Shown one piece after another: positions 1 through 64,000 of a DNA stretch of 64,000 nt; the stretch's first letter is position 1; every line of letters starts with the position of its first letter. The notes below the pieces were generated by a model that had not been told where the DNA came from, did not search any database, and saw only the letters and a list, made by a program, of their open reading frames with translations. Position numbers and translations under genes: made by a program. The DNA is taken from contig CACEPG010000004.1 of assembly GCA_902561355.1 (NCBI GenBank), positions 13,133-77,132 on the forward strand. Direction: 5' to 3'. This DNA is from an uncultured Alphaproteobacteria bacterium. Lineage in GTDB: Bacteria > Pseudomonadota > Alphaproteobacteria > HIMB59 > GCA-002718135.

Positions 1-630
1 CCACCAATCATTATTCTTTTCAAATACAGTTCTAACATCTTGTTCCCTAAAAGTAATTTTGAAAGGTCCAGTGCCGTTAGCATTTGATGCACAATAAGAA
101 GTTTCTCCAGCATCCCAATTATAAGAAGTTTCACAACCGTTTTCTTTTGACCAAGCTTCATTCATTACGAAAATTTGAGTAAGTTGGTTTAAAAGAATAG
201 GGTTAGGACCCTCAGTTTTTATTTCAAGAGTATGATCACTAGTAGCAGTTGCTGATTTTATACTTTTAATCAAATCAACCATATCAGATGGAGCAGTTTT
301 AGCTCTATTAATACTAAATGCGATATCGCTAGCTGTTAAAGATGATCCATCATGAAACTTAACACCCTTACGAATGTTAAAGACCCATGTATCTGCACTA
401 GTTGCATCCCATGACTCAGCAAGTTGAGGAAGTATTTCCATGTTTATACCTGGAGTTACTAAACCTTCATATACTTGGCGAGAAACCATATGGGTAGGTC
501 CTTCATTTTGTGCATGAGGATCTAATGTTAATGAGTCACCAGGCATTGACCACTTAATATTAGCAGCAAAAGTAGGTGAAACAAATCCAATGATCAAAAA
601 TGCCAAAATAGTTTTTATTACATTTTTCAT
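1..630 (-). CDS. ABC transporter periplasmic substrate-binding protein, family 5 (peptide/nickel/opine type); 5' part only, gene runs off the left edge
   Basis: Not in the supplied ORF track because it is open at the window edge. Reverse-strand reading from the ATG (complement of 628-630) gives MKNVIKTILAFLIIGFVSPTFAANIKWSMPGDSLTLDPHAQNEGPTHMVSRQVYEGLV..., a signal peptide followed by the LDPH..NE....VYEGLV opening typical of SBP_bac_5 proteins. GGAGG (complement of 641-645) lies 10 nt upstream. Confidence 0.75.
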   Translation of the reverse strand, partial: MKNVIKTILAFLIIGFVSPTFAANIKWSMPGDSLTLDPHAQNEGPTHMVSRQVYEGLVTPGINMEILPQLAESWDATSADTWVFNIRKGVKFHDGSSLTASDIAFSINRAKTAPSDMVDLIKSIKSATATSDHTLEIKTEGPNPILLNQLTQIFVMNEAWSKENGCETSYNWDAGETSYCASNANGTGPFKITFREQDVRTVFEKNNDWW

Positions 631-725
631 ATATTTATTTCCTCCATAGAAATTCAATAAGTTATCAATACAACCAAGAAATTATAATTCAATATTAATG
701 TTTATCTATTAAAAGAATTTTTGAC

Positions 726-1145
726 CTAAAATGGTTTAAATACTACTAAAATAATAATAAATGCAAGAATAACTGCTGGAACTTCATTAGTTATTCTAAA
801 AAACTTAGGGGAATATATGTTTTGATCTGTTTTAAATTTTTGCAAGCATACTTGGCAAAAAAAATGGTAACCGGTTAATATAAATACAAATAAAATTTTT
901 AATATCAGCCAAATATCCAAGCCTAAGTAATGAATCATTGCTAACCCAGTTAACCAGGTCAAAACAAAAGCAGGCGTCATTATAAATTTAAATAATCTTC
1001 TTTCCATTATTTTAAATGTTTCAGATGTTTCTTTAGTAATTTTTTTATCTGCATGATAAACAAAAAATCTTGGAAGATATAATAAACCAGCCATCCAAGA
1101 TATTACACTAAAGATATGAATAGTTTTTAATATATTAAATAACAA
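726..1145 (-). CDS. hemJ: Protoporphyrinogen IX oxidase, HemJ type (UPF0093/CopD-like membrane protein)
   Basis: 139 aa, about 4 TM helices. The N-terminus HIFSVISWMAGLLYLPRFFVYH matches the HemJ signature. TTG start. Last gene of a contiguous hem string. Confidence 0.8.
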   Translation of the reverse strand: MLFNILKTIHIFSVISWMAGLLYLPRFFVYHADKKITKETSETFKIMERRLFKFIMTPAFVLTWLTGLAMIHYLGLDIWLILKILFVFILTGYHFFCQVCLQKFKTDQNIYSPKFFRITNEVPAVILAFIIILVVFKPF

Positions 1146-1148
1146 CTA

Positions 1149-1970
1149 TTACTCCCATTTTGCTAGTGGAGGCATCGACATTAAAATTGCATCAATATTT
1201 CCACCTGTTTCAAGACCAAATTTTGTTCCTCTGTCATGTAGCAAATTAAATTCTACATACCGACTTCTTTTTTTTAATTGAATTTCTTTTTCTTCTTTAG
1301 TCCATTCTAGATCTTTTAATTTTAATAAAGTTTTTTTGACAAAGTTTTTAAAATAAACTCCAACTTCTTTAACAAATTCAAAATCTTCAACCCAATTGTT
1401 GGTATTTAGATTATCAAAAAAAATTCCTCCAATTCCTCTAGGTTCCTTTCGGTAATGAAGAAAAAAATATTCGTTACACCATTTACTAAATTTATCATAA
1501 TATGTAGAGTCATAATGATCACACAATGATTTTAAACCCTGATGATATGTTGTATTGTCTTCAAACTCTAAAGCTGGCGTAAGATCCATACCACCCCCAA
1601 ACCATTCATTAGAAGTTTTTAAAAATCTTGTATTAAAATGCATTGAAGGTATTTTTGGAGATAAAGGATGTAAAACAACACTTATGCCAGTTGCTAAATA
1701 GTTTGGGTTTTCATTTGAAGTGCCGGGAATTTTACCTATCATTTCATTTTTAAATTTACCTGAAACAGAAGATATATTAACTCCACCTTTTTCAATTACA
1801 GAACCTCTAATTTTACTTATAATACCACCACCTCCTCCTTGGTGATTCCATTCTGTCATTTCAAAAGAATTACCATCAATTTTTGAAATTTCTTCAACTA
1901 ATTCATTTCGAAGATTCTTAAAAGACTGCTCAGCAATATTAAAATTTTCATTAACTTTCATTTTTTCCAA
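1149..1970 (-). CDS. hemF: Oxygen-dependent coproporphyrinogen III oxidase
   Basis: 273 aa with the WNHQGGGGGIIS, GVNISSV and PRGIGGIFFD motifs characteristic of HemF. Overlaps hemH by 13 nt. Confidence 0.9.
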   Translation of the reverse strand: MEKMKVNENFNIAEQSFKNLRNELVEEISKIDGNSFEMTEWNHQGGGGGIISKIRGSVIEKGGVNISSVSGKFKNEMIGKIPGTSNENPNYLATGISVVLHPLSPKIPSMHFNTRFLKTSNEWFGGGMDLTPALEFEDNTTYHQGLKSLCDHYDSTYYDKFSKWCNEYFFLHYRKEPRGIGGIFFDNLNTNNWVEDFEFVKEVGVYFKNFVKKTLLKLKDLEWTKEEKEIQLKKRSRYVEFNLLHDRGTKFGLETGGNIDAILMSMPPLAKWE

Positions 1971-2983
1971 CCTTGAGTATGTTTAGTAATTAATTCACTA
2001 ATAAAATCTATATGCTCCTGACTATCATTTAGACAAGGTATATAATTATAAGAAGCGCCTCCTGCTTTAAGAAAATATTCTTTGTTTTCTTCTTCCAATT
2101 CTTCTAAAGTTTCCAGACAATCTGCACTAAAACCAGGAGAAATAATATGAATATCTTTAATATTTTGTTTAGGTAATTCTTTTAAAGTTTCACTTGTGTA
2201 AGGTTGCAACCATTCTTCTCTACCAAATCGACTTTGAAAAGTTGTCATAACATCTTCATCATTTAACTGCATATATTCTTTTACTAAACGCGTTGTTTTT
2301 AAACAAAAGCAATGATACGGATCGCCATTAATTAGATATCTTTTTGGTATTCCGTGATAGCTAAATATTATTTTTTCAGGTTTTTTGTTTTTTATCCAAA
2401 ACTTCTGAATGGAATTAGATAAAACTTTTATATAAGAGTTTTCTTCAAAATATTGATTAATAAATCTAACTTCTGGTATCCAACGCCATTTCTGCAGAAC
2501 ATTTGTTACAGCATCAAAAGTACTTCCTGTAGTCGCAGCACAGTATTGAGGATATAGTGGGAGAATTAGTAATCTTCTAACATGTTGAGACTGTAATTTT
2601 TTTAAAGCATTTTCAATTGAAGGGTTTCCATATCGCATACCTAATGCGATAACCATATTTGGATCAGACTTAGATAGCTTGTTTTTTATTGCGTTTAATT
2701 GACGAATAGAAATATCTAAAAGAGGAGATCCATTTTCTGTCCAAATTTTTTTATATGCCGCAGCTGATTTACTTGGTCTTATTTGTAAAATAACAAGTTG
2801 TAATATTAATTGCCAAATAAATTTAGGTATTTCAATTACTCTAGGGTCTGATAAAAATTGATTAAGATATTTTTTTAACTCTTTTCTTTTAGGTGCATCT
2901 GGCGTTCCTAGATTAGTAATTAATACACCTGTTTTATCGTCACTACCGTGTTCATAATTTTTTTCACCAAAATATTTAACCAT
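1958..2983 (-). CDS. hemH: Ferrochelatase
   Basis: 341 aa with the motifs GVLITNLGTPDAP, LSDPRVIEIP, LPLYPQYCAATTGS and FSYHGIP. Confidence 0.92.
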   Translation of the reverse strand: MVKYFGEKNYEHGSDDKTGVLITNLGTPDAPKRKELKKYLNQFLSDPRVIEIPKFIWQLILQLVILQIRPSKSAAAYKKIWTENGSPLLDISIRQLNAIKNKLSKSDPNMVIALGMRYGNPSIENALKKLQSQHVRRLLILPLYPQYCAATTGSTFDAVTNVLQKWRWIPEVRFINQYFEENSYIKVLSNSIQKFWIKNKKPEKIIFSYHGIPKRYLINGDPYHCFCLKTTRLVKEYMQLNDEDVMTTFQSRFGREEWLQPYTSETLKELPKQNIKDIHIISPGFSADCLETLEELEEENKEYFLKAGGASYNYIPCLNDSQEHIDFISELITKHTQGWKK

Positions 2984-2988
2984 TTTTA

Positions 2989-3987
2989 TTAACCAAATTC
3001 TTTTCTTATATTTTCAACAAATAAGTGTACATTTTTTTCTGGTGTATGCTTGTTTACTCCGTGACCTAATCCACAAACCCATCCGTTAATATTTTCAATT
3101 GATTTTATTGTGTGAATAAATGATTTTAATTCTAATAAAAAATCTGACTCATTAAGAAGCATTAAATTTTCATCAAAATTACCTTGTACAAAACCCATAT
3201 TAGATTTTAAAAAAACATCACTTAATAAAATATTGTGATCATATCCTATTCCAGCTAATGGCAAATTCATAACAGGTATTAATTCTTTAATTTCTTTACC
3301 CCTGGAATAGTAGCCAACTTTGTTGGGAAATTCATTCGTTAAATCTTTAAGTAAAGCAAAATATTGATTATTAAATGTAAGTGAATCTAGATCATACAAA
3401 CTACTATCAAAAATCATTACTATTTCAGCGCCCGATTGTAATTGCAGCCCTATGTTCATTTTAAGTAAAGGTGAAATTACATTTTTCATATACTCCATAT
3501 GAAAATCTTCGTATTTAAGTTTTTCTTTAGTTTTTCCTGTAGCAAATCGAAGCAAAGTCCATGGTCCGCCTACAAAACCTATTAAACTTTTATCTTGAGG
3601 CAGCATGTCTCGAGTCAATTTCAGAGCATCAGCTTGAAAACCAATATGATTAAACGCGTATTCTAAATTAGAAAAGTTTTTATAATTTTCTTTATTTACA
3701 TATTGTGAAAAAATTGGTCCTGGATTAAATTTAAGACCAAGACCCAAACCTTCCAATAAAAAAAGTATATCACTGAATAAAATAGCCACATCAAAATCAA
3801 ATTCTTTTATAGGTCCACAAGCCACTTCCGCTGCAAGTTCTGGAGTTTTGCATAATTGCTCAAAAGTATACTTTTCTTTCAATTTTTGATAATGCGAATG
3901 GTATCTACCTGCTTGACGCATAAACCAGATCGGAGGAATAGATTGGTTAACTCTTTTTAAAGCGTTTTCAAAATTTTTGTTACTCAC
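2989..3987 (-). CDS. hemE: Uroporphyrinogen decarboxylase
   Basis: 332 aa with the URO-D signature PPIWFMRQAGRY and AILFSDIL. Overlaps hemB by 8 nt. Confidence 0.92.
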   Translation of the reverse strand: MSNKNFENALKRVNQSIPPIWFMRQAGRYHSHYQKLKEKYTFEQLCKTPELAAEVACGPIKEFDFDVAILFSDILFLLEGLGLGLKFNPGPIFSQYVNKENYKNFSNLEYAFNHIGFQADALKLTRDMLPQDKSLIGFVGGPWTLLRFATGKTKEKLKYEDFHMEYMKNVISPLLKMNIGLQLQSGAEIVMIFDSSLYDLDSLTFNNQYFALLKDLTNEFPNKVGYYSRGKEIKELIPVMNLPLAGIGYDHNILLSDVFLKSNMGFVQGNFDENLMLLNESDFLLELKSFIHTIKSIENINGWVCGLGHGVNKHTPEKNVHLFVENIRKEFG

Positions 3988-4942
3988 TTATTCCTAATTC
4001 TTTCGATTTTCTTGCTCCATAACTAATGATAAATTGTGCTCCAGCTCTTTTCATTACATGCCAACTTTCTAATAAAGCATTATTAAAATTTAAAAGCTCT
4101 TTTTCGGCTGCTAAAGCAATACCAGCATATTCACCACTAACTTGATAAGCGCCTACCATTAATCCAGTTTTAATTTTAATTTCTTGAATAAGATCTATTG
4201 AACCTTGTCCTGGTTTTACCATTAACAAGTCTGCACCTTCTTCAAAACATCTTACAGATGCTCTTATTGCTTCAGATTTATTTCTATAATCTAGTTGATA
4301 TTGCTTTCTATCTCCAAATGAAGGCGCAGAATCTGCTGCATATCGAAATGGTCCATAAAAATTACTAGCAAATTTACTACTATAACTCATAATAGGAACT
4401 AAATTATATTTATTATCATCTAAAATTTTTCTTATAGAAACTGTTCTCCCATCCATCATATCGCTTGGGGCCAATCCATCGACTCCTGCTTCAGCATAAT
4501 TTAATGCAATTTTTGATAGAATAGAAAGACTACTACTTAAATCAATATTTTTGTTGTTATCAAATAAGCAGCAATGACCATGCGTAGTCATTGAACAAAG
4601 ACATACGTCTGCCCATAATAACATGTCATTTTTAAATGTATTTTTAATTGTTGAAATGACATTTTGCTGAAAATTAAAGTTAAAGTCGCTATCCTTTTTA
4701 TCTTTAGGAATCATAAATAATAAAAAATTTTTTTGATTATTTTTTAAATCTAATTCTATTTGCTGAATAGATTCTTTTAAGTTCATAACAAAATTATTTG
4801 GAATACCAGGAATCTCTTTTTTACTTTCTAAATTTTCACTTACAAAAATTGGTTGAATAAGTTGATCATTTAAAAATGTAGTCTCTACGCACATATTGCG
4901 TAAAATTTTATTTTTCTTTAATCTCATCAACATATCACTCAT
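3980..4942 (-). CDS. hemB: Porphobilinogen synthase (delta-aminolevulinate dehydratase)
   Basis: 320 aa. Cys-rich metal site DVCLCSMTTHGHCC, plus DLLMVKPG and YQVSGEYA active-site contexts. Confidence 0.92.
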   Translation of the reverse strand: MSDMLMRLKKNKILRNMCVETTFLNDQLIQPIFVSENLESKKEIPGIPNNFVMNLKESIQQIELDLKNNQKNFLLFMIPKDKKDSDFNFNFQQNVISTIKNTFKNDMLLWADVCLCSMTTHGHCCLFDNNKNIDLSSSLSILSKIALNYAEAGVDGLAPSDMMDGRTVSIRKILDDNKYNLVPIMSYSSKFASNFYGPFRYAADSAPSFGDRKQYQLDYRNKSEAIRASVRCFEEGADLLMVKPGQGSIDLIQEIKIKTGLMVGAYQVSGEYAGIALAAEKELLNFNNALLESWHVMKRAGAQFIISYGARKSKELGISE

Positions 4943-6461
4943 TGATTAATCCGTTCTTCCAATCTTCATAAGATAAATATACATGTAATTTCGCTGGGTC
5001 TTTTATCATTTTTTTTATTTGTTTATAGGTATTACCTGGTCCACAAGCATGATATGCATCTAATATATTAGGATTTTTATTAATAGCTAAATAAAACGCA
5101 GAAAAACTCATCCAATAGAAATATTTTTTATCCTTAAAATCGTAAGAATTCCCTTTTTCTATTAATTTATATGTTTTAATTGTATTTTTAATTCTACTTT
5201 CGGGAGCTGCTTCGTGCGTTAATTTAACCCAAGGAAAAGAAGTTAAAGAAGATATATTTGGATCTAAATCTTCACCTAAACCTTCTGCGCTTCCATTAAC
5301 CCAATAACCTCTTTCAGCTAATTTTTGCCATGTTTTAAGCCCACTTGCCCAAAATATATTATTTTTTGAAATTATTTTTTTTTCAGGCAATGATGAACTT
5401 CTAGTTATCCAAATACAATGATTATTAATTGAAGATAATTTGTTTGAATTTTTTTCAACTTCTATTCTATCAAAAAAATTATATTCGTTTAGATTATTAG
5501 GAAATATAACATCATTATGTACTTTTTTATCTTCAATTTTATTATGTTTATAAATTTCCCATTCAGCAAAACTGTTACCATCCTCTGTTTCACCTTTTTC
5601 AGAATGAATTAGACCAGCACTAGTTGGGAAAAAACTAACTCCTATCTTTTGATGGCAGCCTCCACCATAATTTTTTAAAATATCTCTCTCTAGATTAACA
5701 CATTTTATATCTATTTGAGAAGTGATAGAAGCAATCTTGCTATTTAAATCATTATTTTCTTTTTTTGTTTCTATTCCCAAGGCTCCTTGACCAGGAGAAG
5801 TTGGATTTTCTGATAATGGAGTGATCATCCATAAACATTTTTCAATATTTTTTTTAATTTCAAAAGATAAATTCCTATACTCTTCAAATGAATTATTAAT
5901 TAATCGGTCAATAGCTGCTTTTGCTATTACAATTGCATCAAAATCATTATCTAAAAATTTATTAATACGAGTAGGAATATTCCCTCTTATATTTTGAAAA
6001 TTAATATTATCTAATTTAAAAGGAAGATATTTTGGTAAAAAATATTGTAAATTGTAAATTCTTCTAGGAGAAGAACTTAAAACATTTAATGTTTTAGAAT
6101 TTTTTATTTGTTCTAATTTTTTTTTATTAAAAAAAATTATATCTCTTTGATCAGCTCTTTTTAAAGTACCTGATATATAAGATTCTTTTCCCAAATCAAT
6201 AGGGAGATCTTTCCATGAATGTACAATTAAATCACACTGATCATTTAAAAGATCTTTACGTAAATCATCAGTAAAAACTCCTGGTTCGGACATTTCGGAT
6301 AAAGGTGTTGTAAGATCTTTATCACCCGAAGTAGATTTTGTAATATACTCTATAGATAGTTCAGGATATTTTTCTTTTAAGAGCAATCCTACTTCCTTAG
6401 CTTGAATATTTGCTAAATCACTTTTTCTAGACAAAATTCTTATTGTATTTAATAACTTCAT
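4935..6461 (-). CDS. hemC: Hydroxymethylbilane synthase (porphobilinogen deaminase) fused to a divergent uroporphyrinogen-III synthase-like C-terminal domain
   Basis: The N-terminal ~300 aa read IRILSRKSDLANIQA..., SWKDLP, and the dipyrromethane-cysteine context NYGGGCHQKIGV. An extra ~210 aa follows, with HemD-like segments (CIWITRSS, FWASGLKTWQKLAERG, YHACGPGNTYKQI). The ORF track extends to a TTG at 6497; I prefer the ATG at 6461 (MKLLNTIRILSRKS), but the start is uncertain. Confidence 0.8.
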   Translation of the reverse strand: MKLLNTIRILSRKSDLANIQAKEVGLLLKEKYPELSIEYITKSTSGDKDLTTPLSEMSEPGVFTDDLRKDLLNDQCDLIVHSWKDLPIDLGKESYISGTLKRADQRDIIFFNKKKLEQIKNSKTLNVLSSSPRRIYNLQYFLPKYLPFKLDNINFQNIRGNIPTRINKFLDNDFDAIVIAKAAIDRLINNSFEEYRNLSFEIKKNIEKCLWMITPLSENPTSPGQGALGIETKKENNDLNSKIASITSQIDIKCVNLERDILKNYGGGCHQKIGVSFFPTSAGLIHSEKGETEDGNSFAEWEIYKHNKIEDKKVHNDVIFPNNLNEYNFFDRIEVEKNSNKLSSINNHCIWITRSSSLPEKKIISKNNIFWASGLKTWQKLAERGYWVNGSAEGLGEDLDPNISSLTSFPWVKLTHEAAPESRIKNTIKTYKLIEKGNSYDFKDKKYFYWMSFSAFYLAINKNPNILDAYHACGPGNTYKQIKKMIKDPAKLHVYLSYEDWKNGLINE

Positions 6462-6557
6462 TTCAGAAATAGATATAACAGTGCGACTAAAAAGCAAATA
6501 AATTAAAAAATCTATTAAATGACTTTTTAATTAAAATAACTATATATTTGTCAATAT

Positions 6558-7133
6558 ATGAAATACATTAAAAAAATTGATAAATTTAAGCTCAATATTG
6601 ATAAGATTAAAGCAGAGTTTTTAACAATATTTTATCAAATGAAAAGCTGGTCAAAAGATGATCCAGATTTGTATGATTTTAATGCAATATGTGTTAATCA
6701 AAAACCTAACGATCCATCATCTATCGCAGGTGGAAATATTAGAGGTAAATATTGGACTTATCCAACTTCTGAATGGAAAGAAGAAGAAAGATTAGTAACA
6801 ATTGATGAAAGTGAATACTCTGAAGTATGTGAACCATTTAAAAATACGTATATTGAAGAGGTATATGATCTAGTTAAATCTGAATGGAAAATAGGAAGAA
6901 TGAGATTTCTAATGAAGCCTCCAAGATCTTGTTTGAGTTGGCATAGAGATCCAGAAAAAAGACTGCACATACCAATAATTACAAATCCTGGTTGTAGAAT
7001 GGTTATAGAAGATGAGAGTTATCATATGCCCGCTGACGGATCAATTTATATAACTGATAATACAAAATATCATAATTTTTTTAATGGTGGAGAAATAGAT
7101 AGACTTCACTTGGTATCAACATTATTAAAATAA
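6558..7133 (+). CDS. Aspartyl/asparaginyl beta-hydroxylase-like (cupin-fold 2OG/Fe(II) oxygenase family) protein
   Basis: 191 aa. The C-terminal half LSWHRDPEKRLHIPIITNPGCRMVIED....GSIYITDNTKYHNFFNGGEIDRLHLV fits the Asp/Asn beta-hydroxylase domain pattern (H-x-D ... H). Confidence 0.6.
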   Translation: MKYIKKIDKFKLNIDKIKAEFLTIFYQMKSWSKDDPDLYDFNAICVNQKPNDPSSIAGGNIRGKYWTYPTSEWKEEERLVTIDESEYSEVCEPFKNTYIEEVYDLVKSEWKIGRMRFLMKPPRSCLSWHRDPEKRLHIPIITNPGCRMVIEDESYHMPADGSIYITDNTKYHNFFNGGEIDRLHLVSTLLK

Positions 7134-7134
7134 T

Positions 7135-8037
7135 TTAAGGAAGTATTGGTTCTCTTTTTCTCCTACTTCCATAACCATGAAAGATTACTGCAAAAGTTAT
7201 AACTACCCCGCCTATAATTACCGTAAGTGATGGTGTTTCATTAATTCCAAATATTGGAAGCCAAACCCAAAGCACTCCACCTACTACTTCCATTAATGAT
7301 AACAAAGCTAACTCTGCTGCAGGTAAATACTTTGCACCTAAACTATATAATATTAAACCTGAAGCTACAAATAAACCATGCAATAAACTCAGATATGAAT
7401 TTTTTACAGGCATAGTGTTAAAAGGCTCAAAAGAAAAACCTAAAAAAATAAATGAAAAAAAAGTACAAAATAAACCTGCAAGAACAACTGTGGTAAATTT
7501 TGGAGTTTCTGGTTTCCAACGAATAGTTACAGTATATAGAGCAAAGCCAGTTGCCGATACAAATCCTAGAAGTGCACCTAACACAGTACCTGTAATAGAG
7601 TCATTTATAATCATTATACAGACTCCTATAAAAGCAATAACCATAGAAATTAATGTTGAACGTCTAAGTATTTCATTAAGAAAAAAATAACCAAATATTG
7701 CTGCAATAAAAGGCATAGCAGCCAACATAAAAAGTGTCACCGCTGCGGAGGTTATAGTTATAGAATAAATGAATCCTGTAAAAGCTATGGCCAGAAAAAT
7801 CCCCCCCATAACTCCAGAAATTCCAATTTTTAAAAAATTCTTATAAAAATTTAATCCTTCAGTAATAAATAAATAAATTAAAAGAATTAATGCAATTGAA
7901 ATACCTCTATAAAATAAATATTGGAAAACATAAGAATTAGCTTCGTCCATATGACGCACAACAACCGCGCCAAAACTCCAAGACAAGCCAGCTAAAAAAA
8001 CTACAATAAAAGCATAAAAATACGAATTCTTAGTCAT
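7135..8037 (-). CDS. EamA/DMT-superfamily transporter
   Basis: 300 aa, about 10 TM helices with a duplicated EamA-like architecture. Confidence 0.75.
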   Translation of the reverse strand: MTKNSYFYAFIVVFLAGLSWSFGAVVVRHMDEANSYVFQYLFYRGISIALILLIYLFITEGLNFYKNFLKIGISGVMGGIFLAIAFTGFIYSITITSAAVTLFMLAAMPFIAAIFGYFFLNEILRRSTLISMVIAFIGVCIMIINDSITGTVLGALLGFVSATGFALYTVTIRWKPETPKFTTVVLAGLFCTFFSFIFLGFSFEPFNTMPVKNSYLSLLHGLFVASGLILYSLGAKYLPAAELALLSLMEVVGGVLWVWLPIFGINETPSLTVIIGGVVITFAVIFHGYGSRRKREPILP

Positions 8038-8109
8038 TACTAAACAATATGTGTATTAAAAAAATTGAAATGTAAATTATAATATCAAATTAAATTAAAT
8101 AATTATAGA

Positions 8110-8613
8110 TTAATTACAAGTACCTATTGAACCTAAGGAACATTTAGTACCATCTACCCAAATAGCATTAGATAAATTAGCTTCTTCAAATGTAGTACCT
8201 GCAATATTTGCTCCCAAAAGATTTGCTTCATATAAATTTGCACCCTTAAATGAAGAAGTAAATAAATTTGCACCTTCAAAATTAACTTTTGCTAAATTAG
8301 CATTTTCAAAATTAGCATTATTACAATTAGCACCCTGTAAATTAGCTGCATATAAATTAGAATTACTAAAATTAGAAAATATAAAATTGCCAACAGAAAG
8401 ATTAGCGTTATTAAGTTGAGATTTTTCAAGATTTGCTAAAGATAAATTGACTCCAGACATTTGAGCATTTGCCAGTCCAACTCCTTTTAAATCTAAATTT
8501 TCAACAAAATTACAATTTGTCCAATCCACTTCATTAGCTGGTTGATCATCACATCCTGAATAGGCTTTACTAGAGAACATTAAACTTAAGAATAAAAGGA
8601 TAATAAATTTCAT
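8110..8613 (-). CDS. Secreted pentapeptide-repeat protein
   Basis: 167 aa. Signal peptide MKFIILLFLSLMFSSKAYS, then tandem A(N/D)LxG-type pentapeptides (ANLQGANCNNANFENANLAKVNFEGANLF...). Confidence 0.85.
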   Translation of the reverse strand: MKFIILLFLSLMFSSKAYSGCDDQPANEVDWTNCNFVENLDLKGVGLANAQMSGVNLSLANLEKSQLNNANLSVGNFIFSNFSNSNLYAANLQGANCNNANFENANLAKVNFEGANLFTSSFKGANLYEANLLGANIAGTTFEEANLSNAIWVDGTKCSLGSIGTCN

Positions 8614-8654
8614 ACAAAGATAATTAAGTAAAATTTATGTTCAATTTAAGGCAA

Positions 8655-10526
8655 TTACTTTGACGTTAGTTTAAGTTCTATTCTTCTATTTTGTTGATAA
8701 TCCTCATTTGTTTCTCCATCACTAATAGGATAAAATTCACCATAACCAGCAGCAGCTAATCTTTCAGGTTCAAAACCTAACTCTAATAAAAGTTTTAAAA
8801 CTGAATTAGCTCTTGCCGTAGATAACTCCCAATTAGATGGGTATTGAGCTGTATTAATAGGTCTTTTATCGGTGTGCCCTTCTACTTGAATTATCCAATC
8901 AATTTCTTTTGGAATTTGAGAAGTTGTTTCTTTAAGAGTTATTCCAATTTCTTTTAATTTTTCTTTTCCTTCTATTTGTAAGACAGCAGATGCTGAGTCA
9001 AATAATAATTCAGACTCAAATATAAATCTATCTCCCACAATTTTTATGTCCTCTCTATCGCCAAGCAAAGATTGTAATTTACCAAAAAATTCAGATCTAT
9101 ATTTTTGTAATTCAAAAATTTTAGATGTAAGAGCTTTATTTAATCTTTCTCCCAAAACTTCTATTTCTAAATTTTTAGATGCTGTTTCAATTTCACTTGC
9201 TTCTAATGCTTTGTTTAATATCAAAATTTCATTTTTTAAATTATCTATTTCAGCTGATAATATTTCTACTTGCTGTAGTGTTTTTAATGAACGTAACTCC
9301 ATTTCTTGAATTTGCTGTATAGATATTTCTTTTTCTGATTCACTTAATTCTTGCAAAGATAAAATATTTTTTTCAAGCATAGTTATTTGTGATTCTTGAG
9401 CTAACTGAGTTTCTTGAGATATTGAGAGAATATCATTTAACTCAATGATTTTTCCTCTCAAATCAATAATTGTGTTATCTTTTTTAATTAGATTAGTATT
9501 TAATCTAGCTAGTTCTTGATTTTTAAAACGAATTGCTTCAAGTTGTTCTTGTAAAGAAGCATCCTTTAAACCTAAACTATCATTAATTTCTAATAAATCA
9601 TTCATTAAGTTCTGATATTGAGATATTTGACTTTGTAATTCTTCATCTCTTAAAGCGAGTTCTGTATTTGCATTTTGTAATAATTGAATCATATTTTTTG
9701 TTTCTTCTTGAGATAATATTAAATCATTATTTAATTTAATTAATGCGTCATTTTTTTTCTTTATAGCATTTAACTGCGCTGCTAAATCACCATCTTCTAT
9801 TCCTAAACTTTCATTAATTTTTATTAAATCATTATTTTTATTATTTAATTCAGTAATTCTTAATTCTAATTCATTTTCATTCTCAGTTAATTTGTCATTA
9901 AGCAAATTAAGTTCATTAATTTTTAAATTTAAATTATTTTCACTATCAGCTAATTTTTTATTTGTTATATCTAATTCATTATTTAAAGTTTTAAGCTGAG
10001 CAATCCGAGTAGCTAAAGCTTGATTTATTCTTTCTCCAAGACCTTCAGTTTCCAATGAAACATTATCAAAACCTTCATAAGTTTCTAATGCATTTGAAAC
10101 TATTCTTAATTCCTGCAATAAATTTGTAATTTGTTCAGATAAACCTATTATATTTTGCTCTTGTACGAATATTTCTGAACGTTTTTTTGCTATATCTGCT
10201 TGGAGTTCTTCACTTAAAAGTTCCTGAGTTTTAAGACTTTTACTTGTGATTCCAAGTTCCTCTTGAGTTTGTGTTAAATCAGTTAAAGCTTTTTCTTTTG
10301 AAGTTTTTTCAATTGATAAAATTTTGGAAAGCTCATTTATCTGATTACGCAAATCTACAAGAGCTTTGTCTCTGCCAGAAATAGCGTCACTTAAATAAAT
10401 TTGTGAAACAGTAAAAACCATTAAAATAAAAATTATTACAATTAATAATGTTGCTAAAACATCTACAAAACCTGGCCAGATATTAGTATTTTCTTGAAGT
10501 CTATTTCTTAATGACCTGGTTGTCAT
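8655..10526 (-). CDS. MotB/OmpA-family peptidoglycan-binding protein with N-terminal TM plug segment and a ~430-aa coiled-coil insertion
   Basis: 623 aa. N-terminal WPGFVDVLATLLIVIIFIL carries a TM helix with a MotB-type conserved Asp. Residues ~60-480 are heptad-rich (L/I/N/E/K). The C-terminus GHTDKRPI...SNWELSTARANSV...AAGYGEFYP...NRRIELKL is an OmpA/MotB domain. Confidence 0.8.
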   Translation of the reverse strand: MTTRSLRNRLQENTNIWPGFVDVLATLLIVIIFILMVFTVSQIYLSDAISGRDKALVDLRNQINELSKILSIEKTSKEKALTDLTQTQEELGITSKSLKTQELLSEELQADIAKKRSEIFVQEQNIIGLSEQITNLLQELRIVSNALETYEGFDNVSLETEGLGERINQALATRIAQLKTLNNELDITNKKLADSENNLNLKINELNLLNDKLTENENELELRITELNNKNNDLIKINESLGIEDGDLAAQLNAIKKKNDALIKLNNDLILSQEETKNMIQLLQNANTELALRDEELQSQISQYQNLMNDLLEINDSLGLKDASLQEQLEAIRFKNQELARLNTNLIKKDNTIIDLRGKIIELNDILSISQETQLAQESQITMLEKNILSLQELSESEKEISIQQIQEMELRSLKTLQQVEILSAEIDNLKNEILILNKALEASEIETASKNLEIEVLGERLNKALTSKIFELQKYRSEFFGKLQSLLGDREDIKIVGDRFIFESELLFDSASAVLQIEGKEKLKEIGITLKETTSQIPKEIDWIIQVEGHTDKRPINTAQYPSNWELSTARANSVLKLLLELGFEPERLAAAGYGEFYPISDGETNEDYQQNRRIELKLTSK

Positions 10527-10528
10527 TT

Positions 10529-11569
10529 TTATTTTTTATTCTTTGAAATAAGTTGCTTTATCCCCTTATCTAAGTTCTCAAATATTTTTTTAGTTTTTTT
10601 ATCAATTAATCCATTTTCATTAAGTTGATTAGTTAATTGGAGCATACTAGATTGAGTGTTAAGCTGTGTAGACAAGAAGTTGGATAATTTTTTATCAAGT
10701 TCAACAGAGTTAGAATTTATTTGTTTAAGGATTTCATTTAATTTTTCAAAATTAGAATTAAGTTGGTTTTGATTCTGTGAAGTTTCTTTTAAAGAAAACA
10801 CTATGTTGTCAAGATTTTCATAAATTTTTTGAATTGATTTATCTGTGGTGTTATCAGATTGTAAAATTTTTGAAAATTCTGGTGAAGAATTAAGATTTGC
10901 TATTTTTTCAAAGTATTGACTAAACTTATTCTGTGCTTGGCCTAAATTTATATCCATAAATCCTAATATTAATGATCCAGCTAATCCAAGTAATGAACTG
11001 CTGAATGCAATGCTCATTCCTTGCAGTGGCGCATTTAAACCATCTTTTAATGAATTAAAAAAACCTGCAACATTAGTATCGTCAATGCCTAATCCACTAA
11101 TCACATCTCCAACAGAACCTATTGTTTTTAATAAACCCCAAAAAGTTCCAAGAAGACCTAAAAATACTAATAAGCCTACTAAGTATCTTGAGGTTTCACG
11201 GATACTGGATAGGCTCATATCCGTATTTTCTATTAATCTATCAACCGACGAACTTTTAAAAACAAATCGACCATCTAATTCTTTAAGCTCTGATAATATA
11301 TTTTTTAAATTTCCTTTTGAATTAAGGAATGATTTTGGCGATTTATTAATATCAAAATTTATGAGTGCTATATAATCAGTATTTAATTCTGTTAACTTCA
11401 ATAAATTAAATACTATACCTATAAATAATGCTCCTATAATTATGATATTAATAAAAACATTTGATAAAAAAGCAGATTGCAAAACAGGGTAAAGCAAAAC
11501 AACAAAAATAAATATTAAAGCTAAAAATAATGATACTCTTAAAATATATTGATTTAAACTTTCCTGCAT
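10529..11569 (-). CDS. MotA/TolQ/ExbB-family proton-channel protein with a C-terminal coiled-coil tail
   Basis: 346 aa with a 4-TM, MotA-like topology. Channel signature LLGTFWGLLKTIG....MSIAFSSSLLGLAGSLILG. The last ~130 aa are predicted coiled coil. A 2-nt gap separates it from the MotB-like gene. Confidence 0.8.
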   Translation of the reverse strand: MQESLNQYILRVSLFLALIFIFVVLLYPVLQSAFLSNVFINIIIIGALFIGIVFNLLKLTELNTDYIALINFDINKSPKSFLNSKGNLKNILSELKELDGRFVFKSSSVDRLIENTDMSLSSIRETSRYLVGLLVFLGLLGTFWGLLKTIGSVGDVISGLGIDDTNVAGFFNSLKDGLNAPLQGMSIAFSSSLLGLAGSLILGFMDINLGQAQNKFSQYFEKIANLNSSPEFSKILQSDNTTDKSIQKIYENLDNIVFSLKETSQNQNQLNSNFEKLNEILKQINSNSVELDKKLSNFLSTQLNTQSSMLQLTNQLNENGLIDKKTKKIFENLDKGIKQLISKNKK

Positions 11570-11624
11570 AAATAATTAATTAGATTTATAAGTTGTTTAG
11601 TAAAAAAATTATATACAAATTGTG

Positions 11625-12809
11625 TCAATTATAAATATAATTTCTTGTTAAAGGTAAATTTTGTATATTTTTTGCAATTTGAATCTGGAAAACTACATTA
11701 CCCATATTAACAAATGAATATTTACTTGCTAGTAAATAAAATTCCCACATTCGAAAAAAACGTTCATCAAACATTCTAATAATTTTATCCTTATTTTTAA
11801 TTACATTTTGATACCAATGCGTTAGTGTATGCGCATAGTGTAAGCGCAAAATTTCAATATCTGTGATATTAATATTTAATTTTTCACAGTCTTTAATAAT
11901 ATCAGATAAAGAAGGAATATAACCTCCAGGAAAAATATATTTTCTTATCCAAGGACTAGTTGCGGTGGGTATCCCTCTTTGTCCTATGGTATGTAATAAA
12001 AAAACTCCTTTATCATTTAAAATGTCATATGTTTTTGAAAAAAAAGTTCTAAAATATTTTACTCCAACATGCTCAAACATACCTACTGAAACTATACGAT
12101 CATAATTTTCTTTTTCATCTCTATAGTCTTGTAATTTAAAAGTTACTTTTTCTGACAATCCTTCTTCTTGAGCTCTTTTTGAAGCTGTAGCTAATTGATT
12201 TTCTGATAACGTAATTCCTTTAACATATGCTCCAGTTTGCTTAGCAATTTCTATTGCCATACCGCCCCAACCACATCCAATATCTAATACTTTCATGTTT
12301 TCAGAAATTTGAAGCTTATTTATTATGTGATTTTTTTTATCAATTTGAGCCCGATCTAATCCGATATTTGCATTATGATAATAACCACATGAATACTGCA
12401 TATCTTTATCTAAAAATAAACGGTATAAATCTTCTTTCAAATCATAATGGTGTGCTACATTCTTTTTTGAATTTACAAATTCATTAATTTGCTGAAATGT
12501 TTTGAAATATCCAGAAAATTTTTCATAAAGTTTAAAATATTTATTATGCTTTATAAAATCATCGTATGCTGAGGTTACTAAATCTACTAACTGCTCAATA
12601 GTTCCTTCTTCAATTACTAATTCTTCATTCATATAGCCCTCACCAAAATGAAGGCTGGGATTTCTAAACAATTTTTTTTCTATTGATTTATTTTTAAGTT
12701 TTACTCTGACTAATGGATTACCTGATCCATATGTAAACTTTGTATTATTGGAATCAATGAATTCAAGAGTTCCATTAAATTTAATTTTATTTAGAACTGA
12801 GAAAAGCAT
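11625..12809 (-). CDS. cfa: Cyclopropane-fatty-acyl-phospholipid synthase family SAM-dependent methyltransferase
   Basis: 394 aa. Reads DLSNEFYRLFLD-like (DLKEDLYRLFLDKDMQYSCGYY), the SAM motif VLDIGCGWGGMA, and VSVGMFEHVG. Confidence 0.85.
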   Translation of the reverse strand: MLFSVLNKIKFNGTLEFIDSNNTKFTYGSGNPLVRVKLKNKSIEKKLFRNPSLHFGEGYMNEELVIEEGTIEQLVDLVTSAYDDFIKHNKYFKLYEKFSGYFKTFQQINEFVNSKKNVAHHYDLKEDLYRLFLDKDMQYSCGYYHNANIGLDRAQIDKKNHIINKLQISENMKVLDIGCGWGGMAIEIAKQTGAYVKGITLSENQLATASKRAQEEGLSEKVTFKLQDYRDEKENYDRIVSVGMFEHVGVKYFRTFFSKTYDILNDKGVFLLHTIGQRGIPTATSPWIRKYIFPGGYIPSLSDIIKDCEKLNINITDIEILRLHYAHTLTHWYQNVIKNKDKIIRMFDERFFRMWEFYLLASKYSFVNMGNVVFQIQIAKNIQNLPLTRNYIYN

Positions 12810-12870
12810 AGCTAAAAGTAAATAAATATTATTTTAAGAAAATGATTAATAAAGTCAATAGATTGAAATA

Positions 12871-12891
12871 AGGCTATATAAAATATAGCCT
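12871..12891 (-). terminator. Possible intrinsic terminator hairpin after the GcrA-like gene
   Basis: aggctata-taaaa-tatagcct perfect 8-bp stem. On the minus-strand RNA it is followed by only a weak U-rich tract (uauuucaauc). Confidence 0.35.
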
Positions 12892-12910
12892 CAAAAATAA
12901 ATTATATTTG

Positions 12911-13135
12911 CTAAGCTGCTATGCGACGATTTTTTTGAGCTTCTTTTACTTTTTTGAGCTCTTTTTCATCAATATAAGCTACATTACAATGATCGTGACA
13001 ATATGGTTTTCCTGGAACTGTGTCTAAATCACAAAAATGAAAATCTTTTTCTTGAGGATCACCAATTGGCCATTGACAACTTGAAAAGGTATGGGTTACC
13101 TTGTTTTGTTTAAAGTAATTCTTAATAATTGACAT
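12911..13135 (-). CDS. GcrA-like protein consisting of the C-terminal (sigma-70-interacting) domain only
   Basis: 74 aa. CQWPIGDPQEKDFHFCDLDTVPGKPYCHDHCNVAY matches the conserved GcrA C-terminal block (C-x-WP-x-GDP...F-x-FC...PYC..H...AY). No N-terminal DNA-binding domain is present. Confidence 0.7.
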   Translation of the reverse strand: MSIIKNYFKQNKVTHTFSSCQWPIGDPQEKDFHFCDLDTVPGKPYCHDHCNVAYIDEKELKKVKEAQKNRRIAA

Positions 13136-13298
13136 CTATTTTTCCTAAATTTGATTGAAAATACTTTTTAAAATCAATTAGTATATATGTTTCAAAACTG
13201 CATTATTCAATAAAAATTAAAAAAAATCTTTATATCCCAATATGTTAGTATAAAAAATTACTATAGCTACTACATATAGATATTTTATATATTTTATT

Positions 13299-13502
13299 TT
13301 AATTTAAAAACGAATCGGGACTACCTAGAAGATACAACAAAGCTAAAATTATTAAAAACATTCCAAATGAATAAAGTATTAATTTATTGGATAGCTTAGA
13401 CTTCAAGGGCTTTCTTACATAAATAAATACCACAATAAAAAACCAAAAAATAAATAGAATTAACCAACCTGTTATAAGAGCAATATAAAAATCTTCATTC
13501 AT
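13299..13502 (-). CDS. Small hypothetical membrane protein (2 TM)
   Basis: 67 aa with two hydrophobic helices. No recognisable motif. Confidence 0.4.
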   Translation of the reverse strand: MNEDFYIALITGWLILFIFWFFIVVFIYVRKPLKSKLSNKLILYSFGMFLIILALLYLLGSPDSFLN

Positions 13503-13537
13503 TTATATTTTAATTTACGTCAAAAAATTTAATATTT

Positions 13538-13993
13538 TTAAACAAAAATTTTCTGCTTTTGTACAAAATTTTGATGATATTCTTCTGCTTTAAAAAATTT
13601 ATCAGCTTTAGTAATTTCAGTAACAATTTTATTGTTAAATTTCTCTTGATTATCTAATTTTGATTTTTCAGCTATATCTCTCTGCTCTTCAGAAAAATAA
13701 AAGATAGCTGATCTATATTGTCTTCCTATATCAGGACCTTGTCTATCTAAAGTGGTTGGATCATGACATTTCCAAAAATGATTTATAATATTGTTATATG
13801 ATATTATATCTTGATCAAATTCAATATAAAGAACTTCTGCATGCTCTGTATTACCTTGACAAACGCTTTCATAAGTTGGGTTTTTAGTTATCCCTCCTGA
13901 ATAACCTACTTCTGTTTTATTAATACCCTCAATTTTGCTAAAGTATTCTTCAACTCCCCAAAAACATCCAGCTCCAAATATTGCTTTTTCCAT
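13538..13993 (-). CDS. msrA: Peptide-methionine (S)-S-oxide reductase
   Basis: 151 aa with the GAGCFWGVE active-site motif and HDPTTLDRQGPDIGRQYRS. Confidence 0.92.
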   Translation of the reverse strand: MEKAIFGAGCFWGVEEYFSKIEGINKTEVGYSGGITKNPTYESVCQGNTEHAEVLYIEFDQDIISYNNIINHFWKCHDPTTLDRQGPDIGRQYRSAIFYFSEEQRDIAEKSKLDNQEKFNNKIVTEITKADKFFKAEEYHQNFVQKQKIFV

Positions 13994-14035
13994 AATTATT
14001 TCAATATATAAGTAATTATTATATTATCAAATTCA

Positions 14036-14617
14036 ATGAAACCTAAATACAAAATTATCAATAAAAAAAATATTTATAAGGGATTTTTTGAGTTGAATAA
14101 AATTGAATTTAGTCATGAAAAACATGATGGGACTTGGAGCGGCCAAATTGAAAGAGAAATATTTGGAGGGGCGCATGTTTCTTCACTTCTTCCATATGAC
14201 CCAATAAAAAAAGAAATTGTATTAATTCAACAATTTAGAGCTGGAGCAATATCAAGATATGATAATAGCTACTTATATGAAATAGTCGCAGGAATAATTG
14301 GAAAAAATGAAAAACCTGAAGAAACAGCTCTTAGAGAATGTGAGGAAGAAACAGGATGTGTAGTAAAAAAAATTACTCCAATATATAGTTATTTTCCAGC
14401 TCCAGGATCCTCTGAGTCATTTTATCATCTCTTTATAGGCGAGGTTGATTCTTTTGATGGTAAAAGAATAAAAGGACTAAATAATGAAAATGAAGACATA
14501 CTTGTCTCTACTTTTAAAGTAAGTGAGGTACATGCAATGTTAAAAAATAAAATGATTAAAAATGGTGTAACATTAATAGCTTTGCAATGGTTTTTTCTTA
14601 ACTACTTTAAAGATTAG
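14036..14617 (+). CDS. NUDIX hydrolase (ADP-ribose pyrophosphatase-like)
   Basis: 193 aa with the Nudix box GIIGKNEKPEETALRECEEETGC. Confidence 0.85.
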   Translation: MKPKYKIINKKNIYKGFFELNKIEFSHEKHDGTWSGQIEREIFGGAHVSSLLPYDPIKKEIVLIQQFRAGAISRYDNSYLYEIVAGIIGKNEKPEETALRECEEETGCVVKKITPIYSYFPAPGSSESFYHLFIGEVDSFDGKRIKGLNNENEDILVSTFKVSEVHAMLKNKMIKNGVTLIALQWFFLNYFKD

Positions 14618-14952
14618 GTGCCTAGACCTCTTTCATAAGGCTGAACTAACTGCCTACAAACCAATTGCATATCCAATGTTTCGAGGGTTTGATCTAAAGT
14701 TTGATATTCTTGACATTCATAAATATCATCGTTTTTTTGCAATACTGTTACAAACAAAAGTAACATTAGTCCATTATCTGTTTCTATTTTATTAATACCA
14801 TAACCTTTAACTTCAAAACCTTCATCAACCAAATCTTTATAACTTTTATCTGAGTCCATCCACTGATCAGCATTTGGATTAGCAAATAGTAAATTTGAGA
14901 AAAAATAAATAAATATAAAAATAAAAAAAATATTTAATTTGTTTTCAGCCAT
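14614..14952 (-). CDS. Hypothetical secreted protein
   Basis: 112 aa with an N-terminal hydrophobic signal-like segment IFFIFIFIYFFSNLLFA. No recognisable family motif. Confidence 0.45.
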   Translation of the reverse strand: MAENKLNIFFIFIFIYFFSNLLFANPNADQWMDSDKSYKDLVDEGFEVKGYGINKIETDNGLMLLLFVTVLQKNDDIYECQEYQTLDQTLETLDMQLVCRQLVQPYERGLGT

Positions 14953-15488
14953 TCTATTAATTCATTTATGTGATTTTCTGGAGGAAAGATAGGATAAAAT
15001 ACTTTTTTAATTAAATTTTTTTCAATTACTAAAGTTAATCTTTTAATATAAATTTTTTCTTTAATTGAAAAAGTTGGAAGATTTAATAAATTTTTTAATT
15101 TTAAATCAGCGTCACTTAAAATGTCAAAAGGCACAGATAAACGAGTTGTCATTTCTTTCAAGTCTTCAATACTTTGTGTTGACACACCAATAGGAACAGA
15201 ATTTAAGCTTATAATTTCATCATACTTATCTCTAAAACTGCAAGTTTGTGACGTACATCCTTTTGCACCTGGTATAAGATTCCAATCAATTGGCAATGAT
15301 CTATCTGGCCTTCCTGTCATTGGAAAAAAATACAAAATTATTCGAAAAGTATCAGTTCTATTTAGTCTCAAATCATTACCATCTTGATTTGGTAGTGAAA
15401 TTTCTGGCAAAATTAAATTTGCAAGATGATTACAGCCACCATCATCCTCTGGAACTTGTATATCTTTTAATAAATCTGAATATTCCAT
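14934..15488 (-). CDS. Thioredoxin-fold peroxiredoxin, BCP/PrxQ-like
   Basis: 184 aa. GAKGCTSQTCSFRD resembles the BCP motif (GCT-x2-x-C-x-FRD, two Cys spaced by 5). Redoxin-like length. Confidence 0.65.
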   Translation of the reverse strand: MEYSDLLKDIQVPEDDGGCNHLANLILPEISLPNQDGNDLRLNRTDTFRIILYFFPMTGRPDRSLPIDWNLIPGAKGCTSQTCSFRDKYDEIISLNSVPIGVSTQSIEDLKEMTTRLSVPFDILSDADLKLKNLLNLPTFSIKEKIYIKRLTLVIEKNLIKKVFYPIFPPENHINELIEWLKTN

Positions 15489-15536
15489 TATTTTTAATGT
15501 TGTAATATTACTCTCTTTATATCATAACTATAAATT

Positions 15537-16475
15537 ATGACTCAAATAAAACCTTTGGAAGGTATGTTGACACCTCGCTTTGCTGATATTGCAACTTTTT
15601 TTCGATTACCCATTATTAAAGATTTAAGTAAATTAGATTATTGTATTTGTGGAGTTCCATGGGACGGAGGAACCACAAACAGACCTGGAGCCAGGCATGG
15701 TCCTAGAGAAATTAGAAATTCATCATCTTTGGTAAGATTATACCATCCTAGATCTTTAAAAAGTCCATATGATAAATTTAATGTAGCTGATATTGGAGAC
15801 TGTCCAGTAAATCCAGCTGATTTACAAGATTCATTATTAAAAATTGAGAATTTCTATAATAAAATTTTACAATCAAAAACTATTCCTATTTCAATAGGTG
15901 GTGATCATTTAGTTAGTTTACCTGTCTTAAGAGCTTTAGCAAAAAATAAACCTGTTGGTTTGTTTCAATTTGATTCTCACACAGATACTTATGATACATA
16001 TTTTGGAGGTTTTAAATATACTCATGGCACACCTTTTAGAAGAGCTATTGAAGAAAACTTAATTGATCCAAAAAAATACGTAATGTTAGGAATTAGAGGA
16101 TCATTATATCACCCTGACGATTTGAACTGGGCAAGAGAGCAAGGTGTTACGATAATTACTATAGATGATTTTCATGAAATGGGTTTTAATAAAGTAATAG
16201 ATACAATTTACAAAGTACTTGGAGATGTATCAACTTACTTAACGTTTGACATAGATGGAATAGATTGCACTTATGCGCCAGGCACAGGTACTCCTGAAGT
16301 AGGAGGATTCACTGTTCGAGAATCACAAACAATTATTAGAGCCTTAAATAAAATTAATTTTATAGGAGCTGATGTGGTAGAAGTATCTCCTCCATTTGAT
16401 ATCAACAATATGACGTCGCATATAGGGGCAACAATAGCATTTGAAATTTTATGCATGATGACAAGGACAAATTAA
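15537..16475 (+). CDS. Arginase-family ureohydrolase (agmatinase / guanidino-acid hydrolase)
   Basis: 312 aa with the motifs GVPWDGGTTNRPGARHGPREIR, GGDH, FDSHTD and TFDIDGID (binuclear Mn ligand motifs). Confidence 0.85.
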   Translation: MTQIKPLEGMLTPRFADIATFFRLPIIKDLSKLDYCICGVPWDGGTTNRPGARHGPREIRNSSSLVRLYHPRSLKSPYDKFNVADIGDCPVNPADLQDSLLKIENFYNKILQSKTIPISIGGDHLVSLPVLRALAKNKPVGLFQFDSHTDTYDTYFGGFKYTHGTPFRRAIEENLIDPKKYVMLGIRGSLYHPDDLNWAREQGVTIITIDDFHEMGFNKVIDTIYKVLGDVSTYLTFDIDGIDCTYAPGTGTPEVGGFTVRESQTIIRALNKINFIGADVVEVSPPFDINNMTSHIGATIAFEILCMMTRTN

Positions 16476-16476
16476 A

Positions 16477-16686
16477 ATGATTAATTCTTCTAAAAAACAT
16501 CTTGAAAACGCTAGAGAAAGTTATTTTGAACATATGTTTTTTGCTTTAAAAATTTCTATTAATTTGATTTTAGGAGGTTTTATGGCGCTTATACATTCTA
16601 TAGTTCCTGGAATTTTTACTAAAAATGCAAGTACTATAATTTTAAATTTGTCTGATCAAATTAAAGAAAGAAAGAAAGAAAGATAA
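16477..16686 (+). CDS. Small hypothetical membrane protein
   Basis: 69 aa with one central TM segment. Starts 1 nt after the ureohydrolase stop. The C-terminus is encoded by an (AAAG)5 repeat. Confidence 0.45.
   Translation: MINSSKKHLENARESYFEHMFFALKISINLILGGFMALIHSIVPGIFTKNASTIILNLSDQIKERKKER
16663..16682. repeat. Tetranucleotide microsatellite (AAAG)x5
   Basis: Read directly: aaag aaag aaag aaag aaag. It encodes the KERKKER tail of the 69-aa ORF. Confidence 0.95.
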
Positions 16687-19053
16687 TTAATTTTTTTTGA
16701 ATATTTGACTATAATTTTTTAACTTTATATTTAAGTTTTTTGGGAGTTTTAAATCTATTTTTTCTTTCTGAGGTTTTCCTTTTCCTTTCTTTATAAAAGA
16801 TAATTCAATTTTTTTTCCATTAATATTTATCTTAGGAATTAAGATTAAATTTTTCCCTTTTTTATAATTCACAGTTAATCCGTCATCAAAAATTATTGGT
16901 AAATTATTTTGGATAAAAACCTTACTTGTTTTGGAAGGGTATATTTCAACCTCTTTTATAGGTGCAAAATGTGGTTTACTTAATGAAAATTTTAATTTTG
17001 GAACTAATGTTCCTCCTCTTATTAGAATAGGTATTTTATATAATGGAGCTTCTAATTCCACAGAACCTCCACAGCTAATTAATTTTTTTGAAAAATAATC
17101 AAACCAACCCTCGTTACAAAAAGGTAAAAATATTTTTTTTTTAAATGTATTTTTATGCAAAATTGGAGCAATAATAATTCTTTCATTAATTGAAAAAACC
17201 TCCTCTTGATTAAAATGTTCTTTTTCAGGAAAATCAAAAAACATCGGTCGTACTATTGGTTCTCCAGAATTAAAATATCTCCATATAGCTGAATATAAAA
17301 TTGGTAAAATTTCATATCTTAACTTGATAATTTTACTTACTTCTAAAATGCTATCTTTATAGTTCCAAGGAAAATTAGTCTTATTTAGAAAGTCTGTAGA
17401 TGTTTGTTTACTTGTCTGTTTATTTAAACCAGGCTTCCATGAGTTCATTAGAAATCTAGGATGAAATAACATAAGTTGAAAAGATCTAATCAGTAATTCT
17501 TTCTCAGTTTTTTTTCCACAAAAACCCCCTATATCATGACCAAAAAAACCAATACCTGAAAGCGAAAGGCCTAGACTTATTGACATACTCCATTTCAAAG
17601 AATGCCATGAGGTTTTATTATCACCTGTCCAAGTCTCAACATGATTTTGAATACCAATACTTCCTGATCTTGTGACTCCATGATTTCGGATCATCGGGTA
17701 AAATGATTGAGTAGCTTCTGAACTACTTTTTGTCATCATGTAAGCTTGCAAGGAAATGAAATTTTTAGTTGCTACTTTTCTTCTATTGAAGTCTGAAAAA
17801 CCTATGAAATTTTCTAAGTCATATTCATTATTATCATTCCAAATAGCATCAAAACCCTGGGATAAAATATATTTTTTTATATTTTTTTTCCACCAAGTTT
17901 GTGAATCTTTTTTTAAAAAATCTATAAAACTTCCTTTACCGCCCCAAAATTGTATCAGAAGAGGATTATTAAATTTATCATTAATAAATAAATTTTCTTT
18001 TTTTGCTTTTTCATAAAAAGGGTGATCTTTCAATAACGCTGGTTTAAGATTGGCAACTAAATAAATACCCTTTTGTTTTAGTTTTTTTAAAAAATTTTTA
18101 GGATCAGGAAATTTTTTTTTATTCCATATAAAGACGTACCTTTTATTATTATGCAAACTATATCCTGAACTAAAATGCAAAGCACTTAAAGGAATATTAT
18201 ATTTTTTACATTTATTTAAAAAGTCAATATATAAACTTCTTGAATTTTTGTGATCAGCTATTTCCATAGATGAAAATTGAAAACCTAAACTCCATTTAGG
18301 AGGCAAATACCTATTTCCAATCAAATCATTTAATGTTGATACAATTGTTTTTTTAGAATTTTTTAAAATTATAATTAAATCTATTCCTTTTTTTTGTGTC
18401 TCATAATACCGATATGGTTCATGATAATTTGAATGTTCACTTCCTAAATCTATTATTGATGGAGATAGCTGATCATAGAGAATGCCGTAATCTTTTTCTC
18501 TGTTTTTAGTATTAACAACATAAATCCATGGAAAAGATTTGTATAAAGGGTCACTTTTTTCAGCGTTATAACCCAAGGTATCTTTTTGAGACATAACAAA
18601 TCTTCTAAAAGAACGATCAATAGAGCCTGATTTTTCACCTAATCCATAAATACTTTGATCATTATTTCTTAATTGATAATGGCTAGTTTTATTCTCTTCT
18701 TGATTCCAATACCAAGCTCCTGTGGGTCTATCTTGTTTGATTAAAATCCATTTTGATTTTATTTTCTTATAAAATTTTAAACATAATGGATTTTGATATA
18801 AATTTATTTTTAAATTAGTTGTTTCTATTGAATAGACTTTCCCTCTATTAATTATTGTGAAATTTTTACTTTTTATTTTTTTTCCAGAAAGCATAGTTAT
18901 GCTTTCTAAGTTTTTTTCTTTATTAGGTTTAAAAGATATTTTGATTATATTGTCTTCAAAAAAATTTATTTTCAGACTCCATTCATAATCTAGTTGAAAA
19001 ATTATTTTTTTTTCTACAACTTTGAAATCTTTAATAATATTAAAAGACAACAT
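16687..19053 (-). CDS. Glycoside hydrolase family 31 (alpha-glucosidase-type; substrate unknown)
   Basis: 788 aa. GH31 nucleophile motif AIWNDNNEYD (WxDMNE type), acid/base context GHDIGGF, and KRYVFIWNKKKFPDP (compare KRYFTWD..FP of GH31 alpha-glucosidases). Confidence 0.85.
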   Translation of the reverse strand: MLSFNIIKDFKVVEKKIIFQLDYEWSLKINFFEDNIIKISFKPNKEKNLESITMLSGKKIKSKNFTIINRGKVYSIETTNLKINLYQNPLCLKFYKKIKSKWILIKQDRPTGAWYWNQEENKTSHYQLRNNDQSIYGLGEKSGSIDRSFRRFVMSQKDTLGYNAEKSDPLYKSFPWIYVVNTKNREKDYGILYDQLSPSIIDLGSEHSNYHEPYRYYETQKKGIDLIIILKNSKKTIVSTLNDLIGNRYLPPKWSLGFQFSSMEIADHKNSRSLYIDFLNKCKKYNIPLSALHFSSGYSLHNNKRYVFIWNKKKFPDPKNFLKKLKQKGIYLVANLKPALLKDHPFYEKAKKENLFINDKFNNPLLIQFWGGKGSFIDFLKKDSQTWWKKNIKKYILSQGFDAIWNDNNEYDLENFIGFSDFNRRKVATKNFISLQAYMMTKSSSEATQSFYPMIRNHGVTRSGSIGIQNHVETWTGDNKTSWHSLKWSMSISLGLSLSGIGFFGHDIGGFCGKKTEKELLIRSFQLMLFHPRFLMNSWKPGLNKQTSKQTSTDFLNKTNFPWNYKDSILEVSKIIKLRYEILPILYSAIWRYFNSGEPIVRPMFFDFPEKEHFNQEEVFSINERIIIAPILHKNTFKKKIFLPFCNEGWFDYFSKKLISCGGSVELEAPLYKIPILIRGGTLVPKLKFSLSKPHFAPIKEVEIYPSKTSKVFIQNNLPIIFDDGLTVNYKKGKNLILIPKININGKKIELSFIKKGKGKPQKEKIDLKLPKNLNIKLKNYSQIFKKN

Positions 19054-19065
19054 GTCAGTTAATAA

Positions 19066-20082
19066 TTATATTGAAATACCGTCTTTATTAAACCAATGGG
19101 CATTTTCTTTTTCAAAACTTATATCAATTTCAGAATTTACTTTAATATCTGTTTGATGATTTAATTTAATTGATAAATTTTGATTAGATACTGTTTCTCC
19201 ATAGAGATAACTATCTGAACCAAGCTGTTCGACATTTTTTATTTTTAATTTTAATGAATGTTCATTTCCAATATAAAGATGTTCAGGACGAACTCCAAAA
19301 ACATTTGAATTACTAGGGGCAAAACTTTTAATATCATTTGGCAAACTTTCAAATTCTAAAAAATTCATTCTAGGTGAACCAATGAAGCCAGCAACAAATA
19401 TATTTGCAGGTTTATTATAAAGATTGAGTGGTGAACCAACTTGCTCAACAATACCTTCATTAATTACAACTATTTTATCTGCCATCGTCATAGCTTCTAC
19501 CTGATCATGAGTTACATAAATCATAGTATTGCCTAGTCTTTCATGTAGAGCCTTTAATTCAACACGTGTTGCAACCCTCAATTCTGCATCTAAATTTGAT
19601 AAAGGTTCATCAAATAAGTAAATTGAAGGTTCTCTAACAATAGCTCTGCCAATTGCCACTCTTTGTCTTTGACCGCCTGATAATTGACCTGGTTTTCTTT
19701 TTAAATAATCTTCAATTCTTAAAAGTTTAACTGCTTGCATAATTCTTTCATCAATTTCATCCTTTTTCATTTTTAAATTTTCTAATCCAAAAGCTAAATT
19801 TTGACGAACAGACATGTGGGGGTATAATGCATATGATTGAAAAACCATTGCCAGACCTCTTTTTGCTGCAGAAATATTATTTACAGTTTTTCCATCAATT
19901 ACAATTTTTCCTTCCGTAATAGCTTCCAGCCCAGCTATCATTCTTAACAAAGTTGATTTGCCACAACCAGATGGTCCTACAAGCACACAAAATTCACCAT
20001 CAGATATTTCTAAATCAATACCATGTATAACTTGAAGTTTATCATAAGTTTTTTTTACATCTATTAATTCTAAATTAGCCAT
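19066..20082 (-). CDS. Sugar ABC transporter ATP-binding protein (MalK/UgpC type)
   Basis: 338 aa. Walker [10 protein letters not shown], signature LSGGQRQR, Walker [10 protein letters not shown], and a C-terminal MalK-like regulatory domain. Confidence 0.9.
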
Positions 20083-20085
20083 AAT

Positions 20086-21525
20086 TTATTTCATTCCTGT
20101 AGTTGCAATTCCTGTAGTGATGTATCTTTGTAAAAACACAAATACTAAAGTTGTGGGTATCAAACTAACAACTGTCATAGCAAGTCTATAATGTTCTTGT
20201 GCAACATATTCACCTTGAAAGTCAAGTAAGCAAAGTTGAATTGTGTAAGCAGTTTTGGTAGTGGAAACAGCAATCATCGGTAAAATCAAGTCATTCCATC
20301 TCCAAATTATTGATAAAATTGCTAATACTGCAATTGCTGGAAGAGCAAGGGGAAAAACAATTCGCCAAAAAATACTCCACTCGCTAGCTGCATCCATCCT
20401 TGCAGCTTCAAGTAACTCATCAGGTATAGTAAGCATATATTGTCTTAACATGAAAACTCCTGTTGGAGTTGCTGCACCCGGTATAATGACACCCCATAAT
20501 GTTCCTGACAAACCAGTTACGGAAACCATTTTAAATATTCCAACAATAAGAACTGAAGCAGGTACCATTAAAGTTGCTAAAATAATAATAAAGAAAATTA
20601 TTTGTCCGTTAAATCGGTATTTAGAGAGAGCAAAAGCTGCCATAGAATTAATTAAGACGGTAATTATTGTAGCAACAATTGTAACAAAAACTGAATTATT
20701 TAGGCATTTTATTGCATCAAAATTCATACCTCTAACATTATTAGTCAAAGGATCAGAATAGTTTATCCAAGATGGTCTTAATTTTTTATTAACAATAATT
20801 TCGTTTGAAGGAATTTTTACAATGCCTCCTTGAGGGTTACTTATTAACCTTGCATTTATTGTTTCTTTGTTAGTATTTATACGATTAACAGAATATTCTT
20901 CTATTTCTTGTGTATCTGGATTTATTGCAGAAACCAATATTTGAGATGTAAATCCATTAGGTTTGTATGGTTTTAATACTAAAAATTCAGATAAAAGTCT
21001 TATCTCTTCTTCATTTAAGCCTTTTAAATATGTATCTGGATCATAATCTTTTTTTGCATTAGGAAACATGCTTGGATACTTAATTAACCATTCAGGTAAA
21101 TTTTTATTTTTAATTAATTCTTTTGCATGTTTTGAAACAAGGCCAAGATGAGTTCTTAAAGCATAATATTCATTACCATCAAATTTTAAAATAAATGCCT
21201 CTGGATCATTTTTTTGTTTTTTGTCTTCATCACGCAATTCGTTCCAATATATTACCCAGTCTGGTAAATCTTTTATTATAAAAATTTCTTTACCTTCGGG
21301 TCCAAAAACTGTTGCTCTAACAACCCTATCATAATCTAGAGGCAGAAGATTGGTGTCTAATTTTTGAAGAAGAAATTGAGACTTAATTGAGTTTAAAAGC
21401 AACCAAGCAACAGGTAAAAAAATAATTAAAAATCCTAAAAAAAGATACCCATAAGCAATCCAATCAACAAAAGACAATTTTTTATGTCCTTGTGTTCTTG
21501 AAAAAAACTTTATTACAGCGCTCAT
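20086..21525 (-). CDS. Sugar ABC transporter permease (MalG-like) with a very large first periplasmic loop
   Basis: 479 aa. EAA-type loop EAARMDAASEWSIFWRIVFP. About 230 aa lie between TM1 and TM2. Confidence 0.85.
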   Translation of the reverse strand: MSAVIKFFSRTQGHKKLSFVDWIAYGYLFLGFLIIFLPVAWLLLNSIKSQFLLQKLDTNLLPLDYDRVVRATVFGPEGKEIFIIKDLPDWVIYWNELRDEDKKQKNDPEAFILKFDGNEYYALRTHLGLVSKHAKELIKNKNLPEWLIKYPSMFPNAKKDYDPDTYLKGLNEEEIRLLSEFLVLKPYKPNGFTSQILVSAINPDTQEIEEYSVNRINTNKETINARLISNPQGGIVKIPSNEIIVNKKLRPSWINYSDPLTNNVRGMNFDAIKCLNNSVFVTIVATIITVLINSMAAFALSKYRFNGQIIFFIIILATLMVPASVLIVGIFKMVSVTGLSGTLWGVIIPGAATPTGVFMLRQYMLTIPDELLEAARMDAASEWSIFWRIVFPLALPAIAVLAILSIIWRWNDLILPMIAVSTTKTAYTIQLCLLDFQGEYVAQEHYRLAMTVVSLIPTTLVFVFLQRYITTGIATTGMK

Positions 21526-22577
21526 AATTTTACCTGTCTTCGCGTTAAATAAAATTGAAGCAAAGATAAGAGTATTAACAATAATGCAACTAATAAAGAT
21601 GCCATTGCCGCTATACCTAAACCAAACGTTGTTTTTTGCCCTCTTAATCCTGCTGTTTCAAAAATATAGGAAACTAAGGATATCCAACCTACTTGCAATG
21701 CAAATAATTCTTCAAAAGCCTGGAAAGCTTTTATCAAAGATAAAACTGTAACAACTAAAAGAATAGGCATTAGCAAAGGTAAAGTTATTCTCCAAAAAAC
21801 TCTTTGATCTGAAGTGCCGTCCATTTCGGCAGCTTCATATAAATCTTTTGGAATAGATTGAAGACCCGCAAGCAAAATAAGCATGTAAAATCCTAAATGA
21901 GCCCAAGTATATATAAAAACTGACCAAAACATTGTCCATGAAGGATCAGTCAACCATTGAATTGGTTCATCTATCCAGTTCCATTCCATTAAAGTTTGTG
22001 ACAATAAACCCTGTCTTTTTAAAATTAATGTCCATAAAAATGCTACAACTACTGGACTTAACATGACAGGGTAGAAATATACAGCTCGCCAAAAAGCCCT
22101 TCCTATTACTTCTCTATTTAAAACTATAGCTGTAATAAGAGCGACTACAATCATGATTGGCACCTGAAATAAAACAAAAACAAATGTATCAGCAATTGAA
22201 GATTTAAATTTATCATCTTCCATATTCTCGACACCAGTATCGATCTGTGTTTCTAATACTATTCTAGCTAAATTGTCTGAACCTGAATAATCTCTAGAAG
22301 AAAAATTAATGCTTTCTCCATCGGTCACAGAAAAACCAAAATTCATAAAAAGTGGTAAAAAAGTAAATAATCCAAAAATTAAAATATTTGGAAATAAAAA
22401 CAAATATGGGAGACTCTTTGTTCCACTAAATCGTTGAGTTGTTTCAATAGGCCACCCTATTGTTGACATTAATCTAGGTATAAAACCTATTACGTCTCTA
22501 GATAGTAAAAAACCAATAAAAAGGTAAACAAATAAGACAAAATACCAATAATTAATATTAAAAATATTTTCAATCAT
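21522..22577 (-). CDS. Sugar ABC transporter permease (MalF-like)
   Basis: 351 aa. EAA loop EAAEMDGTSDQRVFWRITLP. 4-nt overlap with the next permease. Confidence 0.88.
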   Translation of the reverse strand: MIENIFNINYWYFVLFVYLFIGFLLSRDVIGFIPRLMSTIGWPIETTQRFSGTKSLPYLFLFPNILIFGLFTFLPLFMNFGFSVTDGESINFSSRDYSGSDNLARIVLETQIDTGVENMEDDKFKSSIADTFVFVLFQVPIMIVVALITAIVLNREVIGRAFWRAVYFYPVMLSPVVVAFLWTLILKRQGLLSQTLMEWNWIDEPIQWLTDPSWTMFWSVFIYTWAHLGFYMLILLAGLQSIPKDLYEAAEMDGTSDQRVFWRITLPLLMPILLVVTVLSLIKAFQAFEELFALQVGWISLVSYIFETAGLRGQKTTFGLGIAAMASLLVALLLILLSLLQFYLTRRQVKL

Positions 22578-22611
22578 CTATTGGAAAACTGCATGCAAGT
22601 TTTAAAAAAAT

Positions 22612-22634
22612 AAGGCCGATAAACTATCGGCCTT
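22612..22634 (-). terminator. Intrinsic terminator/attenuator hairpin between the binding-protein gene and the permease genes
   Basis: aaggccgata-aac-tatcggcctt. On the minus-strand RNA the GC-containing stem is followed by auuuuuuu. Confidence 0.7.
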
Positions 22635-22648
22635 AAATAAAAAAATAA

Positions 22649-23899
22649 CTATTCAGCAATTTTTGCTGCTACATCAGCATCAATAGCTTTTAAAGCATCT
22701 TCTAGACTCATTTCTCCTGTTATAGCTTTAGTAATGTAGTCAGGTACAATTCCGTATATCGCGAAATTTTTATTATACCCTTGGAACCAATAAGCTTGAG
22801 GAGTTGTGTCAGCTGCTTTACCAGCATTAGCTGCAAATATAGCTAAACCTTCTGCTACAGTTGGACTTACACCAGAATAATCTATACCAGATTTTTGCAA
22901 ACCTTGGTGAGCAGTTATATTGCTAGTGCTTGCTGCAAATGTTTCGGCATTTTCAGTTTGAGATAAAAAGTTAATCAATGAAGCTGCTGCTTCAGGATTT
23001 TTAGTTGATTTAAATGCAACAACACCTGAGCCTCCTGGCATTGCTCCACAACCTCCAGGTCCACATGGAATTGGTACTACTTTCCATTCAAAATCAGTAA
23101 TATTTTTATCATAATTACCTAACATCCAAGATCCAGACATATGCATTGCTACAGTTCCATCTAAAAATAATGGTGCAGCATTTTTATAAGCTGTGCCTGA
23201 TCCAGCTGGCCAACCTTCTGCTGGCATTAATCCTTCTTTATGCCATCCAACAAAAACTTCAGAAAACTTTCTAAAACCTTCATCAACTAAAATTGGAGTT
23301 CCATTTTCATGGAATTTTGCTCCATAAGAAAACGCAGGTCCAGCCCAACGATGAGCTGTTCTATCTAATGCAAGACCTGCTGTTAAACCTAGTTCTGATT
23401 TAACTTGTCTTAAAGCATCAGCCCAATCATCCCAGCTAGAACCTTCCTCGGGCATGTCTACTCCCGCATCTTCAAACATTGTTACATTAACATAAGGTCC
23501 TGTAACTGTAAGTTGCGTTTGCCATCCATAAATCCCATCATCACCTGAGGGTTTTCTATACCAAGGTAAAGTAGCTCCATAATTAGTTTCCCAATAAGAA
23601 GAATCTACATAAGGCTTTAGGTCCAAATAAAATTTATTTAAACCACCTAAGTTAGTTACCCTAGCTAAGTCTGGCGCTGCATCAGATTCTAATTGATTTT
23701 CAAGTTGCTCTCTAATAACTTCATAACCAACAGTTTCAATATTTAATGTGTGCCCTGAAGACGCTTCCCAAGGTTTTGCTATCTCAGCAATTGTATCACA
23801 TTCATTAATATCCTGATAACAAACAAATTTCAATTCAGCAGAAATTGCTGAAAAAGAAGATGTTAGAATAACAGAAATAATTAAAAAAATTTTCTTCAT
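22649..23899 (-). CDS. Sugar ABC transporter periplasmic substrate-binding protein (family 1)
   Basis: Signal peptide MKKIFLIISVILTSSFSAISA. I moved the start from the ORF-track 23935 to the ATG at 23899, which is preceded by AGGAGG. Size and composition are typical of SBP_bac_1. Confidence 0.85.
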   Translation of the reverse strand: MKKIFLIISVILTSSFSAISAELKFVCYQDINECDTIAEIAKPWEASSGHTLNIETVGYEVIREQLENQLESDAAPDLARVTNLGGLNKFYLDLKPYVDSSYWETNYGATLPWYRKPSGDDGIYGWQTQLTVTGPYVNVTMFEDAGVDMPEEGSSWDDWADALRQVKSELGLTAGLALDRTAHRWAGPAFSYGAKFHENGTPILVDEGFRKFSEVFVGWHKEGLMPAEGWPAGSGTAYKNAAPLFLDGTVAMHMSGSWMLGNYDKNITDFEWKVVPIPCGPGGCGAMPGGSGVVAFKSTKNPEAAASLINFLSQTENAETFAASTSNITAHQGLQKSGIDYSGVSPTVAEGLAIFAANAGKAADTTPQAYWFQGYNKNFAIYGIVPDYITKAITGEMSLEDALKAIDADVAAKIAE

Positions 23900-23903
23900 T
23901 TTT

Positions 23904-23909
23904 CCTCCT
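23904..23909 (-). promoter_or_regulatory. Shine-Dalgarno sequence (AGGAGG) for the sugar-binding protein gene
   Basis: The complement of cctcct lies 4 nt upstream of the ATG at 23899. Confidence 0.6.
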
Positions 23910-24108
23910 AAATCACAAATATACTGAAGATACATAACATAGCAGGTAAGTAATGCAATTTTTAATGTTATAAAAAAAGCCAGAAAACTATTAAATAATT
24001 CTGATTTATTATTATTTATTCCAATATATTGATAAATTAATTATTTATATTTTAATTATAAATAATATTGATTAAATAAAATTCTTCAAACAAATCAAAA
24101 GGGTTCTA

Positions 24109-25485
24109 ATGATTGGATATTTAGGAGTAGCAAGAGAAACTTTTGATATTAATCTTGCTAAAAAAAAATTTGATGAAGCAAAAAATTTAATTCATTCCTT
24201 AAACCCTAATAGCAAAGGTATTGATGAATTAATCACAAATAATGAGTCTGCTATAAAAGCAATAAATTATTTTAAGAAAAATAAATTCAAAAAAATTTTA
24301 TTTTTTCAAACTACATTTACTGATGCAAAATTTATACTTCACTTTGCAATTACTATTAAAAAACCTATATGTATTTTAGCTTTTCCAGAACAAAGAACTG
24401 GTCGTCGGTTAAGATTAAATTCTATTTGTGGCTTAAATTTAGGTATGCATTCTCTAATTAAGAATAAAATTGTTCCTAATTTTATTATTATTGATCAAAA
24501 CAAAAAAAATTATACTAAATATTTAAGTACTTTTATAAAAAAAAATAAAATAAAAAATAAAGTTGAAAACTGGAAGAAAATATTTGTTTCAAAAAAAAAT
24601 GAATTAACAAATAATATTAAAAAACAAAAAATTGGAATCATTGGAATAAAACCTGAGGGTTTTGATACGTGCGATTATAAAGATAGAGAAATAAAAGAAA
24701 AACTTAATTTCGATCTTAAAAAAATCAGTCTTAATAATCTGTTTGAAGAATCAAATAAAATTAAAAAAAATAAAATAATTAAAACTAAATCAATGATAGC
24801 TAAAACTTTAAGGGATACAAAAAAATTAAATCAAAAAGAATTTGAAAAAAGTATTTCAATATATCATGGTTTAGAAAGTCTAAAAAATAAACACAATGTT
24901 CAAGCATTTGCAGTAAGATGTTGGCCTGAAATGTTTACTAAATTTGGTTGTGCATCATGTGGGCCTATGGCAATGATGAATGAAAAAAATATTAGTTGTG
25001 CTTGTGAAGTTGATGTTTTAGGGAGTATAAGTTGTAATATTTTAAATCAATTAAATGGGAAACCTTCGTTATTAGTTGATATAGTTGACATAGATAGTAA
25101 AGATAATAGTCTTGTATTTTGGCATTGTGGATTGGCGCCAATCAGCATGTCTAAAAAGAAAGAAGCAAGTGCAGATGTACATTCAAATAGAAGAAAACCA
25201 CTTCTTCATAATTTTAGTTTAAAACCTGGAATAATTACTATTTTTAGAGTTTCTAAATCTTCTAATAAGCTAAAGTTTTTTGTAACGAAAGGAGAAATAA
25301 AAAATAGAAAAAATTCTTTTTCTGGGACTTCTGGAGTGGTTAGTTTGGGAAACAATACTATAAATAAAATCAATATGATGTTTAAGGGCGGCCTAGAACA
25401 TCATGTTGCCTTTACGTATGGTAATCTTTATGATGAAATTATTAGTTTAGGAAAAAAAATGAAAATTCCAACCTACACAGTATGA
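24109..25485 (+). CDS. L-fucose/L-arabinose isomerase-family sugar isomerase (substrate unknown)
   Basis: 458 aa. The C-terminal half AFAVRCWPEMF...CACEVDVLGS...VFWHCG...LEHHVAFTYG resembles metal-dependent aldose-ketose isomerases of the FucI/AraA superfamily. Confidence 0.6.
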   Translation: MIGYLGVARETFDINLAKKKFDEAKNLIHSLNPNSKGIDELITNNESAIKAINYFKKNKFKKILFFQTTFTDAKFILHFAITIKKPICILAFPEQRTGRRLRLNSICGLNLGMHSLIKNKIVPNFIIIDQNKKNYTKYLSTFIKKNKIKNKVENWKKIFVSKKNELTNNIKKQKIGIIGIKPEGFDTCDYKDREIKEKLNFDLKKISLNNLFEESNKIKKNKIIKTKSMIAKTLRDTKKLNQKEFEKSISIYHGLESLKNKHNVQAFAVRCWPEMFTKFGCASCGPMAMMNEKNISCACEVDVLGSISCNILNQLNGKPSLLVDIVDIDSKDNSLVFWHCGLAPISMSKKKEASADVHSNRRKPLLHNFSLKPGIITIFRVSKSSNKLKFFVTKGEIKNRKNSFSGTSGVVSLGNNTINKINMMFKGGLEHHVAFTYGNLYDEIISLGKKMKIPTYTV

Positions 25486-26570
25486 ATAAAAAAACAAAAT
25501 ATGCAATAATTGGATCAGGAGCAATGGGACGAGAACACATTCGTAACATAAATATAATTGAAGATGCAGAGGTTGTAGCTTTGTCTGATCCTCACAATAA
25601 TTCATTAAAACAAAGTTTAGAATTATTAAATAAAAATATTCCGACCTTCACAAATCACATCGAATTAATGAATTCAAATCTTGCAGATGCTTATATTGTA
25701 TCAAGTCCAAATTTTACCCATATAAATATTTTACAAGATATTATTGTTTCAAAAAAACACCTCTTAATTGAAAAACCTTTATGTACAACTACTGATGATT
25801 GTAAAAAATTTAAGGAACTTACTAAAAATTATCCTGCAGTTATTTGGACAGCTATGGAATACAGATATATGCCCCCAGTAAAAAAAATGATTAAAGCAAT
25901 ACATAATAATAAAATAGGTGATTTAAAAATGTTATCAATTAGAGAACATCGTTTTCCTTTCTTAAAAAAAATAAATGATTGGAATAGATTTTCTATTAAC
26001 TCAGGTGGAACATTAGTAGAAAAATGCTGTCATTTTTTTGATTTAATGAGATTGATTATTAGAAGTGAGCCTGAAAAAATTTATGCTAGCGGTAAACAAG
26101 ATGTAAACCATTTAAATGAAGATTATAATGGCAAAAAACCAGATATAATTGATAATGCTTATGTAATTGTAGATTTTAAAAATGGAGTTCGAAGTCTTTT
26201 AGATTTATGCATGTTTGCAGAAAATTCTAAATATCAAGAAGAGCTCTGTGCAGTTGGTAATTTAGGTAAAATTGAAACCGAAGTTCCTGCAAGTAGATCA
26301 GGTCTAGCTTCTTCAGAACTACGAATTGGATTAAGAGAAAACAATAAAATGGAAACCGAAGTTGTCGAAGTAGATAAAAAAATTTTAGAAGCAGGTCATC
26401 ATCACGGTTCAACTTATTATGAACATTTAGCTTTTTTAAATTCAATTAAAAAAAATACAAAAGCTGAAGTTTCTTTAAATGATGGTCTTATGGCCGTTGC
26501 TATTGGTGAGGCTGCAGAACTGTCAATAAAAGAAAATAGAGTTGTATTTATGAAAGAGTTTAAATTATAA
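25482..26570 (+). CDS. Gfo/Idh/MocA-family NAD(P)-dependent oxidoreductase
   Basis: 362 aa. N-terminal Rossmann motif YAIIGSGAMGREH and an EKP motif (LLIEKPL). 4-nt overlap with the isomerase gene. Confidence 0.88.
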   Translation: MNKKTKYAIIGSGAMGREHIRNINIIEDAEVVALSDPHNNSLKQSLELLNKNIPTFTNHIELMNSNLADAYIVSSPNFTHINILQDIIVSKKHLLIEKPLCTTTDDCKKFKELTKNYPAVIWTAMEYRYMPPVKKMIKAIHNNKIGDLKMLSIREHRFPFLKKINDWNRFSINSGGTLVEKCCHFFDLMRLIIRSEPEKIYASGKQDVNHLNEDYNGKKPDIIDNAYVIVDFKNGVRSLLDLCMFAENSKYQEELCAVGNLGKIETEVPASRSGLASSELRIGLRENNKMETEVVEVDKKILEAGHHHGSTYYEHLAFLNSIKKNTKAEVSLNDGLMAVAIGEAAELSIKENRVVFMKEFKL

Positions 26571-27488
26571 TTTAAAAAACTCTTTTACTGAATTTGCAAT
26601 AAATTCGCTTACTCTCGTATTAGACTCTTCAGTCACACCAGCAATATGAGGTGTAAGTATACAATTTGTATTACTTTTTATACTATTTAAAAAATTTTTT
26701 TGTACTGGCTCGTTATCATATACATCAAGAGCAAATCCCGTTATTAGTTTTTCATCATAAGCTCTTAATAAATCTTCTTCATTAATTATAGAACCTCTTG
26801 AAGAATTAATAATGATGGGTTGTTTTAGCATTTTCTTAAAAACCTCGTAATTCAATAAATTTTTAGTATTTACATTAAGAGGTAAATGGATTGAAATAAT
26901 ATCAGCTAGTTGAAATATCTCCTTTATATCAAGTAACTTAACATCAAATTTATTACCAACACTGGAATCAATAAATGGATCATATGCAATTATTTTAGCA
27001 TTAAATACCTTGGCCAAGATAGATACTTTTTTTGCAATTAAACCAAAACCCAATAAACCAATTGTTTTACCTTGCAATTCTTTTGAAGCAATTGATGTAC
27101 GGGGCCAATTACCTATTGAAGTTTCCTGATGCATTAAAGGGAGATTTTTTAATAAGGATAGGGATGTATTTATTACATATTCTGCGACAGAATCAGCATT
27201 CATACCTGTAGCTGGCTGCACAAAAATGTTATTGCTTTTACAATAATCAGTATCAATATTATCTAAACCGACTCCTAAACGTCCAATAAATTTTAAATTA
27301 GTTGCTTTTTCTAGCACTTCTTTTTTAACTTGAGTTTTATTTCTCACAATTAAAGCATCAAATTTACTAATTATTTTTTTTAACTCATTAGAGTTTGCTG
27401 ATAAATCATGATCAACTGTAACATCAAAATTTATTTTTAGAACTTCTACAAATCTAACTTCCATAAATTCTGTGATCAATATTTTCAT
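26565..27488 (-). CDS. D-isomer-specific 2-hydroxyacid dehydrogenase (PGDH/GyaR-like)
   Basis: 307 aa. NAD motif GLLGFGLIAKKV, plus SSRGSIINEEDL, LDVYDNEP and TPHIAGVT. Confidence 0.88.
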   Translation of the reverse strand: MKILITEFMEVRFVEVLKINFDVTVDHDLSANSNELKKIISKFDALIVRNKTQVKKEVLEKATNLKFIGRLGVGLDNIDTDYCKSNNIFVQPATGMNADSVAEYVINTSLSLLKNLPLMHQETSIGNWPRTSIASKELQGKTIGLLGFGLIAKKVSILAKVFNAKIIAYDPFIDSSVGNKFDVKLLDIKEIFQLADIISIHLPLNVNTKNLLNYEVFKKMLKQPIIINSSRGSIINEEDLLRAYDEKLITGFALDVYDNEPVQKNFLNSIKSNTNCILTPHIAGVTEESNTRVSEFIANSVKEFFKL

Positions 27489-27492
27489 AAAA

Positions 27493-28398
27493 TTATATTT
27501 TCCTTAACTGGATTTGTTTTGTAAAATTTTTAACAGATGAAAACGAAGGTAGGGAATAAATACCTCCATATTTGGTGCATTTTAAAGAAGCAGTGGCAGT
27601 AGCTAATTTCATTGTCTCAATAATAGAATACTTTTTATGTATAAAGGCTGCAAATGCTCCATGGAAAACATCTCCTGCACAATTAGTTTCAACAACTTTT
27701 ATTGCTGGAGGTTTACAATTAAAAATAATACCATTTTCAATCCAATAAACCCCTTTTTTACCCGCAGTGATGGCATAGAATTTATTTTTTAATGAATTCA
27801 TTTTCTTTAATGAACTAATTATTGATTTGGTTTTTGTATATTCGAACGCACCTGTTTCAGAAAAGATAGGATATGAAGCAAGATCTACAATTTGTTTTAT
27901 TTTTGAGGTTAATTTATAATTGTCCAAATCAACAACATGTATTAAATTTTTTTTTTTACAATTTTTAGCAACATAAAGAGAGGCATCAACCCATCGTAAG
28001 TCAGTAATAAAAGTTGTATTTTTACTAAAAGAGATTTTAGGTAATTTTCTATTTTTCAATAATTTTTTTTCATTAAAAGCAGCTAGAAGTCTTTCACCTT
28101 GCTTATCTTCATAAACATAACTTTGTGATGTTTGAGCTCCTTTAATTGTTATAGAATCTTTGTATTTAATTTTAAATTTATTCAACTCTCCTGTTAAAAA
28201 TTTAGACACATCATCATCTCCAAACCTACCAATAAATGAAGTGTTTATTCCAAGTTGTTTTATAGTAAAACAAGCTACAGCAGCTGATCCCCCAAGTCTC
28301 TTTTCAATTCCTTTAGCTAATATTTTTATGGGAGTTTTAGGAAATGAATCAATTTTAATGATATGATCTAGAAAAATTGAACCAACTGAATAAATCAT
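27493..28398 (-). CDS. PfkB-family carbohydrate kinase
   Basis: 301 aa. N-terminal GGSAAVA-type motif (RLGGSAAVAC) and the C-terminal PfkB signature VETNCAGDVFHGAFA. Confidence 0.85.
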   Translation of the reverse strand: MIYSVGSIFLDHIIKIDSFPKTPIKILAKGIEKRLGGSAAVACFTIKQLGINTSFIGRFGDDDVSKFLTGELNKFKIKYKDSITIKGAQTSQSYVYEDKQGERLLAAFNEKKLLKNRKLPKISFSKNTTFITDLRWVDASLYVAKNCKKKNLIHVVDLDNYKLTSKIKQIVDLASYPIFSETGAFEYTKTKSIISSLKKMNSLKNKFYAITAGKKGVYWIENGIIFNCKPPAIKVVETNCAGDVFHGAFAAFIHKKYSIIETMKLATATASLKCTKYGGIYSLPSFSSVKNFTKQIQLRKI

Positions 28399-28418
28399 AG
28401 TTTCTTATAAAGAAAAAA

Positions 28419-28988
28419 TTAAAGGTACGAAACCAAACCTATTTTTTTCCTAAATCGATCTCTTATTGTTACAGGATTAAGCGGTATTGGTTTAACTGGT
28501 ACATTTCCTGATTTAATCTTAGATATTATAACATAAGAATTATTTTTATCAGAAAGTGCTTTCTGTAAGTTTTCACTAGTTTCTTCTCCTGAGCATTGAA
28601 TAACATTTTGGCATCCTGAGCCTTTTGCAACATCCTTCAATGAAGTACGCTCACCAGTAAAAGTTTTTTGATCACCAGTAGAACCATAAGATGCGTTATC
28701 AATTATTAATAAGGTATAATTAGAAGGCGCTCTATTACCTATCGTAGCAAGTGTATTCATATTCATTAATACAGATCCATCCCCATCTATACTAATAACA
28801 TTTTTATTTATTGATAATGCTAGCCCTAATCCAATGGAAGATGATAATCCCATACTTCCAAGCATGTAAAAATAATTTGGTTGATCATTGATTTGATACA
28901 ATTCTTGAGATGGAAGACCAATATTACAAATTACTAATTCTTCTTGAATAGTTTTTTGTAATAATTTTAAAAGTTCAAATCGATTCAT
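28419..28988 (-). CDS. comE: Sulfopyruvate decarboxylase beta subunit (ThDP-binding; phosphonopyruvate decarboxylase is the alternative)
   Basis: 189 aa. ThDP motif GDGSVLMNMNTLATIG...N. Split alpha/beta arrangement with a 4-nt overlap. Confidence 0.7.
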   Translation of the reverse strand: MNRFELLKLLQKTIQEELVICNIGLPSQELYQINDQPNYFYMLGSMGLSSSIGLGLALSINKNVISIDGDGSVLMNMNTLATIGNRAPSNYTLLIIDNASYGSTGDQKTFTGERTSLKDVAKGSGCQNVIQCSGEETSENLQKALSDKNNSYVIISKIKSGNVPVKPIPLNPVTIRDRFRKKIGLVSYL

Positions 28989-29485
28989 TGATCATCTTTC
29001 ATTAAATCAAAATTACAAAGAATGGCTACTGGACCCTCTATTACTTTTGCATGTTTTGATTGTGTTTCTATTTTATGAATATCGCTTTCTTTATTACAAT
29101 GAAGTATAGGTATGCGAAGTGTATTAAGAATTTCTTCAGTTACACTAGCCATTGCACCTTGTGCTCCTACAGGTTCACCTGGCGTACCTCTATAACTAAT
29201 TAAAAATACTATTGGCATTTGATACAATTGCAAAAGAGAGACGATGGAATTTACAGAATTACCAATACCAGTATTTTGCATCATTATACAAGGAAGTTTA
29301 TTTCCTAAATAAGCTCCTGCACAAATTCCCATACCTTCTTCTTCTCTAGGTATTGCTGAATAAAATACTTCTTTGTCTGCCTCTAAGATTGTAATCATAT
29401 TAGCTAAAAGTTTACACGGGACACTTAAGAAAAAATCTACTCCACCATCTTTAAGTTTAGATATTATTTTTTGGCTAATTTTCAT
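28985..29485 (-). CDS. comD: Sulfopyruvate decarboxylase alpha subunit (ThDP pyrimidine-binding domain)
   Basis: 166 aa. Reads SVPCKLL...PREEEGMGICAGAYLGNK...MQNTGIGN, with the size expected of ComD. Confidence 0.7.
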   Translation of the reverse strand: MKISQKIISKLKDGGVDFFLSVPCKLLANMITILEADKEVFYSAIPREEEGMGICAGAYLGNKLPCIMMQNTGIGNSVNSIVSLLQLYQMPIVFLISYRGTPGEPVGAQGAMASVTEEILNTLRIPILHCNKESDIHKIETQSKHAKVIEGPVAILCNFDLMKDDQ

Positions 29486-29546
29486 TTATTCCCTAATAAT
29501 TTAAAGCAATAATAAAACAAGAATTTAATAATTGAAATTGATTTAA

Positions 29547-30452
29547 TTATATTTTTCTTTCTCTATGTTTAATAGTGATTTTTTGTTTAACATAAATAAT
29601 TATACCACCTAAAACAATAAACAATGCGCCAGGAAATAATTGATCAATAGGCCACTCTTTAAAGAATATCCAACCTAAAATTAAAGCAAAAAATATTTCA
29701 ATATAGTCAAAAGGCATAATTTTACTAAGTTCTGCTTTTCTTGAGCCATAAATTAATAATAAAACACCTGAACCACCTGCCAAACCCATTATAAACAATA
29801 TAAGCAAATCATATAAACTTTTAAAATTTTCCCACATATTAAATGTAATAACTAAGAGTATTGCACAAATTAAAGTTCCAATATTGGCGTAAAGATTAAT
29901 TAATGGCACAGGGGTATCATTTGAAAAATTTAAAGCTGTTACCCTAGCAAGAGAATAACCAAAAGCAGCCATTACTGGAAGTAACATATAATAATTAAAA
30001 CTTTCAGACCAAGGTTGCATAATAAAAATTATGCCTACGAAACCTGTTAATACAGCTAATGATTTATACCATCCAAATTTTTCACCTAGTAGTGGTATTG
30101 CTAATAATGTAATCATGATTGGTCCTGTGTACTCCATTGTTGCAACCAAAGCGTAGGGTAAATAAAGATAAGAGGTATATAAACATAGTTGCGCAAAAGA
30201 CATAATTAGTCCTCTTGCTAAGCCAAAGCGCCATCTTTTTATTACTAATTTTTTTCCACTAGCATGCCAGTCTTGTGAAAAATACAATGCAATAAAACAT
30301 GGTATCATTCCAAACAGATTTCTAAAAACTGATAATTGTGCAGCTGGATAATCTTCTCTAAGGTATTTTATGGCAATGCCCATACAGTCTAATAAAAATA
30401 ATCCAGATAAGGAAAGTACAACTGCTATAAATAAATTACTTTTCACCCACAA
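29547..30452 (-). CDS. EamA/DMT-superfamily transporter
   Basis: 301 aa, about 10 TM helices. Non-ATG start (TTG at 30452 or GTG at 30446) overlapping the 3' end of the upstream ATPase gene. Confidence 0.75.
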   Translation of the reverse strand: MWVKSNLFIAVVLSLSGLFLLDCMGIAIKYLREDYPAAQLSVFRNLFGMIPCFIALYFSQDWHASGKKLVIKRWRFGLARGLIMSFAQLCLYTSYLYLPYALVATMEYTGPIMITLLAIPLLGEKFGWYKSLAVLTGFVGIIFIMQPWSESFNYYMLLPVMAAFGYSLARVTALNFSNDTPVPLINLYANIGTLICAILLVITFNMWENFKSLYDLLILFIMGLAGGSGVLLLIYGSRKAELSKIMPFDYIEIFFALILGWIFFKEWPIDQLFPGALFIVLGGIIIYVKQKITIKHRERKI

Positions 30453-31435
30453 TTAACACAACATTGATCAACCCAATGATCTGGTTCAACTTGAATTAAA
30501 CCCATTTCTATATTTCCTTCTTTACAATCATGCGTTGGGTTTGGACATCTTGTTCTAAAGACACAGCCTGAAGGAGGATCCATTGCGCTAGGAATTTCTC
30601 CCTTTAACTCTATTGCAGTAGATTTATTTTCAGGATCTATTGATGGAATAGAAGATAATAAAGCTTTAGTATAAGAATGACGAGGATTAGAGAATAATTT
30701 TCTTGAAGGTGCCATCTCAACTATATGACCTAAATACATTACAGCAACAATATCACAAACGTGAGCCACAACACTTAAGTCATGACTAATAAATAAATAT
30801 GTTAAATTTAATTCATTTTGTAACTGTTTAAGTAAATTTAAAATATCTGCTTGTATTGAAACATCTAATGCTGCCACACTTTCATCAGCAACTATAAATT
30901 TTGGATTACTTACAAGAGCTCTTGCAATAGAAATACGTTGTCTTTGACCTCCTGAAAATGCATGGGGATATCTTCTTAAATGCTCTAAATTTAATCGACA
31001 TTTTGAAGCAATTTCTCTAACTTTTTCATCAGTTTCTTGACGTGAATTTGTAATCTTCATCACCTCTAAAGGTTCTGCAATTATATCCCTAACTGTCATT
31101 CTTGGGCTAAGAGCAGCGTATGGATCTTGAAATATAAGTTGTGCTTTTTTTCTATAATCTTTCATTTCTTTTGCAGTAATTCTTGTTAAATCAAAATCTC
31201 TTTCATCATCATGAAAAATCACATTTCCTTGACTAATTTTGTTGGCACCTAATATTGCTCTGCCTAGAGTAGTTTTGCCTGAACCAGACTCACCAACTAA
31301 ACCAAAGAAAGATCCTTTTTTAATCTTAATATTAATATTATTAACTGCTTTTATTTTTTGTTTTTTTGATAAAAAATTTTCTTGATAATCAAAAGATACA
31401 GATAAATTATTTACTGATACTATATTTTCACTCAT
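30443..31435 (-). CDS. Opp/Dpp-type ABC transporter ATP-binding protein (OppF/DppF-like) with a Cys-rich C-terminal extension
   Basis: 330 aa. Walker A GESGSGKTT, signature FSGGQRQR, Walker B FIVADESVAALD, and C-terminal CVFRTRCPNPTHDCKEG...QCCVNCG. Confidence 0.9.
   Translation of the reverse strand: MSENIVSVNNLSVSFDYQENFLSKKQKIKAVNNINIKIKKGSFFGLVGESGSGKTTLGRAILGANKISQGNVIFHDDERDFDLTRITAKEMKDYRKKAQLIFQDPYAALSPRMTVRDIIAEPLEVMKITNSRQETDEKVREIASKCRLNLEHLRRYPHAFSGGQRQRISIARALVSNPKFIVADESVAALDVSIQADILNLLKQLQNELNLTYLFISHDLSVVAHVCDIVAVMYLGHIVEMAPSRKLFSNPRHSYTKALLSSIPSIDPENKSTAIELKGEIPSAMDPPSGCVFRTRCPNPTHDCKEGNIEMGLIQVEPDHWVDQCCVNCG
30450..30565. repeat. 116-nt near-identical tract, copy 1 (3' end of the OppF-like gene)
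   Basis: Hand alignment to 31446-31561 gives 4 mismatches in 116 nt. The remainder of the two paralogous genes is much more diverged. Confidence 0.9.
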
Positions 31436-31438
31436 AAC

Positions 31439-32419
31439 TTAACCGCAATTAACACAACATTGATCAACCCAATGTCCTGGTTCAACTTCAATTAAACCCA
31501 TTTCTATATTTCCTTCTTTACAATCATGCGTTGGGTTTGGACATCTTGTTCTAAATACACATGCGCTTGGTCTGTCTAAAGGGCTTGGTATATTTCCTGG
31601 TATTGGTTTTAAAGGTGCATCAAGATTATTAATATCAGGTAGAGCGTTTAAAAGACCTTTAGTATATGGATGTTTAGGATTTTTTAAAATTTCATTAACA
31701 GGTCCTTTTTCTACTACACTACCTAAATACATCACCGCTACATCATCTGCTACTTGAGCAATTACACCTAAATCATGAGTTATAAAAATAACACCCATAT
31801 TAAATTCTTTGATTATATCTTTCATTAAATTGATAACTTGTGCTTGTATAGTTACATCAAGTGCAGTGGTTGGCTCATCAGCTAACAATAATTTAGGCAT
31901 TGTAGATAATGCCATAGCAATCATTGCACGTTGTCTCATACCTCCAGATAATTCAAATGCATACTGGTTAAATCTTTTTTCTGCATCAGCAATCCCTACT
32001 CTGTTCAACATATCTATAGATATATTTTTTGCTTCCTTTTTGTCTAGCGGCTTATGAAGCATTAATTGCTCAACCATTTGGTAACCAATTTTAATTGCTG
32101 GAGCAAAGCTGGCCATTGGTTCTTGAAAAATCATTGAAACTTTTCCACCTCTAATTTTTTTTAAGTCATTTTTAGAAGTAAATTTTAAAACATTTTCATC
32201 ATCAATTATTATTTCCGCAGTATCGTTATAAATTGTATTTCCTGGATTAAGTTGCATGATTGATTTAGCAGTAACTGATTTACCAGAACCTGACTCACCA
32301 ACAATCCCCAAAACCTTACCTTGATCTAATGAAAGAGATACATTTTCTATTGCAGTAATGCGCCCTTCATCAGTATCAAATTTAACATCAAGGTTGTTTA
32401 TCTCTAATAGATGAGCCAT
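31439..32419 (-). CDS. Opp/Dpp-type ABC transporter ATP-binding protein (OppD/DppD-like) with a Cys-rich C-terminal extension
   Basis: 326 aa. Walker A GESGSGKSV, signature LSGGMRQR, Walker B LLLADEPTTALD, and the same C-terminal CVFRTRCPNPTHDCKEG...QCCVNCG. Confidence 0.9.
   Translation of the reverse strand: MAHLLEINNLDVKFDTDEGRITAIENVSLSLDQGKVLGIVGESGSGKSVTAKSIMQLNPGNTIYNDTAEIIIDDENVLKFTSKNDLKKIRGGKVSMIFQEPMASFAPAIKIGYQMVEQLMLHKPLDKKEAKNISIDMLNRVGIADAEKRFNQYAFELSGGMRQRAMIAMALSTMPKLLLADEPTTALDVTIQAQVINLMKDIIKEFNMGVIFITHDLGVIAQVADDVAVMYLGSVVEKGPVNEILKNPKHPYTKGLLNALPDINNLDAPLKPIPGNIPSPLDRPSACVFRTRCPNPTHDCKEGNIEMGLIEVEPGHWVDQCCVNCG
31446..31561. repeat. 116-nt near-identical tract, copy 2 (3' end of the OppD-like gene)
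   Basis: See 30450-30565. Confidence 0.9.
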
Positions 32420-32421
32420 AA

Positions 32422-33582
32422 TTATTTGGTTTTATGTGGATCTGCTGCATCTCGAAGACCATCTCCGACATATACAAATGTTAAAATTAAAACAACTAAG
32501 AAAAAAACAGGTATGAAATACCACTGATAGTTTAACAAAACATCTGCCTTAGTTGCGTTTTGTAAAAGTACACCCAATGAATTTACAGGCTCTCTTAAAC
32601 CTAGCCCAATAAAACTAAGAGCTGTTTCTGATAAAAGCATGTACGGAAAGCTTATTACGAGATCAACTATAATATAACTTGTAAAACTTGGTAAAAGATG
32701 TCGAACAATAATATGTGTTGATGATGCACCACACATTTGAGCAGCTAAAATATATTCTTGACTTCTCTCACTTAGTAAATGTGTTCGAACACGCCTTGCT
32801 AATGTTGGCCATGAAATCAAACCTAGCAAACAGGATATAAAGAAAAATCTTAGTTCAGAACTCCATTCAAGAGGTGCAAAAGCTGCTAAACACATAAATA
32901 AAGGTATGGGTGGTACTGTTCGTATAGCATCAGTAAACATTTGCAGCAGACTATCAATCCACCCGCCATAATATCCTGAGATACCTCCAATAATTAAAGA
33001 TAGAACAAAAGAAATAAAAACTCCCAATGTTCCGACTGCAAGTGAAATATAAATTGCACTTAAGGTTCTACTAAACAAATCCTTTCCTGCTTTATCTGTA
33101 CCAAAAAGATGAATACCTCCTTCTTCAACACCAAATAAATGTGTATCAAATGATAATCCTGGAATAGTAAAATCTAATCTCTTACCAGGGAGATTAATTT
33201 TATAATTAAAATATTTATATTCCCAACCTTTAACAAAAAAATAAACATAACGTCTTTTCTCAGTATCAATTTTATATACCCATCTAAAATTTGTATCCGC
33301 ACCTCTATATTTGCTTAAAGTATGAAGAAAAGGTCTTGGTGAAAAACCATTTTCATCCCAAAACATAGGAATCTGAGGAGCTCCATTTTCATAATCTTTG
33401 TCACGACCAGCAATTGTTGGATCATATGGAGAGAGAAAACCTGAAAATAAACTGCACACAATCATAAATAACAATATTGAGCCAGCAATCATCGCAGAAC
33501 GATTTCCAAAGAAACGAGTTCTTACCAATTGCATTTGGGTAGCAGTATAATATGCTTCTTTCTTTTTTGAACTAACCTCCAC
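32422..33582 (-). CDS. Opp/Dpp-type ABC transporter permease (OppC/DppC-like)
   Basis: 386 aa. Long loop after TM1, BPD_transp_1 core, and overlap with the upstream permease gene. Confidence 0.88.
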   Translation of the reverse strand: MEVSSKKKEAYYTATQMQLVRTRFFGNRSAMIAGSILLFMIVCSLFSGFLSPYDPTIAGRDKDYENGAPQIPMFWDENGFSPRPFLHTLSKYRGADTNFRWVYKIDTEKRRYVYFFVKGWEYKYFNYKINLPGKRLDFTIPGLSFDTHLFGVEEGGIHLFGTDKAGKDLFSRTLSAIYISLAVGTLGVFISFVLSLIIGGISGYYGGWIDSLLQMFTDAIRTVPPIPLFMCLAAFAPLEWSSELRFFFISCLLGLISWPTLARRVRTHLLSERSQEYILAAQMCGASSTHIIVRHLLPSFTSYIIVDLVISFPYMLLSETALSFIGLGLREPVNSLGVLLQNATKADVLLNYQWYFIPVFFLVVLILTFVYVGDGLRDAADPHKTK

Positions 33583-34585
33583 CCATAACTCCTTTCCTTA
33601 TTCTTGGATCCATTATTGCTAAAATTATATCAGTTATAAAATTTACAAATACTATTGTTGCAGTTAATAAAAAAATAATAGCGCCAGCTAATTGCTGATC
33701 ATTAGATCTAGCCAAAGCCTCTATCAATAATGCGCCAGCTTCAGTTAAAATTAAAATCAATGCAACAACTGGAAGAGCACTAAATATTCTATTTAAATCA
33801 AAACCAATGGAATTGATTACTGGTCCAAGTGAGTGTTTTGCTGGGTAACGCCATAATAAACTCATACCTGATATTCCTCTAGCTCTTGCTGCCATTACAT
33901 ACAGTTTATCATTTTCATCTAACATTAATGCTCTTACGGTTTGAAGTGCAAAAGCAGTGGCATTCCATCCAAGAACAAAAATTGGTAGCCAAGCTCTGCT
34001 AAGAAAATCTTTTGCCTTATCAGCCGACCATGGAGCATTTTCATATTCTTGGGAAAATAAACCGGTCATCGTATCTCCAAAATATACTGTCATAAAAAGC
34101 ATAATACAAAGTGCTACTAAAAAATTTGGTAAAGCTATACCAAGATAACTAACAAATTTAAGAGTCTGATCTAAAGAAGCATATTTTGTCGTGGCGGAAA
34201 TAATACCAACTGGTATCGCTATTAAATAAGAAAAAATTAATGCTACTAAACATATAGTAAGTGAGAGAACAAACCTTCCACTAAGAAGTTCATTAATACT
34301 CATCCGAAGAATACAACTATCTCCAAAATCTTGTCTAACAACAATATCTGAAACCCATTTTCCATATCTATAAAAAAAAGGCTTATCTAAACCTAGTCGA
34401 ACTTTTTCAGCTTCAATATCTTCAAATGTTATCTGGGAACCTTGTGTATTTTTAAATGCTAAATATCTTTCTGCACATGTACCAGGAACTAATTCCATTA
34501 ATGAAAAAACTATAAAACAAACTATGAGCAATGTAACAATAGCTAAAAAAGCTCTGGTCAATGTGAATTGAATAAAATTAATCAT
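33572..34585 (-). CDS. Opp/Dpp-type ABC transporter permease (OppB/DppB-like)
   Basis: 337 aa. The N-terminus FTLTRAFLAIVTLLIV...FSLMELVPG is typical of DppB/OppB, and the C-terminus reads DILAIMDPRIR. Confidence 0.9.
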   Translation of the reverse strand: MINFIQFTLTRAFLAIVTLLIVCFIVFSLMELVPGTCAERYLAFKNTQGSQITFEDIEAEKVRLGLDKPFFYRYGKWVSDIVVRQDFGDSCILRMSINELLSGRFVLSLTICLVALIFSYLIAIPVGIISATTKYASLDQTLKFVSYLGIALPNFLVALCIMLFMTVYFGDTMTGLFSQEYENAPWSADKAKDFLSRAWLPIFVLGWNATAFALQTVRALMLDENDKLYVMAARARGISGMSLLWRYPAKHSLGPVINSIGFDLNRIFSALPVVALILILTEAGALLIEALARSNDQQLAGAIIFLLTATIVFVNFITDIILAIMDPRIRKGVMGGG

Positions 34586-34630
34586 AGTTCATTTCTCATA
34601 ATTGATACTCAAGAATAATTAAAAAAAGAA

Positions 34631-34655
34631 AAGCGGCAATACAAAATTGCCGCTT
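34631..34655 (-). terminator. Intrinsic terminator/attenuator hairpin between the binding-protein gene and the permease genes
   Basis: aagcggcaat-acaaa-attgccgctt. On the minus-strand RNA it is followed by uuucuuuuuuu. Confidence 0.75.
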
Positions 34656-34678
34656 TTAAACATATTTATTAACTTATC

Positions 34679-36724
34679 TTATTCGTCTAACCACCACTGA
34701 GTAGCTAAATACGGATAAGTTCTGTAATACTCATAAGAAGTTGTTTTGAATTGTGTAAAGTTTTTCAAAGCATTTCTATGATATGTTGGGAAAGGTGCTT
34801 TTACAGTACCAATTAACAGAGTTTGCTCTGTTAACATAGTTGTAATTTTTTGACCCCACTCATTTGACTCAGCAGTACCTAATTCATATGATTGGAATTT
34901 ATCAATTCCATCACTTAAATCATATACCCACTTAGGAGGTTCTACACCATCAGATCCACCACTATCAATATAAGCTCCCCATAACATTCCTTGTGTATGG
35001 TTAAAGTAATTACCAAAAGGCGCTTTAAATGTTTCAGGATTACCTGCTATAATCGCTAATGGTTGTCCTTTGTCCCATGCATGAACATCAAGAGCATTAG
35101 ATGATTGAGATCCACGATATTCATCTGGAGTTACCTCTTTAAAAGAAGTTTTAACCCCTACATCGTTCCACATACGAGCTACTAATTCAACTTCAACACC
35201 ACCTATACCTTGAGTAGCATAGTCAATGTTCATTGCAAAAGGTGCTCCGTTTGGAAGTTCTCTAAATCCATCTCCATCAACATCTTTTAACCCAACTTCA
35301 TCTAGAAGTGCATTAGCAGTATCTGGATCGTATTGAGTCATATGCATTTTGATTTCATCAGGAACAAAGTCAGGTGCAGGTGAAATACCTACAAACTGCT
35401 CTACCACACCCAAACCGTAGTAAGCTACATCATTGATCTCATTTCTATCAAGTGCAATTGACATTGCTTGACGGAAACGAATGTCACCATAAACTTTACG
35501 TTTTTCCAAATCTGGATGAGTAACGTTAAAGCTAAATAGTGCTGCTCCACAACCTGGATTAATTTGAAGGTTATATCCACCAGCTTCTGCTCCATCTAGT
35601 AATTGAGGTGCAGATTCAAGTTGTACTGATTGTGATTTATAATCAACTTCACCATTAACAAGTTTTAGAAGTCTAATCTCATTTTCATTGATATATCTTT
35701 CATTTTGATAATCAATATATGGTAATTGATTTCCAGCAGTATCAACTTGGTGGAAATATGGATTAGCTGCATACACTCTTCCTTCAGTCGTATCTTCAAT
35801 AGTCATATACGCTTCTAAAGAAGGGTAAGCTGCATATTCTAAACCACCAACTAAATCAGGGTTTCTCAACATAGGAGTAGGAGTATCAGTCCAACCAGAG
35901 TTACCATAATAAGCTGCTAAAGCATCCCATCCATTTTCAAAACCAAGTGCTTGTGCATTAGCATCAGCATTTGAATCTATTTCTGGATGAAACTGTTCTA
36001 AGAAGTGTGCAGGTATAAATGCTTGGTTATAAGACCATGCAAGTGTTGCTAAAAGTCCTGGGAACGGAGATGGTAAGTTAAATCTTACAGTTGTATCATT
36101 AACTACATCTACGGTCATAGGCTCACCACCAACTAGAAGATAAGGATATGGTTTTTCTCTGATGTTTGTATTCATCATCATATCTTCATACCAAAACTCA
36201 ACATCTCTTGCTGTAAACGGCTCACCATTTGACCACTTATGACCTTTTCTCAGAGTAAAAGTCAATTCAGTGAAATCACTATTCCATGAGTAATCTTTTG
36301 CTACGTTTGGAACAATAGTTGATAAGTCATCAGCAAAACGAACTAAGTTTACATGACGAGTTGATAGCATATCAGAAGTACCTGCTTCTGTTGCATTTGA
36401 TAAAAAGTTAATTGTGCCCCCATATGATCCAATTGAATCATAAGGAACAATAACTAGCGGTTCATCAGGTAAACGATCAGCTACTCCTGCTAACCCTTTG
36501 TTACCTTGAATTGTTGCATTAATACTCGCAATATTCGGATTTTCAGAAAAGCTCATAGTACATCCGGCTGCACTTTCAAATTCTGATAATTCATATTGCT
36601 GAGGATATTTTCCACCTGTAAGTCCATCGTTCATAGTTGAACCTGAACATGCTGCATAAGAGTTTACACTCCACAACACAGTAGATGATGAAAATACCAA
36701 TGCTAAAAATAATTTTTTAAACAT
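34679..36724 (-). CDS. ABC transporter periplasmic substrate-binding protein, family 5, large (681 aa); ligand unknown
   Basis: Signal peptide MFKKLFLALVFSSSTVLWSVNSYA, SBP_bac_5-like core (HKWSNGEPFTARDVEFWYED), and a GAGGAG Shine-Dalgarno sequence 8 nt upstream. Confidence 0.85.
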   Translation of the reverse strand: MFKKLFLALVFSSSTVLWSVNSYAACSGSTMNDGLTGGKYPQQYELSEFESAAGCTMSFSENPNIASINATIQGNKGLAGVADRLPDEPLVIVPYDSIGSYGGTINFLSNATEAGTSDMLSTRHVNLVRFADDLSTIVPNVAKDYSWNSDFTELTFTLRKGHKWSNGEPFTARDVEFWYEDMMMNTNIREKPYPYLLVGGEPMTVDVVNDTTVRFNLPSPFPGLLATLAWSYNQAFIPAHFLEQFHPEIDSNADANAQALGFENGWDALAAYYGNSGWTDTPTPMLRNPDLVGGLEYAAYPSLEAYMTIEDTTEGRVYAANPYFHQVDTAGNQLPYIDYQNERYINENEIRLLKLVNGEVDYKSQSVQLESAPQLLDGAEAGGYNLQINPGCGAALFSFNVTHPDLEKRKVYGDIRFRQAMSIALDRNEINDVAYYGLGVVEQFVGISPAPDFVPDEIKMHMTQYDPDTANALLDEVGLKDVDGDGFRELPNGAPFAMNIDYATQGIGGVEVELVARMWNDVGVKTSFKEVTPDEYRGSQSSNALDVHAWDKGQPLAIIAGNPETFKAPFGNYFNHTQGMLWGAYIDSGGSDGVEPPKWVYDLSDGIDKFQSYELGTAESNEWGQKITTMLTEQTLLIGTVKAPFPTYHRNALKNFTQFKTTSYEYYRTYPYLATQWWLDE

Positions 36725-36732
36725 ATTATTTT

Positions 36733-36738
36733 CTCCTC
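36733..36738 (-). promoter_or_regulatory. Shine-Dalgarno sequence (GAGGAG) for the family-5 binding-protein gene
   Basis: The complement of ctcctc lies 8 nt upstream of the ATG at 36724. Confidence 0.6.
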
Positions 36739-36842
36739 TTTAAATTTAAAGTAATTCTAAACTCATGACATGAATAGGCAAAAAACACAAAAATTAAATA
36801 CTAAATTATAGTAATTTTATTGAAAAAAATGTGTATTCATTC

Positions 36843-37751
36843 TTAGAGCCAAACTGGGTTTGTCCAGGCAAAATTCCCAGAATCATCAGCAATACTAACC
36901 CTAAACCACTCCGAAGGATAGTCTGTGAGATCAAATTCAGCGTTTGTAATATTTTTTCCATTCTGACTCATAGATTTGGCTCCTTGGCCAACTAAACACA
37001 CTTGGTTTGAAGGTGAACATTGGATATTTACTTTACTATTATTCATTTCAAACTCAAAAATTTCAATTCCAGTAGTTGAATAATATTGCCCATTTTTTAA
37101 AGCGTTTAAAATAGATATTTCGGATAAATTATCTGCTGCAACCATCACCCATCCACCTCCAAAATCTTGCATTCTAAAATGTGAGTCATCAGTAGCAGTT
37201 AAAAATATTTTATTATTTTCTTGTAATAAATAATCTGCTGTCGCAGTACCAAAACCACGTTGAGCTTCTAAATGGCAAGAATGATTATAAATTTCAACTC
37301 CATGAGCATGACTTACAGAAAGACATTCATCAAACGTTAGAGTGTACCATTCTGGATGAGCAATTGTAACAAACGCACCTGCTTCAATTGCTCTTTGAAC
37401 TAGATGAGGTGCTGTTTCTTTTTCATCAGCACATTTAAAATCTAATGGCAAACCATTTGCAACAATATGCCAAAGACCATCCCTAATATATTTTTTACCC
37501 TTACAATGAAGTTCTGCTGAGGGGATAGTGATAAAATCTTTTTGATTAAGATTTTTTGTTTCTAATACTGTTTCAGCTGCGAATTTACTCCCTTGCCATA
37601 AGTGATCTGAAAGACATGTAAAATCATAACCTATTTCTTTATACTTATTAATTACTTCTTGTGGATTTAAAGCTCCGTCTGAATGATTTGAATGTCCATG
37701 TAAATTACCTCTAAAGTATTGATGTGTATTTTTTGAAGGTAATAAATGCAT
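36843..37751 (-). CDS. PHP-domain metal-dependent phosphoesterase (CehA/McbA-like)
   Basis: 302 aa with the motifs GNLHGHSNHSDG, LSDH, IAHPEW and TDDSH (PHP His/Asp clusters). Confidence 0.75.
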   Translation of the reverse strand: MHLLPSKNTHQYFRGNLHGHSNHSDGALNPQEVINKYKEIGYDFTCLSDHLWQGSKFAAETVLETKNLNQKDFITIPSAELHCKGKKYIRDGLWHIVANGLPLDFKCADEKETAPHLVQRAIEAGAFVTIAHPEWYTLTFDECLSVSHAHGVEIYNHSCHLEAQRGFGTATADYLLQENNKIFLTATDDSHFRMQDFGGGWVMVAADNLSEISILNALKNGQYYSTTGIEIFEFEMNNSKVNIQCSPSNQVCLVGQGAKSMSQNGKNITNAEFDLTDYPSEWFRVSIADDSGNFAWTNPVWL

Positions 37752-37813
37752 AAATATTATTAGAATAAATTTTATTTATTTTTAATTAAAATAAAATCTA
37801 TATAATTTAATGC

Positions 37814-38866
37814 ATGTTAACAACCGTTATCGGGGCTTACCCTAAACCAAATTATTTAAAAATTACTGATTGGTTTAATGCTTCAGGAGGAACTGACACT
37901 CAATTTCCTACTAAATTTTATAATGATGAAATAAAAGAAATGGGAAGTGAAGCTGAAAAATTGTTTCTTCGTGCTACAAAAGAAATAATTCATGATCAGC
38001 AAGAGTGTGGTGTTGATATAATAACAGATGGTGAAGTTCGTAGAGAAAATTATATTCATTATCACTGTAGACATTTAGCAGGTATAGATTTTGATAATCT
38101 TACTGAAAAATTAGCAAGAACAGGAAATTATAAATGTTGGTTGCCAACAATAACAAGTAAAATATCAGCAAAAGATCCTTTTTTAGTAGATGAATGGACG
38201 CATAATCAAAGTCTATCTGATAAACCAATTAAAGTAACTATTCCTGGCCCTATGACAATTACAGATACTATTGCTAACACATATTACAAATCAGATGAAG
38301 AAATGGGTTATGATTTAGCAATTGCTATTAATACAGAAATTAAAAGATTAGTTGATAAAGGATGCAAATTTATCCAAGTTGATGAACCGTTGTTTGCAAG
38401 AAAACCAGAAAATGCCTTAGCCTTTGGAATAAAGAATTTAGAAAAATGTTTTGAAGGAGTTAATCAAAATGATGTAGAAAAAATAACTCATATTTGCTGT
38501 GGTTATCCAGATAAACTTGATGCAATAGATTATCCTAAAGCACCTTTAAATTCTTACAAAAAAATTGCTAAGGCTCTAGATGCATCAACAATTGATAGTG
38601 TATCTATTGAAGATGCTCATCGTAATAATGATTTAACATTGCTTAAAGACTTTGAACATACAAAAATAATTTTTGGAATCATTAAAATTGCTAGTTCTAA
38701 AATTGAAACTGTTGAAGAGGTTGAGGGTAGAATAAAAAATTCTTTAAAATTTATTTCTCAAGAACAATTAATAGTTGCTCCTGATTGTGGTCTTGGACAT
38801 TTAACTAGAGAGCTTGCAATGAAAAAATTAAAAATTATGACTTTAGCTGCAAAAAAATTTAATTAA
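37814..38866 (+). CDS. Short cobalamin-independent methionine synthase-like protein (MetE catalytic C-terminal barrel only)
   Basis: 350 aa. Reads IGAYPKP..., FIQVDEP, and the Zn-ligand contexts HICCGYPD and APDCGLG. Confidence 0.8.
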   Translation: MLTTVIGAYPKPNYLKITDWFNASGGTDTQFPTKFYNDEIKEMGSEAEKLFLRATKEIIHDQQECGVDIITDGEVRRENYIHYHCRHLAGIDFDNLTEKLARTGNYKCWLPTITSKISAKDPFLVDEWTHNQSLSDKPIKVTIPGPMTITDTIANTYYKSDEEMGYDLAIAINTEIKRLVDKGCKFIQVDEPLFARKPENALAFGIKNLEKCFEGVNQNDVEKITHICCGYPDKLDAIDYPKAPLNSYKKIAKALDASTIDSVSIEDAHRNNDLTLLKDFEHTKIIFGIIKIASSKIETVEEVEGRIKNSLKFISQEQLIVAPDCGLGHLTRELAMKKLKIMTLAAKKFN

Positions 38867-38867
38867 T

Positions 38868-39728
38868 TTAAAGACCGTGTGATTGATTATATTGTGATAC
38901 TTTTGGAGATTCCCATTTCTCTAAAACATCTGAATTAGACTTTAATACTGAAACTTTTAATGGATAACATCTGGCTTTATCAGATGAATGCTCACTACTA
39001 CAGTCACCACCTGGACAAGCTGACAATACACCCATTAAATCAAGTTCAGCAAAAAATTCAATAAAGTCTCCTGGTCTTACAGGACTAGCCTTCATAAAAT
39101 ATTGATGAGTATCATAGGTAAAACCTGTACACATAAAAACATTTAAGACATCATGAACTAAACTCTCTGCTTCTTTTTTTTCAAGATCTTTTTCTTTTAC
39201 TAATGCTCTAGTTAAATTTGAATGACAACAAAAATGATATTGATCATTTGAAATTAAATTTTTAGTATACGGATCACATCTAGTTCCAATTACATCATGA
39301 ACAGATCCTCCATCTTGATCAAATCCATACCAATCTAGTGTGTCATATGTAATTGTTACAAGAGGTCTTAAATATGGAAATGAGCTCCACATTTGATCCT
39401 TTGTTGAGAGATGTGTTCCATGCAGTGCTCTTGTTTTACCTGAATAAAATTTTTCCTTATAATTATTGGAATTAAATAAATTAAGATCACCAACTTGCGG
39501 ACCTTCAATACTTTCTATTCTAAAAAAACTACCTGCTTTTACTTCAAAACATTTTGCATCTCTTGGTTTGACAATAATTTCATCAATTTTTTCCAAACTC
39601 TTTCTTGCTAGTTGATAATTTTCCCAATGATCAACTATTATTTTATCACTTGGATAACATATAACAGGTTTAGTTAGCTTTCTATTTTCTCCATCTTCAG
39701 GTTTCTGATGTTGTGAATATTTTTTCAT
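38868..39728 (-). CDS. DUF1989 (urea-carboxylase-associated / carboxyguanidine-deiminase-like) family protein
   Basis: 286 aa. Reads KCFEVKAGSFFRIESIEGPQVGDLNLF, HDVIGTRCDPY, CHSNLTRAL, NVFMCTGF and GDFIEFFAELDLMGVLSACPGGD. Confidence 0.7.
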   Translation of the reverse strand: MKKYSQHQKPEDGENRKLTKPVICYPSDKIIVDHWENYQLARKSLEKIDEIIVKPRDAKCFEVKAGSFFRIESIEGPQVGDLNLFNSNNYKEKFYSGKTRALHGTHLSTKDQMWSSFPYLRPLVTITYDTLDWYGFDQDGGSVHDVIGTRCDPYTKNLISNDQYHFCCHSNLTRALVKEKDLEKKEAESLVHDVLNVFMCTGFTYDTHQYFMKASPVRPGDFIEFFAELDLMGVLSACPGGDCSSEHSSDKARCYPLKVSVLKSNSDVLEKWESPKVSQYNQSHGL

Positions 39729-40705
39729 TATTTATAGGCAATAACACTAATTATCTCAAACATAACAGCTGCGGCTACCATAGATGTAATATTATTTTTT
39801 TGATCTTTGGTAGGCATTAAACATACCACGTCACCTCCAATTACATTTTTATTCTTAACTGATTGAATTAAAGCTTTTGCTTCATCGATTGTAAAACCAG
39901 TAAAACTTGGCTCTATGTTTGCTACAGCAGGAGCTACTGATGCATCAAGTGAATCTAAATCAAAGGTGATATATAAAGGATTGTCTCCAATTTTATCTAA
40001 TAATTCTTTGATAACATCTTCAATACCTCTTTTTTGAAACTCATCCATAGTAACAACATTATATCCAAGATCGTAACTTGGCTGCAACCAGTCCAAAGTA
40101 CGGGGATTACCACGCATACCAATTTGCATACTTGTTCTAGGATCTATAATGCCTTGTTCAACAAGATAAGCCCCCCAATGAGCGGCACTTTTTTTTGCTC
40201 CCATAAAATGATCAAGTTGACTAAAAGTATCTGTGTGAGCATCAATATGAAGGAATGAAATTTTTTTTCCTTGGGTCATCTCTAAATTATTAGACCCTAA
40301 ACCTTGTAAGATACCGCCGGTAATAGAATGATCTCCACCAATCGATACAACAGGTTTATTTTCTCTTGCGATTCTTTTATAAAAATTAGTTATATCCTCT
40401 ATACATTTTTCATTATTATTAGCTTGAGGAAGAGCAACATCACCAAGATCAAAAATCTTTTTCTTTTTCCACGGATTAATATTAAATTCTAAATGAACTC
40501 TTCTTAGTCCTGCTGAAATGTGGCGAACTGCCCTTGGTCCTAAATGCTGATCTCGTTCTGTTGTTCCATTACCCGTGCTATGTGGTACTCCAACCAAAGC
40601 AATATCACAATTTGATAAATCTTTATTATGCTCACAACGAAATAATGTTGGTACACCCCACCAATACATTGTTTCCATCATTAACTCATCATTTGAGTCA
40701 GTCAT
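39728..40705 (-). CDS. Arginase-family ureohydrolase (guanidino-compound hydrolase; second paralogue)
   Basis: 325 aa with the motifs GVPHSTGNGTTERDQHLGPRAVR, GGDHSIT, IDAHTD and TFDLDSLD. Confidence 0.85.
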   Translation of the reverse strand: MTDSNDELMMETMYWWGVPTLFRCEHNKDLSNCDIALVGVPHSTGNGTTERDQHLGPRAVRHISAGLRRVHLEFNINPWKKKKIFDLGDVALPQANNNEKCIEDITNFYKRIARENKPVVSIGGDHSITGGILQGLGSNNLEMTQGKKISFLHIDAHTDTFSQLDHFMGAKKSAAHWGAYLVEQGIIDPRTSMQIGMRGNPRTLDWLQPSYDLGYNVVTMDEFQKRGIEDVIKELLDKIGDNPLYITFDLDSLDASVAPAVANIEPSFTGFTIDEAKALIQSVKNKNVIGGDVVCLMPTKDQKNNITSMVAAAVMFEIISVIAYK

Positions 40706-40715
40706 ATAGATTTGA

Positions 40716-41831
40716 TTAATTAATTGCCTTGCTTGGGTTTACAAACTCTAAACCCAAATCATCAGCTACAGCTTTATAAGTAACATTACCTAGACAAACA
40801 TTTAAGCCTGCTAAAAAATTAGCATCACTTGCTAAAGCATTTTTATATCCTTCTTTTGCCAACTTTAAAACAAAAGGTAAAGTAGCAGCATTTAAAGCTA
40901 GTGTTGAAGTCATTGGAACACCGCCCGGCATATTAGCAACACAGTAATGTACAACATCGTCAATTATATAAGTTGGATTAGCATGTGTAGTTGGTTTACT
41001 TGTCTCAACACACCCTCCTTGATCAATTGCTACATCTACAACAACAGATCCTCTTTTCATTTCTTTAATCATTTCTTTAGAAACTAACTTTGGAGCATTT
41101 GCTCCGGGTATTAACACCCCTCCTATTAATAAATCACATTGAGTAACATATTCTTCAAGTTTTATTTCATCAGATAGAAGCGTCGTAATATTCTCTCCAA
41201 ATTGAGATTTTAACTCATTTAATCTTGCCTCCGATTTATCAACTATAAAAACATTTGCTTGCATTCCTGAAGCAATAATTGCTGCATTCTCTCCGACAAC
41301 TCCTCCACCTAAAATCAAAACTGTTGCAGGATTAACTCCTGGGGCTCCTCCTAGCAAAAGACCTCTTCCGCCTAAAGGCTTTTCTAAAGAACGGGCGCCA
41401 GCTTGTATTGACATTCTCCCAGCAACAGCACTCATTGGGGCTAATAATGGTAAACGGTTATTTTCATCTGTTACTGTCTCATAAGCAATACAAATAGATT
41501 TCGAATTGATTAAACCTTTTGTTAAATCAGGTGCTGCTGAAAGATGAAGATAAGTAAAAAGTATTTGATTTTCTCTTAGCATCGATACTTCTTCATTTAA
41601 TGGTTCTTTAACTTTAACTATCATTTCTGCATCATTAAATACATCGCCAGCACTTGGAGCTATTTTCGCTCCTGTTTTTTCGTAGTCAGAATTTTCAAAT
41701 CCTGCATTAAATCCTGCATTATCTTGGATAATTACTTCATGACCATAATTTACAAGTTCTTGAACACTTGCAGGTGTTAAGCCGACACGTGATTCTTGGG
41801 CTTTAATTTCTGTTGGAACTCCAACTTTCAT
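40716..41831 (-). CDS. ald: Alanine dehydrogenase
   Basis: 371 aa. Reads MKVGVPTEIKAQESRVGLTPASV..., the NAD motif ILGGGVVGENAA, and VDVAIDQGGC. Confidence 0.92.
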   Translation of the reverse strand: MKVGVPTEIKAQESRVGLTPASVQELVNYGHEVIIQDNAGFNAGFENSDYEKTGAKIAPSAGDVFNDAEMIVKVKEPLNEEVSMLRENQILFTYLHLSAAPDLTKGLINSKSICIAYETVTDENNRLPLLAPMSAVAGRMSIQAGARSLEKPLGGRGLLLGGAPGVNPATVLILGGGVVGENAAIIASGMQANVFIVDKSEARLNELKSQFGENITTLLSDEIKLEEYVTQCDLLIGGVLIPGANAPKLVSKEMIKEMKRGSVVVDVAIDQGGCVETSKPTTHANPTYIIDDVVHYCVANMPGGVPMTSTLALNAATLPFVLKLAKEGYKNALASDANFLAGLNVCLGNVTYKAVADDLGLEFVNPSKAIN

Positions 41832-43171
41832 TACCTATCTTTCATATAATTAGAAATACCGGTTCTTAATTTCTCGATAATTTCATCAATATGATTTTTT
41901 TCACAAACAAATGGTGGGGCAACAATTAAACAATCACCAGTTGCTTTTAAACTTAAACCAGCTTCAAATAGTTTTTTGAAACACGCATAACCAGCTTTAC
42001 CTAGACGTTCATCCATTCTAATATCTATTCCACCCATCATTCCATAACCTCTTATGTCACCAATAATATCAAGATCTTTTAAGCTAAATAAACCATCTAA
42101 AAAATATGGTGACATATCTTTAGCACGATCAAATAGTTTTTCTTTTTCAAAAATATCCTGCATTGCAAGTCCAGCTGCCATTGAAACAGGAATAGCTGAA
42201 TAAGTGTAACCATGAAAAAATTCTACTGCTCCAGTTGGTGAAGCATTAACAATAGTGTCATATATTTCTTCACGCGAAGCTACTGCTCCAAGTGGTACTA
42301 CGCCGTTGGTAATCGCTTTTGCCATTGTTATCATGTCTGGTGTTACATCAAATGCTTGAGATGCAAATGGAGCTCCCATCCTACCCCAACCAGTAATTAC
42401 CTCATCAAAAATCAAAACTATTCCATGCTTATCACAAATTTCACGTAATCTTTTCAAATAACCTTTTGGAGGAACAAGTGTGCCTGTAGATCCTGCTACA
42501 GGTTCAACAATGCAAGCTGCAATATTTTCTGCGCCAATATTGCCTGCTATTCTCTCAAGATCATCTGCTAAATCTGCTCCTTCTTCAGGCTCTCCTTTAA
42601 CAAATAAATTTTGTGGTAAATGTGTATGACGTAAGTGGTGAACATTTGGCATTAAAATATTTGAGAATGTTTTTCTATTAGCTATCATTCCTCCAACAGA
42701 AATACCTCCAATATTCATTCCATGATATCCTCTTTCACGACCGACAATATGAGATCTGTGACCTTCTCCTTTTGCTTTAAAATATGCAATTACTGTTTTG
42801 ATTGCAGTTTCAACTGCTGATGAACCACATATTGTAAAGAAAATTCTATTTAAGTCCTCTGGAGTGTGTTTAGATATTCTTCTTGCTAGCTCAAATGAGC
42901 CACTATAACCTTGTTGAAATGGTTGAACATAATCTAGTTCTTCCAATTGTTTAGATACAGCTTCACGAATTTCTGGTCTGGAATGACCTGCAGGGCTACA
43001 AAAAAGACCGGAGCTTGCATCAATTAATTTATTTCCATGATGATCTGTATAATAAACACCTTCAGCTTTTACCATCAATCTAGGACTGTTTTTATAATCT
43101 TTATTTGACGTGAATGGCATCCAATGTTCTTCAAGAGAATTTGGCAAATTGTTTCTTTTTTCTATATCCAT
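41831..43171 (-). CDS. tpa: Class-III omega-aminotransferase, pyruvate-dependent (taurine:pyruvate or beta-alanine:pyruvate aminotransferase type)
   Basis: 446 aa. Reads GSSAVETAIK, IFDEVITGWGRMG, and the PLP-lysine context ITMAKAITNG. 1-nt overlap with ald, and pta lies divergently upstream. Confidence 0.6.
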   Translation of the reverse strand: MDIEKRNNLPNSLEEHWMPFTSNKDYKNSPRLMVKAEGVYYTDHHGNKLIDASSGLFCSPAGHSRPEIREAVSKQLEELDYVQPFQQGYSGSFELARRISKHTPEDLNRIFFTICGSSAVETAIKTVIAYFKAKGEGHRSHIVGRERGYHGMNIGGISVGGMIANRKTFSNILMPNVHHLRHTHLPQNLFVKGEPEEGADLADDLERIAGNIGAENIAACIVEPVAGSTGTLVPPKGYLKRLREICDKHGIVLIFDEVITGWGRMGAPFASQAFDVTPDMITMAKAITNGVVPLGAVASREEIYDTIVNASPTGAVEFFHGYTYSAIPVSMAAGLAMQDIFEKEKLFDRAKDMSPYFLDGLFSLKDLDIIGDIRGYGMMGGIDIRMDERLGKAGYACFKKLFEAGLSLKATGDCLIVAPPFVCEKNHIDEIIEKLRTGISNYMKDR

Positions 43172-43305
43172 AATTATTTTCCTAAAACTGCAAAATTTAT
43201 TAAGCCATATAGGATAGATTGTCTTAATCCAAGCAGAATTCTACTTATATAGTTTAATTTCATAGGAAAAAATAAGAGGCTAGTATAGAAGGTAAAATAT
43301 CTGCT

Positions 43306-44217
43306 ATGCTTAGTAATTTAAAAGCTATTGTGCCTGAAAATTTGATTTCTTTGGCTAAGAAAACTCCAAAAATCCCTGTCGGTATCATAAGTGCGAATCA
43401 CTACCCAGTTATTAAATCAGCTAAAGAAGCTTATGATTTAAATTTAATTAATCCAATTTTTATTGGTAATAAAAAAGAGATTATAGAGGAGGCCAATAAA
43501 CTATCTTGGAATATTAGTGCTCACGAAATTTTAGAAACAAATAGTAACCTTGATTCTGCAACTAAAGGTGCAGAGCTTGCAAGAGATAATAAAATAAAAG
43601 TAATGATTAAAGGCAACCTTCATACAGATATTTTAATGCGCACTTACTTAAAAAAAGAATTTGGTTTGATTGAAGGAAAACGACTGAGTCATATATGGCA
43701 CATGACAACAAATAATGATTCAAAACCACTTTTTATTACAGACGGTGCACTAAACGTTTCTCCACGTATTGATGTAAAAATGCATATTCTGAAAAATGTT
43801 ATTGAATTTGCTAACAAAATTGAAATTCAGAAACCTCGAGTAGCGATTTTATCTGGAACTGAAGATCCAATTGAAAGCATGCCAAGTTCAATTGAAGCTA
43901 AAGAAGTAATGGAGCGTGCTACAAAAGAAAATATAAATGCTTATGTACAAGGTCCTCTTGCTTTGGATAACGCTGTCTCGCCTGAAGCTGCAAAAATTAA
44001 AAAAATTACAAATGACGTGGCTGGAAAAGCTGATATATTATTAGTTCCAAACTTAGAAACTGGAAATGCTTTATCTAAAATTATGGTTTATTTTATGGGA
44101 GCTTGTGCAGCTGGATTCATCGTAGGTGGAAAAGTACCAGTTGTTGTAACTAGTCGAGCTGATAATTCAGCTTCAAGAATTGCATCTATTGCTGCTTCTA
44201 TAATTGCAGCACAATAG
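43306..44217 (+). CDS. pta: Phosphate acetyl/butyryl-transferase family protein (short Pta)
   Basis: 303 aa. Reads MIKGNLHTD, ITDGALN, and LLVPNLETGNALSK, typical of the PTA_PTB family. Confidence 0.8.
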   Translation: MLSNLKAIVPENLISLAKKTPKIPVGIISANHYPVIKSAKEAYDLNLINPIFIGNKKEIIEEANKLSWNISAHEILETNSNLDSATKGAELARDNKIKVMIKGNLHTDILMRTYLKKEFGLIEGKRLSHIWHMTTNNDSKPLFITDGALNVSPRIDVKMHILKNVIEFANKIEIQKPRVAILSGTEDPIESMPSSIEAKEVMERATKENINAYVQGPLALDNAVSPEAAKIKKITNDVAGKADILLVPNLETGNALSKIMVYFMGACAAGFIVGGKVPVVVTSRADNSASRIASIAASIIAAQ

Positions 44218-45119
44218 TGATAAAAAATAAATATCTCTATGTAACTTTTCTCGCTATCGGCGCGACTCTGTTTGGCTCCTTCATGGGCGCTGGTGTAAAA
44301 CTTTTATCAGATGGTTTAAACCCAATTATTATTTGTTTTTACAGGTGTTTAATGGGATTAATATTAATAACACCATTTGTTGCTATCAACAATTTTAAAG
44401 CGATAAAATCTAATAATACAAATCTTCAACTAATAAGAGCAGCAATAAATATCATCTCAATGATTTGTTGGTTCAGTGCAATTGGTATAATGCACTTTGA
44501 AAAAGCAACAGCTCTTGGTTTTACGACTCCTTTATTTACAACTATTTTAGCAGTACTAGTTTTAGGTGAAGTAATTCGGTTTCATAGAACAGCTGCATTA
44601 ATATTAGGTTTTATTGGAATAATTATCATTATTCGACCAGGTTATGTGCCCTTTGAGTTTGGGACAGTTTTAATGTTAATTGCTTCATTTAGCTTTTCAT
44701 TTGTTTTAATTCTTGTAAAAAAATTATCAGCTACTGATTCAAGTCTCACGATTATATTCTGGCATTTGCTATTTATGACACCTGTATTTTTTATACTGTC
44801 ATTATTTTTTTGGGAAAGTGTAACTTTTAACCAATTACTAATTTTTGTTTTTATGGGAGCAGCTGGATTGTTATCTCATTGGTGCTTAGCTCAAGCATTT
44901 AAATTATCTGACACTACCTTTGTAATGCCTTTACAATTTACAAAATTGATATGGGCATCATTAATTGGTTTATTCATATTTTCAGAACAACCTAATATTT
45001 GGACTTGGGTTGGCGGTGTAATAATCTTTATTTCGGTTGTTTATATAACTTATCGTGAAGCATTTAAGAAAAAAGGAACAGAAAAACCTATCCAGGTTGA
45101 TAGGGCAATTATAAATTAA
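44217..45119 (+). CDS. EamA/DMT-superfamily transporter
   Basis: 300 aa, about 10 TM helices. GTG start overlapping the pta stop by 1 nt. Confidence 0.75.
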   Translation: MIKNKYLYVTFLAIGATLFGSFMGAGVKLLSDGLNPIIICFYRCLMGLILITPFVAINNFKAIKSNNTNLQLIRAAINIISMICWFSAIGIMHFEKATALGFTTPLFTTILAVLVLGEVIRFHRTAALILGFIGIIIIIRPGYVPFEFGTVLMLIASFSFSFVLILVKKLSATDSSLTIIFWHLLFMTPVFFILSLFFWESVTFNQLLIFVFMGAAGLLSHWCLAQAFKLSDTTFVMPLQFTKLIWASLIGLFIFSEQPNIWTWVGGVIIFISVVYITYREAFKKKGTEKPIQVDRAIIN

Positions 45120-45177
45120 TTTTTAAAAGACCTAAATATATATTGTAAATAAAGAAAGTGATTAAAAAATCAAAAGA

Positions 45178-46047
45178 TTACTTATTATGATTATAAATAG
45201 CTATAGTGCCTGAAACAACTATAACTACTATTCCTATAATTGTTGTTGAGCTAATTTTCTCAGAAAAAAAAATTGTACCAAAAAGAGTAGCCCAGATTAT
45301 TTGAGTAAAGAAAAACGGACTTATTATGCTGCTGTATTTTCCTGCAATATGAAATGCTGCATTCCACGCCCACATAGAAATCATTACAATAACACCTGCA
45401 CAAACAAATAAAATTAACTCTATAAAAGTAGGAATAATAGGATCAAATATAAAAAATAAATAAGAAAAAAAAGTAAAGGGAATATATTGATAAAAAGTAA
45501 AGCCAAATGATGAGGCAATATGTGAATATTTACTCACTAATGTAAAGTTAAATGCATTATAAATAGCAACAAATAGTACTAAAAATACAAAAATATTTAT
45601 ATTAGAAGCACTAGGTTGCAAAACTATTAATACTCCACAAAAACCAACAAATATTGCAACCCAGCTTAATAAATTCAGTGTCTCTTTTAAAATAAATTTT
45701 GCAAATATTAGAAGAAAAAAAGGAGAAGTCATTAGCAGTATAGTAAAAATATTAATAGGTATGTAGTTAAGTGCATAAAAGATTATTATTAATATAGGAA
45801 TAAAAGTTATGCCTCTCAAAATAGGTAAAAAATAAAAAATTTTTTTCTTCAAAAAAATATTTTTTTTTATTCCATCTGTCAAAAATAAAAAAAATAAAAA
45901 AACAATAATTGCTGCTGTTCCACCTATTGAATAATAATGATACCACTTGTAGTTGTTAATACTCAAATATTTTGTAATTGTATCAAACGTAGATCCAGCT
46001 AATGTGTTAAGGCAAACTAAAAAAATTCCTACAAGTAATATCTTCAT
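45178..46047 (-). CDS. EamA/DMT-superfamily transporter
   Basis: 289 aa, about 10 TM helices. Confidence 0.7.
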   Translation of the reverse strand: MKILLVGIFLVCLNTLAGSTFDTITKYLSINNYKWYHYYSIGGTAAIIVFLFFLFLTDGIKKNIFLKKKIFYFLPILRGITFIPILIIIFYALNYIPINIFTILLMTSPFFLLIFAKFILKETLNLLSWVAIFVGFCGVLIVLQPSASNINIFVFLVLFVAIYNAFNFTLVSKYSHIASSFGFTFYQYIPFTFFSYLFFIFDPIIPTFIELILFVCAGVIVMISMWAWNAAFHIAGKYSSIISPFFFTQIIWATLFGTIFFSEKISSTTIIGIVVIVVSGTIAIYNHNK

Positions 46048-46114
46048 CCAAATCTTTCATTTATTTAATAATAAAATATTAAATTAATATCTTATAACTA
46101 TTAAAGGAATTTTA

Positions 46115-46510
46115 TTATTTTAGATCTCCCTTTGAGCGCATTTCTTTTCGTATATTAGTTGCAGAAATTTTATGAATTTTTTCACCTAAATCATGCTCAG
46201 TAAAAGTATAACCTACTCCTCTTCCATAAGAAATATCAATGATGTTCGGGACTTTTATAACAACGTATTCTTTTCCTTCTGAATATCCGTAAGGGGCTAA
46301 ACCTTCTATAATATTTTTTTTAACTTCTTCAAATTGAAAAGGATTGTCATTTTGTCCTGCTACACCAGCATCAACACCTCCTACATCTCGATACATAATA
46401 CATACCTGGCCTGTTTTTTGTAATGCCTTTTTAAAAAGAGCTGTATGACCATCATGCCATGGTTGCCAGCGTCCAAGCATTTCAACAGTTGGTTTTTTCC
46501 AATCAAACAT
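46115..46510 (-). CDS. Small HxGH-motif nucleotidyltransferase (cytidylyltransferase superfamily; NMNAT/NadM-like opening)
   Basis: 131 aa. GRWQPWHDGH corresponds to the (H/T)xGH motif, and ISATNIR to the ISSTxxR motif of this superfamily. Confidence 0.65.
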   Translation of the reverse strand: MFDWKKPTVEMLGRWQPWHDGHTALFKKALQKTGQVCIMYRDVGGVDAGVAGQNDNPFQFEEVKKNIIEGLAPYGYSEGKEYVVIKVPNIIDISYGRGVGYTFTEHDLGEKIHKISATNIRKEMRSKGDLK

Positions 46511-46997
46511 TTGTAATTTTCTCTGCTAGTTCTTTTATTTCTTTATCACTTAAAAAGGAAGTTATATGTATGTCTGGATTATTAGGATTTTCAAACATTT
46601 TATTTGTATCATCAAACTTTTTACTAGTAGATAATTGATCAGCATCAAAAGGCAGGTTATCTATATCTTTTAATTGATTTAATTTAGCTGAAACAACCCT
46701 ACCTTCTTTAACAGTATCCATCCAAATTAAACAATCTGCTGCAAATGATTCACGAACTTTGTTAGTAGGAGCAACAAAATCACATATAACATGTCGTCTT
46801 TGAGATTTTTCAAAATCAGCAAAAGCTTTCATTCTATTAGCTTGTCGAATTCTTCCTTCAACTTCAAAATCCCAGTCGTTTGAATATTTTCTAACAAAAT
46901 CAGCATTATACCACGCACAATTTTTTATATTCTTCTGGAGTCTTTCAGCTAACCAAGTTTTGCCTGATCCTGGAAGTCCACATACTAATATCTTCAT
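46503..46997 (-). CDS. P-loop kinase, adenylyl-sulfate (APS) kinase-like
   Basis: 164 aa, colinear with E. coli CysC as I recall it. GLPGSGKTW matches [35 protein letters not shown] matches [39 protein letters not shown] matches [29 protein letters not shown] matches FTGIDSVYEAPESAEIHL. The DGD motif is replaced by NAD. Confidence 0.55.
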   Translation of the reverse strand: [164 protein letters not shown]

Positions 46998-47114
46998 AGA
47001 ATTATTAATAAATATTAATTTTAAACAAGCAATAAATGTTTGTATTTAATAAAAAAAACATTAAGAAATTCTGGTAAAACAATACATTCAAGCTAAATAC
47101 TTTATAATATAAAT

Positions 47115-47909
47115 ATGTTTAATATAAACCCGTTTGCTGATCTTGCTCAATCTATACCCAGTATTCTTATGCAAACCTTTGTATTACTAATGTTTCTATT
47201 AATAGTTATAGGAACGATATTTGATATTATTCATAAAAAAAATGTAAAATATTTTTTTGAAAATGCTAAAAAAGCAAAAAAAAATGCCAAAATAGAATTA
47301 AGCACATCAAAAAAAACATCAGTTATTTTAAAAACTGTTACTAATGAAATTTTAACTACTTCAGAGCTAGGAAGAGGAAAAAGAAGAATTGCTCATTTGC
47401 TAGGAATGTACGGAACCATATTATTTTGGGTCACATCTATTATTATGATTTTTTTTTATTCAGAAAAAAATTCAATTACACCTTCTATATATCCAGTTCT
47501 TTGGCATCTTGGTGCAGTTATGACATGCTTGGGCGGATATTGGTTTTGGTTTTTTTTAAGAGTAGATGTATCTGCAGAAGCTTATCCTTGGTATAGAATT
47601 ATACAAGCTGATCTTTTTGTTTTATCTTTAGTCATAAGTGCAACTTTTGGAATAATCTGGTCTTTTCTTCAATCAGCTAACATCTTATTTTTTGATACGT
47701 TATTTTTTGTTTTATTTTGTCTATCCAATATAGTTTTATTTGGAGGAATATATTGGTCAAAATTTGCTCATATGTTTTACAAACCTGGAGCTGCTATTCA
47801 AAGAAATTTAGCAGAAGCAGATGGATCTAGAGATAATTTACCAGAACCTTCTAATAAACCTAAACAATTTGGTTTGGGAATAAAAAGAGAAGCTCCAAAG
47901 CATTATTAA
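47115..47909 (+). CDS. aprM: AprM-like membrane anchor for APS reductase
   Basis: 264 aa with five predicted TM helices and a hydrophilic C-terminal tail. It sits immediately upstream of aprBA, the arrangement described for AprM-type sulfur oxidisers. Confidence 0.6.
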   Translation: MFNINPFADLAQSIPSILMQTFVLLMFLLIVIGTIFDIIHKKNVKYFFENAKKAKKNAKIELSTSKKTSVILKTVTNEILTTSELGRGKRRIAHLLGMYGTILFWVTSIIMIFFYSEKNSITPSIYPVLWHLGAVMTCLGGYWFWFFLRVDVSAEAYPWYRIIQADLFVLSLVISATFGIIWSFLQSANILFFDTLFFVLFCLSNIVLFGGIYWSKFAHMFYKPGAAIQRNLAEADGSRDNLPEPSNKPKQFGLGIKREAPKHY

Positions 47910-47963
47910 TATGAATTTTAATAGAACTAAATTAATAAATATTGATGAAAGGAAATAATTAAA

Positions 47964-48434
47964 ATGTCTACTTTTGTATATATGACTAAATGTGATGGTT
48001 GCGGACATTGTGTAGACATATGCCCTTCAGACATAATGCATATAGATCCTGTTACTAGAAGAGCAGTTAATATTGAGCCGAACATGTGCTGGGAATGTTA
48101 TTCGTGTGTTAAAGCTTGTCCAAATGAAGCTATAGACGCTAGAGGGTATGCAGACTTTGCACCTATGGGGCACAGTGTGAGAGTTCTTCGTGAAGAAGAA
48201 AAAGGTACTATTTCTTGGAGAATAAAGTTTAGAAATGGCACAGAGAAAAATTTTGAATCTCCTATAACAACAAAACCTTGGGGTGAGCATATTCCAAAAT
48301 TAACAGAAGAAGCAGAGCCGGATCAAAAAGAAATCAATTCACAAATTTTATATTCTGAACCTGAAGGATTAAACACGAAAAAAGAATTACCCACTATAAG
48401 TAAAAGTTCTTTCAAAAAGGGAGTTTACTATTAA
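47964..48434 (+). CDS. aprB: Adenylylsulfate (APS) reductase beta subunit
   Basis: 156 aa. Two ferredoxin-type clusters (CDGCGHCVDICP and CWECYSCVKACP) followed by the AprB-type tail. Confidence 0.9.
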   Translation: MSTFVYMTKCDGCGHCVDICPSDIMHIDPVTRRAVNIEPNMCWECYSCVKACPNEAIDARGYADFAPMGHSVRVLREEEKGTISWRIKFRNGTEKNFESPITTKPWGEHIPKLTEEAEPDQKEINSQILYSEPEGLNTKKELPTISKSSFKKGVYY

Positions 48435-50293
48435 TGCCAAAAAATAAAACAGTTTACGAAAATTGTGATGTACTTGTTATTGGGGGAGGAATGGCAGGAA
48501 CTGGCGCAGCATTTGAAGCTAGACATTGGGGAAGGGACTTAAAAATAGTATGTGTTGAAAAAGCAAATATAGATCGGAGTGGTGCTGTTGCTCAAGGCCT
48601 ATATGCAATTAATTGTTATATGGGAATGCAATGGGATGAAAATCAACCTGAAGATCATGTTCGTTATGCACGTAATGATTTAATGGGACTTGTTCGTGAA
48701 GATTTAGGATACGATATGGCTCGTCATGTAGATTCTACTGTTCATATGTTTGATGAATGGGGTTTGCCAATGATGCGCAATGAAAAAACTGGAAGATATC
48801 AACGAGAAGGTAAATGGCAAATAATGATCCATGGAGAAAGTTACAAGCCTATCGTTGCCGAAGCAGCAAAAAAATCTGCTGATAAAATTTACAACAGAGT
48901 TATGATTACACACCTCTTAATGGATGACAGTAAAACAAACAGAGTTGGTGGGGCAGTTGGATTTAACATGCGAACTGGTGACTTTCATGTCTTTAAAGCA
49001 AAAACAGTTATTGTCGCTGCAGGCGGTGCATCTCATATATTTAAACCAAGGGCCGTTGGTGAAGGAATGGGCAGAACATGGTATGCGCCATGGAGCAATG
49101 GGTCGGCTTATGCCTTACCAATTGAAGTTGGTGCTAAAATGACACAAATGGAAAATCGTATAGTTTTATGTAGATTTAAAGATGGTTACGGACCTGTTGG
49201 AGCATATTTTTTACATCTTAAAACATATACACAAAATGCAAATGGTGAAAATTATGAAAAGAAATGGTACGACCAAACAAAAGAATTAGTAGGTGAGTAT
49301 ATAGATCATCAACCAACTCCAACTTGTTTACGAAATCATGCTTTTATTCAAGAAGTTATGGCTGGCAGAGGTCCAATACATATGGTCACTAAAGAAGCTT
49401 TCCAAGATCCGCATTTAGAAACAATTGGTTGGGAAAATTTTTTAGGAATGACAGTTGGTCAAGCAGTAGTTTGGGCTTCTCAAAATGTAGATCCAAAATA
49501 TCAAAATCCCGAACTAACTACTTCTGAACCCTACGTTATGGGATCACATGCTACTTGTTCAGGAGCTTGGGTAAGCGGACCAGAAGATCTATCTCCTCCA
49601 GAATATTTTTGGGGATATAATAGGATGACAACAGTGGAAGGGTTATTTGGAGCTGGTGATACGGTTGGTGGAAGTGCACATAAGTTTTCTTCAGGATCTT
49701 TCACAGAGGGTCGTTTAGCTGCTAAAGCTGCTATTAAATATATTCAAGATAAAAAAGCAGAGGACATAGAAGTTAATGATAGCCAATGTGAAAACTTTAG
49801 AGAAGTAATTTATAAACCTCTTGAAAATTATAAGGTTGGAAGAAATGAAATAACTGCTGGTACAGTTTCTCCAAGTTATATTCTTCCAATTCAAGGCTTA
49901 CAACGTCTTCAAAAAATTATGGACGAATATGTTGGAGGTATATCTTTTAATTATATGACAAATGAAAATACTCTTAAAAAAGGATTGGAATTGTTAGGTT
50001 GGTTACAAGAAGATTTAGAACATGTTGGAGCTGAAGATTATCATCAATTAATGCGTGCTTGGGAATTAAAACATCGGACCCTAACTTCTCAGTGTGTAAC
50101 TGAGCATACTTTGTTTAGAGAAGAAACACGTTGGCCTGGATATTATTACAGAGGCGATCATATGAAACTTGATGATGAAAATTGGCATTGTTTAACAGTA
50201 TCAAGACGTGATCCAGAAACAGGTAAATTTACTATGGAAAAAATGCCTGTGTATCACATAGTAGATGAAGAAAAGAAAAAAGAAGCTTCATAA
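48434..50293 (+). CDS. aprA: Adenylylsulfate (APS) reductase alpha subunit (flavoprotein)
   Basis: 619 aa. FAD motif VLVIGGGMAGTGAA and fumarate-reductase-family flavoprotein architecture. 1-nt overlap with aprB. Confidence 0.9.
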   Translation: MPKNKTVYENCDVLVIGGGMAGTGAAFEARHWGRDLKIVCVEKANIDRSGAVAQGLYAINCYMGMQWDENQPEDHVRYARNDLMGLVREDLGYDMARHVDSTVHMFDEWGLPMMRNEKTGRYQREGKWQIMIHGESYKPIVAEAAKKSADKIYNRVMITHLLMDDSKTNRVGGAVGFNMRTGDFHVFKAKTVIVAAGGASHIFKPRAVGEGMGRTWYAPWSNGSAYALPIEVGAKMTQMENRIVLCRFKDGYGPVGAYFLHLKTYTQNANGENYEKKWYDQTKELVGEYIDHQPTPTCLRNHAFIQEVMAGRGPIHMVTKEAFQDPHLETIGWENFLGMTVGQAVVWASQNVDPKYQNPELTTSEPYVMGSHATCSGAWVSGPEDLSPPEYFWGYNRMTTVEGLFGAGDTVGGSAHKFSSGSFTEGRLAAKAAIKYIQDKKAEDIEVNDSQCENFREVIYKPLENYKVGRNEITAGTVSPSYILPIQGLQRLQKIMDEYVGGISFNYMTNENTLKKGLELLGWLQEDLEHVGAEDYHQLMRAWELKHRTLTSQCVTEHTLFREETRWPGYYYRGDHMKLDDENWHCLTVSRRDPETGKFTMEKMPVYHIVDEEKKKEAS

Positions 50294-50307
50294 AAAATTA
50301 AAATAAA

Positions 50308-50658
50308 ATGAATCTGCAAGATAAAACAGATGAAGAAATAATAAAAATAGCTAATCCTCTATGGGATAACCTTGTAAAAAGTTCAAATAATAAAGACTAT
50401 AGTGGATTTACAAAAGATTTTTCTGCCGAAATGCTTTACGGCGCAAATGAAGTGGAAATTGGAAAGCAATGGGCAAATAATGATTTATTAGTTAATTTAT
50501 CAAATGATAAAATTTGTCTTGGTTGTTTAAGAAGAAATGAATACGTAACAGTTTTATATAAACAAAAAAGTACAAAACTTTCTGGAGATTTTTTAGGACG
50601 TCTAGTTATAGGATCAGAAGAAGGTATTATTAAAATATTTGGGGCAACTATATTTTAA
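50308..50658 (+). CDS. Hypothetical protein downstream of aprA
   Basis: 116 aa with no recognisable motif. Starts 14 nt after the aprA stop. Confidence 0.45.
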   Translation: MNLQDKTDEEIIKIANPLWDNLVKSSNNKDYSGFTKDFSAEMLYGANEVEIGKQWANNDLLVNLSNDKICLGCLRRNEYVTVLYKQKSTKLSGDFLGRLVIGSEEGIIKIFGATIF

Positions 50659-51451
50659 TTAAATTATTTGAAGCTACAAATTCTGGGTTTATCAAACTAT
50701 CTTTTGTGTTATAAAATATTTGTTTGTTGTTTAAGGTTAACAATGTCCCCCCTGCTTCTTTTAAAATTATATGACCAGCAGCAATATCCCATTCAGAAGT
50801 TGGCCCAAATCTAGGATAAAAGTCAGCATTGCCCTCAGCAATTTCACAAAATTTTAATGAACTACCTTTCTTTAGAAATTTTACTTTATCAAAATTTTCT
50901 GAAATCCAATTATTTACTTTGTCATTTGAGTGAGATCTACTACTTATTATTCGAGTCTCATTTAAATTTGTAAGTCTATTTACTTTTATAGATTGAGATT
51001 CATTCAAATTCTCAAAAATTTTGGAGCCAGTTAATTTAAATGCTCCATTATTTTTACTGGCATAATATAATTTTGATAGTGCTGGCGCATAAATTACACC
51101 AATAACTGGTTCATTTTTTTCAATTAAGGCAATATTTACAGTAAATTCATCATTTTTATTTATAAATTCTTTTGTCCCATCCAGAGGATCAACTAACCAA
51201 TATTGTGACCAAGTTTTTCTTGTATTCCAATCAACTAAAGACTCTTCAGTTATAATTTTAATTTTTTTATCAAGAGAATTAAGTTCTTGAATAATTAAGT
51301 TGTTTGCTGCAAGATCTGCTTCTGTTAAAGGTGAAGAATCCTTCTTAAAAATAACTTCATTATTATTATTATAAAATTGCATGATCTCATGCCCAGCTTT
51401 TATAGATATATTACAAAGATTGAGTAACAAATTATCATATTTATTTTTCAT
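50648..51451 (-). CDS. cysQ: 3'(2'),5'-bisphosphate nucleotidase (PAP phosphatase)
   Basis: 267 aa of the inositol-monophosphatase fold. Reads WLVDPLDGTKEF and SSLKFCEIAEGNADFYPRFGPTSEWDIAAG, typical of CysQ. Confidence 0.85.
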   Translation of the reverse strand: MKNKYDNLLLNLCNISIKAGHEIMQFYNNNNEVIFKKDSSPLTEADLAANNLIIQELNSLDKKIKIITEESLVDWNTRKTWSQYWLVDPLDGTKEFINKNDEFTVNIALIEKNEPVIGVIYAPALSKLYYASKNNGAFKLTGSKIFENLNESQSIKVNRLTNLNETRIISSRSHSNDKVNNWISENFDKVKFLKKGSSLKFCEIAEGNADFYPRFGPTSEWDIAAGHIILKEAGGTLLTLNNKQIFYNTKDSLINPEFVASNNLIKI

Positions 51452-51499
51452 TTTGATTTGACATTTATAAAGTCTAAAATAGTGTTTTAACAGATTTTT

Positions 51500-52681
51500 A
51501 TGGTTTTAGATATTTTTAGTATTATTGATAAAAAAAAACTGGATGTTGTTGGTGAGTCTATTGAAAACGCACACGGTCTTCCAAATGAATGCTATTTAAA
51601 TGGAGCCTATACTGAAATAGAAAGAAAAAAAATTTTTGAAGATAAATGGGTAACTATAGGTGTTGCAAGTTCGGTTCCAAATCCTGGTGATACAAAACCA
51701 TTTGATCTGTTGGGAATACCATTAATTATAATAAGAGATAAAAATAATAAAGTTAGAGTATTCCATAATGTATGTAGTCACAGAGGATATAAATTAGTTC
51801 ATGAAGAATGCTCTCTAAAAAATATTTTACGTTGTCCTTATCATTCATGGTCTTACGATTTCGAAGGTAATCTAGTTGCTACACCACACATAGGGGGCAT
51901 TAATCAACATGATCATGAAATGTTTGATAAAACAAAAAGTGGTTTGAAAGAAGTTCGATCCACAGTTTGGTTAGATTTGATAATGGTGAATATTTCAAAT
52001 AATGAAATATCTTTTGATCAATACATAAAACCTTTAGAAGAAAGATGGTCAGCTTTTTGGACAAAGAAAGATCAAGAAATGATATGTCATCCTAGAGATT
52101 ATGGATATTTTTTATTAGAAGCTAAATGTAATTGGAAATTTGCAATTGAAAATTACTGTGAGAGCTACCATCTGCCTTTTGTTCATCCAGGTTTGAATGC
52201 TTATTCAAAAATTGATGACCATTATCATATTCAAGGACTGCCTAATAGATTTGCTGGTCAAGGAACTCTAGTTTATAATCCACGATTTAAAGATAACAAA
52301 CAATTTCCAAATTTTCCAGGTTGGTCAAAAGAAAAAGAAAAACATGCAGAATATGTTGCATTATTTCCAAATGTAATGCTTGGTATACATAAAGATCATT
52401 ATTATGCTTATTGGCTTGAACCAGTTAATCATCAATACACTAAAGAACATATGGAAATTTATTATGTTGGAGAAGAAGCAGCTTTATCTGAAAAATATAA
52501 ATCCCTTCGTGAACAAAATTTTAATCAATGGCATAGTATTCAATCTGAAGATCTGATGATTATAGAAGGTATGCAGGAAGGTCGTAATTCACCAGCTTAT
52601 AATGGTGGTAATTTTTCTCCTGTACTTGATAATCCTACACATCATTTTAATAAGTGGGTTGCAAAAAACTTAACTGAATAA
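51500..52681 (+). CDS. Rieske [2Fe-2S] non-heme-iron oxygenase, alpha subunit (choline/betaine-monooxygenase-like group)
   Basis: 393 aa. Rieske motif CSHRGYKLV-x16-CPYHSWSY and mononuclear iron motif NYCESYHLPFVHPG. Confidence 0.85.
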   Translation: MVLDIFSIIDKKKLDVVGESIENAHGLPNECYLNGAYTEIERKKIFEDKWVTIGVASSVPNPGDTKPFDLLGIPLIIIRDKNNKVRVFHNVCSHRGYKLVHEECSLKNILRCPYHSWSYDFEGNLVATPHIGGINQHDHEMFDKTKSGLKEVRSTVWLDLIMVNISNNEISFDQYIKPLEERWSAFWTKKDQEMICHPRDYGYFLLEAKCNWKFAIENYCESYHLPFVHPGLNAYSKIDDHYHIQGLPNRFAGQGTLVYNPRFKDNKQFPNFPGWSKEKEKHAEYVALFPNVMLGIHKDHYYAYWLEPVNHQYTKEHMEIYYVGEEAALSEKYKSLREQNFNQWHSIQSEDLMIIEGMQEGRNSPAYNGGNFSPVLDNPTHHFNKWVAKNLTE

Positions 52682-52695
52682 GTTGGGTAGTCAAT

Positions 52696-53316
52696 ATGAA
52701 AGATACTGATAATAAAATTCCAATTTACAAAATTAATTCTAAAGAACAAATTTTAGAATACTATACTAATTGGACCAATGATAATCAATATAACAAAGAT
52801 ATGATAGATTGGAATTACATAGCACCTAGCAATGCTGTAAAAATTTTTACCAATCATACAAATAATTTATCTCAAAAAATATTAGATGCAGGTTGTGGAA
52901 CAGGATTAGTTGGAAAAGAGTTAAAAAATTTAGGCTTCAAAAATATTATTGGGGTAGATTTTTCACAAGACATGTTAGACCTTGTACCAAATAATATTTA
53001 TGAAAAATTAGATCTAGTCGATTTAAATAATTCATTAGATTATAAAGATAATGAATTTGATAGTATTATTTGTGTAGGTACATTTACTTATGGTCATGTT
53101 AAAGCAAATGCTTTAGATGAATTTATTAGAATTACTAACTCTAATGGATTAATTTGTTTCAGTATAAATGAAGGAATTTATAAAAAAAATAACTTTGATA
53201 AAAAAATTCAAGAACTTGAAAATAATAAAAAATGGGAAATTTTAGAATTAGAAAAAACAAGTTACATTGTAAATAAAGATGTGGACGCTTGGTTTTGTAT
53301 TGCCAAAAAAAATTAA
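52696..53316 (+). CDS. Class I SAM-dependent methyltransferase
   Basis: 206 aa. Motif I ILDAGCGTGLVG and motif II FDSIICVG. Confidence 0.8.
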   Translation: MKDTDNKIPIYKINSKEQILEYYTNWTNDNQYNKDMIDWNYIAPSNAVKIFTNHTNNLSQKILDAGCGTGLVGKELKNLGFKNIIGVDFSQDMLDLVPNNIYEKLDLVDLNNSLDYKDNEFDSIICVGTFTYGHVKANALDEFIRITNSNGLICFSINEGIYKKNNFDKKIQELENNKKWEILELEKTSYIVNKDVDAWFCIAKKN

Positions 53317-53317
53317 A

Positions 53318-54580
53318 TTAGATTTGTTCTAAAGGAATAGAAGAAAATAATTCTAAACCATTGTTTGTAACTAAATATTGATCTTCTAGTTTTATACCCT
53401 CTTTACCACCAACTTCACCTATGTAACTTTCAACACAAATAGTCATATTTTCTTCAAATATAGAGTTAAAATCTCCATTAGAATAATCTTTATTCGGATA
53501 TTTAATAAAAGGCCATTCATCACACATGCCGATTCCATGAACTTGACAAGGGTAGTGATTATCATAACAACTATCAGGAAGTTTCCAGGATTTTTCTGCA
53601 AATTCTCTAAAAGTGAGACCTGGTTTAATTAATTCTGCATTAAATTTTATATGTTCCACCGCTAAATTATGTAATTTTTTTTGTTCATCACTGAACTTTT
53701 TACCTTCTACAAATGTTCGAGAAAGATCTGCACAATAACCATAAGGTCCGACCATGTCAGTATCAAAAGCAACTAGATCTCCTTTTTGAATTTTACGATT
53801 ACTACATTCTTGAAGCCATGGATTAGTTCTTTCTCCTGAACACAGAAGTCTTGTTTCAAGCCATTCTCCTCCATTTTCAATATTAACTTTATGTAAATAT
53901 GACCATAGCTCTTCTTCCGTTATACCCGCAACTAAACTCCTATGCATTTCTAATATTCCTTTTTCAGCAACCTTTATTGAAGCACGTAAACATGTTATTT
54001 CATCAATAGATTTTATTGAACGTGCTTTTTCTAGTAAACTTTGAGCATTAAATAAATTGTATTTATAATTATTATTTATAGCTTTGATTCCAACTGGATC
54101 ACAAATATCTATTGCTAAATTTTTATTTTTAAAAGAATATTTTCTCATTAAATCATCAACTATTTTTGCAAATAAAGAAGCAAACTCATCTACCTTTTCA
54201 CCTGTTGAAAAAAAATCCCAACTCACTACTTCTCTTACTTCATCAATAGTGTTTAAATGTTTTGAAAGATGTTCTGTTTTTGGATAATCAAATAAAATTA
54301 CAGGCCCTGACAACGGTATATACACGTACCGTGCAAGAGTATGCATAGTAAATATACTCATGTTACGTGCATCAGTTGCATAACGTATATTAATTGGATC
54401 AAATAAAATTACTGCTCCTATATCTTGTAATTCCATTTGTTTACGAACTCTATTTAAACGATACAAACGCATACGGTCAAAATCGATTTGATCCTCAAAA
54501 ATTCTTGGTTTTATATTATTAAAATTCTTATTTTGAGGATTAATTTTTCTCTCAATATTCTTACTTTTAAATAAATTCAT
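53318..54580 (-). CDS. M24-family (creatinase/prolidase fold) metalloenzyme; DddP-like DMSP lyase candidate
   Basis: 420 aa. Pita-bread fold metal-ligand contexts FDTDMVGPYGYCADLSRT, QVHGIGMCDEWP, CVESYIGE and IKLEDQ. The block GGEWLETRLLCSGERTNPWLQEC resembles what I recall of DddP, but that is from memory only. Confidence 0.6.
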   Translation of the reverse strand: MNLFKSKNIERKINPQNKNFNNIKPRIFEDQIDFDRMRLYRLNRVRKQMELQDIGAVILFDPINIRYATDARNMSIFTMHTLARYVYIPLSGPVILFDYPKTEHLSKHLNTIDEVREVVSWDFFSTGEKVDEFASLFAKIVDDLMRKYSFKNKNLAIDICDPVGIKAINNNYKYNLFNAQSLLEKARSIKSIDEITCLRASIKVAEKGILEMHRSLVAGITEEELWSYLHKVNIENGGEWLETRLLCSGERTNPWLQECSNRKIQKGDLVAFDTDMVGPYGYCADLSRTFVEGKKFSDEQKKLHNLAVEHIKFNAELIKPGLTFREFAEKSWKLPDSCYDNHYPCQVHGIGMCDEWPFIKYPNKDYSNGDFNSIFEENMTICVESYIGEVGGKEGIKLEDQYLVTNNGLELFSSIPLEQI

Positions 54581-54667
54581 ATAGTTTTAATTTAATATTT
54601 TAAATTTATCTCAAGTGACAACTTAGTCAATTAAGATTATAGTTATAATAAATAGAAAAGAGGTATT

Positions 54668-55039
54668 ATGGATGAAGAATTATTTAAAAAAGGTTTAGAA
54701 AAAAGAAAAGCAACACTCGGTGCAGAATATGTAGAAAAAAATCTTGAAAAAGCAGATGATTTTACATTACCATTCCAAAAAGCAATGACTGAATGGTGTT
54801 GGGGTTTTGGTTGGGGTGATGAAGTTATTGATATGAAAACAAGATCAATGATGAATCTTTCAATGATTGGTGCTTTAGGTAAAATGAATGAATGGGAAAT
54901 ACATTGCAGAGGAGCAATTACAAATGGAGTTAGTAAAAATGAAATAAGAGCTATAATTCATGTAATAGGAATTTATTGTGGAGTTCCCCAGGCATTAGAA
55001 TGTTTCAAAGTTGCTAAAAAAGTGCTTGAAGAAGAATAG
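54668..55039 (+). CDS. Carboxymuconolactone decarboxylase (AhpD-like) family protein
   Basis: 123 aa. Reads TEWCWGFGWGD...RSMMNLSMIGALG...E...H, typical of the CMD family. Confidence 0.8.
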   Translation: MDEELFKKGLEKRKATLGAEYVEKNLEKADDFTLPFQKAMTEWCWGFGWGDEVIDMKTRSMMNLSMIGALGKMNEWEIHCRGAITNGVSKNEIRAIIHVIGIYCGVPQALECFKVAKKVLEEE

Positions 55040-55048
55040 AACAATATT

Positions 55049-55969
55049 CTAGTTGTAGATATAAAATATATATCCAACATAAAGAATCAAACCTAAAATT
55101 CCATAAGTTCTATCAAGACATTTTTTGAATAACATAAAAAATATAATTAATAATGTTACAATTATCATGAAAATTAAATCTTGATTAACTAAATTACTTG
55201 GCATTTTAAAATTTCCAAAAAAAGATGAAATTCCAAGCACACCCAAAACATTGTAAATGTTTGAACCAAGTATGTTCCCAAGAGCAAAATCCACTTTACG
55301 CTTTAAAGCTGACATTATTCCTACTACAAGTTCAGGCAATGAAGTTCCAAAGGCAACAATTGATATACCTACAACTGACTCAGGTATATTTAATTGTTTT
55401 GCAATACTAATTGCAGAACCTACAAATAGTCTTGATCCATAGATAAGTAATAAAATACCAATAATAATAAAAACAATTGAAATAACAAAACTATAGGCTG
55501 CTTTATCTTGTACTTCATCTATTTTTGGTTGACTGTTTTTAAATTGCAAAAACATTATTGTTGACAATGATAAGATTGCAATAATACCAAAAACAAAATT
55601 AAAATTAATTGAAAAAAATCCCATTAATATTAAAGTGATTGCTAAAATAATATTTACAAATCCTTGATTGATTTGATTTTGACTAATATCATAAATAGGG
55701 ATTAGTAAAGTTGTTGCAGCCATAATTAAAATTAAGTTCGCAATATTACTCCCAACTATAGCTCCTAAAGCTAAATTAGCATGCCCAGATGTAACAGCAC
55801 TAATACTGCTAGCAAGCTCTGGCAGTGAAGTTCCTCCAGCTACAATTACGATACCTATAACAAATAATGAAATATTTATTTTTTTACCTAAGCTAACTGA
55901 ACCTTTTATAATTATTTCTGCACCAAAAATTAAAGTTGCTAGACCACAAACAAGATATATTAAATTCAC
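55049..55969 (-). CDS. Ca2+/Na+ antiporter (CaCA family, YrbG-like)
   Basis: 306 aa. Duplicated alpha-repeat motifs GTSLPELASSI and GTSLPELVVGI. Confidence 0.88.
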   Translation of the reverse strand: MNLIYLVCGLATLIFGAEIIIKGSVSLGKKINISLFVIGIVIVAGGTSLPELASSISAVTSGHANLALGAIVGSNIANLILIMAATTLLIPIYDISQNQINQGFVNIILAITLILMGFFSINFNFVFGIIAILSLSTIMFLQFKNSQPKIDEVQDKAAYSFVISIVFIIIGILLLIYGSRLFVGSAISIAKQLNIPESVVGISIVAFGTSLPELVVGIMSALKRKVDFALGNILGSNIYNVLGVLGISSFFGNFKMPSNLVNQDLIFMIIVTLLIIFFMLFKKCLDRTYGILGLILYVGYIFYIYN

Positions 55970-56026
55970 AACGATATAATTATCTTAAATGTTTTCATGA
56001 ATATACTAAAAGTTTGAATTAAAATA

Positions 56027-57796
56027 TTATTGAATTATTGTATCTTTTGCGTGAATTCCAGCAACTTCAACAGGCGCTTTCATTGCATCTCTTCTAAATG
56101 GTTCGCCTAATTCTTGATTTAAAATTACCTCTATAAAAGTTGTGATACCATTCATTTGATCTTCACAAGATTTTTTTAAAGCTTCAGTTAATTCTGATTG
56201 GGTATTAACTTGTATACCTTTAAACCCACAGGCTTCAGCTATCTTAGCATAACTAAGTTTAGTATCTAATTCTGTTCCCACAAAGTTATTATCATACCAA
56301 AGAATAGTATTTCTTTTTTCAGCTCCCCATTGAAAATTTCTAAAAATAATCATAGAAATATTAGGCCAATCATCTCTGTTGCAGGATGTCATTTCGCTCA
56401 TACTTATTCCAAATGCTCCATCCCCAGCAAATCCAATAACTGGAGTATCTGGACATCCAATTTTAGCTCCTAAAACAGATGGAAAACCATACCCACAAGG
56501 ACCGAATAAGCCTGGGGCAAGATATTTTCTGCCTTTTTCAAAAGTTGGATAAGCATTACCTATTGCGCAGTTATTGCCTATGTCACTTGAGATAATAGCA
56601 TTGTCAGGTAATGCGGCTTGTATAGCTCTCCAAGCCATTCTTGGGGACATCCTATCAGGTTCACGGTTTCGAGAATCTTTATTCCAAGATGTGCCAGGAT
56701 CATCTTCTTCATGATCTAAACTTGTTAATGTTTGTAACCAAGAAGATTTAGTTTGATGAATTAAAGCTTTTCTATCTTCTCTACTATCATTTCCAGCATT
56801 AGAAGATAAATTTTCTAAAATCTGCATAGCAACAAGTTTAGCATCTCCACATATACCAACAGAAACTTTTTTTGTAAGACCTATTCTGTCTGAATTAATA
56901 TCAACCTGAATAATTTTTGCATTTTTGGGCCAATAATCAATACCGTAACCGGGTAAAGTTGAAAAAGGATTTAATCTTGTTCCTAATGCTAATACTACAT
57001 CAGCTTTAGAAATAATCTCCATTGCTGCTTTTGAGCCATTATATCCAAGAGGACCAACAGCTAAAGGATGCTTTCCTGGGAAACTATCATTGTGTTGATA
57101 TCCGCAAGCTACTGGAGCATCCAATTTTTCAGCCAAATTTTTGCATTCATCAATTGCATCAGCCAAAACAACACCTGCGCCTGATAAAATAGCTGGGAAT
57201 TTTGCATTGGATAAAAGATCTGCAGCCTTTTTAATTGCTTCAATTCCTCCAGATGGTCTTTCAAAATCGATTATAGCTGGTAATTCAATATCAATTTGCT
57301 GTGTCCAAAAATCTCTTGGTACATTTATTTGAGCTGGGGCTGATCCACGAATTGCTTTTAAAATTACACGATTTAATACTTCTGCTATCCGAGAAGCATC
57401 ACGAACTTCTTCTTGATAACAAACCATGTCTTTAAATAAGTTCATTTGTTCAACTTCTTGAAACCCTCCTTGCCCCATAGTTTTGTTTGCTGCTTGTGGT
57501 GTAACAAGCAACATAGGAGTATGATTCCAATAAGCAGTTTTAATTGGCGTAACAAAACCAGTAATTCCAGGTCCATTTTGGGCAATACACATAGCAATTT
57601 TACCGGTTGCACGTGTGTAGCCATCTGCCATTATTCCACCATTTGATTCATGAGCAACATCCCAAAAAGTTATACCTGCCTTTGGAAACAAATCAGAAAT
57701 AGGCATAAATGCAGAACCTATGATACCAAAAGAGTGCTGTATTCCATGCTTTTGCAGCACTTTTACAAAAGCCTCTTCTGTAGTCATTTTTGCCAT
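56027..57796 (-). CDS. xsc: Sulfoacetaldehyde acetyltransferase (ThDP-dependent)
   Basis: 589 aa. The N-terminus MAKMTTEEAFVKVLQKHGIQHSFGIIGSAFMPISDLFPKAGITFWDVAHE is characteristic of Xsc. ThDP motif GDGAFGISMSEM...N. Confidence 0.85.
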   Translation of the reverse strand: MAKMTTEEAFVKVLQKHGIQHSFGIIGSAFMPISDLFPKAGITFWDVAHESNGGIMADGYTRATGKIAMCIAQNGPGITGFVTPIKTAYWNHTPMLLVTPQAANKTMGQGGFQEVEQMNLFKDMVCYQEEVRDASRIAEVLNRVILKAIRGSAPAQINVPRDFWTQQIDIELPAIIDFERPSGGIEAIKKAADLLSNAKFPAILSGAGVVLADAIDECKNLAEKLDAPVACGYQHNDSFPGKHPLAVGPLGYNGSKAAMEIISKADVVLALGTRLNPFSTLPGYGIDYWPKNAKIIQVDINSDRIGLTKKVSVGICGDAKLVAMQILENLSSNAGNDSREDRKALIHQTKSSWLQTLTSLDHEEDDPGTSWNKDSRNREPDRMSPRMAWRAIQAALPDNAIISSDIGNNCAIGNAYPTFEKGRKYLAPGLFGPCGYGFPSVLGAKIGCPDTPVIGFAGDGAFGISMSEMTSCNRDDWPNISMIIFRNFQWGAEKRNTILWYDNNFVGTELDTKLSYAKIAEACGFKGIQVNTQSELTEALKKSCEDQMNGITTFIEVILNQELGEPFRRDAMKAPVEVAGIHAKDTIIQ

Positions 57797-57900
57797 ATTT
57801 AATTCTCCAAATTATTCGTTATGTTATCTTTATAAATTTATAATTACAAAGTTGAACTATAATAATTTTATATCATAATCTATATAATAAATAAAAACTG

Positions 57901-59799
57901 ATGAAAAAAAATCAAATAAATAAAAATAATTCTAAAGAATTTTTGCAAGAAAATGTAAATTCCACTTTAAAAGGACAAGATATAATTAAATTTATAGCTA
58001 AAACTTTGCCACATCAACCAGGCGTTTATCAAATGGAAGATAATGATGGAAAAATCTTATATATAGGGAAAGCAAAAAACCTAGCTAAAAGAGTAATCAA
58101 TTATACTTCTCTTAATACTTTAACTCGACGTTTACAAAGAATGGTAAGCTTAACTAGAAAAATGAATTTTTTTGTTACAAACACAGAAATTGAAGCTTTG
58201 TTATTAGAATGTAATTTAATTAAAAGACATAAACCTAGGTTTAATATAATATTACGAGACGACAAATCATTTCCTTATATTCTTATTAATAAAGAATTTT
58301 CATATGCTAGGTTGCAGAAATATAGAGGGCTAAAAAAATTTAAAGGAGATTATTTTGGTCCATTTGTATCGCCTTCTGTAGCTAATTACACAATAATAGC
58401 ACTTCAAAAAGCTTTTTTATTAAGAAGCTGTACTGAAGGAACATTTCACAATCGTTCAAGACCTTGTTTATTATATGATATTAAAAGATGCAGTGCACCC
58501 TGTGTAGGATATATTAGTAATAATAAATATTTAGAAAGTATAGATGATGCAAAAAAATTTTTAAAAGGAAATACAAAAAAAATTGAAAAAAAGTTGAACT
58601 TAAAAATGCAAATTGCAAGTAAAAAACAAATGTACGAAGAAGCTGCAAGATTGCGCGATAGAATTAAATCTATAAACCAAATTCAAAAATATCAATCTGT
58701 TTATATAAAAGAAATGCGAAATATAGATATTTTTGCAATTAAATTAGTCGATGGAAAAAGTTGTATACATGGAAAATTCTACAGAAATGGAAGTAATTAT
58801 GGGAATAAATCATTTTTTCCCTCTCATGAAGTAACAGCTCAAGAAAATGAAATTTTAGAATCTTTTTTATATCAATTTTATGCTGACAAAGATGTTCCTC
58901 CTAAAATATTAATCAATCTTTCAGAGTCATTATTCAAAGAGGTTGAAAAAATACTTAAATTAAAAAATAAAATTAAAACAAGTATTCTTAGACCAAAATC
59001 AGGTGAAAAACTTCAACATGTGCTTCTTGCTGAAAAAAATGCTTTTGAAAGCATCAAGTTAAAAAGATCAAGTTTAGAATCTCATCTCTCTGCCCTTAAT
59101 CGTTTAGAAAAATTACTAAATTTAAAAATAAAACTAAAAAGAATAGAAATATTTGACAATAGTCATACTGCAGGAAAAAATGCAATGGGAGTAATGGTAG
59201 TTTCAGACAGAGATGGTCTCAGTCCCAAACATTATAGAAAATATAATATAAAATACGATAAGCCATTAAAAAAATTATCTACTAACGATGATTATTATAT
59301 GATGGAAGAAGTGTTAACTAGAAGATTGAGAAGATTAAATGAATCTGAAAATGTTATATTGCCAGATTTGATTATTTTAGATGGAGGAAGAGGTCAATTT
59401 AATACCGTATTAAAAATAATTAAAAAACTTGTTAAAAAAAATATTAATTTATTAAGTGTATCTAAAGGTCCAAATAGGAATTCAGGCAGAGAAATTATTC
59501 ACCTAAAGGATAAAAATATTAATCTTAAACCAAATGATCCACTTTTACATTTTATTCAACGTCTAAGAGATGAGGCTCATAGGTTTGCTATAACTTCACA
59601 CCGATCAAAAAGATTTAAATCAAGCGTAAAATCAGTATTTGATGAATTAAAAGGAATTGGGCCAAAAAGAAAAAAAATGCTTATGTTGCATTTTGGAACT
59701 GTGGACAAAATTAAATCAGCAACATTAAATGACTTAAAAAAAATTAAGACTATTCCAATTAAACAATTAAAAGAGATATATGAATTTTTTAATAGCTAA
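57901..59799 (+). CDS. uvrC: Excinuclease ABC subunit C
   Basis: 632 aa. GIY-YIG domain (GVYQMEDNDGKILYIGKAKNLAKR), UVR domain (YEEAARLRDRI), and a C-terminal endonuclease plus (HhH)2 domain. Confidence 0.92.
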   Translation: MKKNQINKNNSKEFLQENVNSTLKGQDIIKFIAKTLPHQPGVYQMEDNDGKILYIGKAKNLAKRVINYTSLNTLTRRLQRMVSLTRKMNFFVTNTEIEALLLECNLIKRHKPRFNIILRDDKSFPYILINKEFSYARLQKYRGLKKFKGDYFGPFVSPSVANYTIIALQKAFLLRSCTEGTFHNRSRPCLLYDIKRCSAPCVGYISNNKYLESIDDAKKFLKGNTKKIEKKLNLKMQIASKKQMYEEAARLRDRIKSINQIQKYQSVYIKEMRNIDIFAIKLVDGKSCIHGKFYRNGSNYGNKSFFPSHEVTAQENEILESFLYQFYADKDVPPKILINLSESLFKEVEKILKLKNKIKTSILRPKSGEKLQHVLLAEKNAFESIKLKRSSLESHLSALNRLEKLLNLKIKLKRIEIFDNSHTAGKNAMGVMVVSDRDGLSPKHYRKYNIKYDKPLKKLSTNDDYYMMEEVLTRRLRRLNESENVILPDLIILDGGRGQFNTVLKIIKKLVKKNINLLSVSKGPNRNSGREIIHLKDKNINLKPNDPLLHFIQRLRDEAHRFAITSHRSKRFKSSVKSVFDELKGIGPKRKKMLMLHFGTVDKIKSATLNDLKKIKTIPIKQLKEIYEFFNS

Positions 59800-59827
59800 C
59801 AATAAAATCTTACACTAAAAAAAAATT

Positions 59828-60376
59828 ATGAAATACAACATATCAAATATCTTAACATTATTAAGAATTATAGTAATCCCAGTTATTGTTATTTGTATAT
59901 ATTTAAAAAATCCTGTTTATGGGTGGTTAGGTTTTGTTCTTTTTTGTATAGCAAGCATAACAGATTATTTTGATGGATATATTGCTAGAATAAGAAATGA
60001 AATTACAAATTTTGGAACATTTCTTGATCCAATTGCTGACAAGTTACTTGTAGCTGCAGTTATACTAATATTGACATCAAAAGAAGTGATTGCAGATTGG
60101 GAAACTATTCCTGCATTAATAATATTACTAAGAGAAATAGCAGTATCTGGTTTGAGGGAATATTTAGCTGGTATAAAAGTTAGTGTACCTGCTTCTAGAA
60201 TCTCTAAAATTAAAACTTCAATTCAACTTATCGCTCTTGCATTATTAATTTTAATTGAAAGTGGAGTAAGTATAATACCTATTTTATTGATTGGCAAACT
60301 TGCTTTATGGATTGCAGGTATTTTAACACTATATACTGGATATGATTATTTAAAATCAGGATTAAGACATTTTTAA
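59828..60376 (+). CDS. pgsA: CDP-diacylglycerol--glycerol-3-phosphate 3-phosphatidyltransferase
   Basis: 182 aa. CDP-alcohol phosphatidyltransferase motif DYFDGYIARIRNEITNFGTFLDPIADK. Confidence 0.88.
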   Translation: MKYNISNILTLLRIIVIPVIVICIYLKNPVYGWLGFVLFCIASITDYFDGYIARIRNEITNFGTFLDPIADKLLVAAVILILTSKEVIADWETIPALIILLREIAVSGLREYLAGIKVSVPASRISKIKTSIQLIALALLILIESGVSIIPILLIGKLALWIAGILTLYTGYDYLKSGLRHF

Positions 60377-60622
60377 ATGCAGATAAAATATTTTGCTTGG
60401 ATTAAAGATATTACTCTATGTGATGAGGAAAAGTTAGACGACATTAAGATAAATGATATAGAAAATTTAAAATTATTTCTTATCAACAAGTATCCTAATT
60501 TAAAAAAACATATTCAACAAAAAATATTAAGATTTGCAATAAATAAAGAATATATATCAAATAATTCGAATTTAAAAAATGATGATGAAGTAGCTATTTT
60601 TCCTCCCGTAAGTGGGGGATAA
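60377..60622 (+). CDS. moaD: Molybdopterin synthase sulfur-carrier subunit
   Basis: 81 aa, ubiquitin-like size, C-terminal FPPVSGG. Immediately precedes moaE. Confidence 0.85.
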   Translation: MQIKYFAWIKDITLCDEEKLDDIKINDIENLKLFLINKYPNLKKHIQQKILRFAINKEYISNNSNLKNDDEVAIFPPVSGG

Positions 60623-61038
60623 TGATTAAAATTCAAAAAGAAAATTTTAATGTTGAAACTGAAATTGAATCTATCAAATCATTATATTCCGATATAGGCG
60701 CAGTAACAACATTCATAGGTTATGTAAGAGATACTAACAATAATAAAATTGTAAAATCAATTAATTTAGAAGTGTATGAAGAAATGGCTTTAAAAGAACT
60801 GAACAAAATAATTATTAAAGCTAAACAAAAATGGTCATTGATTGATTGTCTTATTATTCATCGATATGGAAATTTAAAAGTGAATGATAAAATAGTATTA
60901 GTTGCAAGTTTTTCAAAACATAGAATTGATAGTTTTGAATCTTGCAATTACATAATGAATTATCTTAAGAAAGATGCACCTTTTTGGAAAAAAGAAAATT
61001 ATAATAATGAGAGTAAGTGGTTAACAAATACTAACTAG
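60622..61038 (+). CDS. moaE: Molybdopterin synthase catalytic subunit
   Basis: 138 aa. Reads GAVTTFIGYVRD, HRYGNLKVNDKIVLVA and APFWKKE. Confidence 0.88.
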   Translation: MIKIQKENFNVETEIESIKSLYSDIGAVTTFIGYVRDTNNNKIVKSINLEVYEEMALKELNKIIIKAKQKWSLIDCLIIHRYGNLKVNDKIVLVASFSKHRIDSFESCNYIMNYLKKDAPFWKKENYNNESKWLTNTN

Positions 61039-61915
61039 TTTTACTAACTAAATTACTAAAGTCACCCATAAATTTAAAAGTTGTTGTATTATCCCCAGTA
61101 TTAAAATTTATATTATCAATTGATCTAATAGGAGTAATTTCAGCAGCAGTACCAGTTAAAAAAGCTTCATCGTATTTACTTATTTCTTCTGGTAAAATAT
61201 GACGTTCTGTAATTTCAAATCCTTGACTTTTAGACATTTCAATAACTGTTTGACGAGTAATGCCATTTAAAAAACAGTCAGGAATAGGTGTATGAATACT
61301 TTTATCTTGAATAAAAAAAATATTTGCTCCAGTTCCTTCAGCAACATACCCTCGATAATCAAGCATAAGCGCATCATGATATCCTTTTTTTTCAGCATAT
61401 TCTTTTGACATTGTACAAATAATATATGGGCCAGATGCTTTTGCTTCATAAGGAGCTGTATCTGGTGCTGGTCTTTTCCAAGGTGATGTTATTAATCGTA
61501 AACCAGCTTTTCTATCTTCAATCTTATAATATGAATCCCAATCATCCCAAACAGCAATTGCAACATTGATATCTGAATTTGATGTTGAAAGACCCATTTG
61601 ATTTCCACCTCGCCAAGCTATAGGTCTCACATAGCAATCCTTTAAATTCATTTTTTTAATTAATTCATTTTTTGCTAGATTAATTTCCTCTTCAGAATAG
61701 GGTAAGTTCATGCCTATTATTTCAGCTGATTTAAAAAAACGAATCGTGTGTTCATTAGATTTAAAAATTTTTCCATTATAAGCTCGTTCACCTTCAAATA
61801 CAGCACTGGCATAATGTAATCCCTGAGAAATAATATGTGCTTTTGCATTTTTCCATTCGATAAACTCTCCATTCAACCATATCAAGCCATCTCTATTTTC
61901 AAACGATTTCGTCAT
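61031..61915 (-). CDS. ilvE: Branched-chain-amino-acid aminotransferase (class IV)
   Basis: 294 aa. Reads HYASAVFEGERAY, EGTGANIFF and GITR. Its 3' end overlaps moaE convergently. Confidence 0.9.
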   Translation of the reverse strand: MTKSFENRDGLIWLNGEFIEWKNAKAHIISQGLHYASAVFEGERAYNGKIFKSNEHTIRFFKSAEIIGMNLPYSEEEINLAKNELIKKMNLKDCYVRPIAWRGGNQMGLSTSNSDINVAIAVWDDWDSYYKIEDRKAGLRLITSPWKRPAPDTAPYEAKASGPYIICTMSKEYAEKKGYHDALMLDYRGYVAEGTGANIFFIQDKSIHTPIPDCFLNGITRQTVIEMSKSQGFEITERHILPEEISKYDEAFLTGTAAEITPIRSIDNINFNTGDNTTTFKFMGDFSNLVSKTS

Positions 61916-61977
61916 TTTTTGTAAGTTAAAATTTTTTAAATGACAATTGACTATCAGTGATGCATAATTAAGTCAAT

Positions 61978-62466
61978 ATGGCTGACCTAAATAAGTTGTT
62001 AACACCTCTTTTCTTGAATGAGAAGGAAATAAGAAAAGTAATCGAACTTCTATTTTTTTCATATAGAGATTTCACAGCTGGACCTGATAAGATACTTGAA
62101 AAACTTGGTTTTGGAAGAGCTCATCATAGAGTGATATATTTTGTCGGTAAACAACAAAAACTTACAATAAAAGATTTGTTAACTATTCTTCAAATTACTA
62201 AACAAAGCTTATCTCGTGTCCTTAATCAATTAGTTAAAGAAAAATATATAATAGTATCAACTGGAATAGATAAAAGAACAAAAAATTTATCTTTGACAAA
62301 AAAGGGTCAGGAGCTTGAAAATGAGCTTTCCACAATCCAAATAAAAAAAATAAGAAAAATAATTAAAAACTATGATGAGACTGACATTAACGGATTCAAA
62401 AAAGTTTTGTATTCTATGATAGAAGAAAAAAATAAATTAAAATTTAATGAGATAAATTATAAATAA
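61978..62466 (+). CDS. MarR-family transcriptional regulator
   Basis: 162 aa. Winged-helix segment LTIKDLLTILQITKQSLSRVLNQLVKEKYI....DKRTKNLSLTKKG. Confidence 0.85.
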   Translation: MADLNKLLTPLFLNEKEIRKVIELLFFSYRDFTAGPDKILEKLGFGRAHHRVIYFVGKQQKLTIKDLLTILQITKQSLSRVLNQLVKEKYIIVSTGIDKRTKNLSLTKKGQELENELSTIQIKKIRKIIKNYDETDINGFKKVLYSMIEEKNKLKFNEINYK

Positions 62467-63146
62467 TGAAGAAAAATATTTTACTAGTAGATGATGATCA
62501 AAGATTAAGAGAATTACTAAAAGACTATCTAAGTGAAAAAAAACTTGATGTTTTTGTTTGTGATGATTTTAATAATGCTGATCAAATAATTAAATTTTTT
62601 ATTTTTGATTTAATTATACTGGATAGGATGATGCCAACAGGTGATGGTATTGATTTAATTTCTTCTATCAAAAAATACTCTAATACTCCAGTGATTATGT
62701 TAACTGCAATGGGAGAGGATGTAAATAAAATTGATGGTTTAAAAACTGGAGCTGATGATTACGTATCTAAACCTTTTGAACCTGAAGAACTTTATTTAAG
62801 AATAAAAAAATTGTTACTACTTTATAATAATATTAATAACCAACAAATTAATATAGGTTTTGGAGAATACATATTTAATACAACAACTTTAAATCTTAAA
62901 AAAAATGAAAAAATAATTTATTTAACAGAAGGAGAAAATAATCTTTTATTAAAATTAGTAAAAAAAAGAAATGACATTGTTTTAAGGGAGGAATTAGCTG
63001 ATAGTGAATTTGATGAGACAGAATTAAGAAAAGTAGATGTAAGTATAACAAGATTGAGACAAAAAATTGAAACTAACCCAAAACAACCTCAATTCATTAA
63101 AACAGTGAGAGGAAAAGGTTACAAGTTAATTTGTAATAAATTATGA
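62466..63146 (+). CDS. OmpR-family two-component response regulator
   Basis: 226 aa. Receiver domain (LLVDDD..., LIILDRMMP, conserved K in VSKPF) and a winged-helix output domain (ITRLRQKIE...IKTVRGKGY). Confidence 0.9.
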   Translation: MKKNILLVDDDQRLRELLKDYLSEKKLDVFVCDDFNNADQIIKFFIFDLIILDRMMPTGDGIDLISSIKKYSNTPVIMLTAMGEDVNKIDGLKTGADDYVSKPFEPEELYLRIKKLLLLYNNINNQQINIGFGEYIFNTTTLNLKKNEKIIYLTEGENNLLLKLVKKRNDIVLREELADSEFDETELRKVDVSITRLRQKIETNPKQPQFIKTVRGKGYKLICNKL

Positions 63147-64000
63147 TTTATAAAAAATTAATTCCTTCTTCATTATTAGGAAGATCAATAATTATAATTT
63201 TTGTTCCCATAATTATTTTAGTTATATTGACAGCATTTGTTTTTTACCAAACTTCCTGGAATATAATCTCTAAACGTTTAACTCAATCTGTAGTTGCAGA
63301 TATTAATGTTATTGTAAAATTATTTGATCAGGATTTAAAACTTAATGCAATTCAAATTGCTAAAGATGATTTTAAAATGGATATTGATATAATACCGAAA
63401 AAAAACTTAGATCCTTTTTCTTTTAGAACTGAAAGTGGCATTTTGTCAAAAAGATTAAATCAGGCACTAGAAGAATTAGATAAACCTTTTTTTTATGATG
63501 TAAGCAATATTGATAAAGGTGCAAAAATAGCAATTTTGTTAGATAATAATTTTCTAATTATTAATGTTAATAAAGATAGACTTTATAGTGAAAGTGCTTT
63601 TGTGTTTTTGTTATGGATGATTTTTGCATCTTTAATCCTACTTTTTTTCTCTTATTTTTTTATGAGTAAACAGATAAGGCCTTTAAAAAGATTATCAATT
63701 ATTGCTGAAACATTTGGAAGAGGTTTAGATGCGCCAGAACTAAAAAGTACAGGTGCTAGTGAAATAAAACAAACTGCAATTGCATTTAATCAAATGCGTA
63801 CTAGAATAAGACGTTTTTTAAAACAACGCACAGATATGTTAGCTGGAGTAAGTCATGATTTGCGAACTCCTTTAACTAGAATGAAACTACAAGTATCTCT
63901 TTTGAAAGATGAAAAAGCAAAAAAGGAATTTGAACTAGACATAAAAGAAATGACAGCAATGCTAGATAGTTATGTTAGTTTTGTAAGATCAGAAGCTCCT
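63143..64000 (+). CDS. Sensor histidine kinase (EnvZ/ChvG-like), 5' part; continues beyond the right edge
   Basis: Not in the ORF track because it is open at the edge. ATGA overlap with the regulator stop. Two TM segments flank a periplasmic domain, followed by a HAMP-like region and the H-box GVSHDLRTPLTRM. Confidence 0.85.
   Translation, partial: MIYKKLIPSSLLGRSIIIIFVPIIILVILTAFVFYQTSWNIISKRLTQSVVADINVIVKLFDQDLKLNAIQIAKDDFKMDIDIIPKKNLDPFSFRTESGILSKRLNQALEELDKPFFYDVSNIDKGAKIAILLDNNFLIINVNKDRLYSESAFVFLLWMIFASLILLFFSYFFMSKQIRPLKRLSIIAETFGRGLDAPELKSTGASEIKQTAIAFNQMRTRIRRFLKQRTDMLAGVSHDLRTPLTRMKLQVSLLKDEKAKKEFELDIKEMTAMLDSYVSFVRSEAP

Follow-up and report, generated by a model that had tools for sequence, protein, structure and literature searches.

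A MotA/MotB-like gene pair of SAR11 as a probable version of a non-flagellar, stator-type module of Alphaproteobacteria

The window, that is, the whole stretch of 64,000 nucleotides that was analysed, contains three consecutive open reading frames, here termed A, B and C, exactly where the original prediction had placed a MotA-like, a MotB-like and a pentapeptide-repeat gene. All three are on the minus strand, to which all feature coordinates below refer. A (10529..11569) encodes a MotA/ExbB/ZorA-like channel protein of 346 residues with four transmembrane (TM) helices, as judged from the open reading frame, PADLOC ZorA profiles, an AF2 model and PDB folds. B (8655..10526), which follows after 2 nt, encodes a MotB-like protein of 623 residues belonging to the PRK09039 family, according to NCBIfam NF006543 and its AF2 model. 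C (8110..8613) lies 41 nt further on and encodes an exported, possibly lipidated pentapeptide-repeat protein of 167 residues, recognised by Pfam PF00805 and a signal peptide. The neighbours of the A-B pair in the window are CMAS, upstream, and EamA.

The AF2 model of A (overall pLDDT of 80) consists of four TM helices and, at the C-terminus, a helical tail some 140 residues long, in agreement with the coiled-coil extension that had been predicted. The best 50 fold matches of the model in the PDB are all A-subunits of 5:2 motors (ExbB, ZorA, TolQ, MotA, PomA). These matches have a probability of 1.0 and a TMt of up to 0.59 (0.56–0.59 for the top Foldseek match, 5sv0), with E-values of only about 1e-3. 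At the sequence level, the PADLOC ZorA1/ZorA3 models match A locally at 3e-13 (47.5 bits). With the Pfam MotA_ExbB model (PF01618), A scores 18.0 bits against a gathering score of 22.9, a cut-off exceeded by its f2 orthologue with 26.3 bits. Conservation was examined in 81 sequences. The TM3 signature LGLLGTFWGLL (residues 137–147; 11129..11161) is invariant or nearly so, and within the TM4 signature GMSIAFSSSLLGLAGSLILGF (residues 184–204; 10958..11020) the residues G184, M185, F189, S192, G195, L196, G198 and G203 are invariant. The tail (residues 207–346; 10532..10951), cytoplasmic by homology, belongs to a region modelled as helices 167–226, 241–318 and 324–345 with a pLDDT of about 52–76. 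By sequence, its PDB matches are limited to generic coiled coils, and no conserved cytoplasmic partner for it was found. The tails of SAR11 members are shortened; the C-terminal motif EIKLLARTIAA, kept in non-SAR11 members, is missing from them, including that of the window.

B scores 353.2 bits with NF006543, over the cut-off of 305. Its single TM helix (residues 17–38; 10413..10478) carries the motif WPGFVDVLATLL, which contains the candidate proton-binding residue Asp22 (codon 10461–10463). Residues W17, P18, G19, V21 and D22 are each conserved in at least 90% of 67 homologues. The N-terminus is basic, with three Arg within residues 1–10 ahead of the TM helix, which indicates an N-in topology. 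The coil, being placed between this helix and the OmpA domain, is therefore periplasmic, and not cytoplasmic. The C-terminal residues 494–621 (8664..9047) form an OmpA/MotB-type peptidoglycan-binding domain, in which Pfam OmpA matches residues 508–614 at 1.8e-16 and the AF2 pLDDT exceeds 90. By fold it is nearest to MotS, H. pylori MotB and PomB in their periplasmic domains (9ljl, 3s0h, 3wpw), and then to ZorB; PADLOC ZorB3 matches B at 1.5e-21. The anticipated succession of a conserved TM Asp, a heptad-rich segment and an OmpA domain is thus found, with a helical stalk of about 450 residues in the middle.

This periplasmic stalk (residues 39–488; 9063..10412) is not a single continuous coil: AF2 gives five helices (17–151, 163–240, 248–318, 324–444 and 452–488) split by four short hinges of low confidence (152–162, 241–247, 319–323 and 445–451). 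Proline is absent from residues 40 to 480. The approximately 420 helical residues would extend over roughly 60 nm, which is, as had been foreseen, more than a stalk crossing the periplasm straight and at right angles could have. The models of A and B are monomer predictions, with which a parallel dimer and a folded-back stalk are alike compatible. Residues 163–323 (9558..10040) constitute a tandem duplication of a 77-residue unit comprising a helix and an SLG-x-x-D hinge; when B is aligned with itself at an offset of 77, the score is 102, versus 44 ± 7 for shuffled sequences. A degenerate 63-nt tandem repeat is present within the B gene at 9832–9981. Two indel hotspots, near residues 201–210 and 264–282, are both inside the duplicated region.

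The length of B ranges from 427 to 707 residues across the order, nearly always in steps of seven residues (17 of the 21 distinct lengths are 0 mod 7), and from 588 to 707 among strains of one genus. Within this genus and in g201, its sister, about 13 distinct indel events were counted, every one a multiple of seven. In varying nearly always by complete heptads, the stalk acts like a genuine in-register coiled coil. The length of TolA is nearly constant while B differs by 280 residues (slope of 0.10), and no compensation of length changes between neighbouring helices was found. Hinged at four points in the model and free to vary in length, the stalk is more probably a tether, either flexible or oblique, than a ruler of set length. 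The five-helix, four-hinge organisation, the 77-residue duplication, the heptad-stepped lengths and the lack of both a match with TolA and inter-helix compensation are new in this analysis.

The pair is not the orphan that it was taken for, as it belongs to the catalogued NCBIfam PRK09039 pairs that are broadly conserved in Alphaproteobacteria. A PRK09039-type B was present in 127 of 201 sampled genomes of the class. Caulobacter vibrioides gave no match in this search, so that not every member of the class carries the module. At all of 12 distant loci of the class, the gene directly upstream of B is about 30% identical to A over the full length. The same arrangement was found at 74 of 81 loci, the other seven being truncated, and the A-B gaps across family loci are mostly between −4 and +25 nt. 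Within the order, A-B was found in 129 of 151 genomes, and in 21 of the 22 of high quality. The A family comprises 1,114 representative clusters at 50% identity (E ≤ 1e-30). That the pair is kept in streamlined genomes of 1.2–1.6 Mb argues for a core role.

A secreted gene, termed X, with a C-terminal OmpA-like domain, is directly upstream of A at 36 of the 81 loci and at none of the SAR11 loci. In the genome, which is 68% complete, the third OmpA open reading frame (contig C57) scores below Pal with the X profile. An MsbA-like ABC transporter is encoded downstream of the pair at 24 loci, and MurJ and a PagL-like gene are upstream in f2. Together with CMAS in the window, these genes hint at the envelope, but as the neighbours are mostly generic housekeeping genes (efp, suhB-like), the context provides a weak argument for a function there. 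The window locus shares with the family the score of B above the curated cut-off, and the A-B order and sequence motifs that are the same throughout the class. A typical PRK09039 B has 330–400 residues, whereas the stalk of the window is about 270 residues longer. The SAR11 variant further differs in that gene X is lacking, the C-terminal motif of A is missing and the pentapeptide gene is added.

Known 5:2 ion-driven motors drive flagella, uptake through TonB, maintenance of the envelope by Tol-Pal, gliding and the Zorya defence. Comparison with these systems supports the proposal of an ion-driven, stator-type unit that is coupled to neither a flagellum, Tol-Pal nor TonB. No TolQ or TolR model matches A or B. 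The pair is not the TolQ/TolR of this genome, as a canonical TolQ (263 bits) is encoded together with TolR, (TolA), TolB, Pal and CpoB on another contig (C6). This TolQ gene is the only other MotA_ExbB-type gene of the genome, and its product aligns with A only at the TM3 signature (FIGLFGTVWGIM in TolQ), hhalign covering 33 columns. An ExbBD-TonB system was rejected because B has an OmpA domain and no TonB_C was found; neither flagellar nor TonB genes were detected in the genome at its 68% completeness. The ExbB-ExbD and TolQ-TolR complexes (5SV0, 6TYI, 8ODT, 9DDM) are non-flagellar motors that energise the envelope with the proton-motive force (PMF), and their A-subunit fold is common with that of A. 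However, ExbB and TolQ have three TM helices, whereas A has four and a tail. ExbD and TolR have a small periplasmic domain in place of the stalk and OmpA domain of B, and a gene for a TonB/TolA-type partner is absent here.

Flagellar stators (MotAB, PomAB, MotPS) have in common with the pair a four-TM A subunit, a TM Asp in B and a MotB-type OmpA domain. Their B subunit has a short plug and linker, in contrast to the coiled-coil stalk of 150–530 residues of PRK09039-type B. The best flagellar MotA/MotB match in NCBIfam is MotD, with 110.7 bits against a cut-off of 283, and A is matched by no MotA model. Moreover, flagellar MotAB need a rotor, and neither FliG nor another rotor was found in the lineage of the window: FliG_C is absent from the genome itself and from all 28 family genomes that are at least 85% complete.

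The locus is thus read, with a probability of roughly 0.6, as the SAR11 form of an alphaproteobacterial stator-type module that is not flagellar and is conserved by vertical descent. Membership of the family and the stator-type architecture are themselves held with high confidence. Going by the homologous 5:2 motors of known structure, a dimer of B would be enclosed by five A subunits within the inner membrane, and the passage of protons via Asp22 would cause A to turn or step relative to B. B would be fixed to the wall by its dimeric stalk and OmpA domains, and the moving output would be the cytoplasmic tail of A. By analogy with these motors, it is fairly probable that the pair is actually ion-driven. 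A PMF-dependent role associated with the envelope or division, comparable to that of Tol-Pal and distinct from motility and phage defence, is tentatively put forward as the most likely one. More speculative is a broader proposal, in which the pair would add a fourth class to the housekeeping envelope motors that run on the PMF, beside the flagellar, Ton and Tol classes, and would be core to Alphaproteobacteria. Its jointed stalk would couple the energy of the inner membrane to the wall, the heptad-quantised stalk length, polymorphic between strains, would tune reach or geometry, and the pentapeptide lipoprotein would be its partner in some SAR11 genera.

The pentapeptide model PF00805 scores 75.5 bits with C, against a gathering score of 20.2. 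A lipobox-like Y-S-G-C closes the signal peptide (F/Y-A/S-A/G-C in five orthologues), on account of which C may be a lipoprotein. The protein has five Cys. A Qnr/MfpA-type DNA mimic was rejected, given scores of 25–36 bits against NCBIfam cut-offs of 240–500 and the presence of a signal peptide. The gene stands outside the conserved module, since it comes after B in just three genera (g1, g199 and g201), all from one SAR11 family. In these it has a single copy, located without exception immediately behind B, at a distance of 41–45 nt on the same strand with no terminator in between. Its conservation (68–90% identity) is above that of A or B, and it is confined to the genera with the longest stalks (B of 588 residues or more). 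With X missing at all SAR11 loci, these observations are in favour of a three-part machine of A, B and the pentapeptide lipoprotein, in which the β-helix would replace X as the periplasmic or outer-membrane contact of the stalk. Such a machine is nevertheless unlikely. A-B exists without C in three sister genera and in all 71 f2 genomes, as fits a single insertion between B and EamA. The generally rigid synteny of SAR11 makes adjacency weak evidence, and the association of C with stalk length amounts to one phylogenetic event. C is read as a periplasmic, probably lipid-anchored addition in three genera, with at most an accessory role alongside A-B.

It is also rather improbable that the pair has ceased to conduct ions and is a passive structural tether, in which A anchors B while inner membrane and wall are fastened together by the stalk and OmpA domain. 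The polymorphic length of the stalk, decoupled from that of TolA, is what a slack tether would display, and both the score of A under the Pfam cut-off and the shortened SAR11 tails devoid of the C-terminal motif point in the same direction. Nonetheless, the invariance or near-invariance of Asp22 and of the polar TM3 and TM4 signatures in very divergent members would be difficult to account for if there were no channel function, and a tether would not need a five-fold channel subunit, yet this is kept in streamlined genomes.

The likeness to Zorya, noted in the original prediction, holds for the core and not beyond it. As in ZorAB (8QYD, 8VVN; PMC11946911), a MotA-like A with a helical tail is paired with a MotB-like B that has a conserved TM Asp and whose peptidoglycan-binding domain is dimeric. 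The best profiles for A are those of PADLOC ZorA, B is matched by ZorB3, and the ZorA structures are among the top folds of A. A minimal Zorya-like phage sensor could be imagined on these grounds, with a wall-anchored motor that detects envelope damage and signals via the tail of A. This is highly improbable. Among ten neighbours scanned with PADLOC there is no gene resembling ZorC, D, E, F or G, and A scores 17.1 bits with NCBIfam antiphage_ZorA_2, for which the cut-off is 100. In ZorAB the long coiled coil belongs to the cytoplasmic A, and here to the periplasmic B; the tail of ZorA has a length of about 70 nm (PMC11946911), whereas that of A is short, with only about 140 residues. Unlike Zorya, the pair has a housekeeping context with no defence island, and it is near-universal in the order and vertically inherited with the order and class.

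A look-alike pair has been studied in the non-flagellated Komagataeibacter hansenii, in which a 348-residue four-TM 'MotA' and a 321-residue OmpA-domain 'MotB' are encoded side by side, the latter sharing 46–48% identity with Rhizobium, Rhodospirillum and Magnetospirillum proteins (Jacek et al. 2019, PMC6570709; PMC6315621). These proteins are likened to the family by their description, Acetobacteraceae members bearing the same database names; the stalk of the K. hansenii 'MotB' is short, unlike that of B. Overexpression of the pair yielded elongated, chained cells and GFP fusions were polar, as would fit a role in the envelope or division, and colony spreading increased about three-fold (PMC6570709). 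That spreading, along with the proximity of the C-terminal domain of B to flagellar MotS, MotB and PomB, would suit the stator of an unrecognised surface-movement apparatus, as proposed for Komagataeibacter, a scarcely credible role for planktonic SAR11 in view of the missing FliG and of a genome with no gliding-type MotA_ExbB paralogues, and since the spreading of chained cells is equally explained by a division defect.

A further class of 5:2 motor, in most Alphaproteobacteria and in streamlined SAR11, suggests that an important use of the PMF in the envelope has gone unrecognised. SAR11 are the most abundant bacteria of the ocean. Databases give members of this family the names of flagellar MotA and MotB, which leads to misleading predictions of motility for non-motile bacteria. 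Finally, the B subunits of SAR11, with their lengths of 427–707 residues in seven-residue steps, are a natural series for probing the reach of a motor to the wall.

The pair of genes A and B belongs to a catalogued, functionally uncharacterised branch of the superfamily of 5:2 motors (MotAB, ExbBD, TolQR and ZorAB), in which five A subunits surround a B dimer. The three open reading frames of the original prediction were recovered, all on the minus strand, within exactly the interval it gave, which confirms both the feature and its description. Gene A (10529-11569, minus strand) encodes a MotA/ExbB/ZorA-like channel subunit of 346 aa. It is followed after 2 nt by gene B (8655-10526, minus strand), encoding a MotB-like subunit of 623 aa, and 41 nt further by gene C (8110-8613, minus strand), encoding a pentapeptide-repeat protein of 167 aa (75.5 bits, Pfam). 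The upstream neighbour on the same strand resembles cyclopropane-fatty-acyl-phospholipid synthase (CMAS, 298 bits), and an EamA transporter is encoded downstream. A promoter and terminator scan found no terminator between CMAS, A, B and C, and promoter-like sites in the cluster were no more frequent than in shuffled sequence. The CMAS-like methyltransferase (11625-12809, minus strand) also gave a PADLOC 'mad2' match (6.5e-26), which is most likely due to general resemblance among SAM methyltransferases rather than to a role in defence.

B scores 353 bits against the NCBIfam model NF006543 (PRK09039.1-2, 'peptidoglycan-binding protein'; curated cut-off 305), and this cut-off is passed in 127/201 evenly sampled genomes of the class. 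The best 12 NF006543 loci belong to different families, and in each of them (12/12) the gene directly upstream of B encodes a protein with ~30% identity to A along its entire length, so that the pair is not the orphan it had been taken for. Scanning named genomes with the A alignment gave at least 596 loci; 80 were kept. B comes right after A in 74 of these, mostly with gaps of -4 to +25 nt, and the remainder are cut by contig ends. Some of the records carry delta-, beta- or gammaproteobacterial labels. Among 1.84 billion proteins, an 81-sequence A profile matched 1,114 representative clusters (50% identity) at E ≤ 1e-30. Within the order of the window, the pair is present in 129/151 genomes, including 21 of the 22 of high quality. 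The B family has paralogues, since some Alphaproteobacteria (e.g. genomes G155 and G006) have two or three B genes that match PRK09039 strongly; at one locus (L027), a second B copy of 627 aa lies ~470 nt downstream of the first. No published work on a verified member of the family was found in the literature on PRK09039, stators and Alphaproteobacteria. In its passages on non-flagellar homologues, a study of MotAB evolution groups these proteins as 'GIT', excludes Zorya, and gives no description of the family (PMC12505986).

The Pfam MotA_ExbB score of A is 18 bits, below the cut-off of 22.9, and the PADLOC ZorA profiles match it at 3e-13. As the A-family profile gave only generic coiled-coil matches to the tail among PDB sequences, a comparison of folds was needed. 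The AF2 model of A (pLDDT 80), built on an alignment of 81 sequences, comprises helices 6-25, 38-70, 106-159 and 167-226, and a helical tail (241-345). Its best 50 PDB matches are all A subunits of 5:2 motors (ExbB 5sv0, ZorA 8vvn and 8qyd, TolQ, MotA, PomA), with probabilities of ~1.0, E-values of ~1e-3 and TMt up to 0.59. The motifs LGLLGTFWGLL in TM3 and GM..AFSSSL.GL.GSL.LGF in TM4 are invariant or nearly so in the 81 sequences. Tails from outside SAR11 end with a conserved R-x-E-I-K-L-L-A-R-T-I-A-A motif (EIKLLARTIAA, alignment columns ~380-400) that SAR11 tails lack, and which could be a partner-binding site. In f2, the second SAR11 family, A has only ~288 aa, yet it exceeds the Pfam MotA_ExbB cut-off with 26.3 bits.

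B starts with a basic N-terminus followed by WPGFVDVLATLL, in which W17, P18, G19, V21 and D22 each reach 90% conservation or more over 67 sequences. With a single transmembrane helix and a C-terminal OmpA domain (residues 508-614, 1.8e-16, Pfam), the intervening stalk must be periplasmic. In the AF2 model of B (pLDDT 78), the transmembrane helix runs straight into helix 17-151, and helices 163-240, 248-318, 324-444 and 452-488 precede the confidently modelled OmpA domain, with low-confidence breaks at 152-162, 241-247, 319-323 and 445-451. Proline is absent from residues 40-480. Helix 2 with its 'SLG-x-x-D' hinge is duplicated in tandem as helix 3 with its own such hinge, at an offset of exactly 77 residues, or 11 heptads (self-alignment score of 102, against 44 ± 7 in shuffles). 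The closest folds to the C-terminal domain are the periplasmic domains of MotS, Helicobacter pylori MotB and PomB, with ZorB lower in the list. In one member of the genus, the N-terminal half of B is interrupted by two in-frame TGA codons (G278:C25:9045-9782), reflecting either a broken copy or an assembly error.

Over 50 loci of the order, B has 427, 456, 469, 476, 479, 490, 491, 497, 504, 532, 588, 595, 616, 623, 630, 633, 637, 644, 651, 658 or 707 aa, the commonest length being 588 aa (22 loci). Seventeen of these 21 distinct lengths are multiples of seven; some of the others may be start-codon miscalls. Relative to the B of the window, indels in the genus and in its sister g201 are all of 7, 14, 21, 28, 42, 56 or 84 residues, with hotspots near residues 201-210 (helix 2) and 264-282 (helix 3). 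If events were independent and unbiased, the chance that some 13 distinct ones are all multiples of seven would be ~1e-11. A degenerate tandem repeat with a unit of 63 nt, or 21 codons (2.4 copies, 9832-9981), lies inside the stalk on the first hotspot only, where unequal recombination contributes to the length change. DNA slippage alone was rejected as the source of the 7-residue steps, as this repeat can account for the steps of 21, 42 and 84 residues and leaves those of 7, 14 and 28 residues at the second hotspot unexplained. Indels in helix 2 occur without matching indels in helix 3 (e.g. +84 confined to helix 2, +7 confined to helix 3), which disfavours a tight antiparallel hairpin of these helices, with the caveat that indel placement is uncertain in helices that are repeats.

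The length of B was compared with that of the open reading frame at the TolA position in the same genomes. In the window's genome, it encodes a Lys/Asn/Glu-rich protein of 354 aa (L006:3365-4429, contig C6) that matched no NCBIfam model at 1e-5. Its length is conserved across the order (333-390 aa, sd 12), whereas B ranges from 427 to 707 aa (sd 64); the two lengths correlate with r = 0.54 and a slope of 0.10 among relatives that are not independent. The idea of the stalk as a ruler of the periplasm was discarded, as TolA keeps nearly the same length over a 280-aa range of B. The heptad steps and this comparison therefore identify the stalk as a genuine in-register coiled coil, with a length untied to another periplasm-spanning protein. 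A helix rises by ~0.15 nm per residue, and the 420 helical residues of the stalk would reach ~60 nm, which makes a jointed or oblique arrangement more likely than a straight perpendicular rod.

The homology and fold of A, the conserved Asp and MotB-type anchor of B, the tight coupling of the two genes and the periplasmic, heptad-quantised stalk are the firm elements of a mechanism. An A5B2 complex would be formed, in which proton passage at Asp22 would move A relative to a B dimer fixed to the wall, and the tail of A would serve as cytoplasmic output. A passive tether is unlikely.

A role in defence is far less probable. The ZorA-like profile matches and fold of A speak for it, and ZorAB has been proven to be a 5:2 motor that is driven by protons and binds peptidoglycan, the cytoplasmic tail of ZorA measuring ~70 nm (PMC11946911). 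Identity with a Zorya system was rejected, as no Zorya component was found among ten neighbouring proteins and the NCBIfam ZorA score is 17 bits, against a cut-off of 100. Motility is the least credible role, and a flagellar stator was dismissed as FliG_C is absent from the window's genome and from all 28 family genomes that are at least 85% complete.

The absence of flagellar and TonB genes noted in the window extends to the genome (68% complete), where neither FliG_C nor TonB_C was found. Its only other MotA_ExbB-type gene encodes TolQ and belongs to a canonical Tol-Pal cluster (TolQ, TolR, the TolA-position frame, TolB, Pal and CpoB) on contig C6. The A-family profile aligns with this TolQ over 33 columns, covering the TM3 signature only, and TolQR was rejected as the identity of the pair. 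ExbBD was rejected for want of TonB_C in the 68% complete genome. The non-flagellar reading of the original prediction, which orthology to TolQ/TolR or ExbB/ExbD would have overturned, is supported.

A comparable pair is described in the non-flagellated Komagataeibacter hansenii, with a 'MotA' of 348 aa with four transmembrane helices and a 'MotB' of 321 aa with an OmpA domain (PMC6570709; PMC6315621). When Jacek et al. overexpressed these proteins, cells became elongated and chained and colonies spread more; GFP fusions localised to the poles (PMC6570709). As described, the sizes, topology and adjacency fit the family, as does 'MotB' in sharing 46-48% identity with proteins of distant Alphaproteobacteria. 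An Asaia member used as query retrieved A homologues of Acetobacteraceae named 'flagellar motor protein MotA', as in K. hansenii, and no named Komagataeibacter record was among its matches. The K. hansenii pair is a putative member of the family.

Gene C is single-copy, always directly follows B, and occurs only in three SAR11 genera, that of the window (59/69 genomes), g199 (1/1) and g201 (3/4), with 0/71 in f2. The ten genomes of the window's genus without C are the same ten without B, all incomplete assemblies. Since sister genera have the order CMAS-A-B-EamA without C, it seems to have been inserted once, between B and EamA. The signal peptide of C ends with F/Y-A/S-A/G-C and the precursor has five Cys, a pattern that would fit, rather than prove, a lipoprotein with two disulfides. 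In 36/81 loci, the start of A is directly abutted by gene X, whose secreted product varies in length and carries an OmpA-like domain at its C-terminus. X is absent from all SAR11 loci, and the remaining OmpA frame of the window's genome, on contig C57, is not X-like. Typical alphaproteobacterial X-A-B loci in records labelled Patescibacteria and Mycobacteriaceae (L023, L029) are probably mis-binned contigs. In f2, where A overlaps B by 4 nt, genes for MurJ and for a PagL-like secreted outer-membrane protein of 159 aa (L140:1484-1963; also L143 and L147), of the lipid A 3-O-deacylase family, lie upstream of the pair in the same orientation. Recurrent neighbours outside SAR11 are housekeeping genes (efp, a suhB-like phosphatase, thiE, an MsbA-like ABC transporter).

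The present analysis adds to the family the hinge and duplication anatomy of the B stalk, its uncompensated indels and the comparison with TolA, together with the exact distribution of gene C and the f2 context of the pair. An envelope- or division-associated role is favoured over a passive tether, defence and motility, because of the housekeeping and envelope-flavoured neighbourhoods, the retention in streamlined genomes and, if applicable, the Komagataeibacter phenotypes. With a probability of about 0.35, A and B may tentatively be placed among the envelope or division functions of these bacteria.

Follow-up and report, generated by a model that had tools for sequence, protein, structure and literature searches.

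A gene cluster in a Pelagibacteraceae (SAR11) genome is likely to be a catabolic island for sulfoquinovose (SQ) or sulfoquinovosyl-glycerol. Judged from its sequence, its upper pathway would be a hybrid sulfo-EMP route, joined to a lower pathway through sulfolactate, sulfopyruvate and sulfoacetaldehyde. SQ, a very abundant compound, is the sulfur-containing sugar that forms the head group of membrane lipids in plants and algae. SAR11 are the most abundant bacteria of the ocean. The prediction is of interest since SAR11 are missing from the SQ degraders named in current reviews; the literature that we searched contained no SQ pathway of SAR11 or SUP05.

A first-pass annotation of the window (the whole 64 kb stretch of DNA that was analysed) had proposed a sulfosugar locus. 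We support this proposal, though on evidence other than that given there. All eleven ORFs of that annotation are present at its positions and on its strands, and Pfam and NCBIfam confirm their families. The same gene order was seen again in 46 other SAR11-type loci. The exact architecture of the window is repeated in six independent metagenome contigs, where all ORFs are intact (dN/dS 0 to 0.42). Hence, the arrangement of the locus is not chance.

We call a proposed step sequence-supported when homology, residue and context checks stand behind it. Steps 2 to 4 carry this grade and would be encoded by the following genes:

24109..25485, plus strand: putative isomerase for the conversion of SQ to sulfofructose, SftI/SqvD (FucI-like) type (Fucose_iso_C-type; NF048012)
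25482..26570, plus strand: predicted GH188 NAD+-dependent sulfoquinovosidase (SqgA), a Gfo/Idh/MocA protein (PDB matches and residues)
27493..28398, minus strand: predicted YihV-like sulfofructose kinase, PfkB family (PDB and residue comparison)

In step 2 SqgA would free SQ. The first-pass annotation had read this gene as a Gfo/Idh/MocA oxidoreductase; instead, we predict that it is the real sulfoquinovosidase (SQase) of the locus. The protein matches two PDB entries over its full length, 8QC3 (E 8e-112) and 8QC2 (E 6e-111), which are ArSqgA and FlSqgA-NAD-SQ, respectively (PMC10755693). Its catalytic residues are all kept (K98, Y127, E180, H184 and one His of the 306-308 run). So is the sulfonate triad R157/L161/K163, with the canonical Leu and not the Tyr variant. 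SqgA is present in 42/42 SAR11-type loci.

The SQase role had been given to another gene:

16687..19053, minus strand: GH31 glycosidase of 788 aa, the last gene of the transporter operon (three Pfam GH31 domains, all present)

We reject this protein as a YihQ-type sulfoquinovosidase. It is without the Q/E-R-W-Y motif, and it scores 119.5 against the YihQ-derived model PRK10426, which has a cut-off of 553. Residue mapping against YihQ places F308 at W304, F511 at Y508 and Ser290/His293 in the Q288 region, so the check for the sulfonate motif came out negative. The closest PDB relatives are the MGAM and MalA alpha-glucosidases, and YihQ matches only with E 4e-19. A caveat attached to the original claim, that the protein resembles ordinary alpha-glucosidases, was therefore correct. 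The catalytic D407 and D478 are conserved and dN/dS is 0.17, and the gene is present in only 10/33 SAR11-type loci. In Aurantimonas a relative with 35% identity adjoins a genuine YihQ. We regard the GH31 protein as a putative accessory alpha-glycosidase and not as the SQase.

SQ freed by SqgA would be turned into sulfofructose by the isomerase (step 3). The isomerase matches NCBIfam NF048012 ('sulfoquinovose isomerase SftI') over its full length with E 3e-85, but its 287 bits lie under the equivalog cut-off of 700. In nearly all related loci, an SQase gene follows directly downstream of the isomerase gene, and the dN/dS of the isomerase is 0.11-0.15. The first-pass annotation rightly called it FucI-like. 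It took this as a sign of novelty, which does not hold: FucI-like SQ isomerases are already known, and this one appears to be of the known SftI/SqvD type.

In step 4 the kinase would convert sulfofructose to sulfofructose-1-phosphate (SFP). A YihV-like PfkB kinase had been suggested before, and both structure matches and residues agree. The top PDB match is 7AG6, the E. coli sulfofructose kinase (E 1e-39; ribokinase 1e-12), and identity to YihV is 31% across 293 aa. K25, R135 and D243 are conserved (YihV K27, R138 and D244), but YihV N109 is replaced by Ala107. Within the window's own population, the dN/dS of the kinase is higher than that of any other gene (0.42), though few substitutions underlie this value. 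It is present in 42/42 SAR11-type loci.

The exit route, from sulfolactate to sulfite, would use genes at the end of the island and elsewhere in the window, listed here together with a transporter gene that borders the island:

26565..27488, minus strand: putative (S)-sulfolactate dehydrogenase resembling SlcC, a D-2-hydroxyacid dehydrogenase (HADH) that is type-III PGDH-like (Pfam 2-Hacid_dh and 2-Hacid_dh_C)
28419..28988, minus strand: ComE, sulfopyruvate decarboxylase beta subunit (TIGR03846, 224.4 against a cut-off of 221.5)
28985..29485, minus strand: ComD, sulfopyruvate decarboxylase alpha subunit (TIGR03845, 156.3 against 147.95)
29547..30452, minus strand: EamA/DMT-family membrane transporter at the island end (weak TIGR00950 match; Pfam EamA in orthologues)
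43306..44217, plus strand: Pta-type phosphate acetyltransferase, outside the locus (Pfam PTA_PTB; NF006045, 286.8 against 282)
47964..50293, plus strand: AprB and AprA, adenylyl-sulfate reductase (TIGR02060, 189.2 against 135.65; TIGR02061, 1009.5 against 641.75)
56027..57796, minus strand: Xsc, sulfoacetaldehyde acetyltransferase, the desulfonating step (NF005713, 1025.9 against 620; TIGR03457, 951.8 against 676.4)

(S)-Sulfolactate is D-configured and structurally like 3-phosphoglycerate. The closest PDB relatives of HADH are the type-IIIH PGDHs 1WWK (5e-50) and 2EKL. Its catalytic Arg, Glu and His and two SERA anion-binding Arg (R49, R70) align, and SlcC itself falls within the SERA clade or next to it (PMC6303947). 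Homologues with 78-79% identity carry the JGI name '(S)-sulfolactate dehydrogenase', and the gene is present in 42/42 SAR11-type loci. Sulfoglycolysis gives S-SLA and then S-SL, the substrate of SlcC (PMC12421959; PMC11131964). HADH is thus predicted to be an SlcC/PGDH-like (S)-sulfolactate dehydrogenase, which would produce sulfopyruvate (step 7).

ComDE would then decarboxylate sulfopyruvate to sulfoacetaldehyde (step 8). ComE exceeds its equivalog cut-off by only 3 bits; against the phosphonopyruvate decarboxylase model it reaches only 127.8 (cut-off 312.5). The comD and comE genes overlap by 4 nt and each occurs in 42/42 SAR11-type loci. In step 9 Xsc, encoded 26 kb from the locus, would yield acetyl-phosphate and sulfite. 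Pta would turn acetyl-phosphate into acetyl-CoA, and AprBA would handle the sulfite. Xsc, AprA and AprB score far over their cut-offs; the Pta-type enzyme is just over its subfamily cut-off, with the PTA part aligned. Steps 7 to 9 and these last reactions are sequence-supported. An exit from HADH through ComDE to Xsc had already been proposed and is the best reading, given the SlcC/PGDH likeness and ComD, ComE and Xsc scores above cut-off. The EamA/DMT transporter, found in 39/42 SAR11-type loci and 0 Thioglobus-type loci, may be an exporter.

Against an SQ pathway stand two steps that have no gene in the window, the SFP aldolase and the aldehyde dehydrogenase. Step 5 would cleave SFP into DHAP and (S)-sulfolactaldehyde. 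A tblastn search with the relatives' aldolase found none in the whole 64 kb (best E 0.3), and the earlier remark that the locus holds no aldolase, transaldolase or transketolase is accurate. This absence had been counted as a sign of novelty, but it does not point to a non-aldolase route: a class I aldolase resembling YihT is found in close relatives. Its gene lies directly upstream of the isomerase, and YihT K193, S226 and R253 are kept in 34/34 sequences. In the window, this position is occupied by a gap:

23900..24108, no strand: intergenic region from which the transporter operon and the isomerase-SqgA pair diverge (no ORF)

No aldolase remnant was detected there by tblastn, and promoter-like sites were not above chance.

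The SFP aldolase is adjacent in 14/16 Thioglobus loci but in only 6/41 SAR11 loci. In low-GC DNA every dedicated aldolase that was seen adjoins the isomerase (21/21). Hence, aldolase-less genomes probably lack a dedicated SFP aldolase altogether. Nevertheless, the aldolase-less variant is probably still in use, because dN/dS in SAR11 lineages with and without aldolase is alike (PfkB 0.138 and 0.130; HADH 0.151 and 0.152). The intact ORFs and the dN/dS values of the six metagenome contigs that share the window's architecture also speak for use. Hypothetically, a housekeeping aldolase encoded outside the window could perform step 5. That a glycolytic aldolase would also accept SFP cannot be assumed, since the sulfo-EMP enzymes of E. 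coli act strictly on sulfonated intermediates and YihT showed no activity on FBP (PMC8006165). For step 6, ALDH motif and family scans of the 64 kb gave no aldehyde dehydrogenase, and so no sulfolactaldehyde dehydrogenase gene; a GabD/SlaB-like enzyme encoded outside the island would form (S)-sulfolactate.

Uptake of SQ-glycerol or SQ (step 1) would depend on an ABC importer, as its context suggests:

19066..20082, minus strand: UgpC/MalK-type ABC ATPase (NCBIfam UgpC subfamily, 475.7 against a cut-off of 432; Pfam ABC_tran and TOBE_2)
20086..21525, minus strand: MalG/UgpE-like ABC permease with a long N-terminal extension (BPD_transp_1 at residues 301-471 of 479)
21522..22577, minus strand: UgpA/MalF-like ABC permease (BPD_transp_1)
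22649..23899, minus strand: periplasmic solute-binding protein (SBP; SBP_bac_1/8)

Identity to the proteins of Thioglobus SQ loci is 75-77% for the ATPase, 74-79% for the MalG/UgpE-like and 78-84% for the UgpA/MalF-like permease. The SBP shares 78-86% with the SBP divergent from the SQ genes there. A PDB search gave no close solved or characterised SBP relative, and SmoF was not among the matches. The SBP ORF extends to 23935, but cluster members have 416 aa (one is named 'Pelagibacteraceae bacterium'), supporting the previously chosen start at 23899. The divergent gap measures 209 nt from this start and 174 nt from the long ORF. Over the six population contigs the SBP has dN = 0. Its context points to a receptor for SQ or SQ-glycerol. 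A glycerol-kinase-like FGGY gene adjoins 9/13 Thioglobus loci, with which SQ-glycerol as a substrate fits.

The first-pass annotation had asked whether the sugar genes co-occur with comDE, and they do: comDE is adjacent in 42/42 SAR11-type loci. In Thioglobus-type or high-GC relatives the sugar genes are never beside comDE. The window departs from its own group in being without the mutarotase that 41/42 SAR11-type loci carry. The module of aldolase, isomerase, SQase, kinase and HADH is also found in Thioglobus/Pseudothioglobus and in high-GC Proteobacteria. The locus has no regulator gene, as noted before, and this holds for SAR11. In contrast, the Thioglobus relatives have an IclR regulator and one of the DeoR family, to which CsqR belongs.

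An ORF check bore out every coordinate and strand of the first-pass annotation, which had proposed a sulfosugar catabolic locus, and family scans confirmed the families one by one. G+C content is about 29% across the whole window, close and identical-cluster homologues bear the label Pelagibacteraceae, and the locus is laid out as follows:

23899 down to 16687, minus strand: solute-binding protein, two permeases, a UgpC/MalK-type ATPase and a GH31 protein
24109-25485, plus strand: Fucose_iso_C-type isomerase, overlapping the Gfo/Idh/MocA gene
25482-26570, plus strand: Gfo/Idh/MocA protein (SqgA)
26565-27488, minus strand: D-2-hydroxyacid dehydrogenase (HADH)
27493-28398, minus strand: PfkB kinase, followed by ComE and ComD; with HADH, these minus-strand genes converge on the isomerase-SqgA pair

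The annotation was also correct that the locus holds no aldolase, transaldolase, transketolase or regulator. In substance its sulfosugar reading is supported. Its enzyme assignments have to be corrected: SqgA and not the GH31 protein is the predicted sulfoquinovosidase, the isomerase is of a known type, and the aldolase has been lost.

The convergent stop codons of SqgA (plus) and HADH (minus) overlap by 6 nt (26565-26570), so there is no space between them for a terminator. In the one region scanned for intrinsic terminator-like sites (23700-24300) there was none, and a scan of the divergent intergenic region for promoters and terminators gave nothing above chance. The window has no Rfam matches. 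In three population contigs of the same architecture (L167, L169 and L171), a DUF6356 ORF of 69 aa is called between the agmatinase gene and GH31; its place in the window would be about 16477-16686, and at this size it escaped the window's ORF lists.

The protein at 25482-26570 had been annotated as an oxidoreductase. Structure matches and residues identify it instead as a GH188 SqgA. It matches PDB 8QC3 (E 8e-112) and 8QC2 (E 6e-111) over its full length (residues 5-355). These structures are ArSqgA and FlSqgA-NAD-SQ, founding members of the GH188 NAD+-dependent sulfoquinovosidases (PMC10755693). [quoted passage not shown] In ArSqgA, catalysis and sugar binding involve K107, Y136, E189, H193 and H321, and the sulfonate is held by R166, the L170 backbone and K172 (PMC10755693). 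The alignment shows the first set kept as K98 (EKP), Y127 (MEYRY), E180 and H184 (VEKCCH) and one His within 306-308, and the sulfonate triad as R157, L161 and K163 in EHRFPFLKK. All residues listed in PMC10755693 as catalytic or contacting sulfoquinovose (SQ) are conserved, and the window protein has the canonical Leu, not the Tyr variant of PMC11465081. SqgA is the predicted sulfoquinovosidase of the locus.

The isomerase had been put forward as a novelty because it is FucI-like. Its sole NCBIfam match is the SftI "sulfoquinovose isomerase" model NF048012 (E 3e-85, model positions 4-441 of 443), a known type, so a FucI-like SQ isomerase is not new. The score of 286.6 bits lies below the equivalog cut-off of 700; Pfam Fucose_iso_C gives 24.5 against 29.3, and a search of the PDB gave no match. 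The gene adjoins SqgA or GH31 in nearly all related loci of SAR11, Thioglobus and high-GC Proteobacteria.

The kinase (Pfam PfkB, 121 bits) has E. coli YihV as its best solved relative (7AG6, E 1e-39, against 1e-12 for ribokinase), and blastp against YihV gives E 1e-47 at 31% identity. YihV recognizes the sulfonate through the triad K27-N109-R138, and its catalytic residue is D244; where YihV has K27 and R138, PfkB and TPK recognize phosphate with an RRS triad (PMC8006165). The window kinase keeps K27 (K25), R138 (R135) and the catalytic Asp (D243, in AGD), the last conserved in 74/74 homologues. N109 is replaced by Ala107. This position is Ala in all SAR11-type homologues and Val in the Thioglobus-type, and Asn occurs only in high-GC homologues.

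HADH is a protein of 307 aa without regulatory domains, and the type-IIIH PGDHs 1WWK and 2EKL are its nearest structures. The catalytic Arg/Glu/His and the SERA anion-binding residues R49 and R70 align, with Arg-Asn at the R49 motif versus "Arg-Ser" in SERA enzymes. SlcC has been placed in or beside the SERA clade (PMC6303947). Homologues of the window HADH at 78-79% identity carry the JGI name "(S)-sulfolactate dehydrogenase". Sulfoglycolysis leads through S-sulfolactaldehyde to S-sulfolactate (PMC12421959), and this S-sulfolactate is the substrate of SlcC.

The ComDE assignment survives: ComD scores 156.3 against a cut-off of 147.95 and ComE 224.4 against 221.5, which is narrow. On the phosphonopyruvate decarboxylase (Ppd) model ComE reaches 127.8 and ComD 95.9, against a cut-off of 312.5. 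Further along the window are the remaining genes of the exit route:

43306-44217: Pta-type phosphotransacylase, from family scans
47964-50293: AprB (189 against 136 bits) and AprA (1009 against 642 bits)
56027-57796: Xsc, unambiguous as annotated (1025.9 against 620 and 951.8 against 676.4 on curated models)

With ComDE, Xsc, the Pta-type enzyme and AprBA in the window, conversion of sulfoacetaldehyde to acetyl-CoA is possible, as is oxidation of sulfite. The predicted exit route is complete within the window. An omega-aminotransferase next to alanine dehydrogenase forms a Tpa/Ald-like pair (AptA model, 585 against 500 bits).

Organosulfur genes are dense beyond the island (40716-45119, 47964-50293 and 53318-54580 of the window). 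A second EamA transporter gene lies just after the Pta-type gene, and a DddP-like M24 protein scores 372 bits, below its cut-off of 600.

The isomerase has hundreds of marine homologues. A profile scan with one genome per species yielded 80 loci, to which neighbourhood look-ups added more, and gene content was determined by blastp.

Gene content of the related loci, by group.
SAR11-type (47 loci, including one labelled Pelagibacteraceae; G+C 28-31%): SqgA, PfkB, HADH, ComD and ComE 42/42 each; aldolase adjacent 6/41; mutarotase 41/42 (the window is the exception); EamA 39/42; GH31 10/33
Thioglobus/Pseudothioglobus-type (including the complete genome of Pseudothioglobus sp. nBUS_23; G+C 34-40%): SqgA 13/13; PfkB and HADH 12/13; ComD and ComE 0/13; aldolase adjacent 14/16; mutarotase 0/13; glycerol-kinase-like FGGY 9/13
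High-GC Proteobacteria (Steroidobacteraceae, Woeseiaceae, Parvularculaceae and others; G+C 45-70%): PfkB 12/14; HADH 10/14; SqgA 1/14; ComD and ComE 0/14; aldolase adjacent 12/16; mutarotase 0/14; sulfoquinovosidase usually GH31 (7/10)

The co-occurrence with comDE that the first-pass annotation had proposed to look for is found beside the sugar genes in all 42 SAR11-type loci. The aldolases of the relatives keep the Schiff-base Lys193, Ser226 and the sulfonate-binding Arg253 of YihT in 34/34 sequences. This YihT-like aldolase makes the core a hybrid sulfo-EMP module. Among the groups compared, SAR11 alone joins the hybrid sulfo-EMP module to ComDE.

The nearest structure to the relatives' aldolase is PDB 8TNF; DUF2090 is otherwise tied to inositol catabolism. 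A resemblance of this aldolase to tagatose-bisphosphate aldolases prompted us to consider sulfofucose or sulfotagatose as the substrate. We rejected this candidate because the published sulfofucose route is of the Entner-Doudoroff type and unrelated, and because SqgA keeps its SQ-binding residues.

In Thioglobus-type loci a regulator of the DeoR/GlpR family, to which E. coli CsqR belongs, immediately precedes the aldolase. These loci also carry an IclR regulator and the glycerol-kinase-like FGGY gene (for this set, see 8114-8920 and 16013-16801 in L025, the nBUS_23 locus). All of these are absent from SAR11 loci.

Within SAR11, a comparison with loci L001, L035, L088 and L002 shows the window island to be mosaic, its two arms having different nearest relatives. 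The transporter arm is nearest to 'type A' loci (solute-binding protein about 90% identical), whereas 'type C' loci, which contain the aldolase, are nearest to the HADH/kinase/ComDE arm (78-87%). In contig L088 a type-A-like transporter occurs together with the aldolase. These relationships suggest recombination at the divergent intergenic region.

The window itself has no trace of an aldolase (tblastn with the relatives' sequence) or of a mutarotase. The cluster has no dedicated aldolase for sulfofructose-1-phosphate (SFP), be it of YihT class I or SqiA class II, and family scans found no substitute aldolase or aldehyde dehydrogenase elsewhere in the window. A motif scan together with the family scans found no aldehyde dehydrogenase in the 64 kb. 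Nor does the window encode an enzyme to process sulfolactaldehyde (SLA), either a YihU reductase or a SlaB/GabD dehydrogenase. In just 2 of the first 84 loci is an aldehyde dehydrogenase nearby. The SLA dehydrogenase has likewise not been identified in Paracoccus wurundjeri (PMC12421959).

The missing aldolase had been listed among the potentially new features. Close relatives encode a YihT-like aldolase, and its absence here reflects gene loss rather than a novel route. The gene order of the window recurs exactly in six independent metagenome contigs (Tara Oceans and other projects): agmatinase, DUF6356 ORF, GH31, ABC genes with the solute-binding protein, isomerase, SqgA, HADH, PfkB, ComE, ComD, EamA. 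Hence the absence of the aldolase is no assembly artefact. In a metagenome scan with an aldolase profile, the aldolase was followed directly by the isomerase in 21/21 low-GC contigs with downstream sequence, which makes a separate dedicated copy unlikely in genomes whose island lacks it. SFP may instead be cleaved by another aldolase, and SLA could be oxidized by a GabD/SlaB-like dehydrogenase encoded elsewhere. The sulfo-EMP enzymes of E. coli are strictly specific for sulfonated intermediates (PMC8006165), and it is therefore by no means given that a glycolytic aldolase would act on SFP.

Alternatively, the window variant, without aldolase and mutarotase, could be truncated or decaying. It would then stall at SFP or serve a partial route, for example SQ-glycoside hydrolysis alongside a separate sulfolactate (SL)/ComDE/Xsc route for imported C3 sulfonates. 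Two steps are indeed without a gene, a dedicated aldolase is never found outside the island in low-GC DNA, and the window is the sole locus without a mutarotase among 42 of the SAR11 type. The use of DHPS and C3 sulfonates by SAR11 is known (PMC11131964). In the window population all ORFs are intact at dN/dS of 0.00-0.42, with the highest values in the kinase (0.42) and the dehydrogenase (0.27), as decay would have it. Yet the twelve island genes compared (GH31 to EamA) are all intact in up to six independent contigs. Across SAR11 lineages, the enzymes are equally constrained with or without the aldolase: dN/dS is 0.138 with and 0.130 without it for PfkB, 0.151 and 0.152 for HADH, and 0.138 and 0.148 for the isomerase. 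The aldolase has also been lost in some Thioglobus-type loci, which suggests that it is dispensable. Furthermore, sugar phosphate left uncleaved should harm the cell, and one would then expect the loss of a kinase that no further step follows. We regard a decaying or truncated pathway as unlikely, and favor an intact hybrid sulfo-EMP route from which the dedicated aldolase was lost.

The first-pass annotation had instead pointed to the GH31 protein for the sulfoquinovosidase step; on this reading the missing aldolase would reflect a new, non-aldolase route from sulfosugar to C3 sulfonate. The aldolase is absent from 35/41 SAR11-type loci, and the GH31 gene, transcribed together with the importer, evolves under purifying selection (dN/dS 0.17). 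A third convergent clade of GH31 sulfoquinovosidases is conceivable as well, since SqgH is already convergent within GH31 (PMC12780224). However, the protein fails both the YihQ motif and the YihQ-derived model NCBIfam PRK10426, where it scores 119.5 bits against a cut-off of 553; a genuine Aurantimonas YihQ scores 941.7. Its nearest solved relatives are the alpha-glucosidases MGAM and MalA, with YihQ at just E 4e-19, and a sub-fragment search of the PDB added nothing. The sulfonate-recognition motif is Q/E-R-W-Y, in YihQ Q288, R301, W304 and Y508 (PMC12780224). When aligned with E. coli YihQ from the yih cluster, the protein keeps the nucleophile and the acid/base (D407 and D478 for D405 and D472), and of the motif only the Arg (R305). 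W304 is F308 and Y508 is F511, in line with a doubt that the annotation itself had voiced. The Q288 region reads Ser290/His293 in an ambiguous stretch of the alignment; the neutral Ser would speak for a sulfoquinovosidase, Asp being found there in most related alpha-glucosidases.

The gene's distribution argues against such a role too. GH31 is missing from 23/33 SAR11-type loci (it is present in 10/33) and from every Thioglobus-type locus; these loci retain the remainder of the pathway. The window encodes a complete SqgA with every SQ-binding residue. Relatives of the protein fall into two groups with differing pocket-region signatures, and the SAR11 enzyme belongs to a Rhizobiales group. In Aurantimonas the same cassette of ABC importer and GH31 is followed immediately by genes for a mutarotase, a lactonase, an SDR-type dehydrogenase and a genuine YihQ, and TauE is close by. 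In Aquibium a relative adjoins UxuA and a mannitol-dehydrogenase-family gene. The SAR11 and Aurantimonas contexts show GH31 accompanying, not replacing, a genuine sulfoquinovosidase in two unrelated lineages. Since close relatives moreover have a YihT-like aldolase, we consider a GH31 sulfoquinovosidase feeding a new aldolase-free route quite improbable.

The GH31 that adjoins the isomerase in high-GC loci (L070, L074-L083; Steroidobacteraceae, Parvularculaceae and relatives) also lacks W304 and Y508 of YihQ, both being Phe, and has a YicI-like 'DGRAW..TRFAFEWD' region. To judge from these residues, it may belong to the SqgH-like clade, described only recently, rather than GH31_13.

A further possibility is that a housekeeping transaldolase cleaves sulfofructose (sulfo-TAL), and that the PfkB kinase does not act on sulfofructose and instead phosphorylates fructose-6-phosphate to regenerate the acceptor. 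The only family match of the isomerase is SftI, the sulfo-TAL isomerase, and no aldolase is present in the locus. To our knowledge, many SAR11 genomes lack a canonical phosphofructokinase, which counts in favor of this scheme. The PfkB family also includes a minor 6-phosphofructokinase (PMC8006165). But the kinase is nearest to YihV and has the equivalents of its sulfonate residues K27 and R138, it co-occurs in the relatives with a YihT-like SFP aldolase, and hybrid sulfo-EMP clusters with an isomerase of the SqvD/SftI type have been described (PMC9594981). We give transaldolase cleavage little credence. Least plausible is an ordinary locus for a neutral alpha-glucoside (maltose, sucrose or glucosylglycerol) beside unrelated sulfonate genes. 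The GH31 does resemble ordinary alpha-glucosidases, the ATPase is MalK/UgpC-like and the solute-binding protein has no sulfosugar-specific relative. But for SqgA, the isomerase (SftI-like), the kinase (YihV-like) and ComDE the best matches are sulfonate-specific characterized enzymes or curated models, JGI calls the HADH homologues (S)-sulfolactate dehydrogenase, all 42 SAR11-type loci share the linkage, and the transporter is orthologous to the one beside the Thioglobus SQ genes, where GH31 is absent.

Several further features concern the transporters and neighboring genes. The binding protein has no detectable relationship to SmoF. The MalG/UgpE-like permease (20086-21525) has an N-terminal extension of about 260 residues, with BPD_transp_1 at 301-471; its Thioglobus orthologues (477-479 aa) share this conserved extension. 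Two adjacent Opp/Dpp-type ABC ATPases (30443-31435 and 31439-32419) end in near-identical Cys-rich tails of about 40 residues (...CVFRTRCPNPTHDCKEGNIEMGLI.VEP.HWVDQCCVNCG), which is unusual for paralogous subunits that otherwise differ. The window has two arginase/agmatinase-family genes (15537-16475 and 39728-40705), one of which adjoins a DUF1989 protein (38868-39728) and a short MetE-like Meth_synt_2 protein of 350 aa (37814-38866).

In 28 SAR11-type loci the transporter operon ends in a protein of about 400 aa without a Pfam match, which is absent from the window (for example L002 1436-2638, L042 1060-2274 and L029 948-2144, plus 25 more). Its PDB match, 2Q08 (E 8e-85), makes it a uronate isomerase of the BH0493 type. 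Its neighbors are a mannitol-dehydrogenase-family gene and an SDR in L002, and two more Gfo/Idh/MocA genes and a second 2-HADH-like gene in type-B loci. These findings suggest a second, uronate-like substrate of the island. As the enzyme of the missing step we rejected the uronate isomerase, since it occurs with and without the aldolase.

The evidence can be put together in a joint reading, which we offer tentatively and think somewhat doubtful as a whole. SAR11, and separately SUP05/Thioglobus, would be primary open-ocean degraders of SQ and SQ-glycerol. Most SAR11 would lack a dedicated SFP aldolase and SLA dehydrogenase and rely on moonlighting housekeeping enzymes or an unrecognized enzyme. 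GH31 and the BH0493-type uronate isomerase of most sister loci would extend the island to the head group of a second anionic glycolipid, for example alpha-glucuronosyl-glycerol. An SQ island that is intact and kept by selection in many Pelagibacteraceae genomes, and a related one in Thioglobus, would add two of the most abundant marine clades to the primary degraders, and sulfonate mineralization would be complete inside one streamlined cell. Repeated loss of the aldolase makes it possible to test whether enzymes moonlight on sulfonated sugar phosphates.

Estimates put sulfoquinovose compounds in the sea at about 1.5 Pg C per year (PMC12780224). Reviews from 2026 and a 2025 Nature Communications survey attribute marine SQ degradation to Roseobacteraceae, Alteromonadaceae and Oceanospirillaceae. 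For Pelagibacter, the use of DMSP and short-chain sulfonates is described (PMC13436972), and in a 2024 preprint comDE is ascribed to SAR116 and Planktomarina. In full-text papers outside subscription journals, on sulfoquinovose in SAR11, Pelagibacter and Thioglobus and on sulfopyruvate decarboxylase in SAR11, we found no description of this locus; a prior description elsewhere is possible. In the 2025 survey, prokaryotic sequences had to exceed 54% identity to the Roseobacter enzyme to be counted as SqgA (PMC12780224), a threshold that may bear on SAR11 homologues being left out. What appears to be new, judged from gene content, is the joining of a hybrid sulfo-EMP module to SlcC-like, ComDE and Xsc mineralization in SAR11, with a sister version in SUP05.

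Among known systems, the sulfo-EMP pathway of E. coli (yihQRSTUV) follows the same logic: SQ glycoside to SQ, sulfofructose, SFP, and finally DHAP and SLA. The window kinase is homologous to YihV (31% identity; K27, R138 and D244 conserved), and relatives of the window have a YihT-like class I aldolase (K193, R253) and a YihR-family mutarotase. In documented hybrid sulfo-EMP1/2 clusters YihS is replaced by an SqvD/SftI isomerase (PMC9594981). In contrast to E. coli, the predicted sulfoquinovosidase of SAR11 is GH188 SqgA instead of GH31 YihQ, and import is by an ABC transporter instead of YihO. The island has no YihU SLA reductase or DHPS export, and the C3 sulfonate would be mineralized in the same cell. 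The window furthermore lacks the aldolase, the mutarotase and a CsqR-type regulator.

The nearest published gene set is that of the GH188 'Tyr-variant' clusters of Actinobacteria (IMCC26103, Clavibacter; Backlund and Higgins 2024; PMC11465081). These comprise GH188, a fucose-isomerase-type isomerase, a sulfofructose kinase, a 'D-3-phosphoglycerate dehydrogenase', an ABC transporter and SuyAB, with or without an SFP aldolase, and were flagged as a possible new sulfoglycolytic pathway by bioinformatics alone (PMC11465081). The actinobacterial clusters end in SuyAB (sulfolactate sulfo-lyase), include an SLA dehydrogenase and a regulator, and have Tyr at L170, whereas the SAR11 island ends in ComDE feeding Xsc, has the canonical Leu, and carries neither SLA dehydrogenase nor regulator.

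The degradation of SL via sulfopyruvate, ComDE and Xsc has been described in Roseovarius nubinhibens, which uses the membrane-bound SlcD. The lower pathway of SAR11 would be the same: SL to sulfopyruvate, sulfoacetaldehyde, and acetyl-phosphate and sulfite. SlcC of Chromohalobacter salexigens is a known SERA-clade dehydrogenase acting on (S)-sulfolactate, and the window HADH may be of this kind. The Roseovarius/SlcC route serves imported C3 sulfonates, whereas the SAR11 route is physically joined to a sulfosugar upper pathway.

Finally, Ma et al. 2025 describe marine SQ degraders among the Roseobacteraceae (SqgA, sulfo-SMO) and Alteromonadaceae (SqgH, sulfo-SDO) and name these two families as the principal consumers; SAR11 and SUP05 are absent from that survey (PMC12780224). 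Roseobacters and the SAR11 island have in common the SQ/SQ-glycerol pool from phytoplankton and the GH188 family of sulfoquinovosidases. An intracellular sulfoquinovosidase fed by a binding-protein-dependent importer is common to the marine degraders and the island. While the oxygenases of Roseobacteraceae and Alteromonadaceae desulfonate the intact sugar, SAR11 would split the sugar glycolytically and desulfonate at the C2 stage.

What the first reader, a model, noticed from the sequence alone, without database searches (positions are those of the whole stretch)
26565..37751. Eleven co-directional, tightly packed genes tie a family-5 (Opp/Dpp-type) ABC importer to a DMT carrier, ComDE, a PfkB kinase and a 2-hydroxyacid dehydrogenase
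Seen in the sequence:
- All of these genes lie on the minus strand with gaps of 0-120 nt and several overlaps: PHP phosphoesterase, 681-aa SBP5, two permeases, two ATPases, DMT carrier (overlapping the last ATPase), comD, comE, PfkB kinase and D-2-hydroxyacid dehydrogenase.
- The only strong hairpin is the one after the SBP gene.

Established knowledge:
- Family-5 binding proteins also carry non-peptide ligands such as opines and nickel.
- A phosphatase, a dehydrogenase and ComDE are the last three steps of the methanogen coenzyme M route (phosphosulfolactate to sulfolactate to sulfopyruvate to sulfoacetaldehyde).

Inference: the importer may deliver a sulfonated or phosphorylated C3 compound, or a conjugate of one, rather than peptides. 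The dehydrogenase next to ComDE is a candidate sulfolactate dehydrogenase from a family different from ComC/SlcC/SlcD. That would be an undescribed bacterial sulfolactate-type uptake and degradation operon.
Basis: partly seen in the sequence, partly recalled or inferred. Interest (0 to 1): 0.6.

Follow-up and report, generated by a model that had tools for sequence, protein, structure and literature searches.

The report
Sulfoquinovose breakdown island with neighbouring sugar importer
In an abundant marine bacterium (HIMB59/AEGEAN-169 type), the eleven genes are three neighbouring modules, not one operon: part of a route that probably breaks the algal sulfosugar sulfoquinovose down to sulfite and acetyl-CoA, and a separately inherited sugar-type importer whose cargo is unknown.

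Summary
Eleven minus-strand genes are packed with overlaps or gaps of 2-118 nt, and there is one strong, conserved hairpin after the binding-protein gene.

- ComDE scores as sulfopyruvate decarboxylase. Xsc, Pta and AprBA lie in the same window. No PEP mutase or ComA was found.
- The "PfkB kinase" is closest to E. coli sulfofructose kinase YihV.
- The "2-hydroxyacid dehydrogenase" is closest to SlcC, the known (S)-sulfolactate dehydrogenase. SlcC is itself a PGDH-like 2-hydroxyacid dehydrogenase, so this is not a new family.
- These two genes belong with the convergent sulfoquinovosidase SqgA and an SftI-like isomerase, which points to sulfoquinovose glycolysis rather than sulfolactate uptake.
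- Cultured roseobacters (Tropicimonas aquimaris) carry the same chain in one run, with the aldolase and aldehyde dehydrogenase that HIMB59 islands lack.

The Opp-type importer has a sugar-clade binding protein. In relatives it travels with a DMT carrier and a mutarotase, with or without ComDE, so its tie to sulfonates rests on neighbourhood only. The PHP protein is a generic phosphoesterase.

This is a new variant of known pathways in a lineage not reported to use sulfoquinovose.

The parts
36843..37751 (-). Cytoplasmic PHP-family metal-dependent phosphoesterase with a C-terminal beta-sandwich; substrate unknown
   Evidence: NF038032 scores 82 bits against a cut-off of 80. There is no PDB match by sequence. 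The AlphaFold model has pLDDT 90.8, and its best Foldseek matches are 3E38, TM0559, RNase AM and Cv1693. Homologues at 55-60% identity in other taxa sit in unrelated contexts. In G214 and genus g312 a cytoplasmic sulfatase takes its place.
34679..36724 (-). Periplasmic family-5 (cluster C) substrate-binding protein, 681 aa, of the sugar-binding clade
   Evidence: Pfam SBP_bac_5 scores 182 bits, and a signal peptide is present. It aligns over its full length with T. maritima 5IPW (227 bits) and with SPH1118, the pectin-oligosaccharide binder (203 bits). DppA, OppA and NikA reach only about E 1e-10. SPH1118 binds anionic oligosaccharides and not peptides (PMC9314435).
34629..34657 (-). Conserved hairpin plus T-run between the binding-protein gene and the first permease gene (attenuator or mRNA stabiliser typical of ABC operons)
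   Evidence: Detected in the scan. The stem AAAAGCGGCAAT/ATTGCCGCTTTT is invariant in about 45 distinct relatives' spacers, while the loop and flanks vary.
30443..34585 (-). OppB-, OppC-, OppD- and OppF-like permeases and ATPases of an Opp/Dpp-type ABC importer
   Evidence: Pfam BPD_transp_1, OppC_N, ABC_tran and oligo_HPY, with NCBIfam matches. They are 85-97% identical in relatives.
29547..30452 (-). EamA/DMT carrier whose start overlaps the end of the OppF-like gene by 10 nt
   Evidence: Pfam EamA scores 80 bits. It travels with the Opp genes in every variant, including those without ComDE.
29486..29546 (-). 61-nt spacer before comD, at the point where relatives carry a GalM-like mutarotase gene; the roughly 45 nt just upstream of comD are conserved and may hold an internal promoter or leader
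28419..29485 (-). comD and comE: the two subunits of TPP-dependent sulfopyruvate decarboxylase, with a 4-nt overlap
   Evidence: TIGR03845 scores 156.3 bits against 147.95, and TIGR03846 scores 224.4 against 221.5. The phosphonopyruvate decarboxylase model reaches only 96 and 128 bits. No PEP mutase was found. ComE is present in 87 of 116 genomes of the family.
27493..28398 (-). YihV-type 6-deoxy-6-sulfofructose kinase candidate
   Evidence: The best PDB match is 7AG6, sulfofructose kinase, at 140 bits and E 1e-39; ribokinase reaches 51 bits. It is 32% identical to E. coli YihV. D13, K27, S95, R138, D162 and D244 are conserved; N109 aligns with A (residue roles from PMC8006165).
26565..27488 (-). 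SlcC-type (S)-sulfolactate dehydrogenase candidate (a short PGDH-like D-2-hydroxyacid dehydrogenase)
   Evidence: JGI names 78-79% identical homologues '(S)-sulfolactate dehydrogenase'. The best plasmid hit lies in the canonical hpsN/slcHFG/slcC/comC/tauE cluster of Paracoccus versutus. Blastp gives 209-251 bits to the SlcC clade, 156-179 to the genome's own paralogues, and 131 to E. coli SerA.
24109..26570 (+). Convergent partner genes outside the finding: an SftI-like sulfoquinovose isomerase (24109-25485) and the GH188 NAD-dependent sulfoquinovosidase SqgA (25482-26570)
   Evidence: NF048012 is the only NCBIfam hit for the isomerase, at 286 bits against a cut-off of 700. The second gene matches 8QC3 and 8QC2 (ArSqgA and FlSqgA) at 374-377 bits, E about 1e-111; the PDB codes were confirmed in PMC10755693. 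These genes co-vary with the kinase and dehydrogenase.
16687..23935 (-). CUT1-type sugar ABC importer (binding protein, two permeases, MalK-like ATPase) and a GH31 alpha-glucosidase-like enzyme; a CUT1 system accompanies the sulfosugar module in relatives
   Evidence: The binding protein shows no specific likeness to any solved structure.
56027..57796 (-). Xsc, sulfoacetaldehyde acetyltransferase, the enzyme that uses the ComDE product
   Evidence: TIGR03457 scores 951 bits against a cut-off of 676. It is kept at 88-89% identity in relatives that lack the sulfosugar genes.
43306..44217 (+). Phosphate acyltransferase (Pta/Ptb-type), which would turn acetyl phosphate from Xsc into acetyl-CoA
   Evidence: NF006045 scores 287 bits against 282.
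47964..50293 (+). AprB and AprA, adenylylsulfate reductase, the likely sink for sulfite
   Evidence: TIGR02060 scores 189 bits against 136, and TIGR02061 scores 1009 against 642.

Best explanation
The eleven genes are three adjoining modules of a plastic organosulfur and sugar island in a HIMB59/AEGEAN-169-type alphaproteobacterium.

Module 1 (26565-28398) is a YihV-type sulfofructose kinase plus an SlcC-type (S)-sulfolactate dehydrogenase. It works with the convergent SftI-like isomerase and the SqgA sulfoquinovosidase, and probably with the CUT1 sugar importer beyond them.

Module 2 (28419-29485) is ComDE, sulfopyruvate decarboxylase.

Module 3 (29547-37751) is a DMT carrier, an Opp/Dpp-type ABC importer with a sugar-clade binding protein, and a PHP phosphoesterase.

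Proposed route:
1. A sulfoquinovose glycoside is imported.
2. SqgA releases sulfoquinovose.
3. The isomerase converts it to sulfofructose.
4. The kinase phosphorylates it to sulfofructose-1-phosphate.
5. An aldolase not encoded in the island splits this into DHAP and (S)-sulfolactaldehyde.
6. An unlinked aldehyde dehydrogenase oxidises the aldehyde to (S)-sulfolactate.
7. SlcC oxidises that to sulfopyruvate.
8. ComDE decarboxylates sulfopyruvate to sulfoacetaldehyde and CO2.
9. Xsc converts sulfoacetaldehyde to acetyl phosphate and sulfite.
10. Pta makes acetyl-CoA, and AprBA disposes of the sulfite.

Shown here are the gene identities by homology, their co-variation across genomes, and the same chain as a single gene run in other bacteria. 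Inferred are every enzyme activity, the aldolase and aldehyde-oxidation steps, and which importer carries the sulfosugar.

Module 3 most likely imports a sugar or glycoside, probably an anionic one, rather than peptides. Its functional link to the sulfonate route is not established.
For: Gene identities:
- ComD and ComE exceed the curated cut-offs for sulfopyruvate decarboxylase and score about 1.7-fold higher than on the phosphonopyruvate decarboxylase model.
- Xsc, Pta and AprBA are in the window.
- The kinase's best solved relative is E. coli sulfofructose kinase, with the sulfonate-binding K and R and the catalytic D conserved.
- The oxidoreductase next door is SqgA, and its neighbour's only NCBIfam hit is the SftI sulfoquinovose isomerase.
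- The dehydrogenase is nearest to SlcC-type enzymes that sit in canonical sulfolactate clusters.

Co-variation:
- The kinase, dehydrogenase, SqgA and isomerase are gained and lost together across 80 relatives.
- All four lack orthologues anywhere in five genomes of the variant type.

Independent 'Rosetta' clusters:
- One alphaproteobacterial genome (L148) has, in a single co-directional run: kinase, LacD/YihT-type aldolase, SftI-like isomerase, SqgA, mutarotase, GabD-like aldehyde dehydrogenase, SlcC-like dehydrogenase, ComD, ComE and an Opp/Dpp-type ABC system.
- Tropicimonas aquimaris CCUG 60524 has the same nine enzyme genes contiguous, with Xsc 5 kb away.
- Of 80 SlcC-type loci, 20 carry the kinase, 17 the aldolase and 12 ComDE.

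Prevalence in the family: ComE in 87, SqgA in 70 and SBP5 in 89 of 116 genomes.

Module 3 as a sugar importer:
- The nearest characterised relative of the binding protein binds acidic oligosaccharides and not peptides.
- The module always travels with an aldose 1-epimerase in relatives.
Against: - No sulfofructose-phosphate aldolase (YihT or SqiA type) and no linked sulfolactaldehyde dehydrogenase were found in any HIMB59-type island. The genome's only class II aldolase lies in an inositol cluster, and its class I FBA lies in another sugar operon. The genome is only 67.8% complete.
- The isomerase match is far below the curated cut-off (286 bits against 700).
- N109 of the kinase's K-R-N triad does not align.
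- The tree does not resolve the dehydrogenase inside the SlcC clade. The AU test merely fails to reject that placement (p = 0.38).
- About ten species keep Opp-DMT-mutarotase-ComDE plus an aldo-keto reductase but lack the kinase, SlcC, SqgA and the isomerase. ComDE therefore has a source of sulfopyruvate that this model does not explain.
- The GH31 enzyme is alpha-glucosidase-like, not YihQ-like. The CUT1 binding protein shows no specific likeness to any solved structure.
- No transcript data could be obtained.
Confidence: 0.6

Rival explanations
1. All eleven genes form one sulfosugar unit. The Opp-type importer and DMT carrier bring in sulfoquinovose, a sulfoquinovosyl glycoside or another anionic sulfosugar, which then feeds the kinase, SlcC and ComDE route.
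For: - The Opp genes adjoin ComDE in most genomes of the genus, with overlapping or near-touching genes.
- A different Opp/Dpp-type system directly follows ComDE in the complete sulfo-EMP run of L148.
- The closest characterised relative of the binding protein binds anionic oligosaccharides.
- A mutarotase sits between DMT and ComD in relatives.
- A cytoplasmic sulfatase replaces PHP upstream of the binding protein in some genomes.
Against: - The Opp-DMT-mutarotase unit, with the binding protein 91-94% identical, occurs in genus g312 with no ComDE, SqgA or kinase. In G498 it occurs with an aldo-keto reductase and an enolase-superfamily dehydratase but no ComDE.
- In L012 and L019 the sulfosugar genes and ComDE are present without Opp.
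- A CUT1 importer co-varies with the sulfosugar genes instead.
- Orthologous Opp systems at 57-60% identity in other families have no sulfonate genes beside them.
Confidence: 0.25
2. The importer delivers a C3 sulfonate (sulfolactate, DHPS or cysteate) or a conjugate of one. The PHP phosphatase, the dehydrogenase and ComDE then act like the last steps of the coenzyme M route.
For: - Genomes of the variant type keep Opp, DMT, ComDE and Xsc while lacking every sulfosugar enzyme. Something other than sulfoglycolysis must supply sulfopyruvate there.
- Sulfolactate to sulfopyruvate to sulfoacetaldehyde is an established route.
Against: - The kinase is YihV-like and has no role in C3 sulfonate breakdown.
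- A mutarotase travels with the importer.
- The binding protein is a large sugar-clade member, whereas the C3-sulfonate importer seen here in a canonical cluster is a tripartite tricarboxylate system.
- ComA is absent, and the PHP protein is a generic phosphoesterase found in unrelated contexts.
- The importer also occurs without ComDE.
Confidence: 0.1
3. The Opp-type system is an ordinary di- or oligopeptide importer that merely lies next to the sulfonate genes in a streamlined genome.
For: - The five-component architecture, with the oligo_HPY domain on both ATPases, is that of Opp/Dpp systems.
- One orthologous system in another family lies beside a gamma-glutamyltranspeptidase gene.
- The modules assort independently.
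Against: - Peptide binders (DppA, OppA) are remote, at about E 1e-10, against 1e-59 to 1e-66 for the SPH1118/5IPW group and 1e-24 for chitin-oligosaccharide and alpha-galactoside binders.
- SPH1118 does not bind peptides.
- An aldose 1-epimerase follows the DMT carrier downstream of the Opp genes in all relatives examined.
Confidence: 0.1
4. ComDE is a phosphonopyruvate decarboxylase, or part of a biosynthetic route to a phosphonate or a coenzyme M-like product, rather than a catabolic sulfopyruvate decarboxylase.
For: The two subunits also match the phosphonopyruvate decarboxylase model (96 and 128 bits), and their scores exceed the sulfopyruvate cut-offs only narrowly.
Against: - No PEP mutase and no ComA were found in five genomes, including a 96%-complete one.
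- Xsc, Pta and AprBA are in the same island.
- ComDE sits next to SlcC-type genes in many other bacteria.
Confidence: 0.03

Closest known systems
[quoted passage not shown] AK01 (with SqgA)
   Same: - A sulfoquinovosidase is present (here the GH188 type, as in Arthrobacter).
- A sulfoquinovose isomerase candidate is present.
- A YihV-like sulfofructose kinase has the sulfonate-binding K27 and R138 and the catalytic D244 conserved.
   Different: - The isomerase is of the SftI type known from the transaldolase pathway, not YihS (no YihS homologue).
- The island has no YihT- or SqiA-type aldolase, no sulfolactaldehyde reductase or dehydrogenase and no regulator.
- The C3 product is not excreted but appears to be mineralised in the same cell.
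The 'Xsc pathway' for sulfolactate and DHPS in roseobacters (HpsNOP, SlcD, ComDE, Xsc), and SlcC/ComC of Chromohalobacter salexigens
   Same: The chain runs from sulfolactate to sulfopyruvate, then through ComDE to sulfoacetaldehyde, then through Xsc to acetyl phosphate and sulfite (PMC11382572). The dehydrogenase is of the SlcC kind, a PGDH-like D-2-hydroxyacid dehydrogenase.
   Different: - No HpsN, HpsO or HpsP, no SlcD or ComC, and no TRAP or TTT sulfonate importer lie next to it.
- The dehydrogenase is only 38-42% identical to SlcC-clade members and forms its own clade.
- The feed-in is a sulfosugar module.
Single-run sulfo-EMP plus SlcC-ComDE clusters found here in Tropicimonas aquimaris CCUG 60524 (L156) and an unnamed alphaproteobacterium (L148)
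   Same: They share the same enzyme families in the same logic: kinase, SftI-like isomerase, SqgA, mutarotase, SlcC-type dehydrogenase, ComD, ComE and nearby Xsc. L148 also has an Opp/Dpp-type ABC system directly after ComE.
   Different: - Those clusters add a LacD/YihT-type aldolase and a GabD-like aldehyde dehydrogenase, which the HIMB59 islands lack.
- Identities to the window's proteins are only 31-58%.
- L148's binding proteins are 526 aa and only about 23% identical to the 681-aa one.
Cluster C sugar-binding proteins of Opp-type importers: SPH1118 of Sphingomonas sp. A1 (pectin oligosaccharides), MelB/AgpA alpha-galactoside binders of Rhizobiaceae, Vibrio chitin-oligosaccharide binder
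   Same: The window's protein is a large (more than 600 aa) family-5 binding protein with the extra domain. It aligns over its full length with SPH1118 at 203 bits.
   Different: The ligand is unknown, no residue-level comparison of the binding cleft was made, and the genomic partners (DMT, mutarotase, PHP or sulfatase) differ.

Membership tests
Sulfopyruvate decarboxylase ComDE (TIGR03845/TIGR03846) | Both subunits score above the curated equivalog cut-offs | tested here: met
   Alpha subunit: 156.3 bits against 147.95. Beta subunit: 224.4 bits against 221.5. Both margins are narrow.
Sulfopyruvate decarboxylase ComDE (TIGR03845/TIGR03846) | Split TPP enzyme: an N-terminal (PYR) domain subunit and a C-terminal (PP) domain subunit encoded by adjacent genes | tested here: met
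   TPP_enzyme_N is on the 166-aa protein (26.0 bits, just under the gathering score of 26.8). TPP_enzyme_C is on the 189-aa protein (66.5 bits). The genes overlap by 4 nt.
Sulfopyruvate decarboxylase ComDE (TIGR03845/TIGR03846) | Metabolic context uses sulfoacetaldehyde and provides no phosphonopyruvate | tested here: met
   Xsc, Pta and AprBA are in the window. PEP mutase was not found in 5 genomes, including a 96%-complete one.
Sulfopyruvate decarboxylase ComDE (TIGR03845/TIGR03846) | Decarboxylates sulfopyruvate in preference to phosphonopyruvate or pyruvate | not testable with these tools
   This needs an enzyme assay.
(S)-sulfolactate dehydrogenase SlcC (EC 1.1.1.310) | D-2-hydroxyacid dehydrogenase fold of the short PGDH-like kind | tested here: met
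   2-Hacid_dh_C scores 156 bits and 2-Hacid_dh 94 bits. The best PDB match is 1WWK. SlcC itself belongs to this group (PMC6303947).
(S)-sulfolactate dehydrogenase SlcC (EC 1.1.1.310) | Falls in the clade of SlcC proteins from canonical sulfolactate clusters | tested here: inconclusive
   Best hits are SlcC-clade proteins (209-251 bits, against 156-179 for the genome's own paralogues). The deep fork of the tree is unresolved. The AU test does not reject a joint clade (p = 0.38).
(S)-sulfolactate dehydrogenase SlcC (EC 1.1.1.310) | Encoded beside enzymes that make sulfolactate or use sulfopyruvate | tested here: met
   In relatives and in L148, L156 and ten further SlcC-type loci (12 of 80), the gene lies beside ComDE. 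In this window the kinase gene lies between the two.
(S)-sulfolactate dehydrogenase SlcC (EC 1.1.1.310) | Oxidises (S)-sulfolactate and not 3-phosphoglycerate | not testable with these tools
   This needs an enzyme assay.
Sulfofructose kinase YihV | PfkB fold with the GXGD catalytic aspartate | tested here: met
   PfkB scores 121 bits. D244 of the E. coli enzyme aligns with D243 in the motif NCAGD.
Sulfofructose kinase YihV | K27-R138-N109 sulfonate recognition triad | tested here: inconclusive
   K27 and R138 are conserved. N109 aligns with A107, and an N lies two residues further on (triad from PMC8006165).
Sulfofructose kinase YihV | Closer to YihV than to other PfkB kinases | tested here: met
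   7AG6 scores 140 bits, against 94 for an unnamed sugar kinase and 51 for ribokinase. No NCBIfam kinase model exceeds 98 bits.
Sulfo-EMP pathway as a whole | Dedicated sulfofructose-1-phosphate aldolase (YihT class I or SqiA class II) | tested here: not met
   There is no YihT homologue in the genome. The only class II aldolase lies in an inositol cluster, and the class I FBA lies in another sugar operon. The genome is 67.8% complete, and none of the relatives' islands examined by similarity to the query proteins shows one; G214 itself was not searched for YihT- or SqiA-type aldolases.
Sulfo-EMP pathway as a whole | Sulfoquinovosidase at the gateway | tested here: met
   The SqgA (GH188) match is E 8e-112.
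Opp/Dpp (PepT, family 5) ABC importer | Family-5 binding protein, two permeases, and two ATPases with the oligo_HPY C-terminal domain | tested here: met
Opp/Dpp (PepT, family 5) ABC importer | Binds peptides | not testable with these tools
   Sequence similarity favours sugar binders. The ligand itself is untested.
Coenzyme M biosynthesis (ComA-ComB-ComC-ComDE) | Phosphosulfolactate synthase ComA and phosphatase ComB are present | tested here: not met
   ComA (PF02679) was not found in 5 genomes. The PHP protein has a PHP phosphoesterase fold unrelated to ComB.

The most novel reading that the evidence does not exclude
The Opp-DMT-mutarotase unit, with a PHP phosphoesterase or a cytoplasmic sulfatase upstream and an aldo-keto reductase (plus, in G498, an enolase-superfamily dehydratase) downstream, is an uptake and processing module for anionic sugars, sulfonated or sulfated. 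In the genomes that keep only this unit plus ComDE and Xsc, it feeds sulfopyruvate through an undescribed oxidative sulfosugar route that starts with the aldo-keto reductase. That would be the first Opp-family sulfosugar importer. It would also give HIMB59/AEGEAN-169 two different ways to mineralise algal sulfosugars.
Probability: 0.15. Interest if true: 0.7.

Novelty: new variant of a known kind. Interest (0 to 1): 0.45.

Why it matters
Sulfoquinovose is made on a scale of about 10 billion tonnes a year (as cited in PMC10755693 and PMC12890257). Recent work names Alteromonadaceae and Roseobacteraceae as its main marine consumers (PMC12780224). That survey used an identity cut-off of 54% to a roseobacter SqgA, which may have missed these genes.

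If the island works as read, a streamlined open-ocean lineage also takes the sulfosugar all the way to sulfite and acetyl-CoA in one cell. AEGEAN-169 reaches up to 6% of cells in the South Pacific Gyre (PMC11366302). The comparative-genomics paper on the clade (PMC10308909) mentions no sulfonate metabolism. Such a lineage should then be counted in ocean sulfur and carbon budgets.

The single-run cluster in cultured Tropicimonas aquimaris offers a direct laboratory test of the combined pathway. The finding also corrects an easy annotation error: short 'phosphoglycerate dehydrogenase-like' genes beside comDE are SlcC-type sulfolactate dehydrogenases.

Tried and rejected
- **Phosphonate reading of ComDE.** Rejected: there is no PEP mutase and the score on that model is lower.
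- **Coenzyme M-like route with PHP as the ComB analogue.** Rejected: ComA is absent, the PHP fold is generic, and homologues sit in unrelated contexts.
- **GH31 as a YihQ-type sulfoquinovosidase.** Not supported: it is alpha-glucosidase-like, reaches only 119 bits on the YihQ-type model, and is 22.5% identical to YihQ.
- **CUT1 binding protein as a relative of a solved sulfoquinovose binder.** No such match was found.
- **Inferring the Opp ligand from orthologues in other alphaproteobacterial families.** Their neighbourhoods are uninformative: histidine kinases, a gamma-glutamyltranspeptidase, an MFS carrier.
- **Class II aldolase as the missing sulfofructose-phosphate aldolase.** It belongs to an iolC-iolB cluster.
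- **Placing the dehydrogenase by phylogeny.** The deep node is unresolved, with long branches and biased composition.
- **Literature.** No paper in the library joins HIMB59 with sulfoquinovose, and the only one joining sulfo-EMP with Xsc and sulfopyruvate does so in an overview legend. The library covers open-access papers and preprints only.

Full report
**Where the window comes from.** The window has about 29% G+C. Its closest relatives are single-cell and metagenome genomes labelled HIMB59, MarineAlpha5, Pelagibacteraceae or uncultured Alphaproteobacteria. The organism is therefore a streamlined marine alphaproteobacterium of the HIMB59/AEGEAN-169 type. Its assembly is 1.29 Mb in 58 contigs and 67.8% complete.

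**The observation.** Spacing runs from an 11-nt overlap to a 118-nt gap. The single strong terminator-like hairpin lies between the binding-protein gene and the first permease gene. Its stem is invariant in about 45 different relatives' spacers, while the loop and flanks drift. This fits the usual device that lets an ABC operon make more binding protein than membrane parts. The arrangement ComDE-DMT-OppFDCB-SBP5 recurs in most of 80 species-level relatives.

**ComDE and its surroundings.**
- Both subunits pass the curated cut-offs for sulfopyruvate decarboxylase, narrowly, and score well above the phosphonopyruvate decarboxylase model.
- The same 64-kb window holds Xsc (951 bits against a cut-off of 676), a Pta-type phosphate acyltransferase, AprB and AprA, CysQ, a Tpa-like omega-aminotransferase next to alanine dehydrogenase, and a DddP-like protein.
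- This is an organosulfur island, and the product of ComDE, sulfoacetaldehyde, has its consuming enzyme at hand.
- PEP mutase and ComA were not found in the window's genome, in a 96%-complete genome of the same genus, or in three further relatives.
- The phosphonate and coenzyme M readings are therefore set aside.

**The kinase and the dehydrogenase.**
- The kinase's best solved relative is E. coli sulfofructose kinase YihV (140 bits; ribokinase reaches 51).
- Aligned with YihV, it keeps D13, K27, S95, R138, D162 and the catalytic D244. N109 of the K-R-N sulfonate triad aligns with alanine (residue roles from PMC8006165).
- The dehydrogenase looks like a short phosphoglycerate dehydrogenase. 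The known (S)-sulfolactate dehydrogenase SlcC is exactly that kind of enzyme, placed within or beside the SerA clade (PMC6303947).
- JGI already labels homologues at 78-79% identity '(S)-sulfolactate dehydrogenase'.
- The best match among plasmids lies in Paracoccus versutus. There it sits between a tripartite tricarboxylate transporter and an Ldh_2 (ComC-type) gene, next to hisD-like (HpsN-type), SDR, alcohol dehydrogenase and TauE genes. That is a canonical sulfolactate/DHPS cluster.
- Blastp scores to SlcC-clade proteins (209-251 bits) exceed those to the genome's own paralogues (156-179) and to E. coli SerA (131).
- The tree leaves the deep fork open, and the AU test only fails to reject a joint clade (p = 0.38).
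Membership in the SlcC clade proper remains unproven.

**The neighbours that explain the kinase.**
- Converging on the dehydrogenase gene are two plus-strand genes.
- The Gfo/Idh/MocA protein matches the NAD-dependent sulfoquinovosidases ArSqgA and FlSqgA at 374-377 bits (PDB codes checked in PMC10755693).
- Its upstream partner's only NCBIfam hit is the SftI sulfoquinovose isomerase, well below the cut-off.
- Beyond them lie a CUT1 sugar ABC system and a GH31 enzyme of alpha-glucosidase type.
- Sulfoglycolysis yields (S)-sulfolactaldehyde and then (S)-sulfolactate (PMC12421959), which is the substrate of SlcC.
- The chain from sulfoquinovose to Xsc can therefore be written with genes from this window, apart from two steps.

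**Co-variation across genomes.** The kinase, dehydrogenase, SqgA and isomerase are present or absent together. Five genomes of the variant lacking them have no orthologue of any of the four anywhere, yet keep Xsc at 88-89% identity.

**Independent clusters that spell out the pathway.**
- A genome from another alphaproteobacterial family (L148) has one co-directional run. It holds a YihV-like kinase, a LacD/YihT-type aldolase, an SftI-like isomerase, SqgA, a mutarotase, a GabD-like aldehyde dehydrogenase, an SlcC-like dehydrogenase, ComD, ComE, two family-5 binding proteins, two permeases and a fused ATPase.
- Tropicimonas aquimaris CCUG 60524 has the nine enzyme genes contiguous, with Xsc 5 kb away.
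- Among 80 SlcC-type loci, 20 carry the kinase, 18 the isomerase, 17 the aldolase, 12 ComDE, 11 SqgA and 10 the aldehyde dehydrogenase.
- These clusters support the functional chain and supply the two steps missing from the HIMB59 islands.

**The gaps.**
- No YihT, YihS or YihR homologue exists in the window's genome.
- The only class II aldolase belongs to an inositol cluster.
- The class I FBA lies in a sugar ABC, Gfo and aldo-keto reductase operon on another contig. In one relative (L019) that operon adjoins the ComDE locus.
- At least eight aldehyde dehydrogenase genes exist, but none is linked.
- The aldolase and aldehyde-oxidation steps are therefore inferred, not shown.

**The Opp-type module.**
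- The 681-aa binding protein has a signal peptide.
- It aligns end to end with T. maritima 5IPW and with SPH1118, which binds acidic pectin oligosaccharides and not peptides. Peptide and nickel binders are remote.
- In relatives a GalM-like aldose 1-epimerase sits between the DMT gene and comD. This window has lost it cleanly, keeping the conserved 45 nt upstream of comD.
- Within the family, SBP5 occurs in 89, ComE in 87 and SqgA in 70 of 116 genomes, but the modules assort independently:

| Genomes | Arrangement |
|---|---|
| Genus g312 | sulfatase, SBP5 (91-94% identical), OppBCDF, DMT, mutarotase; no ComDE or sulfosugar gene |
| G498 | PHP, SBP5, OppBCDF, DMT, mutarotase, aldo-keto reductase, enolase-superfamily dehydratase; no ComDE |
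| About ten species ('type II') | Opp, DMT, mutarotase, ComDE, aldo-keto reductase |
| L012 | a PotD-type ABC system in place of Opp |
| L019 | the CUT1 system and GH31 directly before ComD |

- Orthologous Opp systems at 57-60% identity in other families have no sulfonate genes nearby.
- The stable unit is therefore SBP5-OppBCDF-DMT-mutarotase, a sugar import module. ComDE is an insert between it and whatever lies next.
- Whether that sugar is a sulfosugar remains open. A second Opp/Dpp system after ComE in L148 and the alternation of sulfatase and PHP upstream hint at anionic sugars. Independent assortment, and the CUT1 system that tracks the sulfosugar genes, argue against a necessary link.

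**The PHP protein.** It has no match to solved structures by sequence. A confident model (pLDDT 90.8) resembles two-domain PHP phosphoesterases of unknown function, RNase AM and the pAp phosphatase Cv1693. Homologues at 55-60% identity in SAR116-type and other bacteria lie in unrelated neighbourhoods. Nothing ties it to phosphosulfolactate.

**Comparison with what is known.** Every enzyme family here is known, and the second half of the route is textbook for roseobacters. Three things are new:
- The combination: an SftI-type isomerase with a YihV-type kinase and SqgA, joined to SlcC-ComDE-Xsc for full mineralisation.
- Its streamlined form, without a dedicated aldolase or aldehyde dehydrogenase.
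- Its host.

The AEGEAN-169 genomics paper never mentions sulfonates. No paper in the library links HIMB59 to sulfoquinovose. A 2025 study attributes marine sulfoquinovose use mainly to Alteromonadaceae and Roseobacteraceae.

**Earlier notes of this scan.** Another covers the aprBA region.

**Verdict.** This is a new variant of a known kind, of moderate interest.

Noticed in passing
window 38868-45119: A likely taurine-type module lies just upstream of the finding. On the minus strand are an AptA-like omega-aminotransferase (585 bits; a Tpa candidate) and alanine dehydrogenase. They are followed by an agmatinase-like arginase-family protein and a DUF1989 (urea-amidolyase-associated-like) protein. 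Divergent from these are a Pta-type acyltransferase and a second EamA carrier. The ureohydrolase hints at a guanidino-sulfonate such as taurocyamine as a source of taurine.
   Followed up: partly
window 29486-29546; L006:8403-9452: Relatives carry a 349-aa GalM-like aldose 1-epimerase between the DMT gene and comD. In this window it is cleanly missing, yet the roughly 45 nt upstream of comD stay conserved. No mutarotase homologue was found elsewhere in this 67.8%-complete genome.
   Followed up: yes
L141:16099-17634 (G214); L234:5051-6580 (G515): In some genomes a 509-511-aa cytoplasmic sulfatase (PF00884 plus SGSH_C, with a CGPSR motif and no signal peptide) occupies the position upstream of the binding-protein gene that PHP holds in the window. 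Two different ester hydrolases thus alternate beside a near-identical importer.
   Followed up: partly
L234, L235 (genus g312): The binding protein in another genus of the family is 91-94% identical to the window's. That is closer than many copies within the window's own genus (64-90%), which suggests recent transfer of the Opp-DMT-mutarotase unit between genera.
   Followed up: no
L141:7585-9654 (G214); L026:5400-7506: Some relatives have two extra Gfo/Idh/MocA oxidoreductase genes (353 and 329 aa) inserted between the OppF-like gene and the DMT gene.
   Followed up: partly
L236:3414-5704 (G498): Here the importer-mutarotase unit is followed by an aldo-keto reductase and an enolase-superfamily (MR_MLE_C) protein. 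This looks like the start of an oxidative, non-phosphorylative sugar route.
   Followed up: no
G000:C23:190-2092 and 7434-8144: A YihU-like HIBADH-family protein lies next to DhaK. Its best model is sulfolactaldehyde 3-reductase, at 275 bits against a cut-off of 348, and it is 37% identical to E. coli YihU. About 5 kb away is a distant paralogue (28%) of the SftI-like isomerase.
   Followed up: no
G000:C20:13674-19862; L019:12934-19100: The genome's only class I fructose-bisphosphate aldolase sits inside an operon with a sugar ABC system, a Gfo/Idh/MocA oxidoreductase and an aldo-keto reductase. In relative L019 this operon lies directly beside the ComDE/SqgA locus, which makes it a candidate for the missing sulfofructose-phosphate aldolase.
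   Followed up: partly
L156 (Tropicimonas aquimaris CCUG 60524, NZ_JBHTJT010000007.1:371831-392742); L148: A cultured roseobacter carries kinase, aldolase, isomerase, SqgA, mutarotase, aldehyde dehydrogenase, SlcC, ComD and ComE as one contiguous run, with Xsc nearby. The papers searched did not describe such a combined cluster.
   Followed up: partly
window 51500-54580: A Rieske-type oxygenase (weakly GbcA-like) and a DddP-like M24 protein (372 bits, below the cut-off of 600) lie between AprBA/CysQ and Xsc. This adds to the organosulfur and osmolyte character of the island.
   Followed up: no
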